From a virus (Duplodnaviria; Heunggongvirae; Uroviricota; Caudoviricetes): a stretch of DNA of 20,741 nucleotides. The position numbers were made by a program, and so were the translations under genes. The notes under the pieces are model-generated. The model did not search any database and had not been told where the DNA came from. It worked only from the letters and a program-made list of their open reading frames with translations. Every line of letters starts with the position of its first letter. Within the stretch, counting starts at the first letter, position 1. This document shows positions 1 to 20,741 of the stretch, piece by piece. The DNA is taken from IMG/VR virus record IMGVR_UViG_2630968533_000002; one strand, written 5' to 3'.

Positions 1-837
1 CTATTTTTTCTCTGTAATTTTTACACTGTTTTCCAACTGCTTGATGCTGACCTGCGGGGTCGGCAACTCCTCAGGCATGGTTCCGCCAAGTTCCTGAATG
101 GTTTGCCTCACCTTGCGACCCACGTCAAAGTGTGTGGTGTTAGCTTGCTGTTTTGAATTCACGCCATCCCGCTTGAGTTTTTCTTCTGTTTGGGTAGCTC
201 GAAAGAGATTAGCCGCCAGTTCTGTTGAACCCATATGATCCAGGATCTTCTGACTCTTTTTCAGCCCCTTCCGCTGATGGATGGCTTTCTGATCTAATCC
301 ACCATACAGTCCCCGGTAACCATGATTCTGAAATATGGCGAAATCGATAGCTGTCGCTACCCCAGCTTGCTGCGCTGCCTCAACTAATTGTTTGTTATGT
401 TCTTTCAACTCATTTCTCAGAAAAAGACGCTTTTCGTCTTCACGAAGTTGCCTGAAAGCTTCATCGTCAGCCAGCTCCTGCCGTCGGGTCTGGATAGCAA
501 AATAAGTTTGCCCTACTGCAATAACCGGTTTCGCAGGGTCGCCGTTTTGTACTACCAGGTAACAGGCATAGCGGGAGAGATGAACATCTTCAAGTTCTCG
601 TTGAGCCCCTGAACCTAATACAACCATTTTGGTGGTTTCAACGAAATGGTCAGATGCAGCTTGATTGCTGGCTTCGCACGCTTGAGTCGCGCGGGCCAGT
701 ACCTTTTGAAAATTGCGCCAGTCCCGATAATCCAGTAACGGTGCCAATTCTCTCGCTGACCAAAATTCTTGCCCTTCAGTGCCATAATGCCGTATCTCTT
801 CAAAAGGTTGATGATGTTCGTTCATTGCCCACTCCAT
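1..837 (-). CDS. dinD: DNA-damage-inducible protein DinD-like; complete, stop at 1-3; alternative start at 825 (MNEHHQPF...)
   Basis: 278-aa ORF whose sequence I recognise from memory as E. coli DinD; canonical LexA box 34-49 bp upstream; GC content typical of core chromosome. Confidence 0.75.
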   Translation of the reverse strand: MEWAMNEHHQPFEEIRHYGTEGQEFWSARELAPLLDYRDWRNFQKVLARATQACEASNQAASDHFVETTKMVVLGSGAQRELEDVHLSRYACYLVVQNGDPAKPVIAVGQTYFAIQTRRQELADDEAFRQLREDEKRLFLRNELKEHNKQLVEAAQQAGVATAIDFAIFQNHGYRGLYGGLDQKAIHQRKGLKKSQKILDHMGSTELAANLFRATQTEEKLKRDGVNSKQQANTTHFDVGRKVRQTIQELGGTMPEELPTPQVSIKQLENSVKITEKK

Positions 838-870
838 GTGATATCGATTGCAAAGAAAGTAAATCTGTAA

Positions 871-886
871 CTGTGTTTATATACAG
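871..886. promoter_or_regulatory. LexA (SOS) box CTGTgtttatatACAG upstream of dinD
   Basis: Read directly: perfect CTGT-N8-ACAG palindrome with AT-rich spacer, matching the LexA consensus, placed just upstream of the dinD start. Confidence 0.6.
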
Positions 887-980
887 TTGTGAGTATCTCA
901 CGTTCTCAGTGTGCTGGGCAAAAAAACATCGCAAAATCTGGAGCAGGCACGCAAAACAGAATTGAAGTTGCGGGGAAGAA

Positions 981-1011
981 AAATGCCGCTCTGTTTGAGT
1001 GGGCGGCATTT
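981..1011 (-). terminator. Intrinsic terminator hairpin (9-bp stem AAATGCCGC/GCGGCATTT) followed by U-run on minus-strand transcript
   Basis: Read directly: inverted repeat 981-989 / 1003-1011; minus-strand RNA ends with UUUUUCUU. Would stop leftward read-through from the island before the dinD promoter. Confidence 0.5.
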
Positions 1012-1320
1012 GTGAAGGCTGAAAAGTAAGAATTGGCGTTACGAGTTATTCAATTGGATCTGTTTGTAGAGTATTGGCTTCAATGCCGCATTGTAGCTGG
1101 TTTCTTCCTAATGCGATTTTTGATTATGTACACCCTTATGTACACGGTTTTTTCGGGTGCTTTGGTCAAAAGCCATTGTCTACATCGCTCACGATCGAGG
1201 TGTGTAACCCTGTTCAGGCTTGTTGTACTGCGCACGCGTATTGCTCGTGAAATTGATTGTGAGAGGTAAGTTAATCGCTATTTTTAGGAAGTGTATTTAC
1301 ATAGAATGGGGAAACGGACT

Positions 1321-1351
1321 AAAAAGCTGCCTGTATGATAGGCAGCTTTTT
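1321..1351. terminator. Bidirectional intrinsic terminator (AAAAAGCTGCC-loop-GGCAGCTTTTT)
   Basis: Read directly: perfect 11-bp inverted repeat with 9-nt loop, A5 on the 5' side and T5 on the 3' side; 18 bp downstream of the stop of the 254-aa gene. Confidence 0.65.
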
Positions 1352-1368
1352 AGGCTTACTTATTCCAT

Positions 1369-2133
1369 TTATCGCATTTGTGCTTCTTCTTCACGAATAC
1401 GCTGAATAGCATTTGCTAAACGCAATTTGGAGTTGTCATCCCAATCTTGGGTTCTTTGGCCTACTGGTGCACATGGGGTAATTGAACCACTAACCAGCAT
1501 TTGACGAACTTCAGCAACTTCTTGTGCACTGATAGAAACGTGTGGTGAATGTGGGTTTTTGGTATCCATAATCAGCCCCCTCTGCAATAGAGCTTCGTTT
1601 ACTTCGCTAATGGTTGAAACAGAGTCTTCTACTAATGATGCGTTAGTCCTGAAGTCTAAAAAACGTACAGTGCCGCCAGTGTATGGGTCAAGCTTTTTAG
1701 ATTCTTCAATTGCTGATCTTGCGCAATGGCTATACATCCAGTTTTGCGCAGCAGCACCGCATCCTGAGCCTGTAAAGACAGCGAACAGTTCTTCCGTTTC
1801 GTTATTTTTTACAACTAATTTTTGACCTTTATCAAAAATCACTTCATTAGTTGATTTTTTCACAATATGTAAATTTACCGATTGACCAGTAGGTAAAACA
1901 ACTGGTGGTTCTTGTTGAGATAGGTCTCCTCGCCACCAATGCTTCCATAACTGAATCAAAAGACCATCACCGGCTAAAAGCATAACAAAATCATTTCGTG
2001 GAGCTAGCTTACCGAAGCCGGTATCGTCAATATACAGGATATGACCATCGTAGCCATGTGGGCTAAGATCAACAGACCACCTAGAGTCGGTCGCTACTAA
2101 GGCGTTAACACGATCATATACCGTTGTAGTCAT
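1369..2133 (-). CDS. Hypothetical 254-aa protein; weak motif-level resemblance to HslV/proteasome-type Ntn-hydrolases
   Basis: Long ORF, GC lower than the dinD flank (by eye about 42%), own terminator. N-terminus MTTTV, an AGDG motif and a GSGCGAAAQ motif recall HslV (MTTIV..AGDG..GSGG.YA.AAA) from memory; not verified. Confidence 0.6.
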   Translation of the reverse strand: MTTTVYDRVNALVATDSRWSVDLSPHGYDGHILYIDDTGFGKLAPRNDFVMLLAGDGLLIQLWKHWWRGDLSQQEPPVVLPTGQSVNLHIVKKSTNEVIFDKGQKLVVKNNETEELFAVFTGSGCGAAAQNWMYSHCARSAIEESKKLDPYTGGTVRFLDFRTNASLVEDSVSTISEVNEALLQRGLIMDTKNPHSPHVSISAQEVAEVRQMLVSGSITPCAPVGQRTQDWDDNSKLRLANAIQRIREEEAQMR

Positions 2134-2302
2134 TATAGATGCTCATAAACCATTAAGGTTCAAAAACTCTATAGCAAATGTTGAAAGAAGCAAATTGATT
2201 ATACTTATTAATGCGATGTTGGGTGTCTTGATCTTTTAGCTGATGCTATGCGAAAGCAACGACAGTTTTGCTTGGTCATTGTAGTAAGACACCTCCTTTG
2301 CT

Positions 2303-2590
2303 TTATCGTAGCTGGCAATCTTTATCGCGATAACGCCTGAAGTACCCTCTCGCTTCCTCATCCATACCAAGAGCCGAATGAGTCCGCTTAACTGCCTGTC
2401 TTAAATCTCCGAATCTGTCTGTAGTTGCTGGTGGGCGTGCCGCCTTACGGATACATTCAGAGCGTCTGTTTGCTGCATGTTCACGTTCTTTATCGCCATC
2501 TGCCAGCATCATGACTTCTGCCCATCGTGCGGCAGCTCTCCGGTATAGCCCTTTTGACTCCAGCTCTTCAGCTTTCCTGTCCCTTATCAT
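2303..2590 (-). CDS. Small regulator, PerC-family-like (95 aa)
   Basis: ORF with N-terminal AEELESKGLYRRAAARW motif that I recall as typical of PerC/Pch-type activators; start lies 37-63 bp from a tandem operator array. Confidence 0.5.
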   Translation of the reverse strand: MIRDRKAEELESKGLYRRAAARWAEVMMLADGDKEREHAANRRSECIRKAARPPATTDRFGDLRQAVKRTHSALGMDEEARGYFRRYRDKDCQLR

Positions 2591-2626
2591 TTCTGCCTCT
2601 CAGATTATATAGATAAGCAAAAAGGT

Positions 2627-2747
2627 GTTGGTTCAGTTGGTTCAGTTGGTTCAATTTGTAAAGATCGTTGTTTTTATTGTGTTTTTTCAGAAATATTGAA
2701 CCAACATCAACTCATTTTGAACCAACACAGCCCAGCTCTGAACCAAC
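2627..2747. promoter_or_regulatory. Divergent promoter/operator region: GTTGGTTCA x3 in perfect tandem (2627-2653) and TGAACCAAC x3 inverted, spaced exactly 21 bp (2697, 2718, 2739)
   Basis: Read directly from sequence; AT-rich spacer between the two arrays; lies between divergently oriented regulator genes at 2590 (minus) and 2850 (plus). Confidence 0.65.
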
Positions 2748-2849
2748 AACACAGCGATAGATTTGTGATTGGTCCGTTATTTTCTGGCTGATATTTGAGC
2801 GTATAACAGTGTTATACAGTGGTATACTGTATGGATATTACTCACTGAT

Positions 2850-3305
2850 ATGGTCTTTGCAATGAGCAAATCTAATCTGATCGCGTTCCGCATCCCATCT
2901 GAATTGCAGGATGAGTTTAATCGGTCTGTTCTCGCTTCTGGAGGAGATAAAACCTCCTGGCTTGTTGATGCGATTCGCATGAAGCTGGGACAGCCGGAAA
3001 AGTCTATTGATTCACGAATGCTTGGGCTGGTGGAGCGCATGGAAAAAGCCGCTGCGTCGCTTATTGCCGGAAAGCCGAATATCCCACCAAAGCCATATAA
3101 CGAAACGGCAGTTATAAAGATCATTGCCGATACCATCCAACAGGGATTTGATAATGGGCGTGTGATAGCTGAACGGATCAATGAAGCAGGCTATCAAACA
3201 AAAGCTGGTAAAGCGTGGGATAAAGATATTTACAGCGCGTGGAAGCGTCAGGGAAACAATGCTGAAAAGTTAAAAGCGGTGATTGATTGTAAGGTCAGCG
3301 TATAA
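2850..3305 (+). CDS. Ribbon-helix-helix (Arc/Mnt/CopG-like) DNA-binding protein with uncharacterised C-terminal domain (151 aa; possible start at 2862)
   Basis: N-terminal LIAFRIPSELQDEF...SWLVDAIRMKL fits a beta-strand plus two-helix RHH pattern; preceded by palindromic elements at 2801-2834 (TATAAC..GTTATA, ATACAG..CTGTAT). Confidence 0.55.
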   Translation: MVFAMSKSNLIAFRIPSELQDEFNRSVLASGGDKTSWLVDAIRMKLGQPEKSIDSRMLGLVERMEKAAASLIAGKPNIPPKPYNETAVIKIIADTIQQGFDNGRVIAERINEAGYQTKAGKAWDKDIYSAWKRQGNNAEKLKAVIDCKVSV

Positions 3306-3384
3306 ACATGAGTGCCCATTGGAAAGCTGCTTGGGCCAATAGCTTTATACACCAGCAGTTGGTGACGATAGGTGAGGATCAGGC

Positions 3385-3585
3385 ATGAAAGGCAGAACGC
3401 CACACATTGAACATCAAGCCAACCACTTCTCGGATGTTCGCAATGAGATGATTGCCATTCGCGGTGATATGCACGGAATGGAGCGTCGCCTAGCAGATAA
3501 GATGGACGAGAATCAGAAGTGGATCATCGTCCTGTTGATTTTATCAATTCTTATCCCGCTACTTATCGCATTGGTCACAAAATGA
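3385..3585 (+). CDS. Small C-terminally anchored membrane protein (66 aa)
   Basis: GGTGAGGA Shine-Dalgarno 8 nt upstream of ATG; hydrophilic N-terminus followed by one hydrophobic helix WIIVLLILSILIPLLIALV at the C-terminus. Confidence 0.5.
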   Translation: MKGRTPHIEHQANHFSDVRNEMIAIRGDMHGMERRLADKMDENQKWIIVLLILSILIPLLIALVTK

Positions 3586-3613
3586 ATATCCAATGTGTAT
3601 GCTGTCGATGCTA

Positions 3614-3996
3614 CGCGCGCGTACTTGTCGCAAAATATCAGGCAAAGGCCAGATTCAGAAAGTCGTGATAACCACCAGCACAACATGAGATGTCATGTAA
3701 CGCGATTTATCACACCAGATACATGTGATTGGTGTACCCGCATAAAACATTGTCATAGCGCGTCCTGTGCGCATATACGCCGATAATCAACACATCACCA
3801 CCACTCTGTCTCATGTAGAGAACACTTTTATGGTATCCCCCGCCATCGTGCGCGTACTAGTCGGACGCAGTTGCAAAACTTTTTGCAACTGATACCCCTC
3901 GCGCGCGTACTTGTCTCGAAATTGGTGTTTTGCTGTGGCAGTGATATCAGAAAAATCTTCCTGTTTCACATAAAGCGGATATGCGCGTACTGTAAC
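3614..3996. repeat. Iteron-like array: four copies of GCGCGTACT(N)GT, including a perfect 16-bp direct repeat CGCGCGCGTACTTGTC at 3614-3629 and 3900-3915; perfect palindrome CAGTTGCAAAA-CT-TTTTGCAACTG at 3868-3891
   Basis: Read directly; occupies the intergenic region between the 66-aa gene and the membrane-protein gene. The ORF-track ORF 3595-3786 overlaps it and is probably not coding. Confidence 0.6.
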
Positions 3997-4107
3997 GGCC
4001 CCATCAACGGGGATCGGATTTGAAATCCCGACCCCAAGCTATGTACCAAATGCCATGTCTTGGATATATGATGATTGCCATTCTAAACAACGCTAAAGGG
4101 GGTTGGT

Positions 4108-4722
4108 GTGAGCAGAAAAGATACTAAAGAATTGCTAACTATCTGCATGGTGTACTTTTCAATTTATTTTTGTGCATACATGATAGTCCCAGATGAGTTT
4201 GAACATGGCAGTATTATTTATTCCATAACATTCTATTTTTTAGAGCTAACACCAATTTTGGCTATCCTTTTGGCAATACATATTTATTTTTCCTTAAAAA
4301 AAGAATCGACTAATTGGGAGAAGGTATGGAGAGACAGAGGATTTCTAACATCACCTAAAGATGATGCATATGAGAGTGATTTTTCTGACTTTATAACAAA
4401 CTACTACTCCAGCGAACAATTCAAAAATAGACTGTCTGATGTTTGGGAAACAGCAATGTATTCTATAGGGATTATATTATTGATACTTACTGGTATTGCT
4501 CAATATGTTTTTAACATTGACTTATCATTAAATCCTGAAAATTTAATATCGCCATTGATTTTTGGTGAGATATTGATCTTCTCATTCGGAATTTTCTTGA
4601 GTGTTGTTCTCTGCTCATTATGCAAGCTACTGACTAACAGGTATCCGGGTGAAGCAAGGAGAGCAAGAAAGGCAAATCCATATTATCTTTTATTTCCTAA
4701 TGGAGACAGCAGAGATATCTAA
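4108..4722 (+). CDS. Polytopic inner-membrane protein (204 aa, GTG start), very low GC; candidate superinfection-exclusion or abortive-infection protein
   Basis: AAAGGGGG Shine-Dalgarno 6 nt upstream of GTG; about six hydrophobic helices with a roughly 70-aa charged loop; AT-rich codons (by eye near 30% GC) against a roughly 50% background; convergent with the 701-aa gene. Confidence 0.6.
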   Translation: MSRKDTKELLTICMVYFSIYFCAYMIVPDEFEHGSIIYSITFYFLELTPILAILLAIHIYFSLKKESTNWEKVWRDRGFLTSPKDDAYESDFSDFITNYYSSEQFKNRLSDVWETAMYSIGIILLILTGIAQYVFNIDLSLNPENLISPLIFGEILIFSFGIFLSVVLCSLCKLLTNRYPGEARRARKANPYYLLFPNGDSRDI

Positions 4723-4741
4723 GCCATCCATGGCTAACCAG

Positions 4742-6847
4742 TTATTGAGCTTCTTTTTGTGATGCCTGTGCGACTCTGGTGAGCGATTGTGTGACCGTAC
4801 TGATCGCTCTGTCATATGCTGTGCTACCTTTTGGCGTATTTGCCAGACGTAACAAGGCATTTCGTATAACAGGGCTTTCGTATGCCTTCGCTGCTCCGCC
4901 TACGGCACCAGCAGCAGGAACAACAAACGCAGCCGTTTTTAGCATCCCCGCTAATACTGCTGCGTTTATGATGCCACCACCAACTAACAATCCATAAAGC
5001 TGCTGACCATTTAAGTTTTGAACGTTCGCTTTTGCCGCGTGTCTTGTATCGTTGAGGTATTTAATAACGCCGTCCAGTTCCTTTCCATGTACGCCTTTAA
5101 AGAAAGTTGCTGATTGCTTCCTGTTCCGGTGTAACGCATTAATAAACTTTTCAACACTAATATTTCCAGACGGATCAGTCGCCTTATCTACAGCATTCTG
5201 AACTATGGCTGCTCGTGCGTTTTGCCTACCATTGTCATCCAGAAGCCTGTAAAGCTGAGAACGTTCTGATGGGCTTTGGCTAAAAACGAGTTTTGTTACA
5301 TCCTCAGGCGTGGCCTTGCCGCTGGCTATTGCCTTTTGAACGCGCGTTCTTCCCATCATGTCATTGAATTTAGACCATGAGCGATCAACCCTTGCCATAT
5401 TAATGGCTTCGTCTGCTCCAAGATTTTTGGCTACGGCTTTTTTCATATCCGCCGTATATGCCTTGTAGATAATATCGCTGGCTTTCTGGAGCGTATCTTT
5501 ATCAACAGTGTCAGATGACGCCATAAATCTCTTTCGAAGATCGGTTCTGTTTTCCCTCGCCAGACGCAGGTCATTTGGTCCGCTGGTGATATCGTCTTTA
5601 AATTGCTGCAAGACTTTTACCGCGGCTCTATCCTGAGATTTGCCCGGGCGGCTTAACACGGCAATCTGATTGTCGATAGCTTTTACCGTGTTTGAGAGAT
5701 CGACAGGGGTATCCCCCATAGCGTCAATTATGCGGTTATATCGCTTTCCTGCTGCCTCAATGAATTTTTGTTGCCCTTTAGTCGCAGATTCATAAAGCTG
5801 TTTATCAGAAATGCCACCCAGACCATCGCTAAATGTTCTGACTAAATTTTCTCGTGCTTGTTGTTGATTCAGCCGATTCTTACCGGTTCCAAAAAAAGGA
5901 ACTCTTTCGCCTAATGTCTGAGCCTGACTCTGCATAAAGGTTTTATCTTTCAGCATGTCACTGGTCATTAACGGCAGATTTCTTTCCGATGCAAAGTCGA
6001 CAGCAGCCTTTGCTTCAGGCGACATATCACCACGAACAGCCCTCGAAACCGCACTCGCTGTATTTTCCAGCCCCTTACCAATACCACCAATGCCAGCAGA
6101 AATTACCGTTTGTAACGGATCAATACCTTCTCCACCAGCAAGGCTGGTGGCTCCCTGTAGTGCTAAATCTGTAGCTGCTGATTTTCCTATGGCACCAAGC
6201 ACCGTTCCAGCCCTGCCCGCTGGTGTAAACGCCAGCGCATTAGCCAGAAACGATGCCACGTCTTGCGGCGATAAACCCGGCTTGTTCAGAGCATAATCAC
6301 CGGATGGCAGGGAAACGATAGTGTTACCCTTCTCATCCTGCCTTAATTTCGCTCCCATGCTCTGAAGAATCTTTTCCTGAGATGCGTCAGAGCCGAAAAG
6401 TTGAGACCATCGAGCTTTTAGAGCATCCATGCTGAGTGAGGTTAACTCTGGGGCAAGGTCGACATTTTGCAGTCTCTCCATCTCTGGAGTCATTCGGCTT
6501 TCGCCTGTTATAGCATCGCGCATCGCAGCCCCAAGACTGGCTCCCTGTTCTGCTGAACGCTCAAGCCCCTCTCTTTGCTGAGTAGCTAACTTTGCATACC
6601 CTGACGCAAGAGAATTATCAGATGATGTATGTTGAATATTTTGAGTTGCTGATTGGGCTCGGTCTATTTCATTCGTTGATGGTAGTGGATAGGCAGCATA
6701 AAAAGCCTGCTTAGCCTGTGCTACACTTTCTCCGGCTTGCGGGGCAACGACTTCATTGAAGTATTGCTCCTGAGCCTGCGCTTTTTGTTCTGGTGCTAAC
6801 GCCTGATACTGTGGAGAGGCGATAACATCTTTCCATGCTTTAGCCAT
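4742..6847 (-). CDS. 701-aa Ala/Gln/Gly-rich protein with hydrophobic Gly-rich C-terminus; P22 gp16-like ejection (DNA-transfer) protein candidate
   Basis: Long ORF, start overlaps upstream stop; composition and position as last gene of the 153/225/473/701 series; similarity to gp16 inferred from size, order and composition only. Confidence 0.7.
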   Translation of the reverse strand: MAKAWKDVIASPQYQALAPEQKAQAQEQYFNEVVAPQAGESVAQAKQAFYAAYPLPSTNEIDRAQSATQNIQHTSSDNSLASGYAKLATQQREGLERSAEQGASLGAAMRDAITGESRMTPEMERLQNVDLAPELTSLSMDALKARWSQLFGSDASQEKILQSMGAKLRQDEKGNTIVSLPSGDYALNKPGLSPQDVASFLANALAFTPAGRAGTVLGAIGKSAATDLALQGATSLAGGEGIDPLQTVISAGIGGIGKGLENTASAVSRAVRGDMSPEAKAAVDFASERNLPLMTSDMLKDKTFMQSQAQTLGERVPFFGTGKNRLNQQQARENLVRTFSDGLGGISDKQLYESATKGQQKFIEAAGKRYNRIIDAMGDTPVDLSNTVKAIDNQIAVLSRPGKSQDRAAVKVLQQFKDDITSGPNDLRLARENRTDLRKRFMASSDTVDKDTLQKASDIIYKAYTADMKKAVAKNLGADEAINMARVDRSWSKFNDMMGRTRVQKAIASGKATPEDVTKLVFSQSPSERSQLYRLLDDNGRQNARAAIVQNAVDKATDPSGNISVEKFINALHRNRKQSATFFKGVHGKELDGVIKYLNDTRHAAKANVQNLNGQQLYGLLVGGGIINAAVLAGMLKTAAFVVPAAGAVGGAAKAYESPVIRNALLRLANTPKGSTAYDRAISTVTQSLTRVAQASQKEAQ

Positions 6848-8268
6848 TAATCACCCCATAGTGAAGAAAAATTACTGCTGGCTGCTGGCTGTGATACCTG
6901 CTCAGATTGCGGCAATGTCTGCGACGAAGAAGAAGTTCCTCTGTCAACTGCTGAAATAACCCGCAAAGCATCATAAGCTCGACCAGAAGCAGCTTTCAGC
7001 GAATTGAACTGGTTTTCCATCTTCCTACGCTTGGTATCAATGGTTTTTGTGGAATCACCAGGCTGAGGGAAATACATTTGATAATATTTGGACATTTCAG
7101 CTGGTAGGATAGATGCCCCTGTTTCCTGACGGAGTATTGCCATTATTGCGTCATTAGCATTAACAACGTATTGCTGCTCTGTTGGGCTGAGCGTTAAGTT
7201 AGCCAGCGTCCCATTACCCAAAGCATTATTAATGATCGCCACTCGCTGTGGGCTAAGCTGGTCTTTCAGTGTATCTATTGAATCAAGAGCATCCCTAACT
7301 CTGTATGCAAATCCAGCAGCTTTTTTAGCCCCTTCTGGCGACTTTTCCATGATCTTTTGGGCTGTTGGCAAAGCTATTGGACGAAACCCATCTCCAGATA
7401 TTGGCTGGTTTAGTTTTCCCTGCTCTTCACTTCCGTCTGTGTAGTATTTTGTGACAGTGCCATCATCGTTTTCTCTAACACTCATTAATTTTTTGGCGTT
7501 TGTATTAATTCCAGCCGCTGCCGCAAATGCCGCAGCCCCCTCTGGATCCGCCTTTAACATTTGCGCGTACTGATTGTAATTCTGCATTGCGGCTGTTGGT
7601 GCATATGCTGACGTTAACGCATTTGCTCGGCTAATATCCTGCCCTCTCGCCTGAAGTGCTTCTCCAGCCTGATTGCTGCGGATTGTCTCTGCCAACTTGC
7701 CACGCTCAATATCCCGACCTTCCATTCGATCTTTGATATCGAAGTACTTCTCATGACCGAGAGAAAACAGTGCCATACTACCAGCAAGCCGCTGGAATCC
7801 CTGTGGATCATTAACATGCATTTCGGCAACAGACTCAGGAGAAATCCCCAAGCGACGCATTTCATCTTCGTTATCTGCTATGAATTTTCCAAATGCCCCA
7901 GTTCCGAGCGAAGATGCGATTTGAGCACTAGTCGCAAGATGACCAATAGAATTTCTCTGGTCGTCATCAATAAAGCCCATCCCTTTCTGAACGCTTTCAA
8001 ATTCTTCTGGATACTCAGAAATAAGACTGCGCATTTTGTTTCTGTCTCCAGACTCAAAAGCCCCGGCATATGCTTTCTGAAACTCTGCTTTACGCTGTTG
8101 TTGACGTGCCTGCTGATTAATCTCAGCAACGCCTCTTATCCCCTGTAGCGCCATTAAACCTACGTTTGGCTGCTGCTGATACTGCACAGGCTGAGGAACG
8201 GAAGAACGAGGAGCATTATCATTTTGCGGTGCCATGCTAGGCAGCCCGCCAAGTTGCCATGTCGCCAT
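6847..8268 (-). CDS. 473-aa protein; P22 gp20-like ejection protein candidate
   Basis: Long ORF translationally coupled to both neighbours; size close to P22 gp20 (about 471 aa, from memory). Confidence 0.7.
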   Translation of the reverse strand: MATWQLGGLPSMAPQNDNAPRSSVPQPVQYQQQPNVGLMALQGIRGVAEINQQARQQQRKAEFQKAYAGAFESGDRNKMRSLISEYPEEFESVQKGMGFIDDDQRNSIGHLATSAQIASSLGTGAFGKFIADNEDEMRRLGISPESVAEMHVNDPQGFQRLAGSMALFSLGHEKYFDIKDRMEGRDIERGKLAETIRSNQAGEALQARGQDISRANALTSAYAPTAAMQNYNQYAQMLKADPEGAAAFAAAAGINTNAKKLMSVRENDDGTVTKYYTDGSEEQGKLNQPISGDGFRPIALPTAQKIMEKSPEGAKKAAGFAYRVRDALDSIDTLKDQLSPQRVAIINNALGNGTLANLTLSPTEQQYVVNANDAIMAILRQETGASILPAEMSKYYQMYFPQPGDSTKTIDTKRRKMENQFNSLKAASGRAYDALRVISAVDRGTSSSSQTLPQSEQVSQPAASSNFSSLWGD

Positions 8269-8945
8269 TAGAATCCAAGCCCCCCAACAAGACCAATAAG
8301 CCCACCACCAATAGCGCCTGCCGCAGTACCTATTCCAGGAACAACGGAACCAAGTTGAGCACCCGCTAAAGCGCCTGATGCTGCCCCACCAATACCACGC
8401 GCAAGACTGGATGGCTGCTGCGCCTGACCTGCACGAATAGCGCCAAGCCCCTGCAAGAGTTGTCCGGTATTATTGGCGTAGTTTTGCCCTGCCGTTGCCT
8501 GCCCTGATGCCGCATTCATCCCGACATTTAGCAGGTTTCCATAATTTTGCATTTGCCCACTAAGCCAATTGTTATAAAGCATGGGCGCAATGGAAGATAA
8601 CTGGTTACTGGTAGCTGTTGAGCCAAGCCCCCCGGTAGCTTCTGCTGAGACAAGGTTCTGATAACGGGCCTGATCTGCCTGTGTTTTATATAAACCAGAA
8701 CCAAAGAAATCATTCGCGGCTTTATTCTGCCCTTCCAGAGTCATCAGTCCTTGTAGTTGTTGTAAAGCAGGCAATCCGACTTCTGCATACGGCTTGAGAT
8801 TATTCATCACCGTATTCCACTGCTCGCGCTGCAAATCAATTGCCTGCTGCTGGGCCTTCGCCTGAGCTTTAGAGGCACCACCATCACCGCCTTTTTCGTA
8901 TACGGCACGATTGAGATGTTTATGAGCTATATGGGTAATTAACAT
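8268..8945 (-). CDS. 225-aa protein with Gly-rich hydrophobic C-terminal tail; P22 gp7-like ejection protein candidate
   Basis: ORF overlapping neighbours; C-terminus GIGGAASGALAGAQLGSVVPGIGTAAGAIGGGLIGLVGGLGF; size close to P22 gp7 (about 229 aa, from memory). Confidence 0.7.
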   Translation of the reverse strand: MLITHIAHKHLNRAVYEKGGDGGASKAQAKAQQQAIDLQREQWNTVMNNLKPYAEVGLPALQQLQGLMTLEGQNKAANDFFGSGLYKTQADQARYQNLVSAEATGGLGSTATSNQLSSIAPMLYNNWLSGQMQNYGNLLNVGMNAASGQATAGQNYANNTGQLLQGLGAIRAGQAQQPSSLARGIGGAASGALAGAQLGSVVPGIGTAAGAIGGGLIGLVGGLGF

Positions 8946-9400
8946 TCGCTGAATTCCTTATATTGTTGCCGAGTTAACTGATAAAGCGTTACGCCGACGG
9001 GTTTACCACATCTGATATAAGCATCATCAAGGTGACCAACACGGGTAGCGCCAAGCAAACGGATAATTGCCCGTCCGTATTTGGTGGTGTCAGGAACCAT
9101 GGTAATGCTGTTAAGGAATGGTGAGTTTTCGAGAAGCCATTTGCAGAATAATCGATGCCCTTGCAGTGCATATTCACCACGGAATCCGGGGTCGTACACC
9201 GCATGGCATTCAACAATGCTATGCCAGAAGTTACGCACTTCATGAACGCCAGCCAGCACCAATCCTTCGTAGATGCCGAGATATACCGCATCAGGCTTGA
9301 TGTAGTACGTGTGCCCCGGCTCAACAATATTTTCGGTATTGCCAGGATCGTTAAGAAAGGCCTGTAATCGCACAGGGTTATCAATAAATTTTAGTTCCAT
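8939..9400 (-). CDS. 153-aa protein, first large gene of the operon; gp14-like position
   Basis: ORF overlapping the 225-aa gene by 7 bp; function unknown; assignment by position only. Confidence 0.6.
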   Translation of the reverse strand: MELKFIDNPVRLQAFLNDPGNTENIVEPGHTYYIKPDAVYLGIYEGLVLAGVHEVRNFWHSIVECHAVYDPGFRGEYALQGHRLFCKWLLENSPFLNSITMVPDTTKYGRAIIRLLGATRVGHLDDAYIRCGKPVGVTLYQLTRQQYKEFSEC

Positions 9401-9416
9401 GCGATGCCATCCATTT

Positions 9417-9578
9417 TCACATACAGCCTGCCAGCGCCTTATCTATTAACCCTCGTGCAATTTCATGTAGAGTTGGCGCTACTCCAATTCCTGATTTTTT
9501 ACGCTGCTCTTCCTGAATTTTCTTTATCGCTTCCATTTGCTTCTCACTTATCAATACCGGCTTTACTGAAATAGCCAT
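9417..9578 (-). CDS. Small RHH-like protein (53 aa), not in the ORF track; putative operon regulator
   Basis: Translated by hand: MAISVKPVLISEKQMEAIKKIQEEQRKKSGIGVAPTLHEIARGLIDKALAGCM; AAGGGGG Shine-Dalgarno 4-5 nt upstream; stop 17 bp before the 153-aa start. Confidence 0.45.
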   Translation of the reverse strand: MAISVKPVLISEKQMEAIKKIQEEQRKKSGIGVAPTLHEIARGLIDKALAGCM

Positions 9579-10071
9579 AACGCCCCCTTAGAACTGTATA
9601 AAACAACAGTTATTATAGTTTCATAAAACGCAATATTCATCATGTTTATTGCAAAATGTGAAACGAATAGCACAAGAAAATGCCACCGCTCAGTAGCTGG
9701 TGGCATCGTTCTGTGTGTCAAGTTTTGACAGGTTTTTTATGGACTCTAAAAACTATATTTATGGTGTCGCATTACTCTTCATGGCAGGCGCTTTCCAGTT
9801 CTGCCCTTGCTTCTGGCTCCATTGGTAATTTGATTCGCGATCAGCTATGCGGATGGTTTGCTGAACAGGCATAACAACATCTCAGAGGCTATTTTTTGAA
9901 CTACGAAAATTTCGTAGTGCTCACCTTCAAAAACGTCACGCCCTTGTACACTGGATTTTACAAAAGTCTCGTAAAACTCTTTCCTGTTCTGGGCTATGTG
10001 CCAAACCGCAGCGAATACCTCCGTCTGCCAGATGAGCAAAACATACCTTATAAAGAAAATCGCTGTTTTTG

Positions 10072-10175
10072 CTGTACCACCTGTACCACCATGCCACAAA
10101 CCCTTGTGTGGCGCGGCCTACAGGTGGTACAGGTGGGTAAAAATGACCTCTACCCACCTGTACAGACCTGTACCA
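10072..10175. repeat. Iteron cluster B: multiple copies of GGTGGTACAGG / CCTGTACCACC in both orientations
   Basis: Read directly: CTGTACCAC-CTGTACCACC (10072-10090), GGTGGTACAGGTGG (10123-10136), CCACCTGTACAGACCTGTACCA (10154-10175). ORF-track ORFs across this region are probably spurious. Confidence 0.6.
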
Positions 10176-10180
10176 TTTAT

Positions 10181-10918
10181 TTAATTTTTACCCATAGCAG
10201 CACATAATCCCTTTTTTGAAATATTGAAAAATGCGTTCATTCTTCCCGCTGGTTTAACCTTGTAGCCGCTTGCCACCATCGCCGCAATAAATGCTCCGTT
10301 GGGGATATAGTGCGGGTGATCACTGTGCTGGTGGTTTATCTGGTTATATCGCTCCACTTCATGCTTCAACGTGTCAGATGTGGGGTTATCCTGCGGGAAG
10401 CTCTCAATCTGGGCATTACTCATCCCGTTGTCTCTGATCCATCTCAGGCAGCTTTTCGCCGATACGATAAATGACGGGTTATCAAGCGGGTTTTCCCAGT
10501 CCGCATTCCGGTTGTGGAGCGCCAGTCCGTCAAGGTTAAATTGTGGGTATTCAGCGGTAATTACTGTCACTGCGTGGCGGATTTCAGTCTCGTCACAACA
10601 TGGCTCATCTCCCACACCAGCAGGGTAATAATCTGAACCACCGGGACTGATACAGCGTTTACCACTGAAAGGCCATTGCTTCGCCATTTCGGGTGTTGAG
10701 TGATTACCGTCGCTCCGTTCGCGCTGTGCCTCTGTCCACTGGCTGGCATATTCAGTAAATGAAACCCTTTGCCCCTGGCGCATCCAGTGCGCAATCATAA
10801 TTAAAGTGCGTTCCAGACTTTGGATGTCGCCAGCATTCCCGCACTGTGTAGCGAAACTTTTTAATTCTTCGCGCTCCGTTCTGGTCATTCCCTGCGGTAT
10901 GCAATAGTTATTGTTCAT
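10181..10918 (-). CDS. Hypothetical 245-aa protein between the two iteron clusters
   Basis: Long ORF, overlaps the upstream 76-aa ORF; no family recognised. Confidence 0.55.
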   Translation of the reverse strand: MNNNYCIPQGMTRTEREELKSFATQCGNAGDIQSLERTLIMIAHWMRQGQRVSFTEYASQWTEAQRERSDGNHSTPEMAKQWPFSGKRCISPGGSDYYPAGVGDEPCCDETEIRHAVTVITAEYPQFNLDGLALHNRNADWENPLDNPSFIVSAKSCLRWIRDNGMSNAQIESFPQDNPTSDTLKHEVERYNQINHQHSDHPHYIPNGAFIAAMVASGYKVKPAGRMNAFFNISKKGLCAAMGKN

Positions 10919-11138
10919 GTTTTACCTCTCTGATTTCTGCTGCCATATCTGTTGGCTCTATACAGCCGTCACGACTTGCCACGCAGGGGATAATGATTTC
11001 AACGGTATCGCCGTCAATACACATTTCAACATTCGCCCATGCCGCAATGGGTAGCCAGTCTGAACGCCCCTCAAACCGTAGCTGCCAGCCAGAGGAAGAA
11101 GCTAACTGGCGCACTTTGTAAAATGGTGTGCTCATCAT
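10908..11138 (-). CDS. Hypothetical 76-aa protein
   Basis: ORF immediately downstream of iteron cluster A, overlapping the 245-aa gene start; no family recognised. Confidence 0.4.
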   Translation of the reverse strand: MMSTPFYKVRQLASSSGWQLRFEGRSDWLPIAAWANVEMCIDGDTVEIIIPCVASRDGCIEPTDMAAEIREVKHEQ

Positions 11139-11182
11139 TGGTCGTTCCCTCTCAGCCAGCCAGAAGAAATGCGTTTGTTAAT

Positions 11183-11285
11183 GGTATAGGTGGTACAGGT
11201 CTGGTATAGGTAAGATATTGACCTGTACCACTATAACGCATTGTTTTTAATGCTGAATTAGCAAAGTGGTATAGGTGGTACAGGT
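11183..11285. repeat. Iteron cluster A (putative replication origin): perfect 18-bp direct repeat GGTATAGGTGGTACAGGT at 11183-11200 and 11268-11285, with inverted partial copy ACCTGTACCAC at 11221-11231
   Basis: Read directly; lies 30-130 bp beyond the stop of the primase-helicase gene, where PICI/P4-type elements place their iteron origins. Confidence 0.6.
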
Positions 11286-11314
11286 AAAAACGTTCTTCTT
11301 GTAAAAAGACTATA

Positions 11315-13669
11315 TTAAAAAACATCATAACCCCCCATACCGATCAGACGGGCAAACGCAGCCTGTAGAACTCCGACCTCTGGTAGTTCGTAGAACACGC
11401 CATTCCCACGGTCTGGTCTTCCATGCTTCACCAGCCCCATTTGTGCAAGTGACTTACCCAGTAGTGATCTGGCTGCTGGTTCTTTAAGCTTTTCCCCACG
11501 CTCAAGCGACCACGCTACAAATCGACTAACCATATCCTTTGCAAACAAACGGACTTCGCCATTAAACGGAGGTTCATTGATTAGCTCGCCATAAAGAAAC
11601 AATTCAACGCCAGACAGCCCCAGCAAGATTTCTTCACGTAAGGCATCGGTCTGTGGCGCTCGTTGAGGGTCAAAACCTGATAGATCCACCCCTTTAAGAT
11701 GCCAAAGCAACTTTGCGGCACCGCCATCATTAAGCCAACTGTACAGCCGATCAAAATACTCCCGGCTCTGTGCTTTTTCAGGAGATGGCTCAAGCACGAG
11801 ATAGCGGCGCTCTCTTATCCCTGCCTGTAATACCTGTGTGCTGTTACTGGCAAATATCAACCGGGCAAAATTCGGCATTGGTTCAGCATCAATTCCCTTG
11901 CGCTCAAGGTTAAACGTCGGTTCGCTAATAATCGCTTTAAGTCTGTCAGCTTCAGACGGCTTGTGGATCGTCACTTCGTCAGCAAATACCAGTAGCTTGT
12001 TAGCAAGTATTGAATTGAAGCGCCCTGAAATATGTCCCGCCCCGTTAATGTGGGCGGCGTACTGCCCCAGTATTTGCAGCAGCGGTTTAACCGTTGTGCC
12101 TTTCCCTGTGCCCGGGACAGATTTCATTACGATTGCCACGGACGGTTTTTCATCAGGCTTTTGGATAATGTGCGCCATCCACTGGATAAGATATTGGTAT
12201 GCCTCTTCATTCCCGGCACAGACAACCTGCAACAGGTGATTAAGGTATACCGTGCAATCTCCTTCAATTGGTTCCAGTGCCAGCCCCTCATACAGATTAA
12301 AAACATCGTCAGGGCATTTGTCTGGTACTGGATAAAATCCTACGCCTCCTGGCTTGTAGTTCTTCCCACTCCATGACAGCCACGCCGATCCCGCCAGCTT
12401 TCTGGCGACTCTCGGTTTATGATGAAAATAATGCTGAAATTGTGATAAATCCTCGAAAACGTGCGATACACCGCCGGTTTGAGAAGGCTTTAGCGACACC
12501 ACCTTGTGTTTCCCGCCGATGGTGACATGCGTAAACGTCCGGTTGATTTCTTCGAGGACAGCAATTTCATCATCGCTTAACACCTCGCCAGAACTGATCT
12601 CATTCAGCGCCCCGACTGACTGTTTGTGATTTTTCACCTGCGCCCCTTTCCCCCGTGGCTGGTACATCGAATCTTTAAATGCTGCTGTGGCTGCCGCCAG
12701 CCCGTGTTGTTGGTGATAGTCGTTCCAGTCGGCTTTATAGTCAGTCGGTGGCAGAGACACCCAGCCAGCTACGGAAATAGCGGCCCTCTCTGCGGCATCT
12801 TTCCCCGTGTTGATCCCTCCACTTTCGGAGTTTCCTTGCTGGTGATCGTTATCTGCGGCAATGATGATTTGTGCCTGTGGATATGTTCTGCGCATGACTT
12901 CCGCTACTGGCAACAGGTTGCCAGCGTCGATTGCTGCCACTGTCATTGCGTCAGGGCGAATTAAATGGCACGACAGGGCGGTAGCCACCCCCTCAGCAAT
13001 TATGATGCTGTGAGGTCGTTTCTGTGCGTTTATGGCGTGATATGCCCCCCGCTTTGCCGAACCTGTCAGGAGTCTTTTTTCACCATGTGAGGTAATAGTC
13101 TGTGCTGCTGTGACTGCGCCGGATTTATCCACCAGCGCCAGCAATAGAGATCCATCTGGCAACACGGGAAATGTAAAATCACCTACCCCTTTCGCAACCA
13201 GATAATCAGATTTGCTGTTTACAGCCTTTCTGCGCATGTCATCAAACTGACGGGAAAACGTATCCCGTCTTTGTTGTTCATCCTTCTCTGCCCTTTTCAG
13301 GCGCTCCTGTTCGCGTCGCTGGCGCTCGGTTTCCAGTTGTTCCCGTTTCTGGCTGGTGGCTTCTGGTGTTTCTGTTGTCCGGTAATCAATACCCAGAACA
13401 TCAGCGGCAAGCAGCGCCGCCTCTGTTGTGTCGCAGTTATTTACGCGTTTAATTAAATCCAGCCCATCACCAGCGCCGCACTGATTACAGATGAAGCTAC
13501 CGCGCCCGTTGTCATCGAACCGGAATCGATCTTTGCCCCCACATGCAGGGCAGGGAGCATGACGGCGAGGAGAGTCAGGGACATTTATGTTCAGGCAGCC
13601 CAGCACATGAGGCCAGTTGTTTTCAGACGCACTGATAACCTGACGGATAAGATCAATGTTTCGCATCAC
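11315..13669 (-). CDS. P4 alpha / D5-type primase-helicase (784 aa)
   Basis: N-terminal CxxC..CxxC zinc-ribbon (APCPACGG...ICNQCGAGDG), TOPRIM-like AADND motif, C-terminal helicase Walker A (VPGTGKGTT) and Walker B (LLVFADEV). Confidence 0.85.
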   Translation of the reverse strand: MMRNIDLIRQVISASENNWPHVLGCLNINVPDSPRRHAPCPACGGKDRFRFDDNGRGSFICNQCGAGDGLDLIKRVNNCDTTEAALLAADVLGIDYRTTETPEATSQKREQLETERQRREQERLKRAEKDEQQRRDTFSRQFDDMRRKAVNSKSDYLVAKGVGDFTFPVLPDGSLLLALVDKSGAVTAAQTITSHGEKRLLTGSAKRGAYHAINAQKRPHSIIIAEGVATALSCHLIRPDAMTVAAIDAGNLLPVAEVMRRTYPQAQIIIAADNDHQQGNSESGGINTGKDAAERAAISVAGWVSLPPTDYKADWNDYHQQHGLAAATAAFKDSMYQPRGKGAQVKNHKQSVGALNEISSGEVLSDDEIAVLEEINRTFTHVTIGGKHKVVSLKPSQTGGVSHVFEDLSQFQHYFHHKPRVARKLAGSAWLSWSGKNYKPGGVGFYPVPDKCPDDVFNLYEGLALEPIEGDCTVYLNHLLQVVCAGNEEAYQYLIQWMAHIIQKPDEKPSVAIVMKSVPGTGKGTTVKPLLQILGQYAAHINGAGHISGRFNSILANKLLVFADEVTIHKPSEADRLKAIISEPTFNLERKGIDAEPMPNFARLIFASNSTQVLQAGIRERRYLVLEPSPEKAQSREYFDRLYSWLNDGGAAKLLWHLKGVDLSGFDPQRAPQTDALREEILLGLSGVELFLYGELINEPPFNGEVRLFAKDMVSRFVAWSLERGEKLKEPAARSLLGKSLAQMGLVKHGRPDRGNGVFYELPEVGVLQAAFARLIGMGGYDVF

Positions 13670-14024
13670 CGTACCCCACGTGGTCTATAGCGTTTGCGAT
13701 ATGGCTAACCAGCATCTGCCACTTGGTTATTCCGTAATCAGTCAGCATGCCATCATTGTTTAGCCACATATCAAATTCAGCGGTTGTCGCAAGTTTCCAC
13801 TTATCGCCGTGGACAGTCCTCATTGCTGGGTACATGAATGCGCAAATCAGATCACAAACATCTGACGGCTTCAGAGATGTAGTAATGGTGCGTCCCTCTG
13901 GCGTCTGAATTGCCATTTTCTCTTCACCAGTAGAATGAAGGTTATGAATCCACACAGCGCCAGCAATCTTTGCCACCTGCTCTCCGATTGCGGAGCTAAG
14001 CGCCATTTCTGCATTTTCACGCAT
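13653..14024 (-). CDS. Hypothetical small protein (123 aa; alternative start at 14006)
   Basis: ORF in the same-strand chain, overlapping both neighbours. Confidence 0.5.
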   Translation of the reverse strand: MRENAEMALSSAIGEQVAKIAGAVWIHNLHSTGEEKMAIQTPEGRTITTSLKPSDVCDLICAFMYPAMRTVHGDKWKLATTAEFDMWLNNDGMLTDYGITKWQMLVSHIANAIDHVGYGDAKH

Positions 14025-14358
14025 GAGAACCTCCCGCTACAGTTGCGCCCATGTCATTAACCATGCTTTGCCATATCTCATGCCCGACGTCAGTCAATCC
14101 GTCCTTAGTGACGCAACGATCAAGAAGCTCTATCCCCACGGTTTCCCACTGCGGGTAGAACACTTTCATGGCTGCCAGTGCGTAACTATCGATCAGGCTG
14201 CGAACGCCTTTTACTCCATTGACGATTTCCACACGGACGGCCTCTCCGTCCGCATCAATCATGAAATAGTCCCCGCCGCTGGTGGAGGTAATGTGGTTAT
14301 ACAGTGCTGACGCATACTTATTTGCCAGCGCATTCAGTCGGAAATTTTTAGTAATCAT
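14017..14358 (-). CDS. Hypothetical small protein (113 aa)
   Basis: ORF in the same-strand chain; no family recognised. Confidence 0.5.
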   Translation of the reverse strand: MITKNFRLNALANKYASALYNHITSTSGGDYFMIDADGEAVRVEIVNGVKGVRSLIDSYALAAMKVFYPQWETVGIELLDRCVTKDGLTDVGHEIWQSMVNDMGATVAGGSHA

Positions 14359-14368
14359 GGCTCCATCC

Positions 14369-14971
14369 TCAGTGCGTCACTGGTTCCGCTGGCATGCCGT
14401 TTTCATTCAGTTCAGCTATAAAGCTGTTGTGAAGTTCAGCAAGCGTTTCACGACCAAATGGAGTCAGTGCTCCTTGTTCCACATCCATCATGGCTCTGTA
14501 GAAAATGATGGCGCGTTCTGTGCCAGACTCGATGCCAAAACGTTCTATCATCGCGCCCTCAATGTTGTTTGCCATAGCGAGGCGCTCTGCTACTGGATAC
14601 AGCGGCATGGCGACGATGCCGTTGGAATAAACAGCCACTTCGGAAGGATTGCCAGTATCATCAATGATGCTGACAGTGCCGTTTTCCTCTCTCATTTCCA
14701 GCATGAATACTGTTGCGATCAGCCATCTCCACATAATGACGTTATGCTGTGATGTGTAATCGAAATATCCCTGGTTGCCGCCATCGGCAATAGCGAGATG
14801 TATTGACATACCTTCATCTGGTTTATCGTCATAATCCCCGGCATCCAGACGATTTACGGCATCAATATATGAAACGGCCTCAACGCGTTCTGTCATGCCA
14901 TCGTTGCTGCGGTACGCGATGTTTACGCCGTCAGGCGTTGCTTCTGCATGGAACGTTAAGAAATTATTCAT
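14369..14971 (-). CDS. Hypothetical acidic protein (200 aa from MNNFLTF; the ORF track extends it to 15076)
   Basis: ATG at 14971 overlaps the upstream stop in an ATGAATAA arrangement with an AGGCG Shine-Dalgarno-like sequence; preferred over the longer ORF for that reason. Confidence 0.5.
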   Translation of the reverse strand: MNNFLTFHAEATPDGVNIAYRSNDGMTERVEAVSYIDAVNRLDAGDYDDKPDEGMSIHLAIADGGNQGYFDYTSQHNVIMWRWLIATVFMLEMREENGTVSIIDDTGNPSEVAVYSNGIVAMPLYPVAERLAMANNIEGAMIERFGIESGTERAIIFYRAMMDVEQGALTPFGRETLAELHNSFIAELNENGMPAEPVTH

Positions 14972-15185
14972 GTTTCGCCTCGCCTGAATGATTCTGTAAC
15001 TCATATTTGCCCAACAATTCGTCTGCTTCCTGAATAGCTTCTGGTACGCCATTGAGCAGTGACATAACCGCGCCAATCATTAACTTGTCTCTGTTGCTGG
15101 GGCTGGCCCCTTCAAGCCAGAACCCTAAAACAGTCTGAACCTGTTCGATGCGACATTGCGCTTCAATGAGCTGGATGTTGGTCAT
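14964..15185 (-). CDS. Hypothetical small protein (73 aa)
   Basis: ORF whose start overlaps the upstream stop (ATGA). Confidence 0.45.
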   Translation of the reverse strand: MTNIQLIEAQCRIEQVQTVLGFWLEGASPSNRDKLMIGAVMSLLNGVPEAIQEADELLGKYELQNHSGEAKHE

Positions 15186-15445
15186 TTCGCACTCTCCACA
15201 TCGATTAAACTGATATCTATCAGGGAGGTAACTTTTTGTAGCCAGCTATTGATTACTGTCGCCTGTTCCCCTCCCACAGAGGGAATAATCTCATTCATCA
15301 CATGAACCAGACCTGTGCGCGCTCTGGTAAGCCGTTCAGTCGCGCAATCTGCGGGAGTGAATGTGTCTGGATATGGCTCTTCACGCCCCAGCAATGATTC
15401 AATTTCCAGCTCACACGGATGACGATAAATTAAGTTGATATTCAT
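15182..15445 (-). CDS. Hypothetical small protein (87 aa)
   Basis: ORF whose start overlaps the upstream stop (ATGA). Confidence 0.45.
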   Translation of the reverse strand: MNINLIYRHPCELEIESLLGREEPYPDTFTPADCATERLTRARTGLVHVMNEIIPSVGGEQATVINSWLQKVTSLIDISLIDVESAK

Positions 15446-15636
15446 TTTTCACCCCCAAGAATTACCAGCTCGGCACGGGCATCGTTAACCAAAGATGAGC
15501 ACGCTTTAATCGCATCCACGACATCAGCAGCGTCCATTTCTTCAGCTGAAAGACTGACAGCAACCAGGACAGCCGCTGCTTGCTCGATTAATTGAAGTGC
15601 GGACGTAAGGCGAGGGGTATTAATTGAGTTATTCAT
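15442..15636 (-). CDS. Hypothetical small protein (64 aa from MNNSIN)
   Basis: Internal ATG at 15636 with G-rich Shine-Dalgarno-like sequence, overlapping the upstream stop (ATGAATAA). Confidence 0.4.
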   Translation of the reverse strand: MNNSINTPRLTSALQLIEQAAAVLVAVSLSAEEMDAADVVDAIKACSSLVNDARAELVILGGEK

Positions 15637-16657
15637 TGGTTGCCCCCGTTTTTCCTGGCATTTCGCCACCTTCCAGCAGGAAATGAACGTCACGAACGGC
15701 GAGATCCAATATCGCGAGTAACGCCTTCAGTCTTTCGTCTCGTGAGGGAGAGTTGCTCACCAGAATGTCGTTAATCACTTCTGTCAGTGTGATGATCTGG
15801 CTTGTGCGTTCGAGGGGATCCATATGCACATCGTAGGTTTTAATCATGTGCCACCTCCATGCGGATACGACCAGCAAAAAAGCAGACGTGATCGCGCACC
15901 AGAGAACGGCGAGCATCGCGTTCAGACTCGGCAGCAATATGATGAATTTTGGCGGTAATTGTCGGGCAATCGCGGCGAACTGCGGCGATAATCCAGATAA
16001 ATTGCGGTTTTTGGGTAGGGGTAGTAGCCAGCATGTGGCAGCCTCCTTGATTGATGGTTTATAGCCACCGCCCAAGAGACCAATCTTGCTGGCGGTGGAC
16101 TGTACGGAGTTGGCCTTACTGGCAATCAAGGAAACCAGCCTACCCGAAGGTAGCCCCATACAGCCCACCATTGATAAGGTGTGCGTGTGCGCCGATACAA
16201 AAAAAGACGCTGGCGCGTCATGTATCGCCTCGATTGTCAGCGGGAGGCCAATCCCGGCACCCGTTTTATGAGGTGCCTTATAACCATAAACCGTGTTGCC
16301 GCATAACGGCAAGCTCTTTTTTATGGACTCCGAAAACTCACTATTGGAAGCACCAGATGCACAATACATCGCGCTCATTTCGTTAACGTCGCGAGTGTGG
16401 ACGAAGGTTTTTGTGGAGTCACTACGCGAGCAGAGAAAGCCATCTACGACCAGAAATTCTCTGGCGCTGCCGCTGACCTTCTCAACGCTAACATCATCGA
16501 CCGTAATTTCTGACATAGTTAAGGCATCCGCTCCTACCACCAGTAAATGATAAACTTTGCTTGTATCTGCTGTATTAATGCCTGACTTTGACGCCATATT
16601 GCTGGATTTTGGCGACATGCCAGCCAGTGAAAATATCTTCTTCTGGACGGGTATCAT
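15629..16657 (-). CDS. 342-codon ORF, Ser/Leu-rich; the C-terminal 72 codons (15629-15847) may be a separate gene; a second ORF is embedded out of frame at 15840-16034
   Basis: Start ATG at 16657 overlaps the TGA of the upstream 59-aa gene (ATGA); internal MIKTYD start at 15847 has a GGAGGTGG Shine-Dalgarno; true gene structure is uncertain. Confidence 0.4.
15840..16034 (-). CDS. 64-aa ORF, possibly Icd-like (host cell-division inhibitor family), embedded out of frame in the 342-codon ORF
   Basis: Canonical AAGGAGG Shine-Dalgarno 7 nt upstream of ATG; [10 protein letters not shown]...[14 protein letters not shown] motif loosely recalls Icd-like proteins of P4-type elements (memory only). Confidence 0.4.
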   Translation of the reverse strand: MLATTPTQKPQFIWIIAAVRRDCPTITAKIHHIAAESERDARRSLVRDHVCFFAGRIRMEVAHD

Positions 16658-16833
16658 TGGTTAACCTCTGCAAACTCCTTCATGAAACGCGCCAGCGGTT
16701 GTACGCATGGCGATTGATACCCGTCGCGATAAAACGTCACTCGGTTGTGAGACACGCTTTCGACAGTAACGAGTGCTCCGTGGGCATCTTTGTAGCGTTT
16801 TTGAGGTTGTGGTGTTCCTGTTGGCTTAGACAT
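16654..16833 (-). CDS. Small conserved prophage protein (59 aa, DUF4222-like); the ORF track gives a longer version to 16920
   Basis: ATG at 16833 with GGAGG Shine-Dalgarno 6 nt upstream, overlapping the stop of the antirepressor-like gene; family assignment from memory, low certainty. Confidence 0.45.
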   Translation of the reverse strand: MSKPTGTPQPQKRYKDAHGALVTVESVSHNRVTFYRDGYQSPCVQPLARFMKEFAEVNQ

Positions 16834-17659
16834 TGACCGCCTCCAGACGCTTGGCGAGCCAGCGTTGCGACAGGCGGGTGAGTTCTCCTTTGCGCTGCTC
16901 ATATTCCATGCCCATATCAATTAACGTGATATTGGTGCTTTCGAGATATGAGAGGTGCTCAAGTTGTTCTGCGTTCATATGGTCGCGAGGTTCGCCAGAA
17001 TAGCCATTTATCCGCGCCCACTGCTTAGCAGTTAGCCCACCAAGAACGATACGAGAAATCATATTGCTCTCGTTTGTGTAGTGGTGTTGCTGCGTCGTTT
17101 TCCCCTGCTCGGCACGGGCCATATTCAGCGCATCGCACATTGGCTTAAAGTTGTTTGCGGCACTGATACGGGCTTTTAGCTGGCGACGATAGCGGGCGGC
17201 GATTTCAGGCACGCTACGCTGTAATTCTTCCTCGCACTGGATGAAATAACGACGGATAGCGCGACCCTGATCATTGCGTTCGATCATTGCCAGTTCTTTC
17301 GCCATTCCGACACTTAACAGATAGTCTTTGCCGGGTCTGCCAGACTGCTTAATCTTGCTGTAAGCCGCGCCATTCGGGCTTTTCCCCAAATTTGGGGAAA
17401 TTGTTTTATGGACTGAGTAATCGTGCCCAATGGTGAAGTCATATTCAGAGATGCGATCAGTGATCCATGTAGAGAAGTCTTTTCCCACGCCCAACGCTTT
17501 GTGTAACGCTTTTGCGCTAACAATATTGGTTTCACGCCCACCGATATGACCAGGAATAACCGGGACAATTGCGGCAAATTCATTACCGTTAATTGTGCCC
17601 AGAGAGGCGTTCAGATGAGGGGCGGCCTCAGAAATTAATCTGCTTTTTTCGATGTTCAT
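16826..17659 (-). CDS. Phage antirepressor-like protein (Ant/KilAC-type), 277 aa
   Basis: Motif LLSVGMAKELAMIERNDQGRAIRRYFIQCEEE matches my memory of the conserved Ant/KilA-C domain core; not verified by search. Confidence 0.5.
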   Translation of the reverse strand: MNIEKSRLISEAAPHLNASLGTINGNEFAAIVPVIPGHIGGRETNIVSAKALHKALGVGKDFSTWITDRISEYDFTIGHDYSVHKTISPNLGKSPNGAAYSKIKQSGRPGKDYLLSVGMAKELAMIERNDQGRAIRRYFIQCEEELQRSVPEIAARYRRQLKARISAANNFKPMCDALNMARAEQGKTTQQHHYTNESNMISRIVLGGLTAKQWARINGYSGEPRDHMNAEQLEHLSYLESTNITLIDMGMEYEQRKGELTRLSQRWLAKRLEAVNV

Positions 17660-17671
17660 TTTCAGTCTCCG

Positions 17672-18103
17672 TTAGGCGGCGTTAAACGCGTCCGGGTAGA
17701 GTTTCAGAATGTCGGCAATTTCCTGCTGAGAAAGTCCGTTGTGATCATTTATGCTCGCAAGATGGTTAACATGAGTGATCACTTTCAGAACATCACCACG
17801 GCAGGAGAAACGGTAGCGAAGGTGTGTTCCGATACCATCAGGATTCTTTTCGTCGATACGCTCCAGAGTGATTCCAAGCTGGCGTTCTAACTCTGTTGCA
17901 TAGTTACGACCAGAAGACAGACGACAGTAGCGAAGAATGTCATTTTCTGTCCATCCCTCTATACCAGTACGCAGCATATAGACTCTGGCACGATGCTTTT
18001 TCGGTGTGCGCTTTGGTGCTTGAAGGGATTTTGTAAGGGGCGTAACATCAGATACGCGAATATCTGAATTAGCCGCCTGTAATGGGCGGTTTTTCTTTTC
18101 CAT
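17672..18103 (-). CDS. Hypothetical basic protein (143 aa)
   Basis: ORF immediately downstream of alpA with its start overlapping the alpA stop; no family recognised. Confidence 0.5.
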   Translation of the reverse strand: MEKKNRPLQAANSDIRVSDVTPLTKSLQAPKRTPKKHRARVYMLRTGIEGWTENDILRYCRLSSGRNYATELERQLGITLERIDEKNPDGIGTHLRYRFSCRGDVLKVITHVNHLASINDHNGLSQQEIADILKLYPDAFNAA

Positions 18104-18306
18104 CAGACCACCTTCCCGCGGCGTTCTGCCAGCCAGTTGTGAATCTCAACCGCATCAAACGCAGTTATTTTTTCTCCCAGCTTTACCGGACGTGGTAGTG
18201 AACCGTTTCTTACTTTACGGTCGATGGTGGATACACTAACGCCCAGCAATTCAGCCAGGCGGAAGCGTCTGATATAGCCTTTTGTAGGAATAGTGTCGGT
18301 GTTCAT
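18103..18306 (-). CDS. alpA: AlpA-family excisionase/transcriptional regulator (67 aa)
   Basis: Small basic protein with helix-turn-helix LAELLGVSVSTIDRKVRNGSLPRPVKLGEKITAF..EIHNWL, typical of AlpA/Vis-type proteins; sits one gene away from the integrase as in CP4-57-type elements. Confidence 0.7.
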   Translation of the reverse strand: MNTDTIPTKGYIRRFRLAELLGVSVSTIDRKVRNGSLPRPVKLGEKITAFDAVEIHNWLAERRGKVV

Positions 18307-18381
18307 GCTTCCCGTAACCTCTTAGCGATAGTTGTTGCTTCGTTACGGGAGGAAGTATCTGTACATATATGAACAATAAAA

Positions 18382-18405
18382 AGGCACAGTAATGATACTG
18401 TGCCT
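18382..18405 (-). terminator. Intrinsic terminator hairpin (10-bp stem AGGCACAGTA/TACTGTGCCT, 4-nt loop) with U-rich tail on the minus strand
   Basis: Read directly; 16 bp downstream of the stop of the 321-aa gene and upstream of alpA. Confidence 0.55.
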
Positions 18406-18420
18406 GAATAGTTAGCTACT

Positions 18421-19386
18421 CTACCCCTTACCGTTGGCGGCAGCACGTAAGTGTCTCAAAATCACATCTTCATTTGTGATTGCTAACGGTGGAATTTCGT
18501 CTTTATGAGCCACTATGCAATCCCGCCACTTCTCAGGGCTTATTTCTTTCTTTTTGCCACGGCATTCATCAGGATACTTTGACAAAAGATATATTGCTGA
18601 TTTGAAAAGTTTTTCCCTGTTTTCAGCATGTCTCTCGGCATTATGGTTGCTATTTTTTATTTCAGGTATTAGTTCCTGTTCTACCGCCATTTCGTATCGT
18701 TTTTTGCTCTTAGCTGCGTCAAAACTTCCATTAACCTTTGCGTCGTGAAGGTATTCTAAATCAGCCTTTGTTATATAAATGTTTTTATCTGACAGGCTAC
18801 TCAGGTGAATCTGGGAACTTTGCATTTTGAATTTATATAGATCACAATCAAATGTTGCTTCAAGTCGCACATATGGCTCTCCACATTCTTGTGAATGATA
18901 ATGTCGTTTTGTACTACCGCGTACACGCAACAATCCACATGCAATTGATTTTCTTACAATAAAAGAGTTTTTGCCAATTTGTTCAAAAACATTTTTATTG
19001 TCTCTGTCTTCAACTGTCAGTGGTTTATGTGCATAAAATAGCTCATAAGCACCGCTTTCAGATGCTGGGATATAAACTTCGTTGCTTGCGCTGGTAATAA
19101 GAAAAGGAAATGTAAACCTTACTTCTTCTGGGTACATAAGTAATAAATCAGTTATAAAATCAGCATCTTTTTTGAAGTGGATGGTGGCATCAGCTTCAAT
19201 GAAATCAAGAAAGTCAGCATAGACATAAAAGTCTATATGTAGTCTATCTTTCCAATGCCATATATCATCAATTTCACAATTTAATAATTTTGATGCTCGC
19301 TCTATCGTGCAGTAGTCCAAAGGTGGAATACCTGATTCCTGCCATAAATTTCTATGCACCGCAGTTGTTTCATGAGAGTCGTTCAT
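18421..19386 (-). CDS. Orphan AT-rich 321-aa protein of unknown function (cargo gene between int and alpA)
   Basis: Long ORF with AAAGGTGA Shine-Dalgarno-like sequence; GC clearly below neighbours (by eye about 37%); own terminator; no recognisable domain. Confidence 0.65.
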   Translation of the reverse strand: MNDSHETTAVHRNLWQESGIPPLDYCTIERASKLLNCEIDDIWHWKDRLHIDFYVYADFLDFIEADATIHFKKDADFITDLLLMYPEEVRFTFPFLITSASNEVYIPASESGAYELFYAHKPLTVEDRDNKNVFEQIGKNSFIVRKSIACGLLRVRGSTKRHYHSQECGEPYVRLEATFDCDLYKFKMQSSQIHLSSLSDKNIYITKADLEYLHDAKVNGSFDAAKSKKRYEMAVEQELIPEIKNSNHNAERHAENREKLFKSAIYLLSKYPDECRGKKKEISPEKWRDCIVAHKDEIPPLAITNEDVILRHLRAAANGKG

Positions 19387-19481
19387 TGCGTCACCTTTTA
19401 CGCTGCGCCTTATTTTGTGATTGAGCCAGGCGGTAAGGCTTCCCGCTTTTCGCCCCGTCGAGCTAGGCTCAATCTATTCAG

Positions 19482-20741
19482 TTAGTTCGCCCTTCTGAGA
19501 GGCGTTACGTTGTAGTCTTTTCCGCTTTCCAGTGCCACCAGCAGATCAGCCCACTGTGCCAGTGCTGCTTTACGCTCATTAAAATACTGATGGCGGTTAT
19601 AAATCCCCTCTACGCCCTTAATGCGATGATTGAGGCATCGTTCCGCCACAACAGGATCAACACCCAACGCTGCTAAATGAGTACGTGCGGTGCGTCGGAA
19701 GTCGTGAATCGTGAAATTAGGCACATCCGGCATTTCGGCGCGAACCTTAGCCAGTGCTACGGGTAAAGTGCTTTCCTGAATATGTGGGATCATTCTGTTT
19801 TGCATCTTCCTGGCTGGAAGCACCCATGCGCTATTACATGAAAAGGTGTGTAGCTCTCTCAACCATTCAACGGCTGGAGAAGGTAGAGGTATATCAATAG
19901 GGTCCCCGTTTTTGCTGCGTTCTTCCGGCAAATGCCATACAGCACTATCTAAATCAAACTCTTCCCATCGTGCGGCGCATAACTCCATCTTACGAACGCA
20001 TAGTGCCAGCAATAGCTTAAATGTCAGTTCGTTTTGGCGGCTGAATCCTTTTGCGGTGCGCATAGCCTCGAATAGCCTGATAAGCTCATCGCGAGTTAGC
20101 CAACGGTCGCGGGAAACCTCTTTACCACCAGCATCAGATACTTCAAACGCTGAACAAGGGTTTATCTCCAGAGCATGGCGTTTTATCCCATAGTCAAAGA
20201 TACGGCGTGTCCAGCGTAATACATCTGTTGCTATCGTTGGTGCTCCTCGGTCAACGATACCTTTCAACATGTCGTCAATGTGGCGTGGCTTAACGTCCTC
20301 CACCTTCATATGCCCAATGCAGGGGTTAATATCCTTATCAATTCTCCGGCGAAGGATATCGGGATGTTTCCATCTCGGAAGTATCTGGCGCTCGAAGTAT
20401 TCGGAGGCCAGATCTGAAACACGCATGGCGTTTTTCTCAGCCTCCATTTTTGCCAGTGCTTCAGCTTTTCGTTCCTGTTTCTCTGCTGCTACGTCATAGC
20501 CAAGAGCAACTCTGGCTGACAGCTCTTTTGCTGTTTCTCTGGCTTTTGATAGTGACAGTTCGGAGTAAGAGCCTATAACCATAGCCCGCTGCTTTCCTGC
20601 GAGCTTATAGCGGAATCGCCAGAACGGGACTGTGTAGTTTTTGGGGTAGCAAATATAAAGGCCGTTGCCGTCTGCCTTGCCATCAAATCTGTCTCCCGCC
20701 TTTATCCATGCGCGGATCTGCATATCTGTGAGTTTTGGCAT
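19482..20741 (-). CDS. int: Tyrosine site-specific integrase, P4/CP4-57 (IntA) family; complete, ATG at the last bases of the window
   Basis: N-terminal PKLTD...WRFRY aligns with the N-terminus of IntA-type integrases from memory; C-terminal HDFRRT and GIYNRHQY catalytic His-x-x-Arg / Tyr motifs. Confidence 0.9.
   Translation of the reverse strand: MPKLTDMQIRAWIKAGDRFDGKADGNGLYICYPKNYTVPFWRFRYKLAGKQRAMVIGSYSELSLSKARETAKELSARVALGYDVAAEKQERKAEALAKMEAEKNAMRVSDLASEYFERQILPRWKHPDILRRRIDKDINPCIGHMKVEDVKPRHIDDMLKGIVDRGAPTIATDVLRWTRRIFDYGIKRHALEINPCSAFEVSDAGGKEVSRDRWLTRDELIRLFEAMRTAKGFSRQNELTFKLLLALCVRKMELCAARWEEFDLDSAVWHLPEERSKNGDPIDIPLPSPAVEWLRELHTFSCNSAWVLPARKMQNRMIPHIQESTLPVALAKVRAEMPDVPNFTIHDFRRTARTHLAALGVDPVVAERCLNHRIKGVEGIYNRHQYFNERKAALAQWADLLVALESGKDYNVTPLRRAN

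Follow-up and report, generated by a model that had tools for sequence, protein, structure and literature searches.

A probable EcCIMP1-family phage satellite at Escherichia coli yicC with a P4/PICI-type backbone, a P22-like ejection module and a putative pac-site copy

Gene content of the backbone half

The window, a 20,741-bp stretch of DNA recorded as part of a Caudoviricetes virus, was annotated with profile, RNA and repeat searches and compared with EcCIMP1, a 19,963-bp PICI (Pick et al. 2025; PMC11773190). The genes of its right half all lie on the minus strand, in the order int, int-alpA RNA, cargo, alpA, 143-aa gene, AntA, DUF4222, isrK/C4 RNAs, icd, small genes, primase-helicase, and iterons:

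19482..20741, minus: tyrosine integrase of P4/CP4-57 type (Arm-DNA-bind_3 + Phage_integrase), specific for the yicC 3' end
19407..19473, minus: int-alpA RNA motif (RF02996, 60.6 bits, gathering 35.8)
18421..19386, minus: cargo gene, 321 aa, occupying the variable slot between int and alpA
17672..18306, minus: 143-aa conserved protein and AlpA-family regulator/excisionase (AlpA at 18103-18306, PF05930)
16654..17659, minus: DUF4222 protein and AntA/AntB antirepressor (AntA/AntB at 16826-17659; phrog_5817, E=1e-37)
16200-16276, minus: isrK-like RNA (Rfam)
16088-16175, minus: C4 antisense RNA (Rfam)
15840..16034, minus: Icd-like ORF, 64 aa, 100% identical to the EcCIMP1 Icd-like protein
13653..15636, minus: six small conserved backbone genes (123, 113, 200, 73, 87, and 64 aa), 92-100% identical to EcCIMP1
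11315..13666, minus: primase-helicase (Zn_Ribbon_Prim + Toprim_3 + DUF5906, SF3-type NTPase; profile search)
11183..11285, unstranded: six proximal GGTAYAGGT iterons, just downstream of the primase gene
10181..11138, minus: genes of 245 aa and 76 aa, flanked by the iteron clusters and lacking in EcCIMP1
10079..10174, unstranded: three distal GGTAYAGGT iterons (repeat search)

The integrase is 25% identical to P4 Int and 29% to EcCIMP1 Int. The cargo gene has no family match beyond a weak one to PDC-S31, and UPEC132 carries DUF6387 in this slot instead. The AntA/AntB protein is a candidate for helper derepression. In the C4/isrK-like RNA unit (16088..16276), the C4 RNA scores 79.2 bits (gathering 45) and the isrK-like RNA 65 bits (gathering 50); these matches predict that the backbone has an RNA immunity unit of its own, of the P1/P4 C4-icd type, which precedes icd and the replication genes. 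The N-terminal half of the primase-helicase is 85% identical to EcCIMP1 and 32% to P4 alpha. GGTAYAGGT occurs nine times versus 0.15 expected by chance and is found only alongside the DUF5906-type primase; the proximal cluster is the probable ori.

Gene content of the P22-like half

9417..9578, minus: 53-aa satellite-specific protein ahead of the cassette, 100% identical in EcCIMP1
8939..9400, minus: gene-14-like protein (DUF2824), 153 aa (PF11039, E=7.4e-62)
8268..8945, minus: gp7-like ejection protein (P22_gp7 family), 225 aa (PF25688, E=6.6e-73)
6847..8268, minus: gp20-like ejection protein (Inj_translocase), 473 aa (PF16928, E=1.1e-57)
4742..6847, minus: gp16-like ejection protein, 701 aa (phrog_770, E=1.7e-161)
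4108..4722, plus: SieA-like multi-pass membrane protein, 204 aa, convergent on the gp16-like gene (phrog_7745 'SieA-like', E=4.4e-4)
3617..3991, plus: four GCGCGTACT(TGTC) repeats inside a 520-bp non-coding stretch
3385..3585, plus: 66-aa protein with one C-terminal TM segment (phrog_6324)
2862..3305, plus: 147-aa protein with a probable N-terminal ribbon-helix-helix (RHH), at the Mnt position and weakly Mnt-like
2627..2747, unstranded: six exact TGAACCAAC repeats between the PerC-family and 147-aa genes
2303..2590, minus: PerC-family regulator, divergent from the 147-aa gene (PF06069, E=2.6e-33)
1369..2133, minus: HslV-like (Ntn-hydrolase) peptidase homologue, 254 aa (phrog_1040, E=2.8e-13)

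The best match of each of the P22 14, 7, 20, 16, and SieA proteins is its positional counterpart in the window. The gene-14-like protein is 83% identical to its homologue in the P22-like phage Kapi1 and 23% to P22 gp14, the gp7-like protein is 55% identical to P22 gp7, and the gp16-like protein is 30% identical to P22 gp16 over 482 aa. The 204-aa protein, which has 4-5 hydrophobic segments, is 29% identical to P22 SieA over 108 aa (E=2e-6). None of the cassette genes is disrupted, and their dN/dS between satellites is 0.07-0.14 (gp16-like 0.14 against the UPEC132 copy, gp20-like 0.11), as low as in backbone genes. Between satellites gp14 and gp7 are 99% conserved, whereas gp20 passes to another allele after ~160 nt and gp16 is exchanged for a different one. 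Neither this gp16 allele nor the SieA-like gene was present in any phage of the collection (best 67.7% nt), so the exchange partners are unsampled. The GCGCGTACT(TGTC) repeats are conserved in sister elements, and their region shares a 14-nt identity with Kapi1 terS.

The 254-aa gene, which a preliminary description made from the sequence had placed at the ant position, is HslV-like rather than Ant-like, has no Pfam or PADLOC match, and is missing from the otherwise near-identical ETEC1721 copy; it is optional cargo. The 66-aa slot is variable, the ETEC1721 copy having an Abi-family gene there. The proposed mnt/arc/ant analogy held at the Mnt position, where the 147-aa protein aligns in register with the Mnt family (hhalign, residues 6-50 versus 7-51, P=5e-4, probability 31%; blastp against Mnt, E=0.044), but failed elsewhere: the opposing regulator belongs to the PerC family, not Arc, and a search for a sar-like RNA found none. 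The PerC-family regulator is 54% identical to EcCIMP1_025, and the EcCIMP1 PerC homologue represses LEE1 (PMC11773190).

Ends and insertion site

1046..1054, unstranded: left junction, 9-bp direct repeat TTATTCAAT (K-12 empty-site alignment)
20930-20938 (window-equivalent, just past the window): right partner repeat TTATTCGAT, overlapping the yicC stop codon (K-12 empty-site alignment)
1125..1145, plus: TATGTACAC twice in tandem, probable arm-type sites of the integrase

Alignment to the empty site of K-12 revealed one insertion of 19,884 bp, located where E. coli yicC ends (3' end, stop codon) and running from window position ~1046/1055 to ~20929/20938, with the last ~190 bp and the right junction just past the window end. 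The preliminary description had proposed extension beyond 20741 to find the att site, and this is where the second 9-bp repeat was found. It had also placed the element beside dinD, which is indeed a neighbour, although the target is yicC and dinD merely lies across from it, on the other side of the insertion. Three further TATGTACAC copies lie upstream of int (L001 32770-32821), giving five in all, located only at both element ends, versus 0.17 expected by chance. Both flanks are core genes with no further prophage, which excludes an internal piece of a larger prophage.

Other expectations of that description were borne out: gene order and identities on both halves agree with the profile searches, the element is about 20 kb, and a tRNA search of the window found none. 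Profile searches of the window recovered no capsid, portal, terminase, tail, tailspike, or lysis genes and no sid/delta/psu; capsid-redirection genes are absent from the element. The proposed mosaic is supported as well: the backbone (int, alpA, C4/CI-type RNA, primase-helicase with iterons) is of P4/PICI type, and the other module shares homology and synteny with P22 14-7-20-16-sieA-(mnt). The EcCIMP1 publication (PMC11773190), the C4 RNA-icd unit, and the fragment described next had escaped the preliminary description.

A fragment of a small-terminase gene begins at the pac site

16403..16509, plus: 107-nt fragment of a P22-type small-terminase gene (terS), beginning exactly where the annotated pac site begins (22-mer 16403-16424)

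The window contains two separately placed pieces of P22-like phage, the ejection module and, 7 kb off on the opposite strand, this fragment, which sits within a long annotated ORF. It is identical to P22 nt 4-110 at 94 of 107 nt (88%) and is matched over the same 107 nt by 117 phage terS genes. Against these 117 phages the homology sets in with the first base of pac; against the closest allele it sets in 4 nt upstream. This allele matches at 105 of 111 nt, and at 22/22 in the 22-mer, and occurs in three IMG/VR phage contigs (L017, L022, and L024) and the prophage of ST131 MB1159. The satellite 22-mer is identical to canonical P22 pac at 16/22 positions (6 differences) and fits the functional pseudo-pac pattern of Maier et al. 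at 16 of 17 positions, missing one (PMC10996546); half of the sister elements (variant B) have a T at the conserved AAG.

The fragment is present in all E. coli family members examined and occurs in satellite context in about 484 of 5,426 complete genomes (90-100% identity). The junction of the 53-aa gene with gp14 is kept in only about half of the family (258 genomes), and relatives in Kosakonia, Enterobacter, and Cedecea have the backbone but lack both fragment and cassette. P22-type terS/terL prophages occur in 252 genomes. ETEC1721 holds the satellite and a complete P22-like prophage, which has the canonical P22 pac rather than the satellite's allele; ECONIH1 has no P22-type terS at all. 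Satellite variants differ at 15 positions, one in the 22-mer and 14 in the next 85 nt, and nine of the 15 are terS third-codon positions, a pattern suggesting that the fragment is renewed from phage alleles. The fragment is a candidate packaging signal, its role as a pac copy being predicted from these alignments. This copy of a P22-type pac site is previously unreported and goes beyond both the preliminary description and the EcCIMP1 paper.

Alternative explanations

The halves could be two adjacent unrelated elements, a P4/CP4-57-like island and a P22-like prophage decayed to its right arm. They do differ in evolutionary origin, relatives in other genera have the backbone alone, and gp16/gp20 alleles are swapped independently of it. 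We nevertheless regard this as highly improbable, given one insertion with one direct-repeat pair, arm repeats at the outer ends and none inside, intact cassette genes under purifying selection, and a pac fragment within the backbone half. Moreover, the same backbone with the same gp20/gp16 alleles occurs at tRNA-Thr with a different integrase in other strains, and EcCIMP1 excises as one circle, AlpA and Int excising the whole ~20-kb unit (PMC11773190). The TGAACCAAC repeats invite a further reading, that of transcriptional operators in an mnt/arc-like switch, as the preliminary description had it: they lie between divergent regulator genes, three in tandem on the minus strand and three on the plus strand phased at 21 bp, and a separate palindromic stretch (2800-2835) overlaps the likely RHH promoter region. 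This reading is not supported and seems unlikely, because the identical 3+3 array directly follows DUF927-type primase genes in nine sister loci, three of which have a second copy beside PerC, mirroring the P4 ori/crr layout; iteron type also co-varies with the primase C-terminus. Going by these sister loci, the array most likely serves replication as an iteron cluster of the P4 ori/crr kind, and the copy in the window is probably an orphan, crr-like one of the set of DUF927-type elements, a match made neither in the preliminary description nor in the EcCIMP1 paper.

It is conceivable, if somewhat doubtful, that the terS fragment is a non-functional recombination scar from a helper, with packaging relying on another route, such as headful initiation of a generalised or low-specificity kind or the GCGCGTACT repeats. 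The six departures from canonical pac, the altered AAG of variant B, and the position inside a long ORF fit a scar. So does the transduction of EcCIMP1 by Kapi1 (PMC11773190), the only proven helper, whose TerS is unrelated and has no match to the fragment, so that some transfer occurs without it. Yet this transfer is described as extremely low (PMC11773190), as expected for a non-cognate terminase. The start of homology at or within 4 nt of pac, the natural allele with an exact 22-mer, retention in hundreds of genomes, placement apart from and opposite to the other phage-derived module, and the apparent renewal argue likewise for a packaging signal. Alternatively, the cassette might not be built into particles and might act in the carrier cell, for instance as a decoy or by partnering the SieA-like protein in exclusion, or by interfering with the assembly of helper virions. 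It adjoins the SieA-like gene, and EcCIMP1 contributes to immunity against Kapi1 superinfection with no known defence system found in it, an exclusion effect that also needed the prophage (PMC11773190). We consider this improbable: all of 14-7-20-16, the assembly-associated gene-14 homologue among them, retain the phage order and are under purifying selection, Kapi1 titres are not lowered by EcCIMP1 (PMC11773190), and its immune effect arises though tblastn found no match there to the SieA-like protein of the window.

Proposed life cycle

The window is best explained as one integrated PICI-type satellite of the EcCIMP1 family, dependent on P22-like podoviruses (Lederbergvirus) as helpers. We hold this to be likely, a judgement that covers the single satellite and the predicted packaging and ejection steps jointly, for an element known from its sequence. 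The primase-helicase would fire the GGTAYAGGT iteron origin and generate concatemers, on which a helper's P22-type small terminase would recognise the borrowed pac copy and start headful packaging into full-size helper capsids. Two satellite copies make 39.8 kb, about one helper genome, so capsid-size redirection would not be needed. The satellite's own gp14/7/20/16 set would then be loaded into those particles. Mutations that escape SieA lie in gp16 and gp20 (PMC10883804); because these proteins determine SieA sensitivity, the divergent alleles may give satellite particles access to lysogens from which the helper's own virions are shut out. The SieA-like protein, in turn, would shield the carrier cell from P22-like superinfection.

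Comparison with EcCIMP1

The architecture has already been published as EcCIMP1, and the element is not a new kind. Sixteen proteins are 92-100% identical to EcCIMP1 and in the same order, and alpA of EcCIMP1 is switched on by helper induction (PMC11773190). A circular 12,152-bp relative joins PerC to int, having lost the cassette yet persisting. The element differs from EcCIMP1 in integrase and att site, primase C-terminus and iterons, gp20/gp16 alleles, and cargo, and where the SieA-like gene follows the gp16-like gene here, EcCIMP1 has a 232-aa hypothetical gene.

Insertion site and boundaries of the element

The window corresponds to positions 4281536-4302276, reverse strand, of the E. coli ECONIH1 chromosome (NZ_CP009859.1). 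Both flanks of the element (12 kb on each side) consist of core genes: ligB, yicG, and dinD on the left, and yicC, rph, and pyrE on the right, just past the window. In K-12, dinD and yicC are adjacent, and the K-12 intergenic region aligns with the ECONIH1 locus in two collinear blocks with a 9-nt overlap. The insertion therefore measures 19,884 bp, and its last ~190 bp are missing from the window. The preliminary description had seen no obvious tRNA as the insertion site; none is present in the window, and extension past 20741 located the partner of a 9-bp repeat at the yicC stop codon.

Nine-nucleotide overlap of the K-12 alignment blocks
1046-1054, left copy, TTATTCAAT
20930-20938 (window-equivalent), right copy, TTATTCGAT, overlapping the yicC stop codon

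Five copies of the 9-mer TATGTACAC are found in the 44.7-kb locus (0.17 expected by chance), two of them just inside the left end and three upstream of int. We infer that these are putative integrase arm-type sites of a single attP.

Two other accounts of the window had been raised, namely two separate adjacent elements, or an internal piece of a complete prophage whose structural genes lie elsewhere. Both are excluded by the empty K-12 site together with the comparisons to sister elements (EcCIMP1, UPEC132, ETEC1721, and a 12,152-bp circle). Terminase, portal, scaffold, coat, gp4/10/26, and tailspike of a complete P22-like prophage are all absent from the window, confirming the earlier remark that the tailspike is missing; true P22-like prophages for comparison are those of strains ETEC1721 and MB1159.

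Positions 1-1054 of the window, the E. coli dinD region, are 97% identical to two "Campylobacter phage" records (MG065686.1 and MG065691.1; A18a and A11a), which look like E. coli DNA within those phage assemblies. Outside the window, ECONIH1 has a reverse-transcriptase family (retron-like) gene between pyrE and slmA (35641-36600 of the ECONIH1 locus with flanks, L001).

A member of the EcCIMP1 satellite family

The element is a member of a published, experimentally validated satellite family. EcCIMP1 is a 19,963-bp PICI at tRNA-Thr of E. coli MP1 (Pick, Stadel & Raivio, ISME J 2025, PMC11773190; GenBank OR778291) that clusters apart from E. coli and Shigella PICIs, circularises only with the P22-like prophage Kapi1 present, depends on its own int and alpA, and shows a very low frequency of transduction by Kapi1 (PMC11773190). 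Helper-dependent excision and transduction by a P22-like phage have been shown only for EcCIMP1 with Kapi1.

Whole-element comparison showed that the MP1 locus is collinear with the window (19,963 bp vs 19,884 bp for the element) and that 16 proteins are 92-100% identical in amino acid sequence, including the 143-aa protein, AntA, DUF4222, the Icd-like protein, six small proteins, the 53-aa protein, and the gp14-like and gp7-like proteins. The core genes of the family occur in the same order (the N-terminal half of the primase is 85% identical), and the two elements have in common a terS/pac fragment, GCGCGTACT repeats, and a PerC-family gene near the left end.

Differences from EcCIMP1 are modular, falling in int, AlpA, the primase C-terminus, gp20/gp16, the genes between gp16 and PerC, and cargo. 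The integrase is only 29% identical and the element occupies the yicC 3' end instead of tRNA-Thr; integrase has already been listed as variable among EcCIMP1-like elements (Pick et al., PMC11773190). AlpA identity is 33%, the primase C-terminus belongs to DUF5906 here and to DUF927 in EcCIMP1, and the iterons near the primase are GGTAYAGGT here and TGAACCAAC there. The gp20 alleles part after ~160 nt, and those of gp16 are unrelated (701 aa here vs a 906-aa SLT-domain protein). SieA-like and RHH genes stand where EcCIMP1 has a 232-aa gene and an Xis-like alpA_1, and the element has additional genes of 76, 245, 321, and 254 aa.

Other sister elements recombine these modules. UPEC132 has the gp20/gp16 alleles of the window with an EcCIMP1-type integrase at tRNA-Thr, and ETEC1721 carries the element of the window at dinD/yicC with an Abi-family gene in place of the 66-aa gene and no 254-aa gene. 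A 12,152-bp circular "plasmid" record has the same backbone, with most of the cassette of ejection genes deleted and PerC joined to int across the junction. This record (NZ_CP148430.1), from a chicken E. coli assembly, retains the cassette as a truncated pseudogene and may represent a replicating or excised form. The preliminary description had proposed a chimera, and its outline of a P4/PICI-type backbone with a P22-type module was right, whereas its mnt/arc/ant analogy and its reading of one repeat array as operators were not.

A pac-site fragment of a small-terminase gene

A tblastn search, in which an annotated "ash" ORF matched the antisense of P22 gene 3, uncovered a fragment of terS.

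Small-terminase fragment
16403-16509 (+), 94 of 107 nt identical, ungapped, to P22 nt 4-110

P22 nt 4-25 are the annotated pac site, so the element has sequence homology to the 22-bp pac inside gene 3. The same 107 nt are matched in the small-terminase genes of 117 phage records. The 22-mer GAAGGTTTTTGTGGAGTCACTA is identical to canonical P22 pac at 16 of 22 positions and is matched in full by the terS allele of three IMG/VR contigs with complete gp3 and gp2 homologues, and by the complete P22-like prophage of ST131 strain MB1159 (105 of 111 nt match there). It fits 16 of the 17 positions of a pseudo-pac pattern derived from functional P22 pseudo-pac sites (Maier et al., PMC10996546). We consider the fragment a candidate packaging signal, a role that is more likely than not. 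The pac site is not mentioned in the EcCIMP1 paper (PMC11773190).

The fragment is present in EcCIMP1 and in every E. coli sister element examined, and stands in satellite context in 484 of 5,426 complete E. coli genomes; in ~200 further genomes there is only the 107-nt match, within prophage "DNA-packaging protein" genes. Both the fragment and the 14-7-20-16 set are missing from backbone relatives in Kosakonia, Enterobacter, and Cedecea. Variants among satellites differ at 15 of the 107 positions, one within the 22-mer and 14 in the next 85 nt, and nine of the 15 are third-codon positions of terS. This distribution and codon bias suggest renewal of the fragment from phage alleles, not drift in situ. 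The ejection cassette is 7 kb away and oppositely oriented, which indicates that the two were acquired separately.

The TerS of the MB1159 prophage (L033, 1224-1712) is the same as P22 gp3 except for a mosaic patch, residues ~69-102, spanning the pac position; ~17 E. coli records are at least 99% identical to it, and it may be a distinct pac-specificity allele. The TerS of Kapi1 is different and has no match to the fragment, which could explain the very low reported transfer of EcCIMP1.

The ejection cassette

Pfam and PHROG searches bore out the P22-like reading of the left half. Genes 14, 7, 20, and 16 occur in order as DUF2824, the P22 gene 14 family (PF11039), P22_gp7 (PF25688), Inj_translocase, gp20 (PF16928), and a 701-aa gp16-type DNA-transfer protein (phrog_770). 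For P22 gp14, gp7, gp20, gp16, and SieA, the best blastp match is the positional counterpart, with 23%, 55%, 37%, 30%, and 29% identity, and the cassette-P22 protein pairs are reciprocal best matches. All four cassette genes are intact, with dN/dS between satellite copies (0.07-0.14) as low as that of backbone genes, and the satellite-specific junction between the 53-aa gene and the gp14-like gene is present in 258 genomes.

Among satellites, gp14-like and gp7-like are ~99% identical, but their identity to phage versions is just 55-85%. For gp20 and gp16, the allele changes from satellite to satellite. Sequenced phages offer no close match to the gp16 allele or the SieA-like gene of the window (67.7% nt at best), with the exception of a ~180-nt stretch at the gp20/gp16 junction that is 95% identical and common to many phages. 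The 600 bp upstream of the cassette have no phage match, and no borrowed late promoter or qut site was identified there. A link between pac allele and ejection-protein allele was considered and rejected: the ejection proteins of the MB1159 and ETEC1721 prophages are no closer to those of the satellite (30-54%).

The 53-aa protein encoded before the cassette (9417-9578, -) is Arc-sized, has a strand-helix-helix-like pattern by eye, and may be a small RHH regulator. In a Cedecea davisae relative (L009, 14560-18958), which also has a homologue of the P4 "Beta protein", the 53-aa homologue is followed by a single 584-aa SLT-domain protein in place of the four-gene cassette and then by an RHH homologue; the 584-aa gene may be a reduced or alternative injection module.

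Backbone genes, RNAs, and variable slots

The gene content that the preliminary description gave the right half was confirmed, with corrections, by Pfam and PHROG scans: an integrase, AlpA, an AntA/AntB antirepressor, DUF4222, a chain of small genes, and a 783-aa primase-helicase with Zn-ribbon, Toprim, and DUF5906 domains. Three RNAs score above their Rfam gathering thresholds.

RNAs and the Icd-like ORF of the backbone
15840-16034, Icd-like ORF, after the C4 RNA
16088-16175, C4 antisense RNA
16200-16276, isrK-like RNA
19407-19473, int-alpA RNA motif

Since the C4 RNA and the Icd-like ORF are found together, the backbone has, upstream of its replication genes, an RNA immunity unit in the style of P1 and P4, which would presumably work as P1 c4-icd or P4 CI.

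The RefSeq "ash family protein" ORF (342 aa, 15629-16657, -) overlaps four features in other frames or on the other strand, namely the Icd-like ORF, the C4 RNA, the isrK RNA, and the terS/pac fragment. The region of its match to Pfam Ash (residues 124-219) coincides exactly with the C4 and isrK RNAs, the ORF is broken in EcCIMP1, and the terS third-codon positions at which the pac fragment varies are first positions of the ash ORF. Given these overlaps, the break, and the variation pattern, it is probably not a real gene.

Near-identical copies differ from one another in three slots, which look like cargo or defence hotspots.

Variable slots
1369-2133, HslV-like gene present or absent
3385-3585 (4080-5042 in the ETEC1721 satellite, L032), 66-aa gene or Abi-family gene
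18421-19386, differing genes between int and alpA

A PADLOC search detected no defence system, apart from one weak PDC-S31 match, to the 321-aa protein. The 147-, 254-, 66-, and 53-aa proteins had no match in Pfam at relaxed thresholds or in PDB sequence searches.

The SieA-like gene, its neighbours, and the repeat arrays

Genes at the left end
2303-2590 (-), PerC-family gene
2862-3305 (+), 147-aa putative RHH gene
4108-4722 (+), 204-aa SieA-like gene

The convergent membrane protein placed at the sieA position by the preliminary description is indeed SieA-like, with modest scores: 29% identity to P22 SieA (E=2e-6) and phrog_7745 "SieA-like" (E=4.4e-4). Predicted from sequence, it is a multi-pass inner-membrane protein with four to five hydrophobic segments, and its gene converges on the gp16-like gene as sieA does on gene 16. 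The 147-aa protein aligns by hhalign in register with the Mnt ribbon-helix-helix at profile level only (P=5e-4, probability 31%), which is suggestive of an Mnt-type RHH; single-sequence AlphaFold2 models of the 147-aa (pLDDT 42) and 254-aa (pLDDT 35) proteins were not used.

The analogy to mnt/arc and ant fails beyond this point. PerC belongs to the PerC family and is not Arc; the 254-aa protein, placed earlier at the ant position, matches an HslV-type peptidase PHROG, not Ant; direct blastp against P22 proteins found no arc or ant homologue at the mnt-adjacent position, and no sar RNA was matched by Rfam in the window. AntA is encoded in the backbone, at a distance of 14 kb. Genes for proteases are a recurrent feature of this neighbourhood: the HslV-like peptidase gene of the satellite (1369-2133) is near the RHH gene, and the ETEC1721 prophage has a ClpP-like protease gene next to its Arc/Mnt genes (L031, 31843-32379).

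Between the PerC and RHH genes lie six TGAACCAAC repeats, previously taken for an operator array. The same 3+3 array sits directly downstream of a DUF927-type primase in nine sister loci, and a second array beside PerC occurs in EcCIMP1, the 12-kb circle, and one IMG/VR contig; in the P4 record, type-1 repeats are annotated both in crr, which adjoins alpha, and at a distance, in ori. From the position beside these primases and the P4 annotation, the TGAACCAAC repeats are most likely Rep-binding iterons, although their array may have an operator role. As iterons, the copies beside PerC in the window would then be a crr-like cluster orphaned by a swap of the primase C-terminus and ori. The window has nine copies of GGTAYAGGT in two clusters downstream of the primase gene (10079-10174 and 11183-11285), and among the fetched loci such clusters occur only with DUF5906-type primases.

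A 520-bp non-coding stretch between the 66-aa and SieA-like genes is occupied by a further set of repeats.

GCGCGTACT(TGTC) repeats, conserved in sister elements
3617-3991 (+), four repeats (14111-14487 in L002; 5425-5799 in the ETEC1721 satellite, L032)

In the Kosakonia and Enterobacter relatives, copies of GCGCGTACT are found in the C4-RNA region too. The unit has 14 nt in common with Kapi1 terS (nt 18875-18892, E about 0.14), which could be a coincidence or a further pac-like signal; when IMG/VR was scanned with 15-mers, most of the matches were to unrelated genes that encode "DKYA". Pairing of the C4-like or isrK-like RNA with this region was dropped, as duplex energies were no better than those of shuffled targets.

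Helpers and a proposed mode of transfer

Potential helpers, P22-type terS/terL prophages, are present in 252 genomes. ETEC1721 carries both the satellite and a complete P22-like prophage with canonical pac; no P22-type terS was found in ECONIH1. Two copies of the element (39.8 kb) come close to the genomes of Kapi1 (39,436 bp) and P22 (41,724 bp), which fits packaging into full-size heads, and we infer that concatemers would be packaged by headful with no need for a sid- or cpm-like gene.

We hypothesise that transducing particles of the satellite receive ejection proteins encoded by the satellite itself, and that such particles could possibly pass SieA-type exclusion in helper lysogens. The proposal is drawn from Leavitt et al.; gp16 and gp20 determine sensitivity to SieA (PMC10883804). 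The SieA-like protein, in turn, is proposed to underlie immunity of carrier cells. EcCIMP1-dependent superinfection immunity was reported without a known defence system (Pick et al., PMC11773190); however, EcCIMP1 has no match to the SieA-like protein of the window and carries another gene after its gp16-like gene.

Taken together, we offer as a speculative and rather doubtful reading that these satellites hijack P22-like phages by borrowing pac as a ~107-nt terS fragment and replacing the virion injection set with their own gp14/7/20/16. Because gp16/gp20 determine SieA sensitivity, their particles would enter lysogens that exclude the helper. To our knowledge, such hijacking, with no capsid remodelling, a borrowed pac, and replaced injection machinery, has been described for no other satellite. 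If true, the entered lysogens are cells in which the satellite can later be mobilised, its SieA-like protein closes the door behind it, and the allele switching of gp20, gp16, and SieA between satellites that are otherwise nearly identical is the trace of an arms race between exclusion and anti-exclusion.

The satellite-context pac region is carried by ~9% of complete E. coli genomes and the ejection-cassette junction by ~5%. The only experimental study left the packaging mode unexplained and, with the single helper that it used, recorded very low transfer (PMC11773190). The pac-site fragment predicts that efficient helpers are P22-like phages whose TerS has a matching central patch, such as the MB1159-type prophage. 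The cassette raises an idea of how a satellite gets past helper-encoded exclusion; together with the neighbouring SieA-like gene, it is a candidate mechanism for the unexplained superinfection immunity of EcCIMP1. Co-variation of iterons and primase C-terminus provides natural module swaps for the study of origin specificity.

Comparison with known systems

The architecture of the element is already known, having been published as EcCIMP1 (PMC11773190); the pac-site fragment, the complete 14-7-20-16-SieA module, and the iteron/primase co-variation are new here.

The end of the P22 late operon and immI (14-7-20-16-sieA-orf59a-mnt, divergent from arc-ant-9) is paralleled by homologues of 14, 7, 20, 16, and sieA in the same order and orientations, and by a small gene and an RHH gene in the places of orf59a and mnt, with a divergent promoter region beyond them. 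Protein identities, however, are only 23-55%, PerC-family and HslV-like genes stand in place of arc, ant, sar RNA, and tailspike, and the intergenic repeats are iteron-like rather than Oarc/Omnt-like.

Gram-negative PICIs of the EcCICFT073 and EcCIEDL933 type have the same int-alpA-primase/rep-ori backbone, with an iteron origin adjoining the primase/rep genes here, integrate site-specifically, and lack capsid, tail, and lysis genes; induction of alpA by the helper has been shown for EcCIMP1. Pfam and PHROG scans of the window found no capsid, portal, terminase, tail, or lysis genes; the window does have four genes for virion-internal ejection proteins and their assembly factor. A PICI packaging module (capsid-morphogenesis or terminase genes) was likewise not found, and the terS/pac DNA fragment is present; without such a module, EcCIMP1 would be a "Type C" PICI under the scheme of de Sousa et al. 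(Pick et al., PMC11773190). The element differs from these PICIs in its size of ~20 kb (cassette-less relatives of the EcCIMP1 backbone, such as the 12,152-bp circle, are shorter) and in having virion-internal ejection proteins and a borrowed pac fragment in place of packaging genes.

The likeness to P4 lies in a P4-type integrase (25% identical), AlpA/Vis (35%), and the primase domain of an alpha-type primase-helicase (32%), in a C4/CI-type immunity RNA upstream of the replication genes (Rfam, 79.2 bits), in two separated iteron clusters, as ori and crr, and in an antirepressor-type gene that may be the analogue of epsilon. A tblastn search against P4 found only int, vis/alpA, and the alpha N-terminus, with no homologues of sid, delta, psu, epsilon, cII, gop, or beta, and the sid, delta, psu, and epsilon families have no Pfam or PHROG matches in the window, in agreement with the earlier statement that sid/delta/psu-like genes are lacking. 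In contrast to P4, the helpers are P22-like podoviruses, not P2-like myoviruses, and packaging would follow pac/headful rather than cos logic.

Follow-up and report, generated by a model that had tools for sequence, protein, structure and literature searches.

The last gene of an integrative element in a stretch of DNA classified under the Caudoviricetes very probably encodes a proteasome-type Ntn hydrolase, an assignment of both fold and enzyme class that draws on a viral profile match, a structural model and the conservation of the predicted active site. The product is 254 residues long and belongs to a family that unrelated temperate elements of alpha-, beta- and gamma-Proteobacteria carry in accessory slots. 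This family is likely to be an accessory moron, that is, a solitary and horizontally mobile cargo gene. Proteasome-family enzymes are textbook housekeeping proteases that rely on ring assembly and AAA+ partners. The family described here is compact and partnerless, keeps a fully conserved predicted active site, travels horizontally on temperate elements of at least four unrelated kinds and is found where phages hold their exclusion genes. The stretch of DNA analyzed, hereafter the window, comprises 20,741 nucleotides, and the coordinates of its features are summarized in Table 1.

The gene and its integrative element

The open reading frame begins with ATG, its translation starts with MTTTVYDRVN, its stop codon occupies positions 1369-1371, and its RefSeq label is hypothetical protein WP_000214207.1. 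The first-pass annotation had pointed to an MTTTV start and to AGDG and GSGCGAAAQ motifs, and all three are present in this reading frame, the former motif within LLAGDGLL at residues 52-59 and the latter at residues 122-130. As that annotation also described, the gene adjoins dinD, and its GC content (0.421, GC3 0.31) is lower than that of its surroundings (0.478 for dinD, with GC3 0.455, and 0.467 for the whole window). The reported bidirectional terminator is likewise found: 16 nt past the stop codon lies a symmetric stem-loop, CTAAAAAGCTGCCTGTATGATAGGCAGCTTTTTAG, whose A/T arms result in a T-run in both directions. The neighboring dinD has a canonical LexA box at 871-886. Upstream of the gene, the region includes a perfect TATAAT at 2198-2203 without an acceptable -35 element and a 23-codon small open reading frame at 2208-2279 that is preceded by AAGGAGG, while the Shine-Dalgarno sequence of the gene itself is weak. 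A promoter scan of positions 800-2900 yielded no sigma-70 match, and a LexA pattern search detected no box upstream of the gene.

The integrative element spans about 19.5 kb and is inserted between dinD and yicC, with the 254-residue gene located at its dinD-proximal edge. In addition to the genes listed in Table 1, Ash/AntA-type regulators are encoded on the element. When aligned with a sister island from E. coli 23CRST013, homology ends at about position 1262 and restarts at about 2320, so that a cassette of about 1.06 kb with one gene in the window is represented by about 380 bp of unrelated DNA in the sister island, which encodes an ImmA/IrrE protease and lacks the 254-residue gene. The cassette is dispensable, given this gene-free island and the presence of the gene in only 42 of 5,426 complete E. 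coli genomes, always on the chromosome and at 99% identity or higher.

Table 1. Features of the window, with positions counted from its first nucleotide
Feature	Position	Strand	Basis or context
CDS of the putative 254-residue proteasome-like (Ntn, Thr1) hydrolase	1369..2133	-	ORF list, PHROG, fold searches
Thr2 codon, predicted N-terminal nucleophile after removal of the initiator Met	2128..2130	-	conservation
Predicted Ntn / proteasome-like core, residues 1-171	1621..2133	-	model secondary structure, fold alignment, conservation
C-terminal extension, residues 172-254	1372..1620	-	model, conservation
Symmetric (bidirectional-type) intrinsic terminator downstream of the 254-residue CDS	1319..1353	.	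terminator scan, sequence
DinD, adjoining the 254-residue gene	1..837	-	NCBIfam equivalog, E = 2.2e-152
169-nt stretch from the perC stop codon to the start codon of the 254-residue gene	2134..2302	-	sequence
Variable single-gene cargo cassette, dinD-proximal edge of the element	1263..2320	.	pairwise alignment, annotation
perC	2303-2590	same as 254-residue gene	integrative element in window
SieA-like membrane protein, low GC	4108-4722		integrative element in window
P22-like ejection-protein module	4742-9400		integrative element in window
DUF5906 primase	11315-13669		integrative element in window
Integrase	19482-20741		integrative element in window

Fold and sequence relationships

To profile libraries of wide use the protein is largely invisible: no Pfam family was matched at E <= 1, PF00227 included, an NCBIfam scan gave no match, the HslV equivalog included, and no PADLOC-DB 2.0 family was matched at E <= 0.1. 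Its residues 1-165 are matched by PHROG 1040, annotated as 'peptidase HslV family', with E = 2.8e-13. Among 5.8 billion proteins searched, relatives fell into 80 clusters at 90% identity, composed of 'hypothetical proteins' of about 250 residues from Proteobacteria, and the named sources are all gamma-, beta- or alpha-Proteobacteria. A profile search against 1.84 billion cluster representatives identified 535 relatives at E <= 1e-3. At least 183 of these relatives, which are clusters at 50% identity, score E <= 1e-30, and the best 150 of the 535 are nearly all about 250 residues long and matched over their full length.

We generated a structural model of the protein using AlphaFold on an alignment of 56 of the 80 clusters, reaching a pLDDT of 94.3 and a pTM of 0.89. 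The predicted topology is the alpha-beta-beta-alpha Ntn sandwich of the proteasome kind. In a Foldseek search of the PDB, catalytically active beta5 subunits rank first (E = 2.5e-5), and about 140 residues of the model align to its closest structural counterparts, namely active proteasome beta subunits, BPH and HslV, with connectase not among these top matches. Against viral models (BFVD), Foldseek retrieved phage proteins of 131-200 residues named 'Proteasome subunit beta' or 'ATP-dependent protease subunit', and the sizes and names of these matches suggest that PHROG 1040 is the counterpart of PPH (Proteasome homologue of Phages and their Hosts). The earlier suggestion of a proteasome-like hydrolase is thus borne out by the PHROG 1040 match, the fold searches and the conserved active site, and the fold, which the first-pass annotation had allowed might prove unrelated, came out as that of the proteasome in both the model and Foldseek.

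The resemblance to HslV, also proposed from the motifs, stood only in part. Membership in a proteasome-like family is retained, but identity with HslV itself is not, as the protein has no PF00227 or HslV match, no helix H2 and no HslU-like partner, and carries an additional C-terminal extension. All true HslV homologues carry PF00227. Among PDB sequences, the family profile found no proteasome or HslV chain. Comparison of the family profile by hhalign with E. coli HslV alone gave 3.8% probability, and comparison with an alignment of 105 HslV sequences gave 1.6%, a weak negative in view of the shallow HslV profile (Neff 1.3).

A separate phmmer search of PDB sequences yielded a single weak match, of residues 145-251 to the trypanosome mitoribosomal protein mS26 (E = 0.006). 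This match is ascribed to chance, since it is not reproduced by the family profile.

Predicted active site and domain layout

Conservation was counted over 219 near-full-length homologues, with denominators that vary with the number of sequences aligned at each position. The threonine proposed earlier as the N-terminal nucleophile is conserved: Thr2 is found in 207 of the 211 homologues with an aligned N-terminus, always as M-T-T, within the general pattern MTT[NT][VAI]. The protein has no propeptide, Thr2 directly following Met1; in E. coli HslV, which starts with MTTIVSV, the Met is removed ahead of the Thr. The alignment further shows conservation of D16 (213/214), K42 (219/219) and G55 (218/219), while the G122-[ST]123-G124 motif, as well as D149 and [ST]152 of the D149-x-x-[ST]152-G-G motif, are present in 100% of the 219 sequences. 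In the model, strand S1 starts at residue 3, D16 ends S2, K42 precedes S5, G55 precedes H1, the G-[ST]123-G motif is located just before H3, and the D149-x-x-[ST]152-G-G motif just after H4.

In proteasome beta subunits, the corresponding catalytic positions are Thr1, Asp17, Lys33, Gly47, Ser129, Asp166 and Ser169. Based on motif order and predicted secondary structure, T2 would be equivalent to Thr1, D16 to Asp17, K42 to Lys33, G55 to Gly47, S/T123 to Ser129, D149 to Asp166 and S/T152 to Ser169. With these predicted equivalences, the full beta-subunit catalytic set appears strictly conserved and essentially invariant across the homologues. The AGDG motif, which had been taken for an HslV hallmark, loses that meaning here, as it falls in the Gly47 (oxyanion) region and not at the Asp17 'AGDG' of HslV.

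The modelled core is composed of strands S1-S11 and helices H1 (57-68), H3 (125-135) and H4 (138-145), and helix H2 is missing: between S6 and S7, a single helix (57-68) is followed by a loop (69-84) and then a strand. The C-terminal extension adds 83 residues that form three helices and short strands, contains the conserved residues G186, M189, A222-P223 and W231, and has no Pfam or PDB sequence match. Within the full-length model its pLDDT exceeds 92, with a dip to 68 around residues 221-230, while the C-terminal 87 residues folded alone reach a pLDDT of 75.7 and a pTM of 0.34. Because the extension is modelled confidently in the full-length protein and poorly when folded alone, the predictions suggest that it relies on being in contact with the Ntn core instead of forming a domain of its own.

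Genomic contexts of the homologues

To describe the settings in which homologues occur, 63 loci were collected from exact-protein look-ups, 12 GTDB species genomes and 37 IMG/VR viral contigs, the last of which document carriage by phages, and were grouped into 27 lineages at a 65% identity threshold. The first-pass annotation had regarded a proteasome-like gene as unusual in a mobile element, a view that does not hold, since phage-borne homologues were catalogued in 2021 (PMC8665760). Within 3 kb on either side of the 63 loci, no open reading frame of at least 50 residues is broadly shared among the 27 lineages, and none of 20-60 residues is broadly shared within 500 nt upstream or 400 nt downstream. 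The neighbors that do recur, CI-type repressors and umuDC-like morons, are present in a minority of lineages only. No AAA+ partner gene adjoins the homologue in the window or in six Pfam-annotated contexts.

At 14 loci, which represent 5 of the 27 lineages, the homologue directly follows, in the same orientation, a gene for a repressor of the CI type (HTH+S24). There, no terminator could be detected in the interval between the two genes, and strong terminators follow the homologue. Elsewhere the position varies: the homologue is the last gene of a Vibrio cholerae filamentous prophage, after zot; in Aeromonas prophages it has a giant polyvalent protein gene on one side and arc/ant (Arc/KilA-N/ANT antirepressor genes) on the other; it is found beyond the tail-fibre genes at lambdoid prophage ends; and it stands beside a lysis cassette in Pseudomonas. 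The unselected GTDB loci have integrases, invertases, repressors, an endolysin, RM methyltransferases and reverse transcriptases as neighbors. By tblastn, no relative was found in 50,697 deposited phage genomes with three divergent members as queries, or in 72,556 plasmids with the window protein as query.

Proposed mechanism and alternative roles

The explanation that best accommodates these results as a whole, which we advance tentatively, is an Ntn Thr1 protease that is expressed in the lysogen and excludes other phages. Methionine aminopeptidase would remove Met1 and expose the Thr as N-terminal nucleophile, which would cleave peptide bonds by proteasome-type chemistry, with Lys42 acting as the proton acceptor, Gly55 contributing the oxyanion hole, and Ser123, Asp149 and Thr152 positioning the Thr amine. 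Substrate selection, or a change in quaternary structure, would come from the C-terminal extension and not from an unfoldase. Proteasome-family subunits are normally active only as assembled rings. In the present family, ring assembly is probably altered or absent, helix H2 having been lost and a core-dependent extension gained, and the extension probably contributes to the choice of substrate. In the lysogen, the prophage or satellite would express the gene, in lambdoid phages by read-through from cI, as for rexAB, and the protease would exclude or abort superinfecting phages through cleavage of one of their incoming proteins or of a host target.

Taken by itself, a lysogen-expressed role in defence or phage exclusion, as read only from the position of the gene, is rather doubtful. 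Against it, just 5 of the 27 lineages occupy the cI slot, no PADLOC model matches, and neither a sigma-70 promoter nor a LexA box is found upstream of the gene in the window. We regard it as equally speculative that this propeptide-less, unfoldase-independent proteasome homologue may constitute a new single-gene anti-phage system, with the C-terminal extension as its specificity or sensor element.

A role in the life cycle of the phage itself, in which the protease would promote induction or the choice between lysis and lysogeny, perhaps by disposing of fragments of a repressor or antirepressor or by processing a regulator of phage or host, is unlikely, although several contexts point toward it. 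CI-type repressors adjoin the gene in 5 lineages, antirepressor genes do so in Aeromonas, and in the window the gene comes after the regulator gene perC on the same strand. There is precedent in the ImmA/IrrE proteases, which pair with repressors and one of which is encoded in the sister island, and in the clearing of cleaved CI in S. aureus, which needs ClpX (10.1101/2022.09.18.507959). However, other lineages place the gene after zot, at prophage ends or beside lysis and tail genes, near-identical sister islands lack it, none of the repressor types tracks with it over the 27 lineages, and no LexA box accompanies it.

Somewhat less probable still is a counter-defence or host-takeover protease that degrades a host immunity or stress protein, or poisons or hijacks HslU or HslVU, to the benefit of the carrying element. 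The short relatives (PPH, PHROG 1040) are found in lytic and jumbo phages, where a host-defence role is unlikely (PMC8665760), and a protein that has no unfoldase of its own might borrow that of the host. Against this, slots downstream of cI and at prophage edges typify morons expressed in the lysogen and not early lytic genes, the family is missing from all 50,697 deposited phage genomes searched, and the missing H2 together with the extra C-terminal extension makes co-assembly with HslV or HslU doubtful.

The same fold could also serve another chemistry, either joining peptides in a sequence-specific manner as a ligase or transpeptidase, like connectase, or acting as an amidase on a non-protein substrate. 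This is improbable, since the structure searches place active beta subunits, BPH and HslV at the top, rather than connectase, and the D-x-x-[ST]-G-G motif of the Asp166/Ser169 type is kept. A chance likeness of motifs, which the first-pass annotation had conceded, is effectively excluded and an inactive relic, pseudo-enzyme or spurious reading frame is highly improbable: the lack of Pfam, NCBIfam and PADLOC matches, the 'hypothetical protein' label everywhere and the weak Shine-Dalgarno sequence are outweighed by a significant profile match, at least 183 full-length clusters (50% identity) at E <= 1e-30, invariant catalytic positions across the family, and fold searches with a highly confident model of proteasome fold.

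Searches of the literature for functional work on proteasome- or HslV-like proteins of phages and prophages gave only the 2021 catalogue (PMC8665760). The fold assignment is itself probably not new. What this analysis adds is a coherent view of the family as a solitary moron of temperate phages, placed in slots of the exclusion type, by which an orphan family becomes a testable defence candidate. Should the phage-excluding protease prove true, it would be the first case of an immune function, and the first of a defined substrate logic, among bacterial proteasome-like proteins other than HslVU and the 20S proteasome. Any phenotype would be the first function for a group of orphan proteasome homologues and would also inform on the proteasome fold without ring or unfoldase; without a phenotype, the gene stays an annotated curiosity.

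Comparison with known systems

Fuchs, Alva and Lupas described 22 new proteasome-like clusters in 2021 (PMC8665760). The 254-residue family best fits their uncharacterised RPC cluster, the neighboring DPH cluster being the alternative. RPC is exclusive to Proteobacteria and comprises 79 sequences at nr90 (PMC8665760), a size similar to that of the present family, with its 80 clusters at 90% identity. Both PPH and RPC are devoid of helix H2, the C-terminal region of RPC has no match to known structures, and the published divergent proteasome homologues were also missed by standard models (PMC8665760). Like RPC, the family described here is confined to Proteobacteria among its named sources and is linked by sequence to short phage-type homologues, and the 254-residue protein has no H2, no known-structure match for its C-terminal region, no propeptide and no AAA+ partner. 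The RPC representative, WP_140207863 (KEGG OC.1493145), is not among the accessions listed for 10 homologue clusters. As published, RPC differs in its setting: the authors saw nothing in the genomic neighborhoods that hinted at a function, and RPC is not flagged as phage-borne in their Table 1 (PMC8665760), whereas the present family is solitary cargo of temperate phages, filamentous phages and satellites and recurs in the slot 3' of cI.

With PPH and PHROG 1040, the protein shares a profile match over the Ntn core, the lack of H2 and the association with phages. Its 254 residues and conserved C-terminal extension set it apart from PPH, which measures about 140 residues and belongs to virulent Caudovirales. 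The differences from HslV (ClpQ; HslVU, MEROPS T01B) are broader, since there is no sequence match, the length is 254 residues versus 176, H2 is absent, a C-terminal extension is added, no hslU is adjacent, and the gene is accessory and not housekeeping; unlike HslV, the protein keeps the D-x-x-[ST]-G-G motif of proteasome beta subunits. From 20S proteasome beta subunits and BPH it is distinguished by the absence of a propeptide, an alpha-type partner, H2 and a PF00227 match.

Exclusion genes occupy the slot 3' of cI in lambda (rexAB), HK022 (nun) and 933W (stk). The sieA gene sits beyond gene 16 in P22, and the Lit protein of e14 is a prophage protease that acts as an abortive-infection effector. 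The 254-residue protein is unrelated to RexAB, Nun, Stk, SieA and Lit in both sequence and fold. Its gene resembles rexAB, nun, stk and sieA in location, as members of the family lie either directly 3' of cI on the same strand or past the ejection-protein genes, in an accessory region, and it shares with prophage exclusion genes a low GC content, a terminator of its own and a patchy distribution.

Cargo genes of the island

Cargo slots of this island family exchange genes, and different proteases are among them: in the sister island of E. coli 23CRST013 (L002), the same accessory region is devoid of the proteasome-like gene and bears small ORFs instead, one of them coding for an ImmA/IrrE metallo-endopeptidase. 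Within the variable cassette, a 23-codon sORF is placed between perC and the proteasome-like gene; AAGGAGG lies upstream, separated by 12 nt from its ATG, and a perfect TATAAT is located just 3' of its stop codon. The 321-aa ORF at the opposite island edge is a further orphan cargo gene, with a low GC content (0.373) and a product without a match in Pfam or PHROG, the sole and weak match being to PADLOC PDC-S31 (E = 0.002). Two products of the window match PADLOC candidate families, namely the antirepressor-like protein (PDC-S22, E = 1e-10) and DinD, which scores E = 6.4e-125 against the candidate defence family PDC-S13 and E = 2.6e-117 against a 'Type I specificity subunit' model.

The complete P22-like ejection-protein module comprises genes for gp14/DUF2824 (153 aa), gp7-like (225 aa), gp20-like (473 aa) and gp16-like (701 aa) proteins, in an element that also encodes an integrase and a primase. 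No capsid, tail or terminase genes are found within the window. The island is possibly a satellite; alternatively, it could be a remnant providing ejection proteins to a P22-like helper. The gp16-like gene is directly adjoined by a membrane-protein gene of very low GC content (0.33), whose product weakly matches PHROG 7745, 'superinfection exclusion SieA-like' (E = 4.4e-4). Its location beyond the gp16-like gene corresponds to that of sieA in P22, and the gene is probably a second exclusion-type cargo of the island that carries the proteasome-like gene.

Features of the window and of the compared loci
Feature	Location	Strand	Remarks
dinD	1-837	-	DinD protein with Bro-N domain
LexA box of dinD	871-886		perfect; CTGTGTTTATATACAG
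TATAAT	2198-2203
sORF	2208-2279	-	MTKQNCRCFRIASAKRSRHPTSH
SieA-like membrane protein	4108-4722	+	204 aa, multi-pass
P22-like ejection-protein module	4742-9400	-	four genes
Second LexA-type box	9594-9609		upstream of ejection module
AntA/AntB-type antirepressor-like gene	16826-17659	-
Orphan ORF	18421-19386	-	adjoins integrase
ImmA/IrrE gene	L002 5959-6441
Family members, Vibrio cholerae	L006 8001-8789; L007 7036-7824
CLP_protease-domain protein	L010 8777-10105	same as family gene	442 aa

The family gene in other mobile elements

In Aeromonas (L003-L005 and L047), giant polyvalent proteins of 1,800-2,860 aa with InPase, MuF_C and LPD38 domains are encoded directly upstream of the family gene, separated from it by a conserved 66-aa ORF, and an Arc/KilA-N/ANT module lies downstream. 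The beta-proteobacterial Cupriavidus sp. a3 (L010) is the only context examined in which a second protease gene, encoding the CLP_protease-domain protein, adjoins the family gene, which it follows after a gap of 60 nt. The Vibrio cholerae members (32% identity) are the last gene of a filamentous prophage with Rep_trans, DUF1293 and Zot. Inoviruses too therefore bear the family gene as cargo, in the terminal position, where CTXphi has ctxAB.

Follow-up and report, generated by a model that had tools for sequence, protein, structure and literature searches.

Introduction

EcCIMP1, a phage-inducible chromosomal island (PICI) of Escherichia coli, excises only on induction of the P22-like phage Kapi1, which transduces it specifically (Pick et al. 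2025, PMC11773190). The island has neither terminase nor capsid genes, its transduction frequency was reported to be very low, and its packaging route was stated by the authors to be unknown (PMC11773190). Packaging signals have been described for other satellites, among them the P4 cos for P2, the SaPIbov5 cos, and the cos plus Rpp of EcCICFT073 (PMC9026076; reference 63 of PMC11773190).

Here, we report a repeat array in the non-coding DNA of an EcCIMP1-like island, analyzed in a stretch of 20,741 nucleotides from IMG/VR record IMGVR_UViG_2630968533_000002 (the window; coordinates count from its first letter). In P22-like phages, the pac site lies inside the small-terminase gene terS (gene 3 of P22; gene 1 of Sf6). 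Repeated terminase-binding elements spread over 100 to 400 bp are found in lambda (cosB R1-R3), SPP1 (pacL and pacR boxes), and P1 (pac hexamers).

Results

By its architecture, the window is an EcCIMP1-like PICI of E. coli: it has an integrase at a tRNA gene, an AlpA-type regulator, a primase, no capsid or lysis genes, and a size of about 20 kb. Protein families identified the integrase, Ant-like and Ash-like regulators, and a P4-type primase, and the window also carries P22-type gp14, gp7, gp20, and gp16 ejection-protein genes; no terminase was found among the window's proteins. To the left of the array are genes for a 66-amino-acid (aa) membrane protein, an RHH-like protein, a PerC-family regulator, an HslV-like protein, and a DinD/Ant-like protein. 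In E. coli chromosomes, the island is sited at tRNA-Thr beside proA.

Like the window, EcCIMP1 (Pick et al. 2025, PMC11773190) has an integrase at tRNA-Thr, Ant-like and Ash-like regulators, and a primase, and the two have in common the P22-type gp14/7/20/16 genes, perC, and the repeat module described below. The window differs from EcCIMP1 in its primase type and its cargo (RHH, 66-aa membrane, SieA-like, and HslV-like proteins), and, unlike EcCIMP1, it lacks alpA_1 and a perfect copy 0 of the repeat. EcCIMP1 carries three perfect 16-mers (copies 0, 1, and 3), copy 4, and the palindrome. Copy 0 lies beyond perC in EcCIMP1 and in strain F8 (L007, position 9554; L001, position 18946); the other EcCIMP1 units are at L007 positions 11308, 11596, and 11679. 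The array is absent from the description of EcCIMP1 in PMC11773190.

Reading of the sequence bore out a perfect 16-bp direct repeat, CGCGCGCGTACTTGTC, which had been proposed for this region in the original prediction; exact matches are at 3614-3629 and 3900-3915. Two degenerate copies proposed with it are both present, but their extents had to be revised: CGTGCGCGTACTAGTC, at 3847-3862, equals CGCGCGCGTACTTGTC with two mismatches, and ATGCGCGTACTGTAAC, at approximately 3980-3996, has only the core in common with CGCGCGCGTACTTGTC. The 20.7-kb window has five copies of this core, GCGCGTACT, each on the plus strand (chance expectation, 0.05); four of them fall within 3617-3991 (375 bp) and the fifth is at 7563-7571. 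Spacing within the array is uneven (233, 53, and 80 bp).

The repeat unit extends past the 16-mer to about 20 to 28 nt and reads AGTTTCGnGAC(A/C)AGTACGCG(CGCG) on the minus strand of the window. Copy 1 (3612-3639, minus strand) holds the perfect 16-mer at 3614-3629, reads GATATTTTGCGACAAGTACGCGCGCGTA on the minus strand, and contains the 12-bp palindrome TACGCGCGCGTA. Copy 2 (3847-3862, minus strand; CGTGCGCGTACTAGTC) is degenerate and decaying. Copy 3 (3898-3925, minus strand) holds the perfect 16-mer at 3900-3915 and reads CCAATTTCGAGACAAGTACGCGCGCGAG on the minus strand, and copy 4 (3980-3996, minus strand) has kept the core GCGCGTACT (3983-3991) alone. With a weight matrix built from units of other islands only (trained solely on L198, L200, and L207), copy 1 scored 22.5 bits and copy 3 scored 25.9 bits, the latter being the top site of the window. 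The (CG)n tracts differ in length, copy 0 having one CG more.

Two further sites in the window lie outside the array. A weak outlying unit (1229-1256, minus strand), located in a non-coding stretch past the perC and HslV-like genes, scored 16.2 bits with the weight matrix on the same strand as the other units (0.05 matches expected) and may be the counterpart of the perfect copy 0 beyond perC in EcCIMP1 and F8. The fifth core copy (7563-7571, minus strand) falls within the gp20-like ejection-protein gene, where it encodes ..QYAQ..; the core is found at the equivalent gp20-like position in divergent islands (L206, position 12002; L207, position 11993) and may be there merely through coding constraint.

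The array is part of a non-coding module (3605-4040, minus strand) that is kept between variable genes; the module, and with it the longer stretch 3605-4107, was found at 95 to 99% identity in 544 of the 5426 complete E. coli genomes (about 10%). Near and distant search modes gave no match to the module in the phage collection. The original prediction had seen no convincing gene here, and this held: the module has no coding signal, its ORFs are short with none common to the variants, and the six-frame ORFs of the module and its variants matched nothing in Pfam or PHROGs. Rfam at a permissive threshold returned nothing in the module and one spurious microRNA match outside the region, while simple scans of the module detected neither a sigma-70-like promoter nor a terminator. 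An extended TerS-like frame or TerS family signal is likewise absent from the module. GC content of 3501-4000 is 0.458, near the window average; the low-GC stretch that follows (4001-4500) is the sie-like gene.

What flanks the module depends on the carrier. On the left are an RHH gene with the 66-aa gene, two hypothetical genes, an Abi gene, or alpA_1; on the right are a gene for a SieA-like 204-aa protein, genes for unrelated 130- to 141-aa membrane proteins, or a gene on the opposite strand. The SieA-like inner-membrane protein gene of the window (4108-4722, plus strand; weak match to the SieA-like PHROG 7745) is variable cargo, its place being taken in other strains by the unrelated membrane proteins. 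On the right, homology among strains stops once it has reached the downstream gene's Shine-Dalgarno sequence and GTG. Therefore, the shared 5' region (4041-4107, plus strand), whose Shine-Dalgarno sequence and GTG start are common to different membrane-protein genes, probably holds the promoter of the downstream genes and, in some variants, N-terminal codons; an in-frame upstream ATG is present in L004 and L003. About 430 bp of the module is left over beyond this promoter and 5' region. To regard the module as merely the promoter of the gene at 4108 is contradicted by EcCIMP1, where the neighboring gene is on the other strand, and by the P22 sieA promoter (PsieA), which lies within 85 bp of the start codon.

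Among strains, the four copies have fared differently. Copy 1 is invariant in 13 aligned population copies, copy 2 differs at 3851, 3853/3854, 3857, and 3859, and copy 4 is kept in nearly all E. coli copies of the module; locus L190 has substitutions in both copy 1 and copy 3. Two deletions end exactly at repeats and have removed the palindrome, one of 53 bp between copies 2 and 3 (W284) and one of 286 bp between copies 1 and 3 (2014C-3338). In the population alignment, divergence of the module within E. coli is too small for a selection test.

A palindrome in the array had been described as a perfect one of 24 bp. Its 11-nt arms (3868-3878 and 3881-3891) do form a perfect inverted repeat, CAGTTGCAAAA-CT-TTTTGCAACTG (3868-3891), but the 2-nt spacer CT at the center is not symmetric. 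Folded as single-stranded DNA, the inverted repeat gives a stable hairpin (-9.8 kcal/mol; z = -4.7). Strains differ at the center (CT, AA, or TT), and some have T as the first base of the left arm. There is a weak resemblance between one arm and the 5' half of a unit (9 to 11 of 15 positions). In viral contigs, the inverted repeat was found in the same islands and in two chance matches in coding sequence. It is deleted in strains W284 and 2014C-3338 and is dispensable for persistence in these two strains.

EcCIMP1 has no terminase yet is transduced by Kapi1, and it therefore needs a cis site known to its helper; since P22-like pac sites lie within terS, the motif was compared with Kapi1. The Kapi1 genome has a single match to the core, inside terS (18704-19132). 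There, the non-coding strand of terS reads CGCGTACTTGTCGCGAAAAT, compared with CGCGTACTTGTCGC-AAAAT in copy 1 and CGCGTACTTGTCTCGAAATT in copy 3, and the coding strand specifies ..EDFRDKYAKA.. of TerS. Copy 1 and Kapi1 terS have an exact 14-mer in common, and copy 3 matches terS at 17 of 18 positions.

In local alignments against Kapi1 terS, which was chosen as the target in advance, copies 0, 1, and 3 each scored above all 1000 shuffles (z about 7), copy 2 was marginal (P = 0.03), and copy 4 had no significant match past an 8-mer. For the whole module against the whole Kapi1 genome, a 14-nt exact match is not rare (P = 0.12), and a second 14-mer shared with Kapi1 falls in the coat gene, presumably by chance. 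Because of this result of the longest-exact-match test, weight is given to the terS-restricted and weight-matrix tests. Applied to the complete Kapi1 and Sf6 genomes, the weight matrix found one site in each, the terS site (27.8 bits).

TerS of Kapi1 belongs to the Sf6 type (PF20901; E = 8e-45); that of P22 is different. In Sf6 gene 1, the site occurs once (nt 172 to 183), and the unit matches nt ~157 to 194 of Sf6-type terS genes, spans codons ~51 to 63 of gene 1, and corresponds to the stretch of terS that encodes ..E-F-R-D-(K/Q)-Y-A-R... We take Sf6 pac to lie within the part of gene 1 that encodes the DNA-binding domain, which would place the unit at or just past the end of that domain. 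Sf6-family terS genes of other phages read GAGTTTCGCGACCAGTACGCGCGCGC.., matching the island unit including its CGCGCG tail (GAG TTT CGC GAC CAG TAC GCG CGC GCn, encoding E F R D Q Y A R A). The motif-bearing segment was found only in P22-like phages of E. coli and Shigella (Sf6, Sf101, HK620, Kapi1, HF4s, Gally, and Huey), always in terS, and the core is invariant in 56 distinct Sf6-type terS sequences. Sf6-type terS is present in 500 of the 5426 E. coli genomes, that of MP1 included; potential helpers are common.

In Kapi1 and Sf6, the terS stretch at the counterpart of the unit reads GACAAGTACGCG. In the islands, the terS-derived 20-mer sits in open frames of about 32 aa. A decayed full-length terS was also considered for the islands and was rejected, because a tblastn search with Kapi1 TerS recovered no more than ~12 aa surrounding the motif. 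Judged by their sequence, the units are non-coding relics of a segment of ~20 to 38 nt of an Sf6-family terS.

The original prediction had proposed a search of related elements for the same motifs, and such a search found the module in EcCIMP1 and unit cores in divergent islands. With a small ORF flanked by the primase and gp14-like genes as anchor, 19 islands were recovered. Four of these (L200, L201, L206, and L207) have genes 65 to 76% identical to those of the window and a higher GC content, and none of them has DNA that can be aligned with the module; L200, the island checked in this respect, has no counterpart among the 5426 E. coli genomes. Each of the four has 3 to 8 AGTACGCG cores (about 0.5 expected), all on one strand, which is that of the gp14-gp16 genes, as in the phage. 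Two non-coding units follow gene 16 in three of the four (L200, L206, and L207), and all four have a second cluster, of two to three units, where the Ash-like regulator ORF begins. The unit that they share reads ggAGTTTcGnGAC(a/c)AGTACGCGCgcG, compared with GAGGATTTTCGCGACAAGTACGCGAAGGC in terS. In a further island, L198, a copy matches terS nt 157 to 194 at 33 of 37 positions with a 2-nt gap that breaks the frame.

A look for covariation found no second motif type, and the distant relatives L208 and L211, which have other injection-protein sets, are without a multi-copy repeat. Helpers of L200, L206, and L207 reading GACCAGTACGCGCG would amount to true covariation. A scan of one genome per species with the PerC-like protein gave no match, and a scan for the two-copy DNA pattern gave only chance matches in high-GC metagenome-assembled genomes (MAGs).

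Discussion

With moderate confidence, and on sequence comparison, we read the array as a putative multi-copy pac signal for the small terminase of the helper, derived from terS. One terS segment has been kept in several copies and in the same orientation in helper-dependent islands that have otherwise diverged, and the simplest reading of this is a cis packaging signal for the helper TerS. The site is asymmetric and its orientation uniform, all units of the window being on one strand, as suits a pac site. The carrier lacks a terminase, and EcCIMP1, which carries the module, is transduced by Kapi1, whose TerS belongs to PF20901. A packaging-related site and a site for a helper factor were among the options of the original prediction, and these two appear favored because the unit copies a segment of the helper's small-terminase gene.

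On induction of a P22-like helper with an Sf6-type TerS (Kapi1, Sf6, HK620, or relatives), the TerS ring would bind the units on replicated island DNA as it would the cognate site in its own terS, and would bring TerL to cut nearby. Headful packaging would then proceed one way, leftward in window coordinates and away from gene 16; this direction is predicted on the assumption that the island units act as the terS copy does in the phage. Several copies in the same orientation might make initiation more frequent or allow the DNA to wrap around the multi-HTH TerS ring.

A wider form of this reading, possible but doubtful, is that the unit (A/G)GTTTCGnGAC(A/C)AGTACGCG would be the pac recognition core for the whole Sf6 small-terminase family, multiplied by satellites as a portable handle. 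If so, the core would be constant across phages because it is written into the most conserved codons of the family (..FRDxYA..), and an island without a terminase could be packaged by any helper with this type of TerS, across species. It would also give a sequence-level explanation of the easy movement of terS between phages.

Several observations count against a pac signal. Both copy 1 and copy 3 are mutated in L190, copy 2 shows decay, and the deletions drop one or two copies together with the palindrome. The transduction frequency reported for EcCIMP1 is very low. The cluster at the start of a regulator ORF in the divergent islands would suit an operator as well.

That early cluster at the Ash-like gene makes regulator-binding sites the most serious alternative, though an unlikely one. 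Acting as an operator or enhancer, the units would then bind a protein other than TerS (Ash-like, AlpA, PerC, or a helper regulator), and their likeness to terS would reflect either a regulatory target in the helper or common ancestry with no common function. Direct repeats with a palindrome are typical of regulator binding, the Ash-like regulator ORF of the divergent islands has two to three units at its 5' end, and the E. coli array lies between divergent cargo genes near perC and alpA_1. However, the adjoining regulators are inconstant, with RHH in the window and F8, alpA_1 in MP1, and the Abi protein in W284. Binding of the RHH protein in particular, which had been suggested, finds no support in the carriers, since the RHH gene (2850-3305) is present in the window and F8 but absent from EcCIMP1 (MP1), ABU 83972, and W284. 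The irregular spacing of the array (233, 53, and 80 bp) and the lack of a sigma-70-like promoter in the module also speak against an operator, which would leave unexplained why the unit equals a segment of helper terS and why the helper has a lone site.

Somewhat less likely again, the units could be functionless debris of a decayed ancestral island terS, their GC-rich, slippage-prone core having been duplicated by replication errors and then kept through chance or hitch-hiking. Their clear derivation from terS, the decay of copy 2, the loss of copies in some strains, and the variable length of the (CG)n tract would all fit. Against this, only a segment of ~20 to 38 nt of terS survives, in 4 to 8 copies that are always on the same strand, and the units persist in islands of different species whose non-coding DNA has diverged beyond alignment. 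Neutral debris is not expected to outlive its surroundings.

An action at the RNA level is very improbable. Transcripts running through the module to the sie-like gene would be complementary to helper terS mRNA over 14 to 20 nt and might repress or tune terS, with the palindrome as a stem-loop. In its favor, the units are antisense to terS on the window plus strand, the strand on which the flanking plus-strand genes read in sense; the hairpin is stable; and in RNA a G-U pair would survive the C-to-T change that affects the left palindrome arm at its first base. However, no promoter, terminator, or Rfam family was detected, the neighboring gene in EcCIMP1 is on the other strand, the units of the divergent islands are in the sense orientation of the main operon, and the target would be in the middle of an ORF. 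Only the E. coli arrangement would allow an antisense RNA role.

Equally remote is a role of the units as replication-origin iterons for the primase-helicase, the label under which the array was first described, or as dedicated recombination sites for cargo cassettes: they are direct repeats in non-coding DNA, deletions end exactly at them, and the segment between copies 0 and 1 is variable, but the module accompanies two unrelated primases (DUF5906 type in the window and W284; TOPRIM-DUF927 in F8, ABU 83972, and MP1), a separate iteron array of GGTGGTA(C/T)AGGT (GGTGGTAYAGGT) lies directly beside the primase gene, no recombinase accompanies the module, and any pair of perfect 16-bp direct repeats can give deletions through slippage or recombination without a special enzyme. 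More than 7 kb separates the module and the primase, and the other array flanks the primase region (11182-11288 and 10072-10175).

Under the pac reading, the array matters beyond this locus. About one-tenth of E. coli genomes contain EcCIMP1-type islands, which bring with them virulence regulators and anti-phage cargo. With a cis element of ~20 nt and an Sf6-type TerS now named, the packaging question is directly testable. If the reading is right, it would narrow the recognition sequence for a well-studied but biochemically elusive terminase and would describe a satellite packaging signal built from repeated fragments of a helper gene.

Among known packaging systems, a close counterpart is the phage pac itself (P22 gene 3; Sf6 gene 1), a short, asymmetric site inside terS that is recognized by the small terminase. 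The island unit is nearly identical to nt ~165 to 190 of terS of Sf6, Kapi1, and HK620. Whereas the phage has one copy in coding sequence, the islands have 4 to 8 non-coding copies over 0.4 to 2.5 kb, and the CGCG tail of the island unit is absent from Sf6 and Kapi1 terS. With the phage arrays of lambda cosB, SPP1 pac, and P1 pac, the island array has in common several short repeats, which here would be putative terminase-binding elements; however, each of those arrays is part of its own phage's genome and copies no coding segment, and its rules of spacing and orientation differ from those of the island.

Satellites that draw on a helper terminase offer the other comparison. P4, SaPIbov5, and EcCICFT073 resemble the island as read here in having no terminase of their own, or a terminase modifier, together with a cis site for the helper terminase. 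In all three, the site is a cos and packaging is by cohesive ends, whereas the helper here is a headful packager. In EcCICFT073, an island protein retargets TerS, whereas no Rpp-like gene was identified here and the putative site is a multi-copy fragment of terS. That a satellite carries the packaging signal of its helper is a known strategy; a repeated terS fragment as that signal would, on balance, be new.

The conserved noncoding module at 3605..4040 carries the array of 16-mer repeats (3614-3996). An extra perfect 16-mer (copy 0) was found ~50 bp past the end of perC in EcCIMP1 (L007, 9554-9569) and in the island of strain F8 (L001, 18946-18961); it has ~45 nt in common with copy 1, the perfect unit at 3614-3629, and contains one CG repeat more. 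The window lacks copy 0, having only a weak unit at 1229-1256, and it also lacks ~530 bp of conserved DNA located between alpA_1 and the module in EcCIMP1-type variants (L004, 5463-6000; L007, 10760-11300), where no annotation, consistent open reading frame, or family match was found.

The module is bracketed in the window by a perfect 14-nt direct repeat, GATGATTGCCATTC (3447-3460 and 4070-4083), the first copy of which is within a 66-aa gene and the second shortly precedes the ribosome-binding site of the sie-like gene. The repeat is longer than expected by chance within 1 kb; it could be a scar left by recombination. The same 70 bp, with a Shine-Dalgarno sequence and a GTG start, precede different membrane-protein genes (window, 4041-4113; variants L002, 9465-9854, L003, 9383-9808, and L004, 6141-6560), and homology stops just past the start codon; a 2-nt indel (GGGGG versus GGGAGGG) places an upstream ATG in or out of frame. 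This pattern looks like cassette swapping downstream of a constant expression signal.

A separate direct-repeat array (11182-11288; five copies of TGGTA[T/C]AGGT) directly follows the primase gene, which is on the minus strand at 11315-13669, and inverted copies of this repeat, CCACCTGTACCA, occur at 10072-10175, so that the two sets flank the genes at 10181-11138. These arrays are more likely to be a replication origin than the 3614-3996 repeats.

One metagenomic contig (L147; IMGVR_UViG_3300045988_004969, 11377-25380), taken together with L051, resembled Kapi1, the P22-like helper of EcCIMP1, from terS to gene 7 and was 98 to 99% island-like over the stretch spanning gene 20/16, the membrane gene, the module, and the alpA_1 region. 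Either phage and island genuinely recombined across the ejection genes they share, or the assembly is chimeric.

The small anchor ORF between the primase and gp14-like genes also has more distant relatives in IMG/VR (L208, L209, and L211). These are followed by genes of other phage types for injection or internal-virion proteins, among them a tape-measure-like protein that bears a transglycosylase and virion proteins of 830 to 920 aa, which suggests a broader group of satellites carrying DNA delivery proteins of their helpers.

In the window, a full P22-type ejection set (gp14, gp7, gp20, and gp16; 4742-9400) adjoins the SieA-like membrane-protein gene (4108-4722). P22 SieA blocks injection through action on gp16 and gp20 (PMC10883804); because the island encodes both kinds of protein, it may have a double role, excluding P22-like phages and also providing its own particles with compatible ejection proteins.

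Follow-up and report, generated by a model that had tools for sequence, protein, structure and literature searches.

A divergent candidate member of the SieA superinfection-exclusion family on a yicC-dinD island of Escherichia coli

The locus and its island

The stretch of DNA analysed here, referred to as the window, comprises 20,741 nucleotides of the viral sequence IMGVR_UViG_2630968533_000002. It contains an open reading frame (ORF) for a 204-aa protein, and the stop codon of this ORF lies 19 bp from that of a gp16-like gene on the opposite strand (Table 1). The two genes are convergent, as had been noted in an earlier description made before any database search (the sequence-only reading). 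In phage P22, the annotation of NC_002371 gives the gene order 16 >, < sieA, < orf59a, < mnt and, beyond mnt, arc >, ant > and 9. The ORF had been proposed to occupy the position of the superinfection-exclusion gene sieA, and both this gene order and the location of its orthologues, which occupy the sieA slot of P22-like prophage regions, bear this out. In Citrobacter, in a Serratia-type contig and in Providencia/Proteus, the orthologues (34-50% identity) are found between mnt (Arc/RHH) and gene 16 and are convergent with gene 16, an arrangement identical to that of P22. Beyond mnt, arc and an antirepressor gene follow where the contig reaches that far, and a homologue of the tailspike gene (gene 9) is visible in the Citrobacter loci only. 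In the window, the ORF is located downstream of an RHH-like gene at the mnt position, and tailspike, ant and arc are absent. The ORF shares its strand with this gene and with that of a 66-aa membrane protein, as had been stated. The naming of the former as an RHH regulator should be read with caution, the 151-aa product resembling Mnt over 37 aa (BLASTP E = 0.001) with no match in Pfam. Divergent from it, where P22 has arc-ant, a PerC-family transcriptional activator is encoded (2303-2590, minus strand, E = 3e-33).

Table 1. Positions of the features discussed; window coordinates unless a locus is named. Transmembrane (TM) segments and the sidedness of loops are predictions.
Feature	Position	Strand	Description
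151-aa protein	2850-3305	+	Weak Mnt/RHH-like N-terminus; position that mnt holds in P22
66-aa protein	3385-3585	+	C-terminal TM segment; phrog_6324 (function not assigned)
Conserved 0.5-kb block	3605-4107		~97% identical whatever cassette or upstream gene
Shine-Dalgarno sequence AAAGGGGG	4095-4102	+	5 nt upstream of GTG 4108; together with the GTG, common to strains carrying other cassettes in the slot
sieA-like ORF	4108-4722	+	204 aa; GTG start, TAA stop
TM1	4132-4188	+	aa 9-27; preceding N-terminus cytoplasmic (3 K/R); from hydropathy, AlphaFold2 model and K+R counts
TM2	4213-4293	+	aa 36-62; preceded by the short acidic periplasmic loop PDEFEHGS
Cytoplasmic loop	4294-4449	+	aa 63-114; 8 K/R; clade-specific segment KKESTNW..WRDRGF and family motif
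Family motif 1, YSSEQFKNRLSD	4405-4440	+	aa 100-111
TM3	4450-4515	+	aa 115-136; from hydropathy and AlphaFold2 model
TM4	4549-4632	+	aa 148-175; from hydropathy and AlphaFold2 model
Family motif 2, RYPGEARRARK	4639-4671	+	aa 178-188; corresponds to the published FxRYPxEAxxFNK
gp16-like ejection protein	4742-6847	-	701 aa; PHROG 770 'DNA transfer protein', E = 1.7e-161; RefSeq 'P22-gp16 family phage DNA ejection protein'
gp20-like ejection protein	6847-8268	-	473 aa; Pfam Inj_translocase, E = 1e-57
gp7-like ejection protein	8268-8945	-	225 aa; Pfam P22_gp7, E = 7e-73
P22 gene-14-like protein	8939-9400	-	DUF2824, 7e-62; P22-like similarity stops at 9400
C4 antisense RNA	16088-16175	-	Rfam, above gathering score; 79 bits
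isrK Hfq-binding RNA	16200-16276	-	Rfam, above gathering score; 65 bits
int-alpA RNA	19407-19473	-	Rfam, above gathering score; 61 bits
Slot equivalents with other cassettes	L013:3466-3855; L014:3809-4207; L015:3467-3904		

The GTG at 4108 was taken as the start codon because the alternative cassettes found at this site in other strains all use the same Shine-Dalgarno sequence and GTG, with the sequences diverging straight after the start codon. An ATG start at M14 was rejected on this ground and because the relatives of the protein align from residues 5-8. No promoter or terminator was detected near the ORF by a simple scan.

The ORF is far more AT-rich than its surroundings, as had been described. 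Its GC content is 0.330 (GC3 0.307), whereas the window has 0.467 and the 1.5-kb flanks have 0.458, and no other 615-bp segment of the window has a lower value (window mean 0.467, SD 0.04). Recent acquisition had been suggested from this AT-richness. However, the sieA-type genes of P22 (0.337), the E. coli HS prophage HS1 (0.363), Morganella (0.315), Citrobacter (0.380), the Serratia-type contig (0.350) and Providencia (0.355) have similarly low GC, and all sieA-type genes examined are 7-15 points under their own flanks. As every one of them is equally AT-rich relative to its flanks, AT-richness is weak evidence for a recent acquisition; low GC is a trait of the sieA family and not a dating tool. 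A second AT-rich trough is located at ~18400-19400 (minus strand), where the 615-bp windows from about 18.7 kb onwards are below 0.36 GC. It overlaps a 321-aa ORF (18421-19386) that has no Pfam match and adjoins the integrase gene.

The window is not a P22-like prophage but a yicC-dinD island that keeps the ejection-protein genes (14-7-20-16), with similarity to P22-like phages stopping at the end of gene 14. Nearly the whole window is one ~20-kb island without capsid or tail genes. In E. coli 23CRST013 (locus L024) the same island is found between yicC and dinD, and positions 1-837 of the window are the chromosomal dinD. The part from 10.2 to 20.7 kb is an integrase/AlpA-type/AntA/ash/primase (DUF5906) module with the C4-antisense, isrK and int-alpA RNAs, which point to a P1/P7/P4-type RNA immunity in the island; a 342-aa ORF (15629-16657) overlapping Rfam RNAs may be spurious. 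The segment from the PerC gene through the RHH-like, 66-aa and 204-aa ORFs to gp16 was also found beside thrW, where it is cut by IS1; in L001, IS1 stands in place of the genes beyond gp16. The gp16 gene is a pseudogene in 23CRST013, which carries the 204-aa ORF, and in L013, which carries another cassette. We found no direct description in the literature of the yicC-dinD island or of satellites with ejection proteins; one preprint mentions PICIs integrated in yicC. Two further ORFs on the minus strand were noted at the start of the window. For DinD, a 278-aa protein with a Bro-N domain, PADLOC gave matches to the candidate-defence model PDC-S13 (E = 6e-125) and to the N-terminal third of the model 'Type I specificity subunit', and a 254-aa ORF (1369-2133) shows weak likeness to an HslV-family peptidase PHROG (E = 3e-13) with no Pfam match.

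Similarity to SieA and predicted topology

The sole family match of the 204-aa protein in Pfam, PHROGs, PADLOC and NCBIfam was PHROG 7745 ('superinfection exclusion SieA-like', E = 4.4e-4), which is likewise the only family matched by its relatives P0003 (2e-6) and P0018 (5e-4). BLASTP aligned the protein with P22 SieA at 29% identity over 108 aa (E = 8e-8), the alignment ending in a common RYPGEA, and with HS1 SieA at 34% over 118 aa (E = 2e-9). A profile comparison with SieA had been suggested as a check, and with hhalign the clade of the window protein matched a type-B set (HS1 relatives plus Morganella and Vibrio proteins) with a probability of 99.3% and an E-value of 1.7e-20. This alignment pairs residues 1-188 with 1-189 and includes both N-terminal TM helices. 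With the P22-type (type A) SieA the match extends over the C-terminal 100 residues (96.4%, E = 1.3e-9).

Homology to a transporter or housekeeping membrane protein, which the sequence-only reading had named as the outcome that would speak against its proposal, was not found in Pfam, NCBIfam or PDB sequence and structure searches. The sole Pfam signal was MnhB at E = 0.018, far below the cut-off of that family. The protein had no match in PADLOC and none in NCBIfam or in the PDB sequence search, and the profiles of PADLOC, Pfam, NCBIfam and PHROGs gave no match to an Abi, holin, T4 Imm-type or other catalogued defence or lysis family. Foldseek of the AlphaFold2 model against BFVD and PDB gave no match at E <= 1e-3, which is uninformative for a helical membrane protein.

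The word-indexed protein search retrieved only E. coli clusters, a 50%-identical protein of Citrobacter freundii and a fragment. An HMM search of 1.84 billion representatives added proteins of Serratia fonticola (40%) and Providencia rettgeri/Proteus mirabilis (34%, P0020) and one metagenomic protein, together with about 35 more distant proteins of 160-200 aa that carry both SieA motifs. Among 50,697 phage records, megablast and tblastn of the region and the protein found nothing; the gene is therefore absent from the sequenced phages of that set. Species-representative genomes, scanned twice, likewise yielded no relative. The precomputed annotations of P0001-P0003 and P0020 do not include PF26849 (SIEA), while it is present for the type A, type B, Morganella and Aeromonas proteins, indicating that the clade is beyond the reach of the current PF26849 model. 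The clade was probably missed by an earlier listing since pairwise E-values of 1e-7 to 1e-9 fail in BLASTp at database scale.

Judged by these sequence comparisons, the 204-aa protein is a full-length SieA homologue that is divergent and so far unannotated. The system itself is not of a new kind: the protein adds a new sequence type to a known defence family, and the element that hosts it is unusual.

The protein had been described as having six helices and a charged loop of roughly 70 aa; neither figure held. The Kyte-Doolittle plot has four hydrophobic peaks, and the AlphaFold2 model (pLDDT 71.8) has four long hydrophobic helices (3-26, 34-76, 104-135 and 149-176). The K+R counts for the N-terminus, loop 1, loop 2, loop 3 and the C-terminus are 3/0/8/0/6 and therefore fit four TM segments with both termini inside and a cytoplasmic loop of about 52 aa (63-114). 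Six TM helices were ruled out by the hydropathy, the model and the K+R distribution taken together. We thus regard the protein as a predicted four-TM protein with, by the positive-inside rule, a cytoplasmic N-terminus, 52-aa loop and C-terminal tail, the periplasmic face consisting of just two short, acidic loops.

In an alignment of 28 SieA-family proteins (types A and B, the window clade and others), the residues S101, N107, R108, R178, Y179, P180, A183 and K188 do not vary; D111 and E182 are nearly invariant. These residues belong to two motifs, YSSExxxNRxSD where TM3 enters the membrane from the cytoplasm and RYPGEAxxxxK directly after TM4, both of which are juxtamembrane and cytoplasmic in the predicted topology. 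A conserved cytoplasmic motif of SieA, FxRYPxEAxxFNK, has been described by Leavitt et al. 2024 (PMC10883804). It is partly kept in the window protein as TNRYPGEARRARK, with the core RYPxEA....K present and the F and FN positions differing.

Two types of SieA, represented by P22 (type A) and HS1 (type B), have been characterised: both are located in the inner membrane, and each is necessary and sufficient to prevent P22-like phages, and no others, from injecting DNA, and the SieAs of E. coli were stated to be of type A or B only (PMC10883804). The window protein is at most 34% identical to either type and to any SieA with a tested phenotype. Like the window protein, HS1 SieA (EcHS_A0321 = ECHS_RS01600, 212 aa) has four predicted TM segments, the extra one relative to P22 SieA being N-terminal, and both proteins carry YS.E...NRLSD and NRYPGEAR..K and are encoded by low-GC genes convergent with gp16. 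They differ in the N-terminal half and the loop, the BLASTP alignment covering the C-terminal 118 aa only, and in the HS1-type C-terminal tail (..SSKEFRDSI), which is missing from the window protein. In addition, HS1 SieA scores far better against PHROG 7745 (E = 6.5e-21), its close relatives have the Pfam SIEA match that the window clade lacks, and HS1 is a complete P22-like prophage at thrW, which the window element is not. P22 SieA (164 aa; PHROG 7745; PF26849) is encoded in the same slot and orientation relative to gene 16, by an equally AT-rich gene. Its residues 54-158 are homologous to the window protein, and the motifs, the cytoplasmic loop and the tail are shared. However, P22 SieA has three predicted TM segments without the N-terminal extension, and the window protein is longer at the C-terminus by about 9 residues (16 compared to 7 after RYPGEA...K).

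The window protein is neither type A nor type B. Type C, from Providencia, Morganella and Proteus, has been described as having ~40 extra N-terminal residues with an additional TM segment and ~10 extra C-terminal residues (PMC10883804). The window protein, 40 aa longer than P22 SieA and with an extra N-terminal TM segment, resembles this description, the comparison being with the description and not with the sequences of MU9_2893 and HMPREF1563_1315. Outside the enterics, the proteins nearest to it come from Providencia rettgeri and Proteus mirabilis (P0020), genera named for type C. The SIEA-positive Morganella protein P0033 shares only 25% identity with it and has more in common with type B (37%). 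The window protein is thus either a divergent relative of type C, new to E. coli, or a fourth type, type C having been compared by description.

An exchangeable cassette in the sieA slot

The 204-aa ORF was found in 102 out of 5426 complete E. coli genomes, in 101 of which it is at least 99% identical, and it occurs in no fewer than two chromosomal contexts (thrW and yicC). In every match listed among the E. coli genomes carrying it, it is an ordinary CDS annotated as 'hypothetical protein'. The E. coli alleles differ by four synonymous and two non-synonymous variant codons, too little variation to show purifying selection, and dS between the genera of the clade is saturated.

The flanks are common to 612 genomes, about 500 of which have them without the sieA-like gene. 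Compared to other E. coli strains, a flank identity of ~97-98% ends at 4111 and resumes at 4722-4724, and the intervening slot (window 4112-4721) holds alternative cassettes, which encode either a 129-aa multi-TM protein with no family match or a signal-peptide protein of ~120 aa (phrog_2651, function not assigned). The gene is thus exchanged as an exact start-to-stop coding cassette behind a conserved 0.5-kb block. This block presumably carries expression signals, though no promoter was detected in it. Within it lie a CGCGCGTACT(TGTC) repeat in four copies (at 3614, 3847, 3900 and 3982), a perfect 11-bp hairpin (3868-3891) and a minus-strand ORF that is intact in strain SX45 (123 aa) and frameshifted in the window. 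Upstream of the block, the site of the 66-aa TM protein varies as well: an 'Abi family protein' is encoded there in MMC-J-0091 and an ImmA/IrrE metallopeptidase pair in 23CRST013 (loci L013 and L024). The stretch from the RHH-like gene to gp16 looks like a defence hotspot.

Possible function

The sequence-only reading had proposed a superinfection-exclusion or an abortive-infection protein. The first part of this proposal is supported by PHROG, BLASTP, hhalign, the motifs and the synteny, all of which point to a SieA homologue, while abortive infection found no support. By analogy with the characterised members, we consider it probable that the window protein is a divergent member of the SieA family that keeps P22-like phages from injecting their DNA. 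As with P22 and HS1 SieA, it would be expressed constitutively and at a low level from the resident element and would be located in the inner membrane, although expression is not assured, given that the surrounding island is mosaic and decaying. On adsorption of a P22-like phage and release of its ejection proteins (gp7, gp20 and gp16), the protein would interfere with the forming or opening of the gp20/gp16 DNA conduit at the inner membrane, gp16 being presumed to represent the target class of SieA. The phage DNA would then never reach the cytoplasm, and the cell would survive without the cost of an abortive infection. For the SieAs described earlier, escape requires changes in the C-terminal parts of gp16 and gp20, and a high multiplicity of infection partly overcomes the block (PMC10883804). 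In E. coli, the P22-like virion genes would have been lost from the island and the exclusion gene kept intact as a host-protecting cassette.

The protein could also be a true SieA homologue with a different target range or role, directed at another group of short-tailed phages or acting with the co-resident ejection-protein genes. The wider SieA family is indeed large, the 1.84 billion representatives yielding 43 clusters of mostly 160-180-aa proteins, and some members lie outside P22-like prophages, as in an Aeromonas integrative element (L019-L021) and in the unrelated context of L023. The window clade moreover has its own conserved loop segment, KKESTNW..WRDRGF, and fusion proteins exist that join an N-terminal segment of gp16 to a SieA domain. 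Nevertheless, we regard a different target range or role as unlikely, since the window protein's closest relatives all occupy the canonical sieA slot in P22-like prophage regions, and since types A and B are only ~24% identical and yet have indistinguishable exclusion spectra (PMC10883804), so divergence alone predicts no new specificity. The gene might instead be a relic, an intact-looking ORF that is unexpressed or inactive and carried along in a decaying prophage fragment. This would be in line with the loss of all P22-like genes except 14-7-20-16 from the island, the gp16 pseudogene of some strains, the frameshifted ORF in the upstream block and the outcome of the promoter scan. It is, however, difficult to reconcile with a full-length ORF that is conserved to at least 99% in 101 complete genomes and in more than one chromosomal context, with the Shine-Dalgarno sequence and GTG kept in common with the alternative cassettes and with all family-invariant residues intact, and we find it very unlikely. 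Hardly credible is a toxic membrane effector, of the abortive-infection or another type (holin-like or depolarising), that infection would trigger. The gene is small, AT-rich and multi-TM, and its hotspot has an Abi-family gene nearby in other strains, which could suggest one, but the SieA-like profile is the only family matched, with no hit to PADLOC, holin or Abi families, and the SieA family blocks entry at minimal growth cost (PMC10883804). Exclusion of P22-like phages at DNA injection therefore remains our preferred reading of the gene.

The fusion proteins P0050 (430 aa, Aeromonas salmonicida; L019-L021) and P0038 (277 aa) consist of a signal peptide, a gp16-type segment and a three-TM SieA domain. 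Their gp16-type segments match the first 54-62 residues of the window's gp16-like protein at 61% (P0050, E = 7e-19) and 49% identity (P0038, E = 1e-14), and P0050 has a recorded Pfam SIEA match. Their genes lie on small integrase/AlpA/YagK-type islands and not in P22-like prophages, and the fusions could be a Rosetta-stone hint that SieA contacts the N-terminus of gp16. In Vibrio proteolyticus (L022), a small island has the order integrase, AlpA, Bro-N, gp20 (Inj_translocase), gp16 and SIEA (203 aa), with the SIEA gene pointing the same way as gp16. It is a second example of ejection-protein genes together with sieA outside a complete P22-like prophage. Three observations, namely the yicC island with 14-7-20-16 and the sieA slot, the Vibrio island and the Aeromonas fusions, would fit a mobile module of ejection-protein genes plus sieA on integrase/AlpA islands or satellites. 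In such a module, SieA would dock to the N-terminus of gp16, the fusions would be periplasmic decoys and the ejection-protein genes functional partners. We offer this as a speculation with a rather small chance of being right. If true, the co-resident ejection-protein genes would be partners and not fossils, for example by supplying SieA-insensitive ejection proteins from a satellite.

Among the characterised exclusion proteins of short-tailed phages, SieA is, to our knowledge, alone in acting at the inner membrane, and the gp16 and gp20 proteins that it recognises are very diverse. The clade described here adds a much more divergent type of SieA sequence that keeps just about ten invariant residues; their juxtamembrane and, by prediction, cytoplasmic location narrows what the function requires. 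The sieA slot itself is an exact start-to-stop expression cassette able to hold unrelated small envelope proteins. The annotation of the gene as a 'hypothetical protein' in RefSeq, together with the missing Pfam SIEA match, means that SieA-type genes are overlooked in about 2% of complete E. coli genomes. For phage therapy or typing with P22-like phages, the strains carrying the gene may, by analogy with the known SieAs, resist at the step of DNA entry.

Follow-up and report, generated by a model that had tools for sequence, protein, structure and literature searches.

What use would a mobile element that encodes no virion have for an operon resembling the DNA-ejection genes of a podophage? 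The question arises from a stretch of 20,741 nucleotides (virus record IMGVR_UViG_2630968533_000002; the window hereafter). The evidence favours the first option raised in an earlier note on this DNA, namely a satellite of a P22-like helper phage with ejection-protein genes of its own.

The island, its family and its P4-like backbone

The element is a ~19.7-kb island of Escherichia coli ECONIH1, inserted between yicC and dinD and defined by a pair of direct repeats, of which the right copy lies 58 nt past the integrase start, just beyond the window (L001 32799-32821). Family searches of all ORFs of the window returned no match to capsid, portal, terminase, tail or lysis families, and both 12-kb flanks are core chromosome devoid of virion genes, in agreement with the earlier statement that virion and lysis genes are missing from the window. 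With satellite P4 the element has in common an integrase, a Vis/AlpA regulator, an immunity RNA of C4/CI type, the primase portion at the N-terminus of alpha, and short repeats close to its replication genes:

1123-1145, plus strand: left copy of the att direct repeat, ATTATGTACACCCTTATGTACAC, which with the paired right copy defines the ~19.7-kb element
19407-20741, minus strand: tyrosine integrase (19482-20741; Pfam) and int-alpA RNA (19407-19473; Rfam RF02996, 60.6 bits)
18103-18306, minus strand: AlpA/Vis-type regulator (Pfam Phage_AlpA, E 2e-8)
16088-16276, minus strand: P4/P1-type immunity RNA region (Rfam), with C4 antisense RNA at 16088-16175 and isrK at 16200-16276
11315-13669, minus strand: P4 alpha-type primase-helicase with Zn ribbon, Toprim and DUF5906 (Pfam)
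10068-10195, unstranded: iteron-like array of TACAGGTGG in direct and inverted copies, a putative origin

Both C4 and isrK exceed their Rfam gathering thresholds (79 and 65 bits), a 39-nt stretch of the immunity RNA region is 90% identical to that of P4, and the AlpA/Vis-type regulator is 35% identical to P4 orf88. The alpha-type primase-helicase, which shares 30% identity with P4 alpha over the latter's N-terminal 314 aa, bears out the P4-type replication module that had been placed beside the operon. The iteron array lies just outside the part common to islands with a DUF927 primase, where conservation stops at about position 9983. Homologues of sid, psu, delta and epsilon and a P2/P4 cos site were not found in the island; the helper of P4 is a cos-using P2-like myophage, whereas the helper predicted here is a headful-packaging podophage.

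The island is a member of the EcCIMP1 family, named after a PICI found in E. coli MP1 and mobilised by the P22-like Lederbergvirus Kapi1 (vB_EcoP_Kapi1), as described by Pick, Stadel and Raivio (ISME J 2025; PMC11773190). The two elements share their backbone and gene order (int, AlpA, AntA, DUF4222, Ash region, primase, 53-aa gene, DUF2824, gp7, gp20, gp16, PerC-type regulator), a 53-aa protein of identical accession, and both pac look-alikes described below. They differ in integrase and att site (yicC/dinD here, thrW beside proA in EcCIMP1), in the C-terminal domain of the primase (DUF5906 here, DUF927 in EcCIMP1), and in the gene that follows gp16 (a SieA homologue here, a 232-aa lipoprotein in EcCIMP1); the island also has additional genes of 245 and 76 aa and its own iteron array.

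The ejection-protein operon

Five minus-strand genes of 53, 153, 225, 473 and 701 aa lie at 4742-9578, exactly where they had been reported, the first two 16 nt apart and the following junctions overlapping by 7, 1 and 1 nt:

9594-9617, minus strand: operon promoter core, with a -10 element TATAAT (9617-9612) followed by a LexA/SOS box CTGT-N8-ACAG (9609-9594), from comparison across islands
9417-9578, minus strand: operon leader gene, 53 aa (ORF)
8939-9400, minus strand: gp14 homologue, 153 aa, DUF2824 (Pfam E 7e-62)
8268-8945, minus strand: gp7 homologue (ejection protein), 225 aa (PF25688 P22_gp7, E 7e-73)
6847-8268, minus strand: gp20 homologue (periplasmic conduit protein), 473-aa allele (PF16928, phrog_917)
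4742-6847, minus strand: gp16 homologue (inner-membrane ejection protein), 701-aa allele (phrog_770 'DNA transfer protein', E 2e-161)

The likeness to the P22 gp14-gp7-gp20-gp16 set, which the earlier note had drawn from gene sizes and order (its P22 sizes, 229 aa for gp7, 471 for gp20 and 609 for gp16, are correct), is one of clear homology for the last four genes (E 1e-57 to 1e-161); the search it proposed against podovirus ejection proteins thus gave strong matches and no refutation. The gp14 homologue belongs to the DUF2824 family of P22 gp14, a factor in the assembly of ejection proteins and in the stability of the virion; its identity is 99% with the counterpart in EcCIMP1, 84% with that of Kapi1 and 25% with that of P22, and its start codon is the exact end of DNA similarity to phages. 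The gp7 homologue is 99% identical to that of EcCIMP1 and 52-58% to those of phages. The gp20 homologue matches PF16928 Inj_translocase, the gp20 N-terminal domain (E 1e-57), and phrog_917 over its full length (E 1e-111), and is 33% identical to the 439-aa allele of EcCIMP1 overall and 71% over the N-terminal 85 aa. The gp16 homologue is 93.8% identical over 633 aa to gp16 of a complete P22-like E. coli prophage (L022, retrieved as a second control for comparison), 66% to that of phage N7, and 19% to the 906-aa SLT-fusion allele of EcCIMP1, which carries a lytic transglycosylase domain at its N-terminus; for copies of the 701-aa gene in other islands, precomputed Pfam hits include PF26808 Phage_P22_gp16. 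The composition noticed earlier holds (Ala 13-15%, Gln 7-11%); of the two Gly/Ala hydrophobic ends, that of gp7 is terminal (aa 205-223) and kept among the homologues compared, whereas that of gp16 lies near the C-terminus (aa 617-635), not at it.

The leader protein had been likened to an RHH regulator, a label that fold and profile tests do not sustain. It is indexed in exact form in 22,141 blocks of the collection, and in Klebsiella islands a homologue with 64% identity stands first in a terminase-small-subunit module. Upstream of the leader, the -10 element is unchanged across E. coli, Serratia and Klebsiella islands, and the CTGT and ACAG half-sites are kept in E. coli and Serratia islands though the spacers differ. 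Two CTGT-N8-ACAG boxes are observed in the window where 0.26 would be expected; the second precedes dinD and serves as an internal control. The 14-7-20-16-sieA late segment of P22 and other Lederbergvirus phages has the same families, order, tight coupling and convergent sieA, but it is preceded by tail-needle, head-completion, coat, portal and terminase genes and depends on Q for late transcription, whereas the island operon resides in a 20-kb integrative island, with a LexA-boxed promoter of its own and a leader gene specific to the satellite. Operon I of the SaPIs is likewise a LexA-controlled helper-exploitation operon located after the replication module (PMC5052747); it codes for a small terminase, capsid-size factors and interference proteins, and for no ejection proteins.

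The survey of homologous loci that had been proposed yields islands without virion genes, so the operon is not always embedded in complete P22-like prophages: the exact 53-aa gene was sampled in ten distinct contexts, every one an int-AlpA-primase island lacking virion genes, at no fewer than two att sites, and the Serratia relatives are islands of the same kind. Exact island proteins occur on about 1000 or more contigs, and the junction between leader and gp14 is identical in islands at differing att sites and in several genera. Every ORF is intact in 10 of 11 copies, a frameshifted gp16 being found in one sampled island, and pN/pS is 0.05-0.18 across genes (gp14 0.07, gp20 0.17, gp16 0.18), with 0.00 for the leader. 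The islands of E. coli SCU-122 and of Serratia keep only the leader, gp20 and gp16, and two gp20/gp16 allele pairs are found on one backbone, where gp14 and gp7 are 99% identical. Satellite alleles are unlike those of the helper (EcCIMP1 and Kapi1 share 22% identity in gp20 and 23% in gp16). A control, the decayed P22-like remnant at argW in E. coli O157:H7, consists of pseudogenes, an IS element and a truncated gp20.

The sieA slot and the pac look-alikes

Four further features relate the island to P22-like phages:

4108-4722, plus strand: sieA homologue, 204 aa, inner-membrane superinfection-exclusion protein (BLASTP)
3900-4111, plus strand: promoter and leader forming the conserved flank of the swap slot that lies downstream of gp16, from comparison with other islands
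16403-16509, plus strand: part of a small-terminase gene of P22 type, covering nt 268-374 of gene 3 and matching P22 nt 4-110 at 88% identity (E 7e-32)
16316-16340, minus strand: 25-nt exact copy of an Sf6-type terS segment, a second putative pac mimic (identity to phage terS)

The 204-aa protein matches P22 SieA (BLASTP E 8e-8) and the experimentally tested type-B SieA of E. coli HS (E 2e-9, 34% identity over 118 aa), with which it has the motifs NRLSD and NRYPGEAR in common (the SieA motif and types are described in PMC10461980), and it contains four TM-like segments. Its gene is convergent with gp16, as is sieA in P22, and starts with GTG at 4108 behind its own Shine-Dalgarno sequence. The flank of the slot is 97-98% identical in other islands, in which the slot holds unrelated membrane or secreted proteins of 129, 131 or 145 aa with the common leader MIAILNNAKGRVG; in the window the slot's leader ORF stops after 19 codons. 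No SieA homologue is present in EcCIMP1. SieA stops injection by P22-like phages, and escape mutations map to gp16 and gp20 (PMC10461980). Residues corresponding to these escape mutations did not align reliably.

The gene 3 fragment starts at the pac site: the pac-like 22-mer at 16403-16424 corresponds to P22 nt 4-25, the annotated pac site, and its core matches P22 at 16 of 22 positions. Across 13 E. coli islands the 22-mer is unchanged or has one substitution, and the boundaries of the fragment recur in 121 phage terS genes. As a gene the 107-nt stretch was rejected, being a stop-flanked fragment. The 25-mer is identical to N7 terS nt 123-147 and to nt 141-165 of terS in prophage L022, and it is fully conserved in 13/13 E. 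coli islands while its flanks vary (91-98%); a test of whether synonymous sites at the 25-mer are frozen in phage terS genes gave a weak result (p about 0.08). Serratia islands have further copies of the 25-mer within a non-coding array of pac look-alikes, and the mimics are absent from those Klebsiella islands with terminase-small-subunit genes of their own. Copies of helper packaging sites likewise take the place of a terminase in SaPIbov5 and EcCICFT073 (PMC6739421); EcCICFT073 codes for Rpp and for no ejection proteins.

A probable satellite of P22-like phages and the alternatives

The best explanation of this locus, which we consider probable though by no means secure, is that the element parasitises P22-like podophages (Lederbergvirus) by the following cycle and gains control of entry thereby. 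DNA damage would lead to LexA cleavage and, as the observed site suggests, to derepression of the leader-gp14-gp7-gp20-gp16 operon, coinciding with induction of an SOS-inducible helper prophage. The helper would trigger excision and replication, as reported for EcCIMP1, which excises and circularises only upon induction of Kapi1 and is transduced by it (PMC11773190). The helper's small terminase may recognise the P22-type and Sf6-type pac look-alikes, and headful packaging of island concatemers would place about 2.2 copies of 19.7 kb in each ~43-kb head. Satellite ejection proteins would enter helper procapsids assembled in the same cell and would build the trans-envelope DNA conduit in the next; such loading is plausible because very divergent ejection proteins substitute in P22 virions, in which those of Sf6, HK620 and CUS-3 function (PMC10461980). 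In the resident state the SieA homologue, to judge from its homology, would block DNA injection by incoming P22-like phages. A module for P22-like helpers would then stand where P4 has its P2-exploiting genes (sid, psu, delta, epsilon, cos). The cycle has weak points. It is not evident why a satellite should need a second set when the helper already provides ejection proteins, and since ejection proteins enter procapsids before DNA, those of the satellite would not be targeted solely to particles with satellite DNA. Kapi1 transfers EcCIMP1 at a very low level (about 5e3 per ml), and only 2 of 21 EcCIMP1-bearing strains have a Kapi1-like prophage (PMC11773190). The limited match of the pac core to P22, the weak result for synonymous sites at the 25-mer and the lack of a SieA homologue in EcCIMP1 also count against the cycle.

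Alternatively, the ejection genes may act in the resident cell as an exclusion or defence system, gp20 and gp16 jamming the conduit of incoming P22-like phages, alone or with the slot product, and never serving as satellite virion components. EcCIMP1 does confer added superinfection immunity against Kapi1, with no known defence system found (PMC11773190); a slot for membrane, secreted or lipoprotein genes always follows the cassette and here holds the SieA homologue; and some islands do without gp14 and gp7, the two genes with a link to virion assembly. We nevertheless regard this reading as unlikely: the LexA box in the promoter implies that the operon should be off at rest, when exclusion is needed; gp14 is retained by most islands and is strongly constrained by purifying selection; the alleles are nearly the same as functional ones of phages (94% identity for gp16); a PADLOC search found nothing; and in P22, SieA alone suffices for exclusion (PMC10461980).

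Less probable again is an interference weapon, in which ejection proteins made by the satellite would co-assemble into the helper's procapsids and ruin its progeny. In favour of this reading are the analogy with SaPI operon I, which is similar in position and regulation and largely serves helper interference (PMC5052747), and the strong dissimilarity of satellite gp20/gp16 types from those of the helper. Against it, the satellite's own particles would be spoiled too, EcCIMP1 leaves Kapi1 titres after induction unchanged (PMC11773190), and P22 virions function well with ejection proteins that are very divergent (PMC10461980).

The discoverers of EcCIMP1, who saw only a vague 'DNA transfer' similarity, proposed a packaging role for EcCIMP1_017-019, that is, a cassette that redirects DNA packaging to the island; the gp14-7-20-16 set, the pac look-alikes, the LexA box and the P4-type RNAs went unrecognised (PMC11773190). 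The cassette does lie downstream of the primase, the PICI position for packaging genes, and the leader homologue of Klebsiella islands heads a terminase-small-subunit module, but the four full-length homologues are ejection and assembly proteins, none like terminase, Ppi or Rpp, and the pac look-alikes would account for packaging without a protein factor. Mutants of P22 genes 7, 20 and 16 still fill their heads with DNA, yielding non-infectious particles, which further argues against this proposal; we think it very improbable. Finally, that the cassette is a functionless leftover of a degraded P22-like prophage beside an unrelated island, an option of the earlier note for which the argW remnant of O157:H7 and the one gp16 frameshift might speak, is refuted by the survey and selection tests and has against it the recurrent leader-gp14 junction at different att sites and in different genera, intact ORFs, low pN/pS, tight translational coupling, a conserved LexA-boxed promoter, and the abundance of exact proteins, and retains hardly any probability.

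The EcCIMP1 family is already in the literature, recently published and barely characterised. New here are the SieA homologue as a convergent gene after gp16; the sequences on the island that resemble the P22 pac site and a terS segment of Sf6 type; the LexA box in the operon promoter; the recognition of gp20 and gp16 as a conserved core exchanged as alleles; and a P4-like backbone (C4 RNA, AlpA, alpha-type primase) without sid, psu, delta or cos. For a satellite of P22-like podophages, the benefit of this operon is most likely entry control, since gp20 and gp16 are the conduit parts targeted by SieA and are always kept and allele-swapped: the satellite would bring its own 'keys' and its own 'lock', independent of the helper that builds the particle.

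An ejection-protein cassette in a chromosomal island

The window is 100% identical to the chromosome of E. coli ECONIH1, in which the element is located between the core genes yicC and dinD with 12 kb of ordinary chromosome on each side; dinD (window 1-837) therefore lies outside the island. The positions of the two copies of an imperfect direct repeat indicate an element of about 19.7 kb. An earlier note made from the sequence had placed five minus-strand genes in it, and an ORF scan finds all five where they were placed:

1123-1145, att repeat, ATTATGTACACC(T/C)(C/T)TATGTACAC; second copy 58 nt past the integrase start, just outside the window
9417-9578, minus strand, 53-aa leader gene (ORF scan)
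8939-9400, minus strand, gp14 homologue, 153 aa (DUF2824, E 7e-62)
8268-8945, minus strand, gp7 homologue, 225 aa (PF25688 P22_gp7, E 7e-73)
6847-8268, minus strand, gp20 homologue, 473 aa (PF16928 Inj_translocase, E 1e-57; phrog_917, full-length, E 1e-111)
4742-6847, minus strand, gp16 homologue, 701 aa (phrog_770 'DNA transfer protein', E 2e-161)
4108-4722, plus strand, SieA homologue, 204 aa, convergent after gp16 (BLASTP, motif, position)

The Pfam and PHROGs profile E-values bear out the likeness to P22 gp14-gp7-gp20-gp16 that the note had proposed, all four proteins being unambiguous homologues; the P22 sizes that it gave (229, 471 and 609 aa) were also correct, and other islands with the same 701-aa gene have PF26808 Phage_P22_gp16 recorded for it. 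Its remarks on composition hold overall, except that the Gly/Ala-rich hydrophobic stretch said to end the 701-aa protein occupies residues 617-635, about 65 residues before the end. Successive genes are separated by 16 nt in the first case and overlap by 7, 1 and 1 nt in the others, and the order 14-7-20-16 with a convergent sieA gene after 16 is that of P22, where gp7, gp20 and gp16 are virion proteins. As the note had also stated, no ORF of the window matches a capsid, portal, terminase, tail or lysis family. The late-operon setting of P22-like phages, downstream of a tail-needle gene, was not found at the cassette; upstream of gp14 there are instead an island-specific 53-aa gene and the primase module. 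DNA-level similarity to phages, which covers 27% of the cassette at most in any phage record, stops exactly at the start codon of gp14, so that both the leader gene and the sequence upstream of it are island-specific.

The ribbon-helix-helix (RHH) label that the 53-aa protein had been given was not upheld: searches of Pfam, PHROGs, NCBIfam and PDB sequences returned no match, and comparison with Arc and Mnt by hhalign gave probabilities below 1%. The index of a public assembly collection lists the exact protein in 22,141 blocks. A homologue 64% identical to it heads a different operon, with Terminase_2 and DUF2280 proteins, in two islands of Klebsiella michiganensis (L020 10001-16222; L021), from which it follows that the small gene is a generic leader of the satellite post-primase operon. 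The ejection cassette fills the slot where other phage-inducible chromosomal islands (PICIs) keep packaging genes.

The cassette is widespread and under selection. All ten distinct contexts of the exact 53-aa gene comprise int, AlpA, AntA, Ash, primase, the 53-aa gene, DUF2824, gp7, gp20 and gp16; these sampled contexts represent at least two integration sites (thrW/proA and yicC/dinD), and virion genes other than those of the cassette occur in none of them. For each of the exact 53-, 153- and 225-aa proteins there are about 1000 contigs or more, some of them from Citrobacter, Shigella and Salmonella. In a comparison of 11 island copies, the five genes have pN/pS values of 0.00, 0.07, 0.07, 0.17 and 0.18 (0.05 and 0.14 for the alternative alleles of gp20 and gp16), and a single cassette ORF is broken, the gp16 of one sampled island (L012 12732-14836), by a single-base deletion. 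Two loci served as controls: one of O157:H7, in which the P22-like prophage is decayed (gp20 truncated, tail-needle gene a pseudogene, IS element present), and a complete P22-like prophage of E. coli AH21I008. Prevalence, context, selection, the junction at gp14 and these controls rule out the degraded prophage remnant that had been one of the options in the earlier note.

Satellite backbone and exchange of ejection alleles

Profile matches give a backbone in the order integrase, variable 321-aa gene, AlpA, AntA, 'Ash' region and several small genes, followed by a replication part consisting of a Zn-ribbon/Toprim/DUF5906 primase and genes for 76 and 245 aa; Rfam adds int-alpA RNA, isrK RNA and C4 antisense RNA (79 bits; the P4/P1 immunity RNA family). 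The PICI census defines its members by int, AlpA, a primase or replicase, a packaging or capsid-morphogenesis gene, and the lack of structural and lysis genes. In the island, integrase, AlpA and primase follow the conserved order, att repeats flank the element, and its size falls within 10-20 kb; no packaging or capsid-morphogenesis family (small terminase, Ppi, Rpp, Cpm) was matched in the window by Pfam or PHROGs, and it departs from the definition in encoding the structural proteins gp7, gp20 and gp16. The integrase, the N-terminal primase part of alpha and Vis/AlpA of P4 are 25%, 30% and 35% identical to their island counterparts, and the immunity region is common to both. The P4 genes sid, psu, delta and epsilon were not found in the island by tblastn, Pfam or PHROGs, nor was the P2/P4 cos site at up to 3 mismatches. 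Thus, the backbone is P4-like and lacks the genes that P4 uses against P2.

Several other features of the island deserve mention. A dense array of direct and inverted copies of TACAGGTGG/CCACCTGTA at 10068-10195, after the 245-aa gene, falls immediately outside the stretch of conservation with DUF927-primase islands; it is comparable to the ori/crr repeats of P4 and is probably an origin matched to the DUF5906 primase of this island. The annotated ORF for a 342-aa 'Ash family protein' (15629-16657) overlaps the Rfam C4 and isrK RNAs on the same strand and a terS fragment on the opposite strand, and the part that Pfam assigns to Phage_ASH (aa 124-219) coincides with the RNA genes; a large portion of the ORF may be a translation of the RNA immunity region, and perhaps the same is true of the Pfam family. 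The gene between integrase and AlpA (18421-19386; 321 aa, with a weak PADLOC match to the candidate PDC-S31, E 0.002) varies among otherwise near-identical islands, being replaced elsewhere by genes for 281 aa, 293/350 aa with DUF6387, or 258 aa, and looks like a defence hotspot. The island end past the sieA slot (1369-3700) is variable cargo, represented here by a PerC-family regulator (2303-2590) and unknown genes, and in the related islands L008-L019 by Fic, GmrSD plus HEPN, RnlA/RnlB, Abi_2, ImmA/Peptidase_M78 or PRiA4_ORF3. A few kb outside the island, between pyrE and slmA (35641-36600 of the ECONIH1 locus L001), a reverse transcriptase family gene may belong to a retron-type element unrelated to the cassette.

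This element family is already published, though scarcely characterised, and the present island is a further member of it. The same backbone is that of EcCIMP1 of E. coli MP1, described by Pick, Stadel and Raivio in 2025 (PMC11773190), which excises and circularises only upon induction of the Lederbergvirus Kapi1, is transduced by Kapi1 at low frequency without reduction of Kapi1 titres, and adds superinfection immunity for which no known defence system was found (PMC11773190). Its authors identified no phage-like structural genes, placed it in 'Type C', having no recognisable packaging or capsid-morphogenesis gene, and found a Kapi1-like prophage in 2 of 21 EcCIMP1-bearing strains (PMC11773190). 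EcCIMP1 shares the backbone genes and their order with our island and has near-identical core proteins: gp14 and gp7 are 99% identical, AntA is 99% identical, and the 53-aa protein has the same accession. In contrast, gp20 (33% identity) and gp16 (19%, with an N-terminal lytic transglycosylase domain in EcCIMP1) are different alleles. The EcCIMP1 proteins are 83% (gp14), 57% (gp7), 22% (gp20) and 23% (gp16) identical to those of Kapi1, and the gp7, gp20 and gp16 of our island share 18-58% identity with the Kapi1 proteins; the satellite alleles are not copies of those of the known helper. Separately, a 52-nt stretch of EcCIMP1 (L002 30659-30710) that is 96% identical to the attP/int region of P22 corresponds to the end of the tRNA-Thr gene thrW; EcCIMP1 and P22 thus have a chromosomal attachment site in common.

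The gp16 protein of the window shares 93.8% identity over 633 residues with its counterpart in the complete AH21I008 prophage and 66% with the one in phage N7; by this comparison of sequences, gp20/gp16 alleles circulate in real phages. In the islands of E. coli SCU-122 and Serratia, gp14 and gp7 are absent and the leader is followed directly by gp20-like and gp16-like genes, so that the conserved core consists of the leader, gp20 and gp16.

Operon control, packaging look-alikes and SieA

Two putative control elements precede the leader gene, and two terS-derived segments resemble packaging sites of P22-like phages:

9617-9612, minus strand, -10 element TATAAT upstream of the leader; perfect, and invariant in the E. 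coli, Serratia and Klebsiella islands
9609-9594, minus strand, putative LexA box CTGT-N8-ACAG, directly after TATAAT
16403-16509, plus strand, P22-type terS fragment, 88% identical to P22 nt 4-110 (gene 3 nt 268-374), E 7e-32
16316-16340, minus strand, exact 25-nt copy of an Sf6-type terS segment, 63 nt from the P22-type fragment and on the opposite strand

Both half-sites of the putative LexA box are kept in E. coli and Serratia despite different spacers, and the window contains two LexA-type boxes compared with 0.26 expected. The other, the consensus box CTGTGTTTATATACAG at 871-886, precedes the core damage-inducible gene dinD and serves as an internal positive control. Operon I of SaPIs, which is LexA-controlled, is a positional analogue (PMC5052747). 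Two other modes of control were considered and rejected. For a P2/P4-type late promoter, the upstream TGT-N12-ACA dyad is not enriched (7 found, 5.2 expected) and delta/ogr homologues are absent; for a Q-dependent late promoter copied from a helper, the region upstream of gp14 has no DNA similarity to phages and holds the LexA box instead.

The alignment of the P22-type fragment starts at base 1 of the annotated 22-bp pac site within gene 3, with 16 of 22 matches in the pac core and about 92% identity over the next 85 nt. The boundaries of the 107-nt fragment recur against 121 phage terS genes, and in the frame of gene 3 it is flanked by stops and has no start codon. The Sf6-type pac site lies within the DNA that encodes the DNA-binding domain of TerS. 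Both phage N7 and the AH21I008 prophage have the terS gene that shares the 25-mer; the prophage also shares the island gp16. Both motifs are kept in 13 of 13 E. coli islands, the 25-mer invariant and its flanks 91-98% identical. Serratia islands possess a non-coding array downstream of the cassette, made up of two tandem P22-type copies (one of them with a 19/22 match to P22 pac), one Sf6-type copy and one further P22-type copy; in one Serratia island, another exact copy, of 21 nt, lies between primase and leader gene. We calculate that about 0.002 such 22-mer matches would be expected by chance in the whole of the scanned sequence. Frozen synonymous sites were not detected at the 25-mer: among 80 viral terS loci encoding 99-100% identical proteins, the invariant run has p of about 0.08, in an underpowered test (45 of 441 positions vary). 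Neither look-alike was found in the Klebsiella islands, which have small-terminase genes of their own; related satellites appear to rely either on a small terminase of their own or on mimicry of a helper pac site. The carriage of helper packaging sites by satellites is established for SaPIbov5 and EcCICFT073 (PMC5052747, PMC6739421). The report of EcCIMP1 nowhere mentions pac, terS or headful packaging (PMC11773190).

The SieA homologue matches SieA of P22 (type A) with E 8e-8 and the experimentally tested type-B SieA of the E. coli HS prophage HS1 with E 2e-9 (34% identity over 118 aa). It contains NRLSD and NRYPGEAR, the FnRYPnEA motif of SieA having been described previously (PMC10461980), and a hydropathy scan predicts four TM-like segments, one of which is the additional N-terminal segment reported for type B. 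The gene has the same position and orientation relative to gene 16 as sieA of P22; in P22-like prophages, however, sieA sits between genes 16 and 9, whereas the island copy follows gene 16 in a satellite, and in the cases examined by Leavitt et al. sieA occurred only in P22-like prophages (PMC10461980). Mutations that escape SieA map to the C-terminal parts of gp16 and gp20, and the ejection proteins of Sf6, HK620 and CUS-3 are functional in P22 virions (PMC10461980). In the island, the equivalent of gp16 G532, one of these escape positions, is conserved and the corresponding gp20 region is not alignable. PADLOC assigned no known defence system to the cassette or the SieA homologue, and NCBIfam also gave no match.

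The flank of the sieA slot (3900-4111) is 97-98% conserved in other islands, in which the slot holds unrelated membrane or secreted proteins of 129, 131 or 145 aa with a common leader, MIAILNNAKGRVG; judged from these alignments, the slot after gp16 is a swap site. In EcCIMP1 it is occupied by a 232-aa protein with a lipobox (LLAGC), encoded on the same strand as the cassette (L002 14632-15330), which is a candidate determinant of the superinfection immunity that has been published without an explanation. Since gp20 and gp16 are both the targets of SieA-type exclusion and the genes that satellites always keep and swap, the module points to satellite control of entry and exclusion.

Proposed satellite cycle, alternatives and significance

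These data support the first of the readings offered in the earlier note, a satellite with its own ejection proteins, and we consider it probable, with considerable reservation, that the element is a satellite of P22-like phages acting by a cycle of five steps: derepression of the ejection operon by DNA damage as a helper prophage is induced; excision and replication triggered by the helper; recognition of the pac look-alikes by the helper small terminase, which would fill each head with about 2.2 island copies; entry of the satellite ejection proteins into the procapsids of that cell, to build the conduit in the next; and, in the resident state, exclusion of incoming P22-like phages by the SieA homologue. 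The second step is taken from the EcCIMP1 literature and the others from sequence. Weak points of this mechanism are that the helper already makes ejection proteins and that loading cannot be limited to satellite-containing heads. Transfer of EcCIMP1 by Kapi1 is poor, about 5e3 per ml (PMC11773190); Kapi1 may be a mismatched helper, because its terS has no similarity to the island.

Action of the ejection proteins inside the resident cell, in exclusion, would fit the immunity phenotype of EcCIMP1 and is unlikely, being hard to square with LexA repression at rest and with the retention of gp14. Interference of the cassette with the helper is contradicted by the unchanged titres of Kapi1, which make it very improbable, and we give little credence to the packaging role proposed by the EcCIMP1 authors, as no cassette protein is similar to a packaging factor and, given the pac look-alikes, such a role is not needed. 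A dead remnant, refuted by the survey and the selection tests, is hardly credible.

A broader reading of the satellite cycle, which we advance tentatively, is that these islands would be the first satellite lineage known to have its own ejection machinery, in which the class of helper would have been switched and entry competence would be satellite-encoded and swappable. A P4-derived element would have left P2-like myophages for P22-like podophages as helpers, its sid, psu, delta and cos giving way to SOS-controlled gp14-gp7-gp20-gp16, a SieA gene and mimics of two types of pac site, and satellite ejection proteins in helper-built heads would decide the entry of DNA, including entry into SieA-protected cells. 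The takeover by known satellites concerns capsid size, packaging specificity, late transcription or tails; to our knowledge, supply of the proteins by which DNA crosses the recipient envelope has been demonstrated for none of them, and a literature search found no report of satellite-encoded ejection proteins. Recognition of the full gp14-7-20-16 plus SieA block and of the dual pac look-alikes appears to be new, as do the LexA box, the gp20/gp16 core with its allele swapping, and the P4-like backbone without P2-directed genes. The satellite census, which set aside 'Type C' elements, never mentions ejection or injection genes (PMC10085698).

If the ejection proteins are loaded in helper particles, the satellite rather than the phage would set part of the entry specificity of transducing particles and of their sensitivity to exclusion. 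The family provides a natural system for the interaction of gp20 and gp16 with SieA, an open question in P22 biology; phages with a P22-type or Sf6-type small terminase are predicted to be better helpers than Kapi1 for EcCIMP1-type islands; and a class of islands now discarded by satellite census tools as 'Type C' is brought to attention. These elements are very common, the family extending through E. coli, Shigella, Citrobacter, Salmonella and Serratia, and they carry PerC-like virulence regulators and defence genes; accordingly, their route of transfer is relevant to the evolution of pathogens.

Follow-up and report, generated by a model that had tools for sequence, protein, structure and literature searches.

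The origin of the E. coli PICI EcCICFT073 has been validated experimentally by replication (Fillol-Salom et al., 2018; PMC6092414); no text in the supplements of that paper matches the iteron. It lies directly 3' of the PICI replicase gene and consists of two mirror-image modules, in each of which a tandem pair of iterons is followed by a spacer of about 40 nt, an inverted iteron and a final group of three. The replicase Pri-Rep contains D5_N, DUF5906 and Pox_D5 without a primase domain.

In P4, the alpha protein displays a Zn-ribbon, a TOPRIM domain and a DUF5906 helicase in this order, together with D5_N and Pox_D5, and ends in a C-terminal winged-helix-type domain (PMC2777425). The P4 ori is located 4.7 kb from crr, on the opposite side of the alpha gene. 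The crr locus, which adjoins alpha, is required for replication according to the GenBank annotation (NC_001609); the P4 cosmid paper contains nothing on crr.

The islands EcCIO42 and EcCIMP1 represent a further type. EcCIMP1 is mobilised by phage Kapi1, and the word 'iteron' is absent from its published description (PMC11773190). The primase of this type combines TOPRIM with DUF927, and the origin is a single cluster of three iterons, an AT-rich spacer and three inverted iterons with the sequence GTTGGTTCA.

The stretch of DNA analyzed here, referred to as the window, comprises 20,741 nucleotides of viral DNA (IMGVR_UViG_2630968533_000002). A first-pass annotation had described two repeat clusters, A and B, which bracket genes for proteins of 76 and 245 aa just 3' of a primase-helicase gene, and had likened them to the P4 ori/crr pair and to PICI origins. 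The coordinates confirmed this arrangement (Table 1).

The island and its replicase

The window represents a phage satellite in its integrated form, namely a PICI that resembles EcCIMP1 and also has several P4-like traits. Its backbone is common to EcCIMP1 and EcCIO42, and the thrW integration site is shared with EcCIMP1. The island encodes int, AlpA (18103-18306), PerC and a C4 immunity RNA, and all genes of the block from int to the ejection gene are on one strand. It thus combines the PICI hallmarks, among them its small size, with repeats at the PICI origin position, directly downstream of the pri-rep gene. Like P4, the island has icd- and ash-like genes and an immunity RNA of the C4/CI type; however, it has the PICI backbone (AlpA, PerC) and lacks the sid, psu and delta genes of P4. 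Among 5426 complete genomes, 127 carry at least 80% of the stretch 9400-11700. When 9800-13700 was compared with the phage collection by megablast, the only match was one of 38 nt.

The coding sequence of the primase-helicase starts at an ATG at 13666 according to RefSeq. The protein contains a Zn-ribbon (Zn_Ribbon_Prim), a TOPRIM primase (Toprim_3), a DUF5906 SF3 helicase and a predicted C-terminal winged helix. This is the domain order of P4 alpha, in which these three Pfam domains are joined by D5_N and Pox_D5. The two proteins share 32% identity over residues 8-338 only, and no homology to P4 alpha was found in the helicase and origin-binding half of the primase. A PDB sequence search with the primase matched only the NrS-1 helicase core and not the P4 origin-binding domain. 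No BLASTP similarity was found between the primase and the EcCICFT073 Pri-Rep.

Table 1. Positions of the replicase gene, the repeat modules and the enclosed genes in the window.
Feature	Position	Strand	Basis
Primase-helicase, presumed initiator	11315..13669	-	Pfam and PHROG matches, RefSeq annotation
Predicted winged helix, candidate iteron-binding domain (C-terminal ~84 residues)	11318..11569	-	Structure prediction
Module A of the probable origin	11182..11284	.	Unit map; layout as P4 ori and EcCICFT073 module 1
76-aa gene, between the modules	10908..11138	-	RefSeq, ORF list
245-aa gene, between the modules	10181..10918	-	RefSeq, ORF list
Module B of the probable origin	10071..10175	.	Unit map; layout and GC-rich spacer as EcCICFT073 module 2
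Left end of the exchangeable replication module, which comprises the primase, modules A and B and the two genes	9978..9985	.	EcCIO42/EcCIMP1-type similarity ends

Two mirror-image iteron modules

The 8-mer GGTACAGG occurs six times in the 20.7-kb window against 0.35 expected copies, and none of 100 shuffles reached six. All six exact copies are confined to the two clusters (10071-10175 and 11182-11284). The unit common to both is the 9-bp iteron TGGTAYAGG, for which a search of the whole window with at most one mismatch gave a single extra match outside the clusters, at 12323. Both clusters are built as one ordered module, in which a tandem triple is followed by a single inverted unit, a spacer of 36 nt and a tandem pair, and cluster B is cluster A inverted. 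Measured from start to start on the + strand, the units are spaced 9/11/20/45/9 in A and 9/45/22/10/10 in B. The clusters are therefore two mirror-image modules rather than loose groups of repeats, and are separated by 1015 nt that include the two genes.

Module A begins 31 nt past the primase stop codon. Its tandem units on the + strand are TGGTATAGG, TGGTACAGG and TGGTATAGG at 11182, 11191 and 11202, followed by the inverted unit CCTGTACCA (11222-11230), a spacer with 31% GC (11231-11266) and the closing tandem pair at 11267 and 11276. The direct repeat reported before, TGGTATAGGTGGTACAGGT, is indeed perfect, with copies 85 bp apart from start to start, but is 19 nt rather than 18 nt long (11182-11200 and 11267-11285). 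The inverted partial copy between them is present as GACCTGTACCAC (11220-11231), while the direct unit at 11202-11210 had been overlooked.

In module B, the tandem pair on the + strand is GCTGTACCA at 10071 and CCTGTACCA at 10080. The spacer (10089-10124) has 64% GC and contains the palindrome GCCACA..TGTGGC (10093-10112) and CGCGG (10112-10116). It is followed by the inverted unit TGGTACAGG at 10125 and by a triple with units at 10147, 10157 and 10167, the first two of which are degenerate. The 11-mer GGTGGTACAGG is found in both orientations, at 10071 (one mismatch), 10080 (none), 10123 (none) and 10167 (two). The earlier count of at least five copies in cluster B holds only if degenerate copies are included: with up to two mismatches, the 9-bp TGGTACAGG has six copies (10071-, 10080-, 10125+, 10147-, 10157- and 10167-). 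Module B is more degenerate than A, and its spacer is GC-rich, whereas that of A is AT-rich.

Rfam and tRNA scans gave no match in the region of the two clusters. The 58-aa ORF spanning 11152-11328 was treated as spurious, as were those that overlap cluster B, since all of them are absent from RefSeq and overlap the repeats.

At their outer ends, the two clusters share an inverted repeat of 29 nt with 83% complementarity, and the equivalent repeat in Buttiauxella matches at 19 of 19 nt. Such ends could belong to a small mobile cassette that holds the two genes, a reading to which we give hardly any credence. The two enclosed proteins contain no transposase or recombinase domain, no direct target duplication was found, and the flanks merely extend the inverted repeat. 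Moreover, the EcCICFT073 modules are contiguous with nothing between them, one Pantoea locus has module A without B, and the 245-aa gene is found elsewhere without these repeats. The transposon-like cassette was therefore rejected.

Comparison with the origins of EcCICFT073, P4 and EcCIO42

The two modules share with the EcCICFT073 origin its place directly 3' of the replicase gene, its division into two mirror-image modules and the order of units within each of them. EcCICFT073 module 1 has spacings of 9/49/19/11/9 against 9/45/20/11/9 here, and is mirrored by module 2. The spacers have 23% and 55% GC in EcCICFT073 as compared with 31% and 64% in the window, and the GC-rich spacer contains CCGCG and a palindrome in both. 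The iterons are also related, with GGTAGACAG in EcCICFT073 and GGTACAGG in the window. In agreement with Gram-negative PICI origins, two units and 1+3 units flank the spacer of module A, which has 36 nt and 31% GC. The only difference in layout is that the EcCICFT073 halves adjoin, with 34 nt from T to T', while those of the window are separated by 1015 nt including two genes. The function of the EcCICFT073 origin has been shown by experiment, whereas the origin in the window is predicted from its sequence.

The type-1 repeats of P4 ori, taken from the NC_001609 annotation and rescanned, are spaced 10/11/21/44/10, in the same order as module A. Accordingly, the P4 ori pattern of three tandem units, one inverted unit, an AT-rich spacer of about 35 nt and two tandem units was found in module A. 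In P4, too, a further cluster of iterons lies at a distance and is oppositely oriented. However, the P4 iteron is GGTGAACAG, the crr consists of two direct 120-bp repeats with another internal order, and ori and crr lie on opposite sides of the alpha gene, while both modules of the window are 3' of the primase gene.

The iterons of EcCIO42 and EcCIMP1 are located at the same position relative to the common left flank. They differ from those of the window in sequence and in forming a single cluster, the C-terminal half of the replicase differs as well, and these origins lack the 76-aa and 245-aa genes.

The likeness to P4 ori/crr and PICI origins proposed by the first-pass annotation was thus borne out in silico by every comparative test that was run. 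We have good confidence that the two clusters make up a single PICI replication origin, of which they are mirror-image halves split by about 1 kb through two small genes. This assignment is based on sequence architecture, on conservation and on the fact that the iterons are inherited together with the replicase C-terminal half. Module A, with its AT-rich spacer, is likely the origin proper and the melting site.

Conservation of the modules and covariation with the replicase

The iterons were compared in related elements, as had been proposed, in a small sample of five or six independent loci. The units were conserved across genera near homologous primases, while the spacers drifted. Among the A modules of E. 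coli, Buttiauxella, Raoultella and Pantoea, the unit columns were 89% identical and the columns between units 53%, and the spacer length was constant at 35-37 nt. In three E. coli variants, module A had no substitution in any of the six units.

When A was compared with B in E. coli and Buttiauxella, the unit columns were 80% identical against 24-33% for the columns between units (33% in the window), and the 36-nt spacer length and the 9/45/20 spacings were kept. Since the identity between units is no higher than background, a recent duplication of A as the source of B was ruled out, and the units of B are being maintained. The tandem pair (D), the inverted unit (I) and the best T unit of B were invariant in the three E. 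coli variants. On the other hand, Raoultella and locus L042 have a visibly degenerate module B. The Pantoea locus L006 has module A without module B, and its primase gene is truncated. Judging from these sequences, module B may be dispensable.

Module B might be a decaying and non-functional remnant of a contiguous ancestral origin, left behind by the insertion of the two genes. Its degenerate units in the window (10147 and 10157), in Raoultella and in L042 are in agreement with decay, as is a decayed B-like copy that persists in locus L034 downstream of a 245-aa homolog, beside a different replicon with GTGAGGAG repeats. We nevertheless regard this as improbable, since the difference between unit and between-unit columns is a pattern of selection and not of neutral decay, and the kept spacer and spacings and the invariant units within E. 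coli also argue against it.

Iteron arrays outside the minimal origin limit copy number in the P1 and F plasmids. In P1 incA and F incC, a second array of initiator-binding repeats is located outside the array that holds the melting site; these auxiliary arrays flank the rep gene and act negatively, and the initiators are of the RepA/RepE type and not primase-helicases. By analogy, module A alone could be the origin and module B a negative locus that limits copy number by titrating or 'handcuffing' the initiator. The GC-rich spacer of B, its greater degeneracy and its absence in L006 would fit such a role. It is unlikely, however, because a B-like GC-rich module is an integral and adjacent part of the validated EcCICFT073 origin, P4 crr is annotated as required and not as inhibitory, and a satellite that replicates in a burst has little obvious need of copy-number control. 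Module B is better explained as the second half of the split origin.

The modules are also found in Xenorhabdus, where they flank the primase operon and are 4.9 kb apart. In sister islands with a different replicase, different iterons occupy the same position. The EcCIO42 primase is 88% identical in the N-terminal primase domain, but its C-terminal half is unrelated and GTTGGTTCA iterons are present. The Raoultella primase shows 49% identity in the N-terminal domain and 82-96% across segments of the C-terminal half, and the TGGTACAGG iterons are kept. In each of 17 further loci with other C-terminal halves, a repeated 8-mer was enriched in the 500 nt downstream of the gene. In the sequences compared, the iteron type tracks the C-terminal half of the primase (helicase and winged helix) and not its N-terminal primase domain.

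The two genes between the modules

Searches of Pfam, PHROGs, NCBIfam and PADLOC with the two enclosed proteins gave one weak match, to a PHROG of unknown function, and detected no family for the 76-aa protein. The 76-aa gene occurs solely alongside this C-terminal half of the primase and the TGGTAYAGG iteron type, and its homologs adjoin the primase in five loci (L005, L006, L032, L035 and L042). The 245-aa protein belongs to a small family in Enterobacterales that is always encoded right after the origin in PICI-like islands. Its structure model contains a winged-helix-like element.

Homologs of the 245-aa protein with 54-67% identity adjoin wholly different iterons (CCCCACTTTT, AAGTGCGCG, AAGTGGGT, TGAGACCAC and ACCGACAA). 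In locus L044, iteron clusters at 4823-4926 and 5798-5957 bracket a family member in a ACCGACAA/DUF927 replicon, so that the family is bracketed by origin-type iterons in two unrelated replicon types, the other being TGGTACAGG/DUF5906 in the window. Islands with AAA_25/RepA represent a third replicase class with a family member directly past the origin. The family therefore occurs behind the origin whichever of three unrelated replicase classes the island has, and is not iteron-specific. A role of the 76-aa or the 245-aa protein in replication or partition, as suggested before, found no support.

The repeats could also be operators of the 76-aa/245-aa operon, bound by the winged-helix-like 245-aa protein or by the 76-aa protein. 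The clusters bracket exactly these two genes, and both the winged-helix-like element and the strict tie of the 76-aa gene to the iteron type point in this direction. We consider this very unlikely. A consensus scan of clusters A and B found neither a sigma-70-like promoter nor a terminator in either of them, and the hairpin of the module B spacer is not followed by a T-run and thus is not an intrinsic terminator. The same module layout is found in the P4 and EcCICFT073 origins, which lack these genes, and the Xenorhabdus modules enclose the primase operon. The 245-aa protein in particular was ruled out as the factor that binds such operators, since its homologs accompany unrelated iterons.

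Within the split origin, the 76-aa and 245-aa genes are probably passengers outside the initiation machinery, and they are probably transcribed by read-through from the primase operon. The 76-aa protein may be an iteron binder, as its co-occurrence with the iteron type is as strict as that of the primase C-terminal half. There is a small chance that the winged-helix-like 245-aa protein is a general PICI origin-associated factor and that the gene pair is not a passive insert. If so, the protein might connect the satellite origin to replication proteins of the host or the helper; alternatively, its position inside the origin might couple its expression or gene dosage to origin firing.

Proposed initiation at a probable split origin and its implications

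In the proposed mechanism, the primase-helicase of the island would recognize the iterons through its predicted C-terminal winged helix, as suggested by their co-inheritance. The AT-rich spacer of module A, directly 3' of the primase gene, would be melted, and the protein would assemble there as an SF3 helicase. Priming would be carried out by the Zn-ribbon/TOPRIM domain, by analogy with P4 alpha at ori. Module B with its GC-rich spacer would most likely be a second half-site in cis, a counterpart of P4 crr or of module 2 of the EcCICFT073 origin. A protein-mediated loop spanning the 1-kb insert would bring it to module A.

The mosaic primases suggest that specificity is determined by their C-terminal half. 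One origin blueprint is common to P4, EcCICFT073 and the island in the window despite no detectable similarity in the C-terminal half of their replicases. The distance between the halves, 34 nt in EcCICFT073, 1 kb in the window, 4.9 kb in Xenorhabdus and 4.7 kb between ori and crr in P4, provides a natural series for asking why a second site is needed. The modules thereby offer a testable origin annotation for a widespread satellite replicon of E. coli.

Organization of the two iteron modules

Exact matches to the 8-mer GGTACAGG numbered six in the 20.7-kb window, whereas 0.35 would be expected and no shuffle out of 100 produced as many. All six copies fell within 10080-10174 and 11192-11284, in cluster B (module B) and cluster A (module A), respectively. 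The iteron is 9 bp long (TGGTAYAGG) and, allowing at most one mismatch, had a single hit outside the clusters in the whole window. Module A contains a perfect direct repeat (TGGTATAGGTGGTACAGGT, 11182-11200 and 11267-11285, 85 bp apart) with an inverted copy between at 11220-11231, as described in the first-pass annotation, except that the repeat is 19 and not 18 nt long. The "at least five" copies reported there for module B were slightly generous, since four are good and two more are found only when degenerate copies are counted.

Both modules are ordered arrays rather than loose repeats, and the unit order of B mirrors that of A. The triplets of both point to the 76-aa and 245-aa genes, and the doublets point outward. 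The spacer of A has a GC content of 31% and that of B 64%, and the latter contains CGCGG as well as a small palindrome. CCGCG(CC) beside a short palindrome was kept in GC-rich B-type spacers across elements with different iterons, and could be a candidate host-factor or priming site.

Features of the replication region, its surroundings and related loci (window coordinates unless a locus is named)
Feature	Position	Strand	Remarks
Module A units	11182, 11191, 11202; 11222; 11267, 11276		units along the + strand: three tandem; inverted; 36-nt spacer; two tandem; start-to-start spacings 9/11/20/45/9
Module B units	10071, 10080; 10125; 10147, 10157, 10167		units along the + strand: two tandem; 36-nt spacer; inverted; three; start-to-start spacings 9/45/22/10/10
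Primase-helicase gene	11315-13669	-	Zn_Ribbon_Prim, Toprim_3, DUF5906
76-aa gene	10908-11138	-
245-aa gene	10181-10918	-
CCGCG(CC) and palindrome	10093-10116
Same, EcCICFT073 (L045)	7187-7219		validated origin
Same, Buttiauxella (L005)	~8601-8635
Same, L034	~1480-1500
Motif TTCTGGCTGGC	11155-11165; 11084-11094	-	just upstream of 76-aa start codon
ORFs over the clusters	11152-11328	-
ORFs over the clusters	across 9845-10207
Stretch without annotated gene	9579-10070		~500 nt
Palindrome TACGAAAATTTCGTA	9902-9916		in the gene-free stretch
Diverged second copy TACAAAAGTCTCGTA	9959-9973		palindromic in EcCIO42 as TACGAAAGTCTCGTA
Terminator-like hairpin	9682-9697	-
Ejection-protein genes	4742-9400	-
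C4/isrK RNA matches	16088-16276	-	in ash
int-alpA RNA match	19407-19473	-
EcCICFT073 origin (L045)	7010-7238
TGGTACAG modules, Xenorhabdus (L035)	825-917; 5763-5866		first inside called ash ORF
ACCGACAA clusters, L044	4823-4926; 5798-5957
245-aa homolog region, L034	374-696; 1431-1545

Genomic context

The window matched, at 99.9% identity, an island of E. coli MDR_56 that lies beside proA at tRNA-Thr (thrW), with the gene order integrase, AlpA, antirepressor, ash and icd-like genes, primase, ejection-protein genes and PerC. All genes around the clusters are on the minus strand, and the 245-aa gene is followed by P22-like gp14, gp7, gp20 and gp16-like genes. The thrW site and backbone are common to the window, to EcCIMP1, a PICI experimentally mobilised by the P22-like phage Kapi1 (PMC11773190), and to EcCIO42, an island named in PMC6092414. 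The satellite-borne ejection set, comprising gp14 (DUF2824), gp7, gp20 and a 701-aa gp16-like protein, was also present in both islands. Within the 342-aa "ash" ORF, Rfam matched C4 antisense RNA at 79 bits and isrK at 65 bits, and a further match, to int-alpA RNA, fell between the int and alpA genes. An RNA immunity region of P4/P1 type is therefore present in the island, and the long ash ORF is probably an over-prediction. The stretch without annotated genes next to module B is conserved among EcCIMP1-type islands up to ~9980 and could be a regulatory or packaging site. The mechanically called ORFs over the iteron clusters, none of them annotated in RefSeq, are probably not genes.

Comparison with the P4 and EcCICFT073 origins

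The type-1 repeats of P4 ori (GenBank annotation; iteron GGTGAACAG) form a tandem triplet, a single inverted copy and a tandem pair, the same order as in module A and with near-identical spacing (10/11/21/44/10). The P4 crr, annotated in GenBank as "cis required region for replication", adjoins the alpha gene on its other side, 4.7 kb from ori, and its doublets are oriented opposite to those of ori. The origin of EcCICFT073, whose pri-rep-ori segment drives plasmid replication (PMC6092414), consists of two mirror-image modules laid out as in the window (iteron GGTAGACAG; 9/49/19/11/9 in module 1). Its first spacer is AT-rich (23% GC) and its second GC-rich (55%) with GCCGCGCC and a palindrome, like cluster B. 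The sole structural difference is that the triplets are 34 nt apart in EcCICFT073 and 1015 nt apart in the window. The iterons of the three elements are visibly related.

P4 alpha, which has a C-terminal winged-helix DNA-binding domain (PMC2777425), shares Zn_Ribbon_Prim, Toprim_3 and DUF5906 with the window primase. However, the C-terminal half of the latter had no detectable sequence similarity to alpha or to EcCICFT073 Pri-Rep, D5_N and Pox_D5 gave no match there, and the P4 origin-binding domain was not among the top structural matches of this half. Thus, its predicted DNA-binding domain is not classable as a P4-alpha homolog.

Conservation in related loci

The primase type of the window was accompanied by the same iterons in five other loci. 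Module A, a small gene, a larger gene and module B followed each other as in the window in Buttiauxella (75 and ~250 aa), Raoultella (76 and 245 aa) and a metagenomic locus (76 and 248 aa). The Pantoea locus, with a truncated primase gene, had module A only. In Xenorhabdus two modules with outward doublets, 4.85 kb apart, flank the primase operon, in an arrangement similar to that of P4 ori and crr.

In a joint alignment of A modules, unit columns were 89% and between-unit columns 53% identical, with a fixed spacer length of 35-37 nt. Between A and B of one element the values were 80% and 33% (24% between units in Buttiauxella); B is thus no recent duplicate of A, and the alignment indicates that its unit sequences and spacing are preserved. 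Among three E. coli variants, the A units showed zero substitutions, and variation in module B was confined to the spacer and the degenerate units.

Exchange of the replication module and mosaic primases

EcCIMP1 and EcCIO42 encode a TOPRIM+DUF927 primase. Similarity between these islands and the window ended at ~9980, ~90 bp before cluster B, and resumed upstream of the primase gene; therefore, the swapped block comprises the primase, both clusters and the two genes. The whole replication module (~9980 to the primase start at ~13669) is a cassette exchanged between otherwise near-identical islands. In the DUF927 islands the corresponding place is occupied by another iteron, GTTGGTTCA, as three units, an AT-rich spacer and three inverted units. 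The word "iteron" is absent from the EcCIMP1 paper (PMC11773190), and its two "ori" matches are unrelated words.

The N-terminal primase domain and the C-terminal half had separate histories. Compared with the window primase, that of EcCIO42 was 88% identical in the N-terminal domain and unrelated in the C-terminal half (iteron GTTGGTTCA). The Raoultella primase was 49% identical in the former and 82-96% in segments of the latter (iteron TGGTACAGG), and that of Xenorhabdus 47% in the N-terminal domain, 71% in the helicase and 43% in the C-terminal domain (iteron TGGTACAG(T/A)). In 17 further loci with only the N-terminal domain in common, each had an enriched repeated 8-mer at most 500 nt 3' of the gene, including TGAACCAAC, TGAGACAAC, ACGGGTTA and ATCCCTAC. 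Iteron identity therefore tracks the C-terminal half (helicase and C-terminal domain), and the mosaic primases amount to a natural domain-swap test.

The 76-aa and 245-aa genes

The 76-aa protein belongs to no recognisable family and was found only with the window-type primase C-terminal half and iteron type. The 245-aa protein is a member of a small Enterobacterales family; its AF2 model was confident (pLDDT 88.5), with weak winged-helix matches. Its homologs always lay directly after the origin, with DUF5906, DUF927 or AAA_25/RepA replicases and unrelated iterons, so the protein is not the iteron-specific binder. The partition role earlier proposed for both proteins found no supporting evidence. 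A 260-aa homolog in the DUF927-type island L044 is flanked by two complete ACCGACAA iteron clusters. This is an independent second instance in which origin arrays enclose a member of the 245-aa family, and it may leave room for an origin-associated role.

In L034, a 245-aa homolog lies beside a different replicon with GTGAGGAG repeats and has kept a decayed B-type module and the 3' flank GCAAAAACAGCGATTTTCTTTATAAG of the window, which suggests that B travels with the 245-aa gene. The motif TTCTGGCTGGC had four hits in the window (at most one mismatch; 0.44 expected) and recurred ahead of homologs of the 76-aa or 245-aa gene in five loci (L005, L032, L035, L040 and L044); it may act in regulation or in translation initiation.

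A predicted split origin

In the favoured reading, modules A and B form the halves of a predicted P4/PICI-type origin, parted by the 76-aa and 245-aa genes. By position and layout, the predicted element is P4/PICI-origin-like and of the PICI origin class. Melting and helicase loading would probably occur at module A, because it adjoins the primase gene and has an AT-rich spacer; module B would be the second half-site. We favour a positive role of B in cis like that of P4 crr; less probably, B would have a regulatory function or be dispensable in part. The in silico analysis confirms the repeats noted in the first-pass annotation, supports its ori/crr-type interpretation and sharpens it. What distinguishes this predicted origin is the conserved gene pair that separates its two halves.

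Follow-up and report, generated by a model that had tools for sequence, protein, structure and literature searches.

Small, overlapping genes leading to a P4 alpha-type primase form the replication operon of an E. coli phage satellite of known type, probably under the control of two small RNAs

On the minus strand of the 20,741-nucleotide stretch of DNA analyzed here (the window), a chain of small genes with overlapping ends makes up the replication operon of an E. coli phage satellite of known type, homologous to the replication operon of phage P4. The operon is probably switched by two small RNAs encoded inside a 342-aa open reading frame (ORF). With a probability of about 0.75, the region comprises the immunity switch and the early (replication) operon of a Gram-negative PICI resembling EcCIMP1, the PICI of E. 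coli MP1, which depends on alpA and which the P22-like phage Kapi1 mobilizes (PMC11773190). It is homologous to the P4 leader and left operon (seqA, CI, kil/eta, and the alpha primase) and also to the leader of P1 immI. The analogy with P4 drawn in a first-pass annotation is more than positional, as homology to P4 extends to the leader RNAs, to kil/icd as the first gene, and to the primase. The genes concerned are listed below, with element counts referring to a set of 14 relatives that spans about ten genera of enterobacteria.

18103–18306, minus strand: AlpA-family HTH regulator (Pfam Phage_AlpA, E 2e-8), with which the upstream (late-type) coupled route begins
17672–18103, minus strand: o143, a 143-aa ORF with 76–98% aa identity in related islands and weak winged-helix hints in Pfam
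16826–17659, minus strand: AntA/AntB (Bro-network) antirepressor-family protein, Ant (Pfam AntA, E 1e-21)
16654–16833, minus strand: DUF4222 protein of 59 aa (Pfam PF13973, E 6e-25)
15629–16657, minus strand: eta-like open frame of 342 aa (RefSeq "ash family protein"), spanning the promoter-like site, both RNA genes, and icd
15840–16034, minus strand: icd, Icd/Kil-like protein of 64 aa (NCBIfam phage_ICD_like), the first translated gene after the RNAs
15629–15847, minus strand: o72, a 72-aa ORF and candidate gene with a GGAGG Shine-Dalgarno sequence
15442–15636, minus strand: o64, a small helical protein of 64 aa with length-conserved homologues (41–72% identity)
15182–15445, minus strand: o87, a conserved 87-aa protein with homologues in 12/14 elements (~50% identity across genera)
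14964–15185, minus strand: o73, a conserved 73-aa protein in 6/14 elements (phrog_20558, E 3e-9)
14369–14971, minus strand: o200, a 200-aa accessory protein, conserved more strongly than the others (phrog_1515, E 5e-47)
14017–14358, minus strand: o113, a conserved 113-aa protein in 8/14 elements (phrog_37628, E 2e-49)
13653–14024, minus strand: o123, 123 aa, a diverged o113 paralogue (BLASTP E 1e-4, 25% identity over 91 aa)
11315–13669, minus strand: P4 alpha-type primase (zinc ribbon, Toprim, and DUF5906; Pfam domains recorded on the L025 homologue), the last coupled gene (phmmer against P4 alpha, E 2e-44)

Stop and start codons overlap at 16657 (ATGA, where the DUF4222 gene's TGA meets the ATG of the 342-aa frame), 15847 (ATGATTAA, icd to o72), 15636 (ATGAATAA), 15445 (ATGA), 15185 (ATGA), 14971 (ATGAATAA), and 14024 (ATGCGTGA); all seven overlaps claimed earlier are exact in position. 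Three further junctions extend the chain: the alpA TGA overlaps the following ATG by 1 nt (TGATG at 18103, alpA/o143), the end of the Ant gene and the start of the DUF4222 gene share 8 nt (16833, ATGTCTAA), and o123 overlaps the primase start by 14–17 nt (13666/13669). The single gap within the chain is 10 nt, from o200 to o113. The junctions are continuous from alpA through to the primase. The claim of tightly coupled ORFs upstream of a primase is supported, and that primase is of the P4 alpha type. Between 13600 and 17700, the minus strand carries 8 overlap links among ORFs of at least 55 aa. The plus strand has 1, and 300 dinucleotide shuffles averaged 0.19, with no more than 3 in any of them. 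This overlap pattern is far above chance. In the 14 related elements, the junctions from icd to the o200 homologue are all −4 or −8, with one exception, and o113 is coupled at −8 to the primase in elements without o123. RefSeq annotates the small ORFs singly in homologues and not as a few larger genes, the sole larger gene being the ash/eta-like ORF. The size range given for the chain, 59 to 200 aa, does not fit this same ORF, which starts at 16657 and has 342 aa.

The 342-aa ORF contains elements that are not protein genes:

16283–16312, minus strand: promoter-like site internal to the chain (TTGCCG, 18 nt, TATGGT), ahead of the isrK 5′ end and positioned like P4 PLE
16200–16276, minus strand: isrK / c4-a1b1 / P4 seqA-type RNA (Rfam RF01394, 65 bits)
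16251–16245 and 16236–16228, minus strand: a1 and b1, within the isrK element
16219–16206 and a U run, minus strand: intrinsic terminator, within the isrK element (terminator scan)
16088–16175, minus strand: C4 / P4 CI-type antisense RNA (Rfam RF01695, 79 bits)
16134–16123 and 16116–16110, minus strand: b′ loop and a′ segment of C4
16042–16083, minus strand: downstream C4 targets a2 (16083–16077) and b2 (16053–16042), the P4 seqC equivalent, identified by complementarity and covariation

The region had been described as an uninterrupted chain of protein genes served by one early promoter. Neither part of that description stands: isrK, C4, an intrinsic terminator, and a conserved promoter-like site lie inside the chain, and the evidence points to two entry routes, the internal P4 PLE-like site at 16312–16283 and transcription from upstream through alpA, with an RNA immunity switch between them that was missed in the first-pass annotation. 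The promoter-like site itself is weak, matching the consensus at 8 of 12 positions and falling below the threshold of a generic promoter scan. The block ~64 nt upstream of isrK is the sole part of 16277–16660 conserved across genera, and other modules have hexamers equivalent to TTGCCG and TATGGT.

IsrK and C4 are equivalent to seqA and CI (PMC3632133; PMC4825925), and the two families match P4 at the seqA and CI positions, the P4 CI region scoring 75 bits with RF01695. The RF03163 (c4-a1b1) match overlaps that of isrK in L004 and in P4. Both isrK and C4 match 12/12 cross-genus loci carrying an o200 homologue. In 19/19 modules, phage P4 included, a′ is complementary to a1 as well as a2 (7 bp), b′ is complementary to b1 as well as b2 (7–14 bp), and b2 overlaps the icd Shine-Dalgarno sequence. 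Here that sequence is AAGGAGG, at a distance of 8 nt from the ATG at 16034. These modules have 10 a′ and 15 b′ specificities, with complementarity scores of 7–10 within a module versus 4–5 between modules. Across the 19 C4 sequences, all 646 pair cells of the structure (100%) hold standard pairs and 20 pairs have compensatory changes, while each of the a helices has double-sided changes in 6/7 pairs; slid controls pair at 33–47%. The arrangement is that of P4, with a CI-type RNA in the leader, an upstream seqA-like target with a terminator, a downstream target on the first ribosome-binding site, and a distal alpha-type primase.

The 342-aa "Ash" ORF could instead encode a functional regulatory protein, with the Rfam matches merely reflecting its conserved coding sequence. 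It has matches to Pfam Phage_ASH and to PHROG "transcriptional regulator" families, most elements keep the frame open, and a short N-terminal motif, xFPLAGLM, recurs across genera. However, the family matches are confined to the RNA genes; the Phage_ASH match spans aa 124–219, exactly the RNA genes, and the P4 eta/cI ORF matches Phage_ASH too. Within the RNA genes, substitutions compensate for one another in RNA helices and are not biased toward any codon position (14/20/11 for positions 1/2/3; 10 synonymous versus 35 nonsynonymous). No purifying selection acts on the amino acids of the frame, whose pN/pS is about 1 or higher, as it is in the N-terminal part. Apart from the promoter block, this lineage and other genera have unrelated N-terminal sequences, lineages differ in how the frame is set relative to icd, and a terminator and a promoter-like site lie within the region. 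That this ORF encodes a functional regulatory protein is highly improbable.

The frame stays open for longer than chance would predict. A long frame starts upstream of isrK in 18/20 modules examined, 120–560 nt away (381 nt here), and the chance of so long an open extension is 5e-5 to 0.03 in 12/14 modules tested and ~0.6 in the two shortest, P4 and L005. As in P4, the start of the frame lies upstream of the internal promoter, and the frame reads across the RNA genes. In P4, the frame is in frame with kil, whereas here it is shifted one base from icd, so that icd is overlapped out of frame, not nested, and the frame fuses to the next gene, its last 72 codons being o72. It is also coupled to DUF4222 and Ant and not, as in P4, directly to the alpA homologue. 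An intact frame may be dispensable, because at least one 98%-identical island, MDR_56, has a broken copy, and the copy in the mobile EcCIMP1 carries a pseudogene annotation.

A switch can be proposed in which repression, Rho termination, bypass, and RNA processing are carried over from P4, whose mechanism is summarized in PMC10111431 (citing Forti 1999), and from P1. In the quiescent state, the promoter at ~16312–16283 would yield a short transcript, part of which would end at the isrK/seqA-type terminator (16200) while the remainder would be processed into a stable C4/CI-type RNA. The a′ and b′ segments of C4 would pair on both sides, with a1/b1 upstream and with a2/b2 downstream. As b2 is the icd ribosome-binding site, C4 would keep icd untranslated, and the untranslated C-rich RNA would be exposed to Rho termination. 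No other stretch of the chain is as C-rich and G-poor as the 5′ half of icd (C/G ratio 1.6–1.9 at 16030–15910), and this is the one feature that suggests a putative Rho-dependent (timm-like) terminator. The entire chain through the primase would stay off, since each later gene needs a ribosome delivered by the preceding one. Upon induction, a helper phage would switch on alpA, which in EcCIMP1 is helper-induced and needed for excision (PMC11773190). Upstream transcripts would then be translated without a break through alpA, o143, Ant, DUF4222, and the 342-aa frame, which crosses the RNA genes and icd and would pass ribosomes on at 15636. Translation through the frame would block RNA pairing and termination, so that the small proteins and primase would be made and the island would replicate. 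The coupling had been attributed to stoichiometric co-expression; it is indeed tight, but given the P4 and P1 precedents it is better explained as a means of relaying translational repression, or the bypass of that repression, from gene to gene.

Action of a1/b1 may be of either sign, because the isrK-type RNA of Gifsy-1 activates translation and does not repress it (PMC4825925). The Gifsy-1 isrK-orf45-anrP locus resembles the module in its isrK family match with a terminator, its processed downstream RNA STnc1160 has been likened to P4 CI, and translational coupling relays the signal (PMC4825925). The Gifsy-1 locus differs in what it controls, an antirepressor and an antiterminator, and in the role of IsrK, which is there a trans-acting activator. 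By extension, the isrK-type element might be an activator or decoy whose short RNA binds the long transcript or C4 in trans and turns icd translation on, making the module an inducible ON switch and not an immunity lock. The a1/b1 segments mimic a2/b2 and can compete for C4, and pairing of this kind is how IsrK of Gifsy-1 turns on translation of the ORF downstream (PMC4825925). In P4, however, which has the same downstream operon type, seqA pairing serves termination and immunity (PMC10111431; PMC3632133). Sequence alone favors neither role, and the ON-switch reading is considered unlikely.

The products of the chain are early accessory factors, and a function is assignable for the Kil/Icd-like first gene only. 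Its product, predicted to be a Kil/Icd-type division inhibitor, scores 72 bits with NCBIfam NF033153 (phage_ICD_like; cut-off 25), matches the P4 kil region (phmmer E 7e-10), and is found in 14/14 elements. The suspicion of one Icd-like protein was thus well founded, but the other ORFs are not all unrecognizable, as the 59-aa ORF is a DUF4222 protein. Five small proteins (Icd, o87, o73, o200, and o113) are conserved across genera. The o200 protein has 550 homologues in Enterobacterales, a pN/pS of 0.32, and no fold match for its AF2 model (pLDDT 59). An unrelated 66-aa family takes the o73 slot in 7 of the 14 elements, o64 is missing from one variant island, and o123 is confined to this E. coli lineage among the 14 elements. 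The lineage-restricted o72 is known only in near-identical or frameshifted variants and is intact in EcCIMP1.

The chain may alternatively be mainly an arsenal for host takeover, anti-defense, or helper derepression, its overlaps fixing stoichiometry and its RNAs incidental. The cross-genus conservation of the five proteins and purifying selection on o200 would fit such an arsenal, as would the modular composition with swaps at gene boundaries, typical of accessory genes. Epsilon sits in the equivalent operon of P4, and EcCIMP1 affects helper superinfection (PMC11773190). However, homologues of P4 epsilon (PF25738), ORF151, and Cnr were not found in the chain by Pfam, phmmer, or hhalign, none of the four chain proteins scanned (o87, o200, o113, and o123) matched PADLOC defense families, and the structures obtained were not usable. 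The RNA module is not incidental, because it occurs in 12/12 cross-genus loci and targets the first ribosome-binding site of the chain. An arsenal agrees with the preferred explanation, an RNA-switched replication operon, as to products but leaves the architecture unexplained; as a full account it is possible yet doubtful.

The P4 left operon reads PLE, seqA, CI RNA, seqC, kil/eta, epsilon, ORF151, cnr, and alpha. The region shares with it the order and homology of seqA/isrK, CI/C4, the first-gene ribosome-binding-site target, the Kil/Icd-like gene, and the alpha-type primase, as well as operon genes that overlap by 8 nt. In place of epsilon, ORF151, and Cnr, seven other small ORFs fill the space, and the small proteins other than Icd lack P4 homologues. 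Of the markers of P4-like satellites (sensu SatelliteFinder), epsilon was absent from the chain and sid, delta, and psu were unmatched by PHROG/Pfam in the other window ORFs scanned; the late zone here instead has P22-type ejection genes. The window follows the zone scheme of Gram-negative PICIs (PMC10111431), with co-oriented int, alpA, a Bro zone, a replication zone with primase, and a late zone in ~20 kb. The att core TCCTATTATC was not found inside the window.

EcCIMP1 is 96–98% identical in DNA over 12832–18113, has the same genes from alpA to o123 and the same ejection-protein genes, and sits at tRNA-Thr beside proA, as do close relatives of the window. Helper dependence is known for EcCIMP1 itself only, and its description leaves the RNA module and small ORFs undescribed (PMC11773190). 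The window differs from EcCIMP1 in the C4 specificity segment (16140–16197), in the C-terminal half of the primase (DUF5906 versus DUF927), and in an extra 321-aa cargo ORF.

P1/P7 immI (a1 b1, c4, a2 b2, icd, ant) has the same RNA families and the same target logic, in which b2 covers the icd ribosome-binding site; there too, icd comes first and is coupled to its successor. P1 controls the antirepressor Ant in this way, whereas here the small ORFs and primase are controlled; Ant (16826–17659) lies upstream and o72 to primase lie downstream of icd. The only DNA shared with unrelated phages is 15993–16293, over which a P1-like phage is 86% identical.

The first-pass annotation placed a chain of about ten small, translationally coupled ORFs (13653-16833) upstream of the primase. 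This chain is real and conserved: the ORFs lie on the minus strand as described, and every stop/start overlap falls where it had been placed. One point was missed: the ORF that starts at 16657 is 342 aa long (15629-16657) and overlaps the Icd-like gene out of frame, and the ORF with its start at 15847 is simply its C-terminal 72 residues. The overlaps and the flanking junctions are as follows (small ORFs are named by length in aa, as in o123).

16657, minus strand, overlap link, ATGA
15847, minus strand, overlap link, ATGATTAA
15636, minus strand, overlap link, ATGAATAA
15445, minus strand, overlap link, ATGA
15185, minus strand, overlap link, ATGA
14971, minus strand, overlap link, ATGAATAA
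14024, minus strand, overlap link, ATGCGTGA
16833, minus strand, junction of Ant to DUF4222, ATGTCTAA, in the same style as the chain overlaps
13666/13669, minus strand, junction of o123 to the primase, overlap of 14-17 nt
18103, minus strand, junction of alpA to a 143-aa ORF, TGATG

The chain has a single internal gap, of 10 nt, which separates o200 from o113. Coupling is unbroken from alpA to the primase, and it is conserved. Eight overlap links connect ORFs of at least 55 aa between 13600 and 17700, against 0.19 on average, and never more than 3, in 300 dinucleotide shuffles used as a chance control.

What is commonly annotated as an "Ash family protein", the RefSeq name of the 342-aa ORF, is a frame overlying two RNA genes. 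Both isrK (16200-16276; 65 bits) and the C4 antisense RNA (16088-16175; 79 bits) score well over the curated Rfam thresholds, and a GC hairpin with a U run after it forms the end of isrK (16219-16200). The Pfam Phage_ASH match from which the RefSeq name derives spans residues 124-219, exactly the two RNA genes, and the historical "cI ORF" of P4 matches the same Pfam family. The only phage-like DNA within 13600-17000 is 15993-16293, which shares 86% identity with a P1-like phage and 83% with Stx phages. Cross-genus conservation 5' of isrK is limited to a block of about 64 nt, which contains a promoter-like site; other modules (isrK/C4/icd-leader units) have better promoter hexamers at the equivalent position.

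16312-16283, minus strand, promoter-like site, TTGCCG, 18-nt spacer, TATGGT

A reading of 16290-16657 as a conserved protein was rejected, as cross-genus conservation covers only its last 64 nt and the substitutions do not resemble those of a coding sequence. A plus-strand terminator-like hairpin (16296-16312) overlaps the -35 element of the internal promoter-like site, and for the stretch corresponding to window 16418-16507, RefSeq marks a plus-strand fragment of a DNA-packaging protein gene in a close relative. This suggests that other DNA left the 16313-16657 spacer behind as a remnant.

The C4 RNA carries two pairing segments, a' and b', each complementary to one target upstream (a1, b1) and one downstream (a2, b2).

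16251-16245, minus strand, a1, within the isrK element
16236-16228, minus strand, b1, within the isrK element
16134-16123, minus strand, b', the loop of C4 hairpin 2, complementary to b1 and b2
16116-16110, minus strand, a', single strand 3' of hairpin 2, complementary to a1 and a2
16083-16077, minus strand, a2, downstream C4 target
16053-16042, minus strand, b2, which includes AAGGAGG, the Shine-Dalgarno sequence of icd (ATG at 16034)

The b2 site lies on the icd ribosome-binding site. The Rfam c4-a1b1 family overlaps the isrK match in P4 and in L004, a related locus, which identifies the isrK element as the one that carries the a1/b1 targets. Nineteen modules were aligned, from the window, related E. 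coli islands, a cfPICI-like island, an e14-like prophage, a Stx prophage, a P1-like phage, P4, and elements of nine other genera. In all 19, a' can form 7 bp with each of a1 and a2, and b' 7-14 bp with each of b1 and b2; the modules have 10 distinct a' and 15 distinct b' sequences. Standard pairs fill 100% of the 646 pair cells, compared with 33-47% in slid controls. Double-sided changes occur in 20 of 34 pairs, including six of seven in the a'-a2 helix and likewise in the a1-a' helix. The complementarity score is 7-10 within a module and 4-5 between modules of different specificity.

The a1/a'/a2 triplet is wholly different between the window (16077-16251; AGGCCAA) and the related island L001 (11489-11677; GTCCTAA), with matching targets in each, whereas the islands are 98% identical. 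The difference between EcCIMP1 and the window at this locus is confined to 16140-16197. Immunity specificity looks to have been swapped between otherwise identical satellites, and the occurrence of different C4 specificities in near-identical islands points to immunity-type switching between competing satellites.

The same arrangement is found in P4, where C4 matches the CI RNA and isrK/c4-a1b1 matches seqA; IsrK and C4 have been equated with seqA and CI (PMC3632133, PMC4825925). The C-terminal 65 residues of the P4 leader ORF, which correspond to Kil, are homologous to the Icd-like protein of the window (E 7e-10), and the P4 alpha primase matches the window primase (E 2e-44). The passage of PMC10111431 that summarises Forti et al. 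(1999) places a constitutive promoter within P4 eta, whose transcripts terminate fast through CI/seqA interactions, with Kil as a truncated product translated upon read-through. By the same passage, full-length eta is translated only from the upstream late promoter, coupled to an alpA homologue, and its translation blocks termination (PMC10111431). The elements of the window are homologous to those of P4 and P1, and their complementarity is borne out by covariation. By analogy with P4 and P1, C4 would block icd translation, and the untranslated leader would undergo Rho termination; the 5' half of icd has the highest C/G ratio of the chain. Coupling would pass the block on, down to the primase, and translation of the eta-like frame (the 342-aa ORF) on alpA-driven transcripts would bypass it. 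The short isrK-type RNA could act in co-repression, as in P4, or in activation, as in Gifsy-1.

In 18 of 20 modules, one frame is open from 120-560 nt 5' of isrK, through both RNAs, to the icd stop or further. The sequence 5' of the promoter block is unrelated between the window lineage and other genera. The open extension exceeds chance in 12 of the 14 elements tested (P 5e-5 to 0.03), the two shortest, in P4 and the related element L005, having P ~0.6; the other two frames contain 67 and 87 stops over the same stretches. The amino acids are not conserved, with pN/pS of about 1 or higher. In the window lineage, the changes are without coding bias, with 16 synonymous versus 33 nonsynonymous upstream of the RNAs and 10 versus 35 over them, compared with 8 versus 2 in DUF4222. 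The frame is in register with icd in most elements, as in P4. In the window and three related loci (L001, L003, L021), it is offset from icd, with one base missing just 5' of the icd ATG. In the window, L003, and L021, it crosses icd with no stop and ends where the next gene ends; in L001, it stops 45 nt beyond the icd ATG.

The 342-aa frame may stay open solely for translation, as a ribosome conduit that carries helper-induced transcripts over the immunity RNAs. In the sub-lineage of the window, the one-base change 5' of the icd ATG appears to have re-registered the frame, so that icd is overprinted and the next gene fused, and two translational entries would serve the replication operon. This reading is tentative, with a probability of about 0.4. 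If it holds, the immunity-sensitive entry is the icd ribosome-binding site, and the insensitive one leads from DUF4222 into the eta-like frame. The fused gene varies: in the window it is o72, in a Klebsiella element it is 59 aa long, and in a third element it is o64-like; the icd overprint with fusion to an o64-like gene is also seen in a database protein. In MDR_56, a 98%-identical island, the frame is broken, and in EcCIMP1 it is annotated as a pseudogene, so its integrity is not always maintained.

The eta-like frames of other genera (loci L012-L023) contain the repeated peptide motifs SFETSTRT and FSDITTRGG about 100-450 nt 5' of isrK. These motifs suggest that repeated DNA precedes the immunity RNAs; the stretches match no Rfam family at the gathering threshold.

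The small proteins differ in their distribution over 14 elements, and recombination breakpoints lie at gene boundaries.

Small proteins of the chain and their presence in 14 elements
icd: 14/14; NCBIfam phage_ICD_like
o200: 14/14 (split in one); 550 database homologues, pN/pS 0.32
o87: 12/14; ~50% identity across genera
o113: 8/14; phrog_37628
o73: 6/14; slot held in 7 by an unrelated 66-aa family
o123: window lineage only; diverged paralogue of o113
o64: window lineage only among the 14; length-conserved homologues elsewhere, identity down to 41%
o72 (candidate gene): window lineage only; near-identical copies only

Apparently diverged o72 homologues proved to be frameshift or deletion variants and are therefore unusable for dN/dS. 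A concatenated query of four small ORFs against a large protein database returned almost solely Ash-type ORFs ending in o72 and was uninformative for o64, o87, and o123. The small proteins have no function-giving relative in Pfam, NCBIfam, PADLOC (scanned with o87, o200, o113, and o123), or PDB, and PDB profile searches with the o200, o113, and o87 families gave no credible match. No similarity to P4 epsilon, ORF151, or Cnr was found for the small proteins, and hhalign comparisons of o113, o87, and o200 with these three were negative. Comparison of the C-terminal half of o200 with the o113 family gave a weak score (E 0.019, probability 2.5%). The DUF5375 assignments precomputed for a few o200 homologues failed to reproduce. 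Structural models were too poor to use for o200 (AlphaFold2 with 43 homologues, pLDDT 59; no Foldseek match in PDB at E < 0.5) and o113 (single sequence, pLDDT 46). The conserved set of o87, o73, o200, and o113 always lies between the immunity switch and the primase, and its members stand out as candidates for controlling replication or manipulating the helper.

The window is an island of the type integrated at tRNA-Thr next to proA in E. coli, and 12832-18113 is 96-98% identical to EcCIMP1 of strain MP1. EcCIMP1 is a PICI that requires alpA, is excised only on induction of the P22-like helper Kapi1, and is transduced by it, as established experimentally (PMC11773190). This sole experimental paper on the element leaves the chain genes as hypothetical (PMC11773190). 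The window fits the four-zone plan of Gram-negative PICIs (PMC10111431).

Integration zone: int, alpA
Bro zone with immunity RNAs: Ant, DUF4222, Ash frame
Replication zone: small ORFs, primase
Late zone with captured helper genes: P22-type gp14/7/20/16-like ejection proteins

Both the regulatory design and the satellite family have been described before, and the region adds one more example. What is mainly new is the RNA-switch annotation, the interpretation of the "Ash" ORF as eta-like, and a delimited group of conserved proteins without assigned function. The stretch 13600-17000 is matched in 1,176 of 5,426 complete E. coli genomes, 248 of which hold most of it, and a testable regulatory model is now on offer for this widespread satellite.

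Other features of the island were also recorded. Four minus-strand genes at 4742-9400 resemble P22-type gp14, gp7, gp20, and gp16 ejection/DNA-transfer proteins (PHROG E 1e-66 to 1e-180). They lie in the late zone, and a P22-like helper mobilises a close relative of this satellite; the island may supply its own ejection proteins. A 321-aa minus-strand ORF (18421-19386) between int and alpA lies in a low-GC segment (0.38) and has no Pfam or PADLOC match. At this position, related islands carry genes of other kinds, unrelated to it (DUF6387 in L003, others in L004 and L009), and MP1 and MDR_56 carry none; it looks like a variable cargo slot. Just 3' of the integrase gene, an int-alpA RNA motif (19407-19473, minus strand; Rfam RF02996, 61 bits) is present, as in several related loci. 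The left-edge ORF (1-837, minus strand) matches PADLOC PDC-S13 and a type I restriction specificity subunit (E 1e-117 to 1e-125) and is possibly a defence gene at the far end of the island or just beyond. A PerC-like small regulator (2303-2590, minus strand) matches phrog_994 and transcriptional activator families; silencing of LEE expression has been reported for its EcCIMP1 counterpart. The primase (11315-13669, minus strand) is common to relatives only in its N-terminal ~351 residues (71-85% identity), and near-identical islands differ in its C-terminal half, where DUF5906 and DUF927 types replace each other.

What the first reader, a model, noticed from the sequence alone, without database searches (positions are those of the whole stretch)
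15629..16657. Overprinted or frameshifted coding region: strong-RBS ORF embedded out of frame in a 342-codon ORF
The 342-codon ORF starts by ATGA coupling at 16657 and runs uninterrupted to 15629. Inside it, in a different frame, a 64-codon ORF (15840-16034) has a canonical AAGGAGG Shine-Dalgarno 7 nt upstream. Immediately after its stop, an in-frame internal start (15847, GGAGGTGG Shine-Dalgarno) would give a separate 72-aa protein. Either this is genuine gene overprinting, or a frameshift has fused what were originally three genes.
Basis: seen in the sequence. Interest (0 to 1): 0.45.

Follow-up and report, generated by a model that had tools for sequence, protein, structure and literature searches.

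The report
P4-type immunity switch with overprinting ORF
The long reading frame is real and kept open by selection, but it is the "eta"-type read-through frame of a phage-satellite immunity switch, laid over a promoter, two regulatory RNAs and a small toxin-like gene, so it is a frame-shifted variant of a system already known from phage P4.

Summary
ORF342 (15629-16657, -) is open, starts in an ATGA overlap, contains the 64-codon ORF out of frame, and ends as a 72-codon ORF.

ORF342 contains a conserved sigma-70-like promoter, an isrK/seqA-type RNA with an intrinsic terminator (16200-16276), and a C4/CI antisense RNA (16088-16175). The C4 loop is complementary to the AAGGAGG Shine-Dalgarno of the 64-codon gene, which is an Icd-like homologue of P4 Kil. 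This is the P4 immunity region, and ORF342 corresponds to P4 eta (Pfam Phage_ASH).

The long frame is open in all 34 icd-anchored loci from different species. Spacer indels between the RNAs are all multiples of three. The start overlaps or abuts the upstream gene's stop in about 22 of 28 loci and lies within 15 nt in 5 more. Its amino acids are unconstrained (pN/pS about 1; AlphaFold pLDDT below 50 for residues 1-279).

In P4 and 17 other compared loci kil/icd is nested in frame. Here and in 9 others the frame is +1, overprints icd and runs into the next gene. +1 stops inside icd are absent in exactly those loci.

Most likely function, inferred from P4: ribosome transit makes transcripts from the upstream promoter insensitive to immunity. 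This is a new variant of a known kind.

The parts
16654..16833 (-). Upstream DUF4222 gene (59 aa). Its TGA stop overlaps the ORF342 start as ATGA.
   Evidence: Pfam DUF4222, 85.4 bits. PGAP-equivalent CDS in L001. Junction read. pN/pS 0.11.
15629..16657 (-). Long eta-like ORF (342 codons), annotated 'ash family protein' in close relatives. It spans the promoter, isrK, C4, the leader, icd (+1 frame) and the 72-aa gene (same frame).
   Evidence: Open in all compared loci. Pfam Phage_ASH matches aa 124-219, which equals nt 16001-16288. The same family matches P4 Eta aa 37-161.
16283..16312 (-). Internal sigma-70-like promoter of P4 PLE type: -35 TTGCCG (16312-16307), 18-nt spacer, -10 TATGGT (16288-16283), predicted start about 16276.
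   Evidence: Conserved block in 27 loci including P4. Sequence read. Activity was not tested.
16200..16276 (-). isrK / P4 seqA-type RNA element. It carries the a1 (16251-16245) and b1 (16236-16228) copies of the C4 target and ends in an intrinsic terminator (hairpin 16219-16206 plus T-run to 16199).
   Evidence: Rfam RF01394, 65 bits, full length. Terminator scan. Cognate C4:isrK duplex mean -28.5 versus -20.2 kcal/mol for non-cognate pairs.
16088..16175 (-). C4 / P4 CI-type antisense immunity RNA. Recognition loop b' is at 16134-16123 (UUUCCUUGAUUG). Single-stranded a' is at 16117-16110 (AAGGCCAA).
   Evidence: Rfam RF01695, 79.2 bits, full length. On 23 sequences, 98.9% of cells pair and 18 of 27 pairs have changes on both sides, versus 4-8 in the slid controls.
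16035..16087 (-). icd leader, equivalent to the seqC / a2-b2 target: a2 UUGGUCU (16083-16077) and b2 CAAUCAAGGAGG (16053-16042). b2 contains the icd Shine-Dalgarno AAGGAGG (16048-16042).
   Evidence: Complementarity read. RNAduplex gives -27.3 kcal/mol in the window. Cognate mean is -31.0 versus -20.8 for non-cognate pairs, and the cognate target ranks first in 21 of 27 loci.
15840..16034 (-). icd-like gene (64 aa), homologue of P4 kil. ORF342 overprints it in the +1 frame.
   Evidence: NCBIfam NF033153, 71.7 bits. 44% identity to P4 Kil, E 4e-11. pN/pS 0.36-0.39 in its own frame versus 1.5-1.6 in the +1 frame.
15629..15847 (-). 72-aa gene of unknown function, with its own Shine-Dalgarno (GGAGGTGG). 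Its start overlaps the icd stop (ATGATTAA). It shares the ORF342 frame and so forms the ORF342 C-terminus.
   Evidence: Orthologues in Pluralibacter, Leclercia, Symbiopectobacterium and Buttiauxella; pN/pS 0.47. It is the only part of ORF342 with a predicted helical fold (pLDDT 58-65). No Pfam, NCBIfam or PHROG match.
15442..15636 (-). Next small gene (64 aa from ATG 15636). Its start overlaps the ORF342 / 72-aa stop as ATGAATAA.
   Evidence: Annotated CDS WP_001065738.1 in L001 and L002.

Best explanation
The region is the immunity and early-operon switch of a P4/PICI-type satellite element. The element carries an integrase, AlpA, AntA and DUF4222, then this region, then small genes and a P4-alpha-type primase.

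Quiescent state (inferred from P4):
- A constitutive promoter inside ORF342 fires at about 16276.
- Its transcript starts with the isrK/seqA element and partly stops at that element's terminator.
- Read-through RNA is processed to the stable C4/CI RNA.
- C4 pairs through its loop and its 3' single strand with seqA (a1, b1) and with the leader (a2, b2). b2 includes the icd Shine-Dalgarno.
- icd is therefore not translated, and transcription terminates before the replication genes.
- The ORF342 start codon is not on this transcript.

Induced state (inferred from P4):
- Transcripts arrive from the upstream alpA-antA-DUF4222 operon.
- Ribosomes finishing DUF4222 restart at the overlapping AUG (AUGA).
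- They translate ORF342 straight across the promoter, isrK, terminator hairpin, C4, leader and icd.
- That ribosome traffic denies the nascent RNA to C4 pairing, hairpin formation and Rho. The upstream transcripts are then insensitive to immunity and reach the downstream genes.

What matters is the act of translation, not the polypeptide. The difference from P4 is the frame. In P4, kil is the in-frame C-terminus of eta. Here a one-base-shorter leader puts the long frame at +1, so it overprints icd and merges with the frame of the next gene (72 aa).

Shown here: the anatomy, the homology to P4, RNA covariation, loop-target covariation, selection for an open frame, and the lack of amino-acid constraint.

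Inferred from P4 work: promoter activity, RNA processing, Rho-dependent termination, and anti-termination by translation.
For: 1. Homology to P4.
- Rfam C4 and isrK both hit inside ORF342 and at P4 CI and seqA.
- Icd-like is 44% identical to P4 Kil.
- Phage_ASH matches both ORF342 and P4 Eta.
- P4 eta is a 214-codon ORF that ends with kil.

2. Published mechanism.
- PMC10111431, section 20, citing Forti et al. 1999, states that eta contains the constitutive promoter, CI and seqA, and that Kil is a truncated Eta.
- It also states that full-length Eta is translated only from the upstream late promoter, is translationally coupled to the alpA homologue, and prevents termination.
- PMC4825925 calls IsrK a structural homologue of P4 SeqA.

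3. The RNA system is functional.
- C4 structure: 98.9% of cells paired, and 18 of 27 pairs carry compensatory changes.
- Cognate C4:leader and C4:isrK duplexes are about 8-10 kcal/mol stronger than non-cognate ones, and rank first in 21 and 22 of 27 loci.

4. The frame is kept open by selection.
- 0 stops in the eta frame in 27 of 27 loci, versus 3.2-5.3 in the other five frames.
- Six more distant loci are also open.
- The six different isrK-to-C4 distances (98, 101, 125, 128, 140, 185 nt) are all 2 mod 3.
- The start overlaps or abuts the stop of the upstream gene in about 22 of 28 loci and lies within 15 nt of it in 5 more, whatever that gene is.

5. The frame is interchangeable.
- 18 loci are in frame with icd, 10 are +1, and none is +2.
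- None of the 10 '+1' loci has a +1 stop inside icd. 16 of the 18 in-frame loci have at least one, spread over about ten different codon positions.
- The +1 state arises from at least four different leader changes.

6. There is no protein-level constraint.
- pN/pS is 1.00 and 0.93 over the 'Ash domain' and 1.5-1.6 over icd in the eta frame.
- The N-terminal 105 codons are about four to five times more variable than the neighbouring genes, with pN/pS 0.47 versus 0.26 and 0.11.
- AlphaFold gives pLDDT below 50 for residues 1-279.
Against: - Nothing here shows that ORF342 is translated, that the internal promoter fires, or that termination is Rho-dependent in this element.
- The primary P4 paper could not be read. 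The mechanism rests on a secondary summary and on my own knowledge of it.
- The compared loci are related. The counts are therefore not independent events, and no phylogenetic correction was made.
- pN/pS of 0.47 in the N-terminal part leaves room for weak amino-acid constraint.
- In the +1 arrangement the long product would carry the 72-aa protein as its C-terminus. That could have a function of its own.
- The upstream genes here (AntA, DUF4222) lie between alpA and the long ORF, unlike in P4, where vis is directly upstream.
Confidence: 0.75

Rival explanations
1. ORF342 is a meaningless open frame over a non-coding regulatory region. The real features are only the two RNAs, icd and the 72-aa gene. 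'Ash family protein' is then purely an annotation artefact and is never translated.
For: - Both RNAs, a promoter and a terminator lie inside the ORF.
- pN/pS is about 1 in the Ash part.
- No fold is predicted.
- PGAP annotates the same ORF inconsistently: as a full CDS in L001 and as a pseudogene in L002 and L003.
Against: - A non-translated region should accumulate stops. The frame has 0 stops in 27 of 27 loci, and is also open in 6 distant loci, while the other five frames carry 3-5.
- Spacer indels come only in multiples of three.
- The start overlaps or abuts the upstream stop in about 22 of 28 loci and lies within 15 nt in 5 more.
- +1 stops in icd are missing only where the long frame uses +1.
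- Eta is reported to be translated in P4.
Confidence: 0.1
2. ORF342 encodes a genuine multi-domain 'Ash family' protein, such as a regulator or antirepressor-like protein of the Bro network. Its sequence-specific activity matters, and the RNAs are simply embedded in its gene.
For: - The Pfam Phage_ASH match is above the cut-off (50.4 versus 26 bits).
- PHROG families hit by this stretch are labelled transcriptional regulator or repressor.
- Thousands of database entries 320-360 aa long exist.
- PMC10111431 groups eta with Bro-network genes.
- N-terminal pN/pS is 0.47, which is below 1.
Against: - The conserved 'domain' coincides exactly with the promoter, isrK, C4 and the leader. Its pN/pS equals that of the other two frames (1.00 and 0.93).
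- The N-terminal part ranges from about 8 to 185 residues and is not alignable across genera.
- The C-terminal part is either Kil, or an alternative-frame read of icd plus an unrelated downstream protein of 59-291 aa.
- AlphaFold gives pLDDT below 50 and no secondary structure for residues 1-224.
- The 'repressor' labels probably reflect the older view that c4 and cI were proteins. This point rests on my own knowledge.
Confidence: 0.1
3. A recent frameshift or assembly error in this particular sequence fused separate genes. The intact state has a stop near 16040.
For: The long frame differs from the P4-type in-frame arrangement by a single base in the leader.
Against: - The same 342/343- or 355/356-codon frame is present in L001, L002, L004 and 12 of 14 IMG/VR loci.
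- It also appears in protein clusters with hundreds to more than a thousand members.
- The +1 arrangement occurs in 10 loci from several genera, with different leader lengths of 50, 53 and 56 nt.
- No homologue has a stop in this frame.
Confidence: 0.03

Closest known systems
Phage P4 immunity region: PLE promoter, seqA, CI RNA, seqC and the nested genes eta and kil (Forti et al. 1999; Sabbattini et al. 1995)
   Same: - Same order of parts: alpA-family gene upstream, a long ORF starting upstream of an internal constitutive promoter, isrK/seqA with terminator, C4/CI RNA, a leader that contains the target and the Shine-Dalgarno, a kil/icd gene of about 65 aa, a next gene starting NTGnnTAA over its stop, and a primase operon.
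- The same Rfam, Pfam and NCBIfam families match.
   Different: - kil/icd is not nested in frame. The leader is 53 nt instead of 54, so the long frame is +1, overprints icd and continues 211 nt into the next gene.
- The long ORF is coupled to a DUF4222 gene, not directly to the alpA/vis homologue.
- The N-terminal part is longer (about 380 nt from the start codon to isrK, versus 120 or about 72 nt in P4, depending on which ATG is used).
- The downstream gene is unrelated to P4 epsilon.
- The element lacks sid, delta and psu in this window and looks like a PICI.
Phage P1/P7 immI operon (c4 antisense RNA, a1/b1 and a2/b2 targets, icd, ant)
   Same: - C4-family RNA with loop-target complementarity both upstream (a1, b1) and over the icd ribosome-binding site (a2, b2).
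- Icd-family small protein.
- Specificity evolves through covarying loops and targets. Rfam also has a c4-a1b1 family that hits some of the related loci.
   Different: - The antirepressor-family gene (AntA) lies upstream of the RNA module, not downstream of icd.
- The module gates a replication (primase) operon.
- A long read-through ORF spans the RNAs. To my own knowledge this is not described as a functional part of P1 immI.
Gifsy-1 isrK-orf45-anrP locus of Salmonella (PMC4825925)
   Same: - An isrK RNA with a leaky terminator is followed by a processed stable RNA (STnc1160).
- It is also followed by a small ORF whose nucleotide sequence is conserved while its amino-acid sequence is not. Translation of that ORF is needed for the downstream gene.
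   Different: - There the short IsrK RNA acts in trans to activate translation of orf45 and anrP.
- No long ORF from an upstream gene is described.
- The downstream gene is an antirepressor rather than icd plus replication genes.
EcCIMP1-type E. coli PICI (PMC11773190)
   Same: Same gene set and order: integrase, AlpA, antirepressor, 'Ash family protein', primase, DNA-transfer proteins, PerC.
   Different: That paper treats 'Ash family protein' as a conserved protein-coding gene. It does not describe the RNAs or the overprinted icd. Identity of this window with EcCIMP1 itself was not tested.

Membership tests
P4-type immunity module (eta/kil with CI RNA) | CI/C4-type structured antisense RNA | tested here: met
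   RF01695, 79.2 bits, full length. The same model hits P4 CI. 18 of 27 pairs covary.
P4-type immunity module (eta/kil with CI RNA) | Target copies upstream (seqA) and downstream (seqC) complementary to the CI loop | tested here: met
   isrK hit, RF01394, 65 bits. Window duplexes are -29.9 kcal/mol (isrK) and -27.3 kcal/mol (leader). Cognate exceeds non-cognate across 27 loci.
P4-type immunity module (eta/kil with CI RNA) | Constitutive promoter just upstream of seqA, inside the long ORF | tested here: inconclusive
   Conserved TTGCCG-18-TATGGT block aligned with the P4 PLE region. The generic scan did not list it. Activity cannot be tested here.
P4-type immunity module (eta/kil with CI RNA) | kil: a gene of about 65 aa, the first translated gene after CI, with its ribosome-binding site in the target sequence | tested here: met
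   64-aa ORF, 44% identical to P4 Kil. NF033153, 71.7 bits. The Shine-Dalgarno lies inside b2. Toxicity was not tested.
P4-type immunity module (eta/kil with CI RNA) | eta: long ORF starting upstream of the promoter and translationally coupled to the upstream gene | tested here: met
   ORF342 starts 381 nt upstream of isrK in an ATGA overlap. The start overlaps or abuts the upstream stop in about 22 of 28 loci and lies within 15 nt in 5 more.
P4-type immunity module (eta/kil with CI RNA) | kil nested in frame as the C-terminal part of eta | tested here: not met
   The long frame is +1 relative to icd (53-nt leader) and continues 211 nt past the icd stop. 18 of 28 compared loci meet this feature and 10 do not.
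P4-type immunity module (eta/kil with CI RNA) | Rho-dependent termination (timm) controlled by CI and relieved by translation | not testable with these tools
   Known only from the literature.
P1/P7 immI operon | c4 RNA with a1/b1 and a2/b2 targets, followed by icd | tested here: met
P1/P7 immI operon | Antirepressor gene (ant) downstream of icd and translationally coupled to it | tested here: not met
   The gene downstream of icd is a 72-aa gene with no family match. The AntA-family gene lies upstream, at 16826-17659.
Pfam PF10554 Phage_ASH ('ash family protein') | Profile match above the gathering score | tested here: met
   50.4 bits against a cut-off of 26, aa 124-219.
Pfam PF10554 Phage_ASH ('ash family protein') | Behaves as a protein domain (amino-acid constraint, foldable) | tested here: not met
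   pN/pS is 1.00 and 0.93, the same as the other frames. pLDDT is below 50 and no secondary structure is predicted. The matched stretch equals promoter, isrK, C4 and leader.

The most novel reading that the evidence does not exclude
The 'Ash family protein' ORFs of enterobacterial satellites and prophages, several thousand sequences in the clusters found here, may be kept open purely as a ribosome track. Under this reading, selection acts on uninterrupted translation across an antisense-RNA/terminator switch and not on the polypeptide. The frame would therefore be free to toggle by one-base indels between 'kil nested in frame' (P4) and 'kil overprinted at +1 and fused to the next gene' (this window). 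Stops would be purged only from whichever frame is in use. This would be a clear natural case of an ORF of about 200 to more than 600 codons under selection for openness alone. It would also mean that a Pfam family, and a marker used in satellite censuses, is the translation of two regulatory RNAs.
Probability: 0.55. Interest if true: 0.6.

Novelty: new variant of a known kind. Interest (0 to 1): 0.45.

Why it matters
- **Annotation.** It explains a recurrent annotation puzzle. In near-identical E. coli loci the same stretch is called either 'ash family protein' or a pseudogene plus 'Icd-like protein'. The locus is in fact a promoter, two RNAs and three overlapping reading frames.
- **Support for the P4 model.** The comparison gives evolutionary support for the idea that translation itself, not the Eta protein, defeats immunity-dependent termination. 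It extends that idea to PICI-type elements in many genera.
- **A natural control.** The +1 arrangement shows that the long ORF need not contain Kil. This separates the ribosome-transit role from any role of a Kil-containing polypeptide.
- **A caution for surveys.** Studies that use PF10554 or 'Ash' as a protein marker are detecting the immunity RNAs.

Tried and rejected
- **Chance ORF (my first hypothesis).** I first took ORF342 for a chance ORF over ncRNAs. I rejected this when all icd-anchored loci showed the same open frame.
- **Sequencing or assembly frameshift.** Rejected.
- **A real gene on the opposite strand.** The candidate was the + strand ORF 16293-16550, 85 aa, which might have explained the N-terminal substitution pattern. 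It has no Pfam hit. The codon-position pattern [18, 3, 12] against L004 does not fit that ORF's frame. With 18 sequences the pattern is [24, 12, 24], which is not significant.
- **72-aa protein as a P4 epsilon analogue.** No similarity and no family hit.
- **Reading Forti et al. 1999 directly.** The paper is not held.
- **tblastn of ORF342 against phages.** It returned only the isrK-C4 part under 'immunity region', 'regulator' or 'antirepressor' annotations. P4 itself had to be fetched by accession.
- **Generic promoter scan.** It did not list the conserved internal promoter. The promoter was found by alignment instead.
- **Technical note.** Several icd-finding scripts failed on variant Shine-Dalgarno sequences before worked.
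Full report
**1. The observation**

- One search lists a 342-aa ORF at 15629..16657 (-) and a 64-aa ORF at 15840..16034 (-) in another frame.
- One search shows the ORF342 ATG (16657) overlapping the TGA of the upstream gene as ATGA.
- AAGGAGG (16048-16042) lies 7 nt before the 64-codon ATG.
- GGAGGTGG precedes an ATG at 15847 that is in the ORF342 frame.

One detail needs correcting. The 72-codon start overlaps the stop of the 64-codon ORF (ATGATTAA) and does not follow it.

**2. What lies inside the ORF**

A scan against Rfam at gathering thresholds finds two full-length RNA families inside ORF342 on the same strand:
- C4 antisense RNA at 16088-16175 (79.2 bits).
- isrK at 16200-16276 (65 bits).

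isrK ends in an intrinsic terminator, GACGCGCCAGCGTC followed by a run of T. Immediately upstream of isrK, a block conserved in 27 loci reads TTGCCG-18 nt-TATGGT and is positioned to start transcription at about 16276.

The 64-codon ORF matches the NCBIfam 'host cell division inhibitor Icd-like' model (71.7 bits).

The only Pfam hit of ORF342 is Phage_ASH, over aa 124-219. That stretch is nt 16001-16288, which is the promoter, isrK, C4 and the icd leader.

The C4 hairpin loop (UUUCCUUGAUUG) is complementary to CAAUCAAGGAGG. The single-stranded AAGGCCAA of C4 pairs with UUGGUCU further upstream in the leader. isrK carries a second copy of both targets.

**3. Identity with the P4 immunity region**

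In phage P4 (NC_001609) the same two Rfam models hit the CI RNA (8420-8507) and the seqA region (8615-8692).

A 214-codon ORF (8168-8812) spans them and ends with the 65-aa Kil sequence. Kil is 44% identical to the window's Icd-like protein. Phage_ASH matches that P4 ORF at aa 37-161, so it is eta.

PMC10111431 summarises Forti et al. 1999 as follows:
- eta contains the constitutive promoter, CI and seqA.
- Kil is a truncated Eta.
- Full-length Eta is translated only from the upstream late promoter.
- Its translation prevents termination.

PMC4825925 calls IsrK a structural homologue of P4 SeqA.

The window's wider context fits a P4/PICI-type element. It holds an integrase, the int-alpA RNA, AlpA, AntA and DUF4222, then this region, then small genes and a primase with zinc-ribbon, Toprim and DUF5906 domains. 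It resembles the EcCIMP1-type PICI gene set.

**4. Is the long frame more than an accident?**

I first assumed it was not. I then collected 32 loci from different species, anchored only on icd. I added P4, three E. coli loci and 14 IMG/VR loci. The tests gave these results:
- **Stop counts.** In all 27 loci with both Rfam hits (the window, P4 and 25 species loci), one frame has 0 stops from 80 nt upstream of isrK to the icd ATG. The other five frames average 3.2-5.3 stops.
- **Distant loci.** The six loci without Rfam hits at threshold also have a 290-430-codon frame running into icd.
- **Same frame throughout.** The open frame is the same one relative to both RNAs. The six distinct isrK-to-C4 distances (98, 101, 125, 128, 140, 185 nt) are all 2 mod 3.
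- **Start coupling.** An in-frame start codon overlaps or abuts the stop of the upstream gene (ATGA, ATGnnTAA, TAATG or TGATG) in about 22 of 28 loci and lies within 15 nt of it in 5 more, although that gene varies from 59 to 280 aa.
- **Annotated 'pseudogenes'.** L002 and L003, where PGAP calls the ash gene a pseudogene, have intact long frames.
- **Database abundance.** Protein-database clusters of 342-355 aa hold hundreds to more than 1,300 members.

**5. The frame is interchangeable**

The distance from C4 to the icd ATG puts the long frame in the icd frame in 18 loci, including P4. It puts it at +1 in 10 loci, including the window, and never at +2.

None of the ten +1 loci has a +1 stop inside icd. 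Sixteen of the eighteen in-frame loci have at least one, spread over about ten different codon positions.

The +1 state is reached by different changes: a shorter Shine-Dalgarno-to-ATG spacer, an internal leader indel in L016, and leaders of 50 nt and 56 nt. L002 and L015 share one leader type and differ only by GCCACATG versus GCCACCATG.

In nine of the ten +1 loci the next gene starts ATGnnTAA over the icd stop, which is the +1 frame. The long ORF therefore runs on through that gene, whatever it is (59-291 aa).

**6. No constraint on the amino acids**

pN/pS values are as follows:

| Region and frame | pN/pS |
|---|---|
| icd, own frame | 0.36-0.39 |
| icd, eta frame | 1.5-1.6 |
| Promoter + isrK, eta frame | 1.00 (other frames 0.80-0.89) |
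| C4 + leader, eta frame | 0.93 (other frames 0.93-0.98) |
| ORF342 codons 3-107 (18 close relatives) | 0.47 |
| AntA (same relatives) | 0.26 |
| DUF4222 (same relatives) | 0.11 |
| 72-aa gene | 0.47, with saturated pS |

Among the 18 close relatives, ORF342 codons 3-107 have 60 variable sites in 315 nt, distributed [24, 12, 24] by codon position. The neighbouring AntA shows [6, 8, 22] and DUF4222 shows [1, 3, 8].

Across genera the N-terminal part ranges from about 8 to 185 residues and is not alignable.

AlphaFold with a 36-sequence alignment gives pLDDT below 50 for residues 1-279 and no secondary structure before residue 225. Only the 72-aa C-terminal part reaches 58-65. That 72-aa gene is under purifying selection.

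**7. The RNA switch is functional and specific**

On 23 C4 sequences, 98.9% of cells pair and 18 of 27 pairs carry changes on both sides. Slid controls give 4-8 such pairs.

The duplex energies between the C4 recognition part and its targets are:

| Target | Cognate mean (kcal/mol) | Non-cognate mean (kcal/mol) | Cognate ranks first |
|---|---|---|---|
| Own leader | -31.0 | -20.8 | 21 of 27 |
| Own isrK | -28.5 | -20.2 | 22 of 27 |

**8. Mechanism**

What is shown:
- The anatomy and the homology to P4.
- RNA covariation and loop-target covariation.
- Selection for openness of the long frame.
- The absence of amino-acid constraint on it.

What is inferred from P4:
- The internal promoter makes isrK/seqA and, by read-through and processing, C4.
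- C4 pairs with seqA and with the leader. It blocks the icd ribosome-binding site and allows termination before the replication genes.
- Transcripts from the upstream alpA-antA-DUF4222 operon carry the ORF342 start.
- Ribosomes restarting at the ATGA overlap translate across the whole switch and protect the RNA from C4 pairing, the terminator hairpin and Rho.

The specific feature of this window is that the ribosome track runs at +1 through icd and into the next gene.

**9. Rivals**

- A meaningless, untranslated ORF is contradicted by paragraphs 4 and 5.
- A sequence-specific 'Ash' protein is contradicted by paragraph 6.
- A sequencing frameshift is contradicted by the wide occurrence of the same frame.

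**10. Limits**

- There are no expression data.
- The primary P4 paper could not be read.
- The loci are related and the counts are not phylogenetically corrected.
- Weak constraint on the N-terminal part cannot be excluded.

**11. Verdict**

The system is of a known kind, the P4 eta/kil-CI immunity switch. The out-of-frame, overprinting arrangement appears to be an undescribed variant, and the comparative evidence that only the openness of the frame is selected also appears to be undescribed. Interest is moderate.

Noticed in passing
window 15182-15445 (-); L001 3006-3269: In a 98.5%-identical E. coli genome, RefSeq/PGAP names this 87-aa hypothetical protein 'nicotinic acetylcholine receptor subunit beta'. 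This is an evident mis-naming. No Pfam, NCBIfam or PHROG hit.
   Followed up: partly
L036 (phage P4) 8168-8812 versus 7888-8175: Pfam PF10554 (Phage_ASH) matches P4 Eta. It does not match epsilon, which belongs to PF25738. The P4-like satellite census PMC8628076 lists PF10554 as its profile for epsilon. That marker therefore appears to detect the immunity-RNA region rather than epsilon.
   Followed up: partly
window 1-10918: Beyond the primase the element carries several further genes: DUF2824 (8939-9400), a P22 gp7-like ejection protein (8268-8945), a P22 injectosome-translocase-like protein (6847-8268), a 701-aa ORF with no family hit (4742-6847), PerC (2303-2590) and a Bro-N protein (1-837). 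This resembles the EcCIMP1-type PICI with 'DNA transfer' genes.
   Followed up: partly
window 19407-19473 (-): An int-alpA RNA (RF02996, 60.6 bits) lies between the integrase gene and the next ORF.
   Followed up: no
window 16657, 15847, 15636: Successive genes of this operon are chained by overlapping stop and start codons: ATGA, ATGATTAA and ATGAATAA. The NTGnnTAA junction after icd recurs in many of the related loci and in P4 (kil/epsilon).
   Followed up: partly
L031 1819-2128; possibly one degenerate copy near window 16395-16425: In other genera the N-terminal part of the eta-like ORF contains several direct repeats of about 30 nt (consensus near GAAGGTTTT..CGGA.ATCAC.ACGCGAG). These produce a recurring 'F.TSTR' peptide motif. 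They may be regulator-binding sites or iterons. Their function is unknown.
   Followed up: no
window 16296-16312: The inverted repeat TTGCCGTTATGCGGCAA overlaps the -35 hexamer of the internal promoter. The scan listed it as a terminator-like site on the + strand. A similar imperfect palindrome is seen in many of the related loci. It could be an operator.
   Followed up: no
L050 1863-2067; L046: One IMG/VR relative (L050) has a truncated icd (40 aa) and a shortened long frame (289 codons). Another (L046) lacks the icd motif. These are probably decayed or mosaic copies.
   Followed up: no
window 16293-16550 (+): An 85-aa ORF lies antisense to the N-terminal part of ORF342. It has no family hit, and the substitution pattern does not fit its frame. 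It is probably not a gene.
   Followed up: partly

Follow-up and report, generated by a model that had tools for sequence, protein, structure and literature searches.

Organization of the locus

The window examined here, a stretch of 20,741 nucleotides from a Caudoviricetes record (IMGVR_UViG_2630968533_000002), carries on its minus strand an integrase gene (int), a 95-bp spacer, an open reading frame (ORF) of 321 codons, a 114-bp spacer, and alpA, in that order (Table 1). The segment 18300-19500 (1.2 kb searched) is identical in E. coli ECONIH1, where the island is inserted between yicC and dinD. Downstream of alpA lie a 143-aa gene, AntA, DUF4222, 'ash', a DUF5906 primase, P22-type DNA-ejection proteins, and PerC. 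This gene content, along with several identical proteins, is shared with EcCIMP1, a phage-inducible chromosomal island of E. coli MP1 (PMC11773190). Together with the two P4-type immunity RNAs, C4 and isrK, the EcCIMP1-like content identifies the island as a satellite of the P4/PICI type. EcCIMP1 excises, induces alpA, and is transduced only upon induction of its P22-like helper, Kapi1; int and alpA suffice for its excision; and elements of this type give superinfection immunity through a mechanism left unidentified in that work (PMC11773190).

Table 1. Features of the int-alpA region and of the 'ash' ORF, in coordinates of the window.
Feature	Position	Strand	Description
int	19482-20741	minus	
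int-alpA RNA motif, Rfam RF02996	19407-19473	minus	cmscan 60.6 bits vs gathering score 35.8; model positions 1-71 of 71
Shine-Dalgarno AAGGTG	19392-19397	minus	5 nt before the ATG of the ORF; read directly from the sequence
CDS of the 321-aa accessory protein	18421-19386	minus	ATG start; RefSeq WP_001000002.1, 'hypothetical protein'
N-domain, aa ~14-72	19171-19347	minus	winged helix of the MerR/Xis/AlpA fold; acidic (pI 4.7, net charge -8)
Middle module, aa 73-243	18658-19170	minus	beta-rich, hypervariable, acidic
Constant C-domain, aa 244-321 (78 aa)	18424-18657	minus	basic, helical
RNA hairpin and T-run	18372-18405	minus	10-bp stem, 4-nt loop; terminator or 3' stabilizer of the ORF transcript
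alpA	18103-18306	minus	AlpA-family gene
isrK, P4-type immunity RNA	16200-16276		Rfam; inside the annotated 'ash' ORF
C4, P4-type immunity RNA	16088-16175		Rfam; inside the annotated 'ash' ORF

The first-pass annotation of this DNA had singled out the 321-aa ORF for its low GC content and good ribosome-binding site, and on these points it was correct. The ORF has a GC content of 0.373 (GC3 of 0.298) compared with 0.492 for int, 0.500 for alpA, and 0.494 for the next 3 kb, and a Shine-Dalgarno sequence is suitably placed before its ATG. At such a composition, where about 6.8% stop codons are expected, we estimate the chance of 321 open codons at ~1e-10. Over the C-terminal 73 codons, pN is 0.05-0.23 while pS is 0.52-1.08 (21 pairs), with pS saturated (>0.75) in 19/21 pairs. 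The combination of saturated pS and low pN points to a C-domain conserved by protein-level purifying selection on old alleles. Two other explanations of this conservation, a DNA-level constraint, such as an embedded alpA promoter, and recent recombination or transfer, are rejected because synonymous sites are saturated at so low a pN. These substitution patterns indicate that the ORF is a real gene whose frame is under protein-level selection.

A large enterobacterial family next to alpA

The gene had been regarded as an orphan, which is wrong. In a search of 5.8 billion proteins, the window protein has 48 homologous clusters at E ≤ 1e-3, all named 'hypothetical', from E. coli, Salmonella, Enterobacter, Cedecea, Klebsiella, Pectobacterium, Pantoea, Serratia, and others. 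When 1.84 billion representatives are searched with a profile, the family extends to 610 clusters at 50% identity (180 at E ≤ 1e-10), most of which are 270-350 aa long with a match spanning the full length. All named members that we checked belong to the Enterobacterales. With 73 diverse members as queries (the window protein and 72 relatives), no matching family was found in Pfam, NCBIfam, or PADLOC. The single weak match, to PDC-S31 (PADLOC-DB 2.0, E = 0.002), is non-collinear and occurs in 1/73 members, and as a lead toward defense we consider it spurious. One PHROGs v4 family without functional annotation, phrog_7144, is matched by 28/73 relatives with a best E-value of 1e-123; the window protein does not match it at E ≤ 0.01, and the PHROGs search with this protein returned nothing useful. 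No current library annotates the family beyond this unnamed PHROG. A tblastn search of the protein against 50,697 phage genomes gave nothing useful, a scan of genome contigs returned only 2 loci, longer relatives provided no useful domain fusions, and a literature search for RefSeq accessions of family proteins found no mention of them. The protein belongs to a large, unnamed, enterobacterial family whose N-terminal portion changes quickly and whose C-terminal end hardly varies.

The family gene lies directly upstream of alpA, and co-oriented with it, in 29/29 loci examined, which belong to EcCIMP1/P4-like satellites and come from eight named genera and metagenomes. The comparison includes loci from E. 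coli (L005-L007, L020/L024), Salmonella (L003), Pectobacterium (L010), Pantoea (L012), Serratia (L014), and Klebsiella (L015/L016), as well as L008/L009, the distant member L017, a circular 21.8-kb Klebsiella 'plasmid' (L019), and ten IMG/VR contigs that measure 11.5-41.6 kb (11.5-20 kb in seven cases). Downstream of alpA, the related loci carry a ~140-aa gene, AntA/Bro, more genes, and a primase, and their chromosomal insertion sites vary (yicC, der, and the cysS-folD region). Relatives with the shared C-domain are also found directly upstream of alpA without an adjacent integrase (L026, L028, and L029), and the constant neighbor is therefore alpA rather than int. The 'integration zone' of such elements has been described as consisting of int and AlpA/HTH_17 only (PMC10111431).

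A three-module protein with a constant C-terminus

An AlphaFold (AF2) model built on a 73-sequence alignment (mean pLDDT of 79.8), read together with the alignment, shows that the protein is built of three parts: an N-domain that is acidic and adopts a winged-helix fold, a beta-rich middle that is likewise acidic but hypervariable, and a C-domain that is basic and under strong constraint. The earlier statement that no domain can be recognized does not hold for the N-terminus, which has the beta-alpha-alpha-beta-beta arrangement of the MerR/Xis/AlpA-type winged helix. The corresponding Pfam profiles, Phage_AlpA and HTH_17 (PF05930, PF12728), match neither the window protein nor the 72 relatives, with no Pfam HMM threshold reached by the N-domain, and an hhalign comparison of the family with an AlpA alignment is weak (E = 0.042, probability 1.2%). 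The N-terminal 72 aa are acidic (pI 4.2-5.7) in 15/16 members and near neutral (pI 6.6) in one distant member, whereas the winged helices of AlpA, Xis, TorI, and MerR bind DNA via basic surfaces. TorI and CbpM are protein-binding relatives of such winged helices, and given the acidity of the N-domain, they probably offer the better analogy. Across members, net charges range from -2 to -10 for the N-terminal module and from -1 to -19 for the middle module.

The middle module is modeled with uneven confidence (pLDDT of 40-95 per 10-residue block, with the minimum over aa 91-130), and a Foldseek search of the AF2 model against the PDB found no fold match for it. Allele types share about 16-24% identity in this module, also in elements with 91% identity in Int and 94% in AlpA. 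One such pair is the window and the E. coli locus L005, which show about 20% identity both over the first 60 residues of the protein and over its middle. Within the window's own allele type, identity is 90% in the winged-helix core, 34-70% in the middle, and 87-97% in the C-domain, while one relative, P0005, has a window-like N-terminus joined to a different middle.

The C-terminal 78 residues, by comparison, are 69-90% identical in all comparisons, including that with the Serratia locus L014, despite an identity of 29% in Int and about 30% in AlpA. They follow the motif H..AERHA.NRE..L.SAI..LSKYP.ECRG..KEISPEKWRDC...H..E.PPL.I.NE.VIL.HLR.A.NG; across the superfamily, the motif reads H..AERHA.NRE..L.AAI....P.EC...W, with E, R, E, C, and W invariant (E250, R256, E257, C275, and W287). 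The domain is modeled with high confidence (pLDDT of 93-98) and is the sole basic part of the protein (pI 8.5-9.7). It has no Pfam match, and a search of PDB sequences with its profile returns nothing even at E ≤ 10; a profile of the whole family searched against PDB sequences and a Foldseek search of the model of the 321-aa protein against the PDB likewise gave nothing useful. By these searches, the C-terminal domain is without a structural or sequence relative. The searches revealed no effector, toxin, enzyme, or transmembrane domain in the 321-aa protein, and no defense, toxin, or enzyme domain in the other slot cargo.

RNA elements at both ends of the gene

The spacer between int and the ORF holds a full-length match to the int-alpA RNA motif, RF02996, which Rfam lists as an sRNA. 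In the window, this RNA forms a three-way junction in the leader of the ORF, starting 9 nt past the int stop codon, with a predicted fold of -32.4 kcal/mol (z = -2.7). Here the motif is parted from alpA by a 1.1-kb cassette, and UCACAAAAU takes the place of the U-rich tail of the Rfam consensus. The element had been overlooked in the first-pass annotation, although it lies in the very interval that was described there. It precedes slot genes of different families (L003, L010, L014, L015, L021, and L022) and does not occur in L005/L020, L012, and L023, in which the slot gene abuts int or overlaps it. In such other alleles, the slot gene lies only 11-18 bp from int or overlaps it by 4 nt, suggesting an int operon. 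A search of the int-ORF spacer of the window turned up no sigma-70-like promoter, and for this reason the ORF is probably co-transcribed with int.

At the other end of the gene, the claim of a dedicated hairpin terminator proved sound. Read from 18405 to 18382, the element is AGGCACAGTA-TCAT-TACTGTGCCT followed by TTTTATT, with 5 GC pairs in the stem, and its local fold is far more stable than that of shuffled sequences (-21.3 kcal/mol, z = -5.4). Across eleven sequences, compensatory changes are seen at 3/9 pairs, and wherever one side alone has changed, G.U pairing is preserved, which identifies the element as an RNA structure on the sense strand of the gene. It recurs in 24/24 further loci with the 'KEISPEKW'-type C-domain, with a variant stem in L009/L039, while L029, where the gene is split and lies 26 bp from alpA, retains only a 6-bp repeat of the hairpin. 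No such hairpin follows the broad-family alleles L021 and L019. In the window, a GC-rich RNA stem-loop followed by a U-run is the signature of an intrinsic terminator; in most relatives, the U-run is only UUAU, and the termination efficiency there is uncertain. The 3' arm of the hairpin abuts the -35 element of a putative alpA promoter (TTTTTA, a 17-bp spacer, and GATACT), which is weak and promoter-like. A palindrome at this position might be taken for a DNA operator bound by the basic C-domain, but this idea is rejected, as the changes are compensatory or G.U-compatible and the palindrome is absent after broad-family alleles with the same alpA promoter. The gene is thus insulated from alpA by an RNA hairpin of its own.

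An exchangeable cassette between int and alpA

Among 5426 complete E. coli genomes, the int/alpA backbone is present in 678, while the allele of the window is found in only 76-77. On the yicC-integrated version of this backbone in E. coli, with int 95-99% identical, we observe at least five alternative cassettes of ~0.65-0.97 kb, confirming the earlier view that the slot is variable. These are the 321-aa allele of the window (77/5426 genomes), a 316-aa family member (41/5426), a 281-aa member of the broader family with a different C-domain subtype (38/5426), a 293-aa protein that is missed by the family HMM and whose N-terminus aligns weakly (E = 0.022; 24/5426), and an unrelated 216-aa protein (112/5426). 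Two of these five cassettes are from outside the family, and non-family genes fill the slot in L022 and L023. In EcCIMP1, the slot is a 427-bp gap with tiny ORFs only and the family gene is absent; since EcCIMP1 is functional, the gene must be accessory and dispensable for the satellite cycle. All slot occupants are AT-rich (GC of 0.34-0.43 compared with about 0.50), and the low GC of the 321-aa ORF is therefore no mark of a recent, one-off acquisition. Taken with the saturated synonymous sites of the C-domain, these distributions indicate that whole alleles are exchanged between near-identical backbones, with old alleles residing on young backbones. The gene is thus an accessory one, and it sits in an exchangeable cassette that occupies the interval between int and the alpA promoter and comprises a leader, in many cases with the int-alpA RNA, the gene, and an RNA hairpin terminator.

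Variable anti-phage hotspots are known from P4, between psu and int, and from P2 (Rousset et al. 2022, as cited in PMC10085698 and PMC13586616). The slot resembles these hotspots in that conserved core genes, here int and alpA, flank alternative cargo on similar backbones, and in that AT-rich cassettes are swapped on near-identical backbones, each cargo with its own terminator. It differs from the P4 hotspot in position (int-alpA rather than psu-int) and in satellite lineage (EcCIMP1-like), and from both in its narrow repertoire of cargo: single genes of 216-321 aa, mostly from one uncharacterized superfamily. No recognizable defense system was found among six slot cargos tested, and in the handful of alleles sampled, the cargo of L021, L022, and L023, as well as YfjH, matched no PADLOC or Pfam family. 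By this comparison, the slot is genuinely variable, yet its repertoire is narrow and holds no recognizable defense system among the alleles sampled.

YfjH had been named as the occupant of the equivalent slot in CP4-57-type elements, and in E. coli K-12, yfjH does lie between intA and alpA of CP4-57. It is similar to the window gene in this position, in size (318 aa), in GC content (0.37), and in being uncharacterized. However, yfjH is on the opposite strand to both intA and alpA, and the two proteins are non-homologous: BLASTP gives E = 0.43 with the window protein and E = 3.4 with its relative P0012, and the family HMM finds no match, so that membership of YfjH in the family is rejected.

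Possible functions of the cassette gene

AlpA-type satellites are common in Enterobacterales. The family described here, with its 610 clusters, bears the signature of a conflict interface, in that it lies beside the master regulator alpA in all loci examined, ancient alleles reside on young backbones, and hypervariable modules are joined to an invariant one. Such sequence patterns suggest, without proving, a role in satellite-phage conflicts. Our leading reading, which is possible and which we put forward tentatively, is that the protein is a phage-sensing interference or defense protein. The gene would be transcribed with int in the integrated state rather than from the helper-induced alpA operon, its variable N-terminal and middle modules would recognize a component of an infecting phage, whether rival or helper, and its constant C-domain would deliver a common output by binding a partner that Enterobacterales have in common, which could be a host factor or a nucleic acid. 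The outcome would be phage interference, i.e., defense or exclusion, and frequency-dependent selection from phages would keep many old alleles in circulation.

Several observations argue for phage interference. The gene is accessory, with EcCIMP1 functional in its absence and non-family genes in its place in L022 and L023, and old alleles are found on young backbones, with at least five at intermediate frequency among the 5426 E. coli genomes. The protein combines variable modules with a constant one, and the RNA-level terminator, the leader without a promoter, and the likely expression in the integrated state are all as this reading would have it. The AT-richness of the slot occupants also fits, AT-richness being usual for mobile accessory cargo. 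Satellites carry anti-phage genes in variable slots, according to work cited in PMC10085698, and EcCIMP1-type elements confer superinfection immunity (PMC11773190). That immunity, however, exists in EcCIMP1 without the family gene, and the absence of any detected effector, toxin, enzyme, or transmembrane domain also counts against a defense protein. Established defense hotspots usually hold some recognizable systems, whereas here neither the other slot cargo nor YfjH matches a known defense family, and the repertoire is limited to single genes, mostly of one superfamily. Strict adjacency to alpA, even without int, is a further objection, as it may stem from regulatory coupling instead of marking a place for cargo.

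Such coupling is the core of a second reading, in which the gene product acts as a helper-sensing gate on satellite induction, similar to Stl of the SaPIs, by modulating AlpA or the alpA promoter. We judge this main rival unlikely. The N-terminal and middle modules would bind a helper-phage protein, while the C-domain would contact conserved induction machinery or, alternatively, the N-domain would mimic AlpA/Xis; an allele swap would then change helper specificity. The slot corresponds to the place that stl (rpr) takes in SaPIs and PICIs, with int on one side and the lytic-operon regulator on the other, and like Stl, its product is highly divergent between elements. The gene is always co-oriented with and directly upstream of alpA, including in the three loci without an adjacent integrase (L026, L028, and L029), its N-domain has a fold common to Xis and AlpA, and a design of variable sensor plus constant module is compatible with gating. 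However, no DNA-binding signature was found in either module of the 321-aa protein, and there is no relationship to Stl in sequence or fold. Whereas stl diverges from the lytic operon, the gene has the same orientation as that operon, and it is dispensable and not present in all members, being absent from EcCIMP1 and replaced by unrelated genes on other backbones. EcCIMP1 still shows helper-dependent alpA induction and transfer without it. Moreover, the window and L021 carry swapped alleles next to an identical alpA promoter and 5'UTR, which places any DNA target outside that region, and the one palindrome conserved near this promoter changes in the manner of an RNA hairpin rather than a DNA operator. 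The acidity of the N-domain also argues against gating, as does the presence in the element of a P4-type CI RNA immunity system (C4/isrK).

A broader version of this idea, to which we assign a slightly smaller chance than to the gate itself, is that the family represents the missing helper-sensing control layer of Gram-negative PICI/P4-like satellites, Stl-like but differently built. The founding paper on Gram-negative PICIs leaves any repressor or sensor unresolved (PMC6092414). In such a layer, the acidic N-terminal and middle modules could capture a specific helper-phage protein and the C-domain, with its invariant E-R-E-C-W residues, could link this capture to induction through AlpA, perhaps by attaching to the conserved RNA hairpin of its own gene or to a host factor. 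If this were true, a cassette swap would re-target the satellite to a new helper.

An improbable third reading is that of an establishment or counter-defense factor, in which an acidic protein made with the integrase upon entry would neutralize a barrier set by the host or a prophage, for example as an anti-restriction or anti-defense decoy, with its variation tracking the diversity of host defenses. The operon linkage to int, seen in the 11-18 bp gaps or overlap of other alleles and in the lack of a detected spacer promoter, is consistent with this, as are the strongly acidic N-terminal and middle modules (net charges of -2 to -10 and -1 to -19) and a polymorphism that fits an arms race. On the other hand, the protein resembles none of the known anti-defense proteins, ArdA, Ocr, and KlcA included, its ~320 aa and basic, constrained C-domain are unlike typical small DNA mimics, and its position beside alpA is kept even where int is missing.

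Lastly, although the gene adjoins int and encodes an excisionase-type fold at the N-terminus, a site-specific recombination accessory or directionality factor for the neighboring integrase is so improbable that we reject it, as allele types do not follow integrase types (one C-domain is found beside integrases that are 29% identical, and alleles differ beside integrases that are 91% identical), the gene is present without an adjacent int and absent from functional EcCIMP1, where int and alpA suffice for excision, and the N-domain is acidic. The probability that remains beyond these four readings belongs to functions that cannot be named.

The natural allele swaps on isogenic backbones provide an experimental handle on defense, helper specificity, and counter-defense alike. 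Should no phage phenotype emerge, the 'orphan cargo' reading of this gene would still be corrected, and the Rfam int-alpA RNA would still be linked to a cassette boundary.

Immunity RNAs and the region upstream of alpA

Within the open reading frame annotated as an 'ash family protein', Rfam identifies two RNAs, C4 antisense RNA and isrK (table), which together are the immunity RNA pair of P4 type (CI / seqA). Both RNAs are also found in four further comparison loci (L005, L012, L015 and L019) and in EcCIMP1 (L025), the functional phage-inducible chromosomal island of E. coli MP1. The protein annotation may in part be an artefact of calling a gene across the RNA locus.

Positions of the RNA matches, the enclosing reading frame and the alpA-upstream repeat in the window
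Feature	Position	Strand	Remarks
C4 antisense RNA	16088-16175	-	Rfam, 79.2 bits
isrK	16200-16276	-	Rfam, 65 bits
342-aa ORF, 'ash family protein'	15629-16657		encloses both the C4 and isrK matches
Inverted repeat CCCGTAAC-N23-GTTACGGG	18311-18349	-	immediately 5' of the alpA ATG (18306)

The inverted repeat preceding alpA encloses the Shine-Dalgarno region of this gene. Its GTAAC/GTTAC core does not change across 10 loci, and two outer pairs show compensatory changes, such as CCCCATAAC/GTTATGGGG and CCCTGTAAC/GTTACAGGG, and a -10-like hexamer (TAnnnT) lies 4-8 nt 5' of the repeat in every locus compared. Judged from sequence, the repeat could be a 5'UTR stem controlling alpA translation or a set of paired binding sites for AlpA autoregulation.

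Late region and circular Klebsiella records

The late region (window ~6850-9400; 8548-11101 in L001, the locus of strain ECONIH1) encodes homologues of P22-type ejection proteins. One is annotated as a 'phage DNA ejection protein' and the other is a DUF2824 protein; both are almost the same as their EcCIMP1 counterparts. Because of these EcCIMP1-like homologues, we propose a P22-like helper for the island; the sequence suggests a phage resembling Kapi1, the helper of EcCIMP1.

Three Klebsiella records are small circular 'plasmids' flagged as non-mobilizable: CP031371.2 (L019; 21,845 bp), NZ_CP033626.1 (22,859 bp) and LR134256.1 (20,968 bp). By annotation, a member of the slot-gene family in CP031371.2 precedes alpA, an antirepressor and DUF4222; C4/isrK are also placed in this record by Rfam. 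From this content, the record resembles a PICI/P4-like satellite that was excised, circular and deposited under a plasmid label. The other two records are suspected to be of the same nature from their size and a tblastn hit only.

Other AT-rich and flanking regions

In E. coli AH19E045 (L023), which shares the yicC backbone with the window, the slot holds an unrelated 216-aa gene, with a 4-nt overlap at the stop of int. Between this gene and alpA lie 471 bp of non-coding DNA (L023 573-1043; GC 0.34) with repeated TTCAATAGATT-like motifs. At the far island end, a second strongly AT-rich stretch (window 4001-4800, GC 0.31-0.37; L001 ~5809-6423, + strand) may be another accessory slot; close to the PerC-family regulator, it carries a hypothetical gene of 204 aa that runs on the opposite strand.

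Outside the window, ECONIH1 encodes a 'reverse transcriptase family protein' between pyrE and slmA (L001 25342-26301). This insertion, which may be a retron-type defence gene, lies a few kb past yicC and adjoins the integration site of the island.
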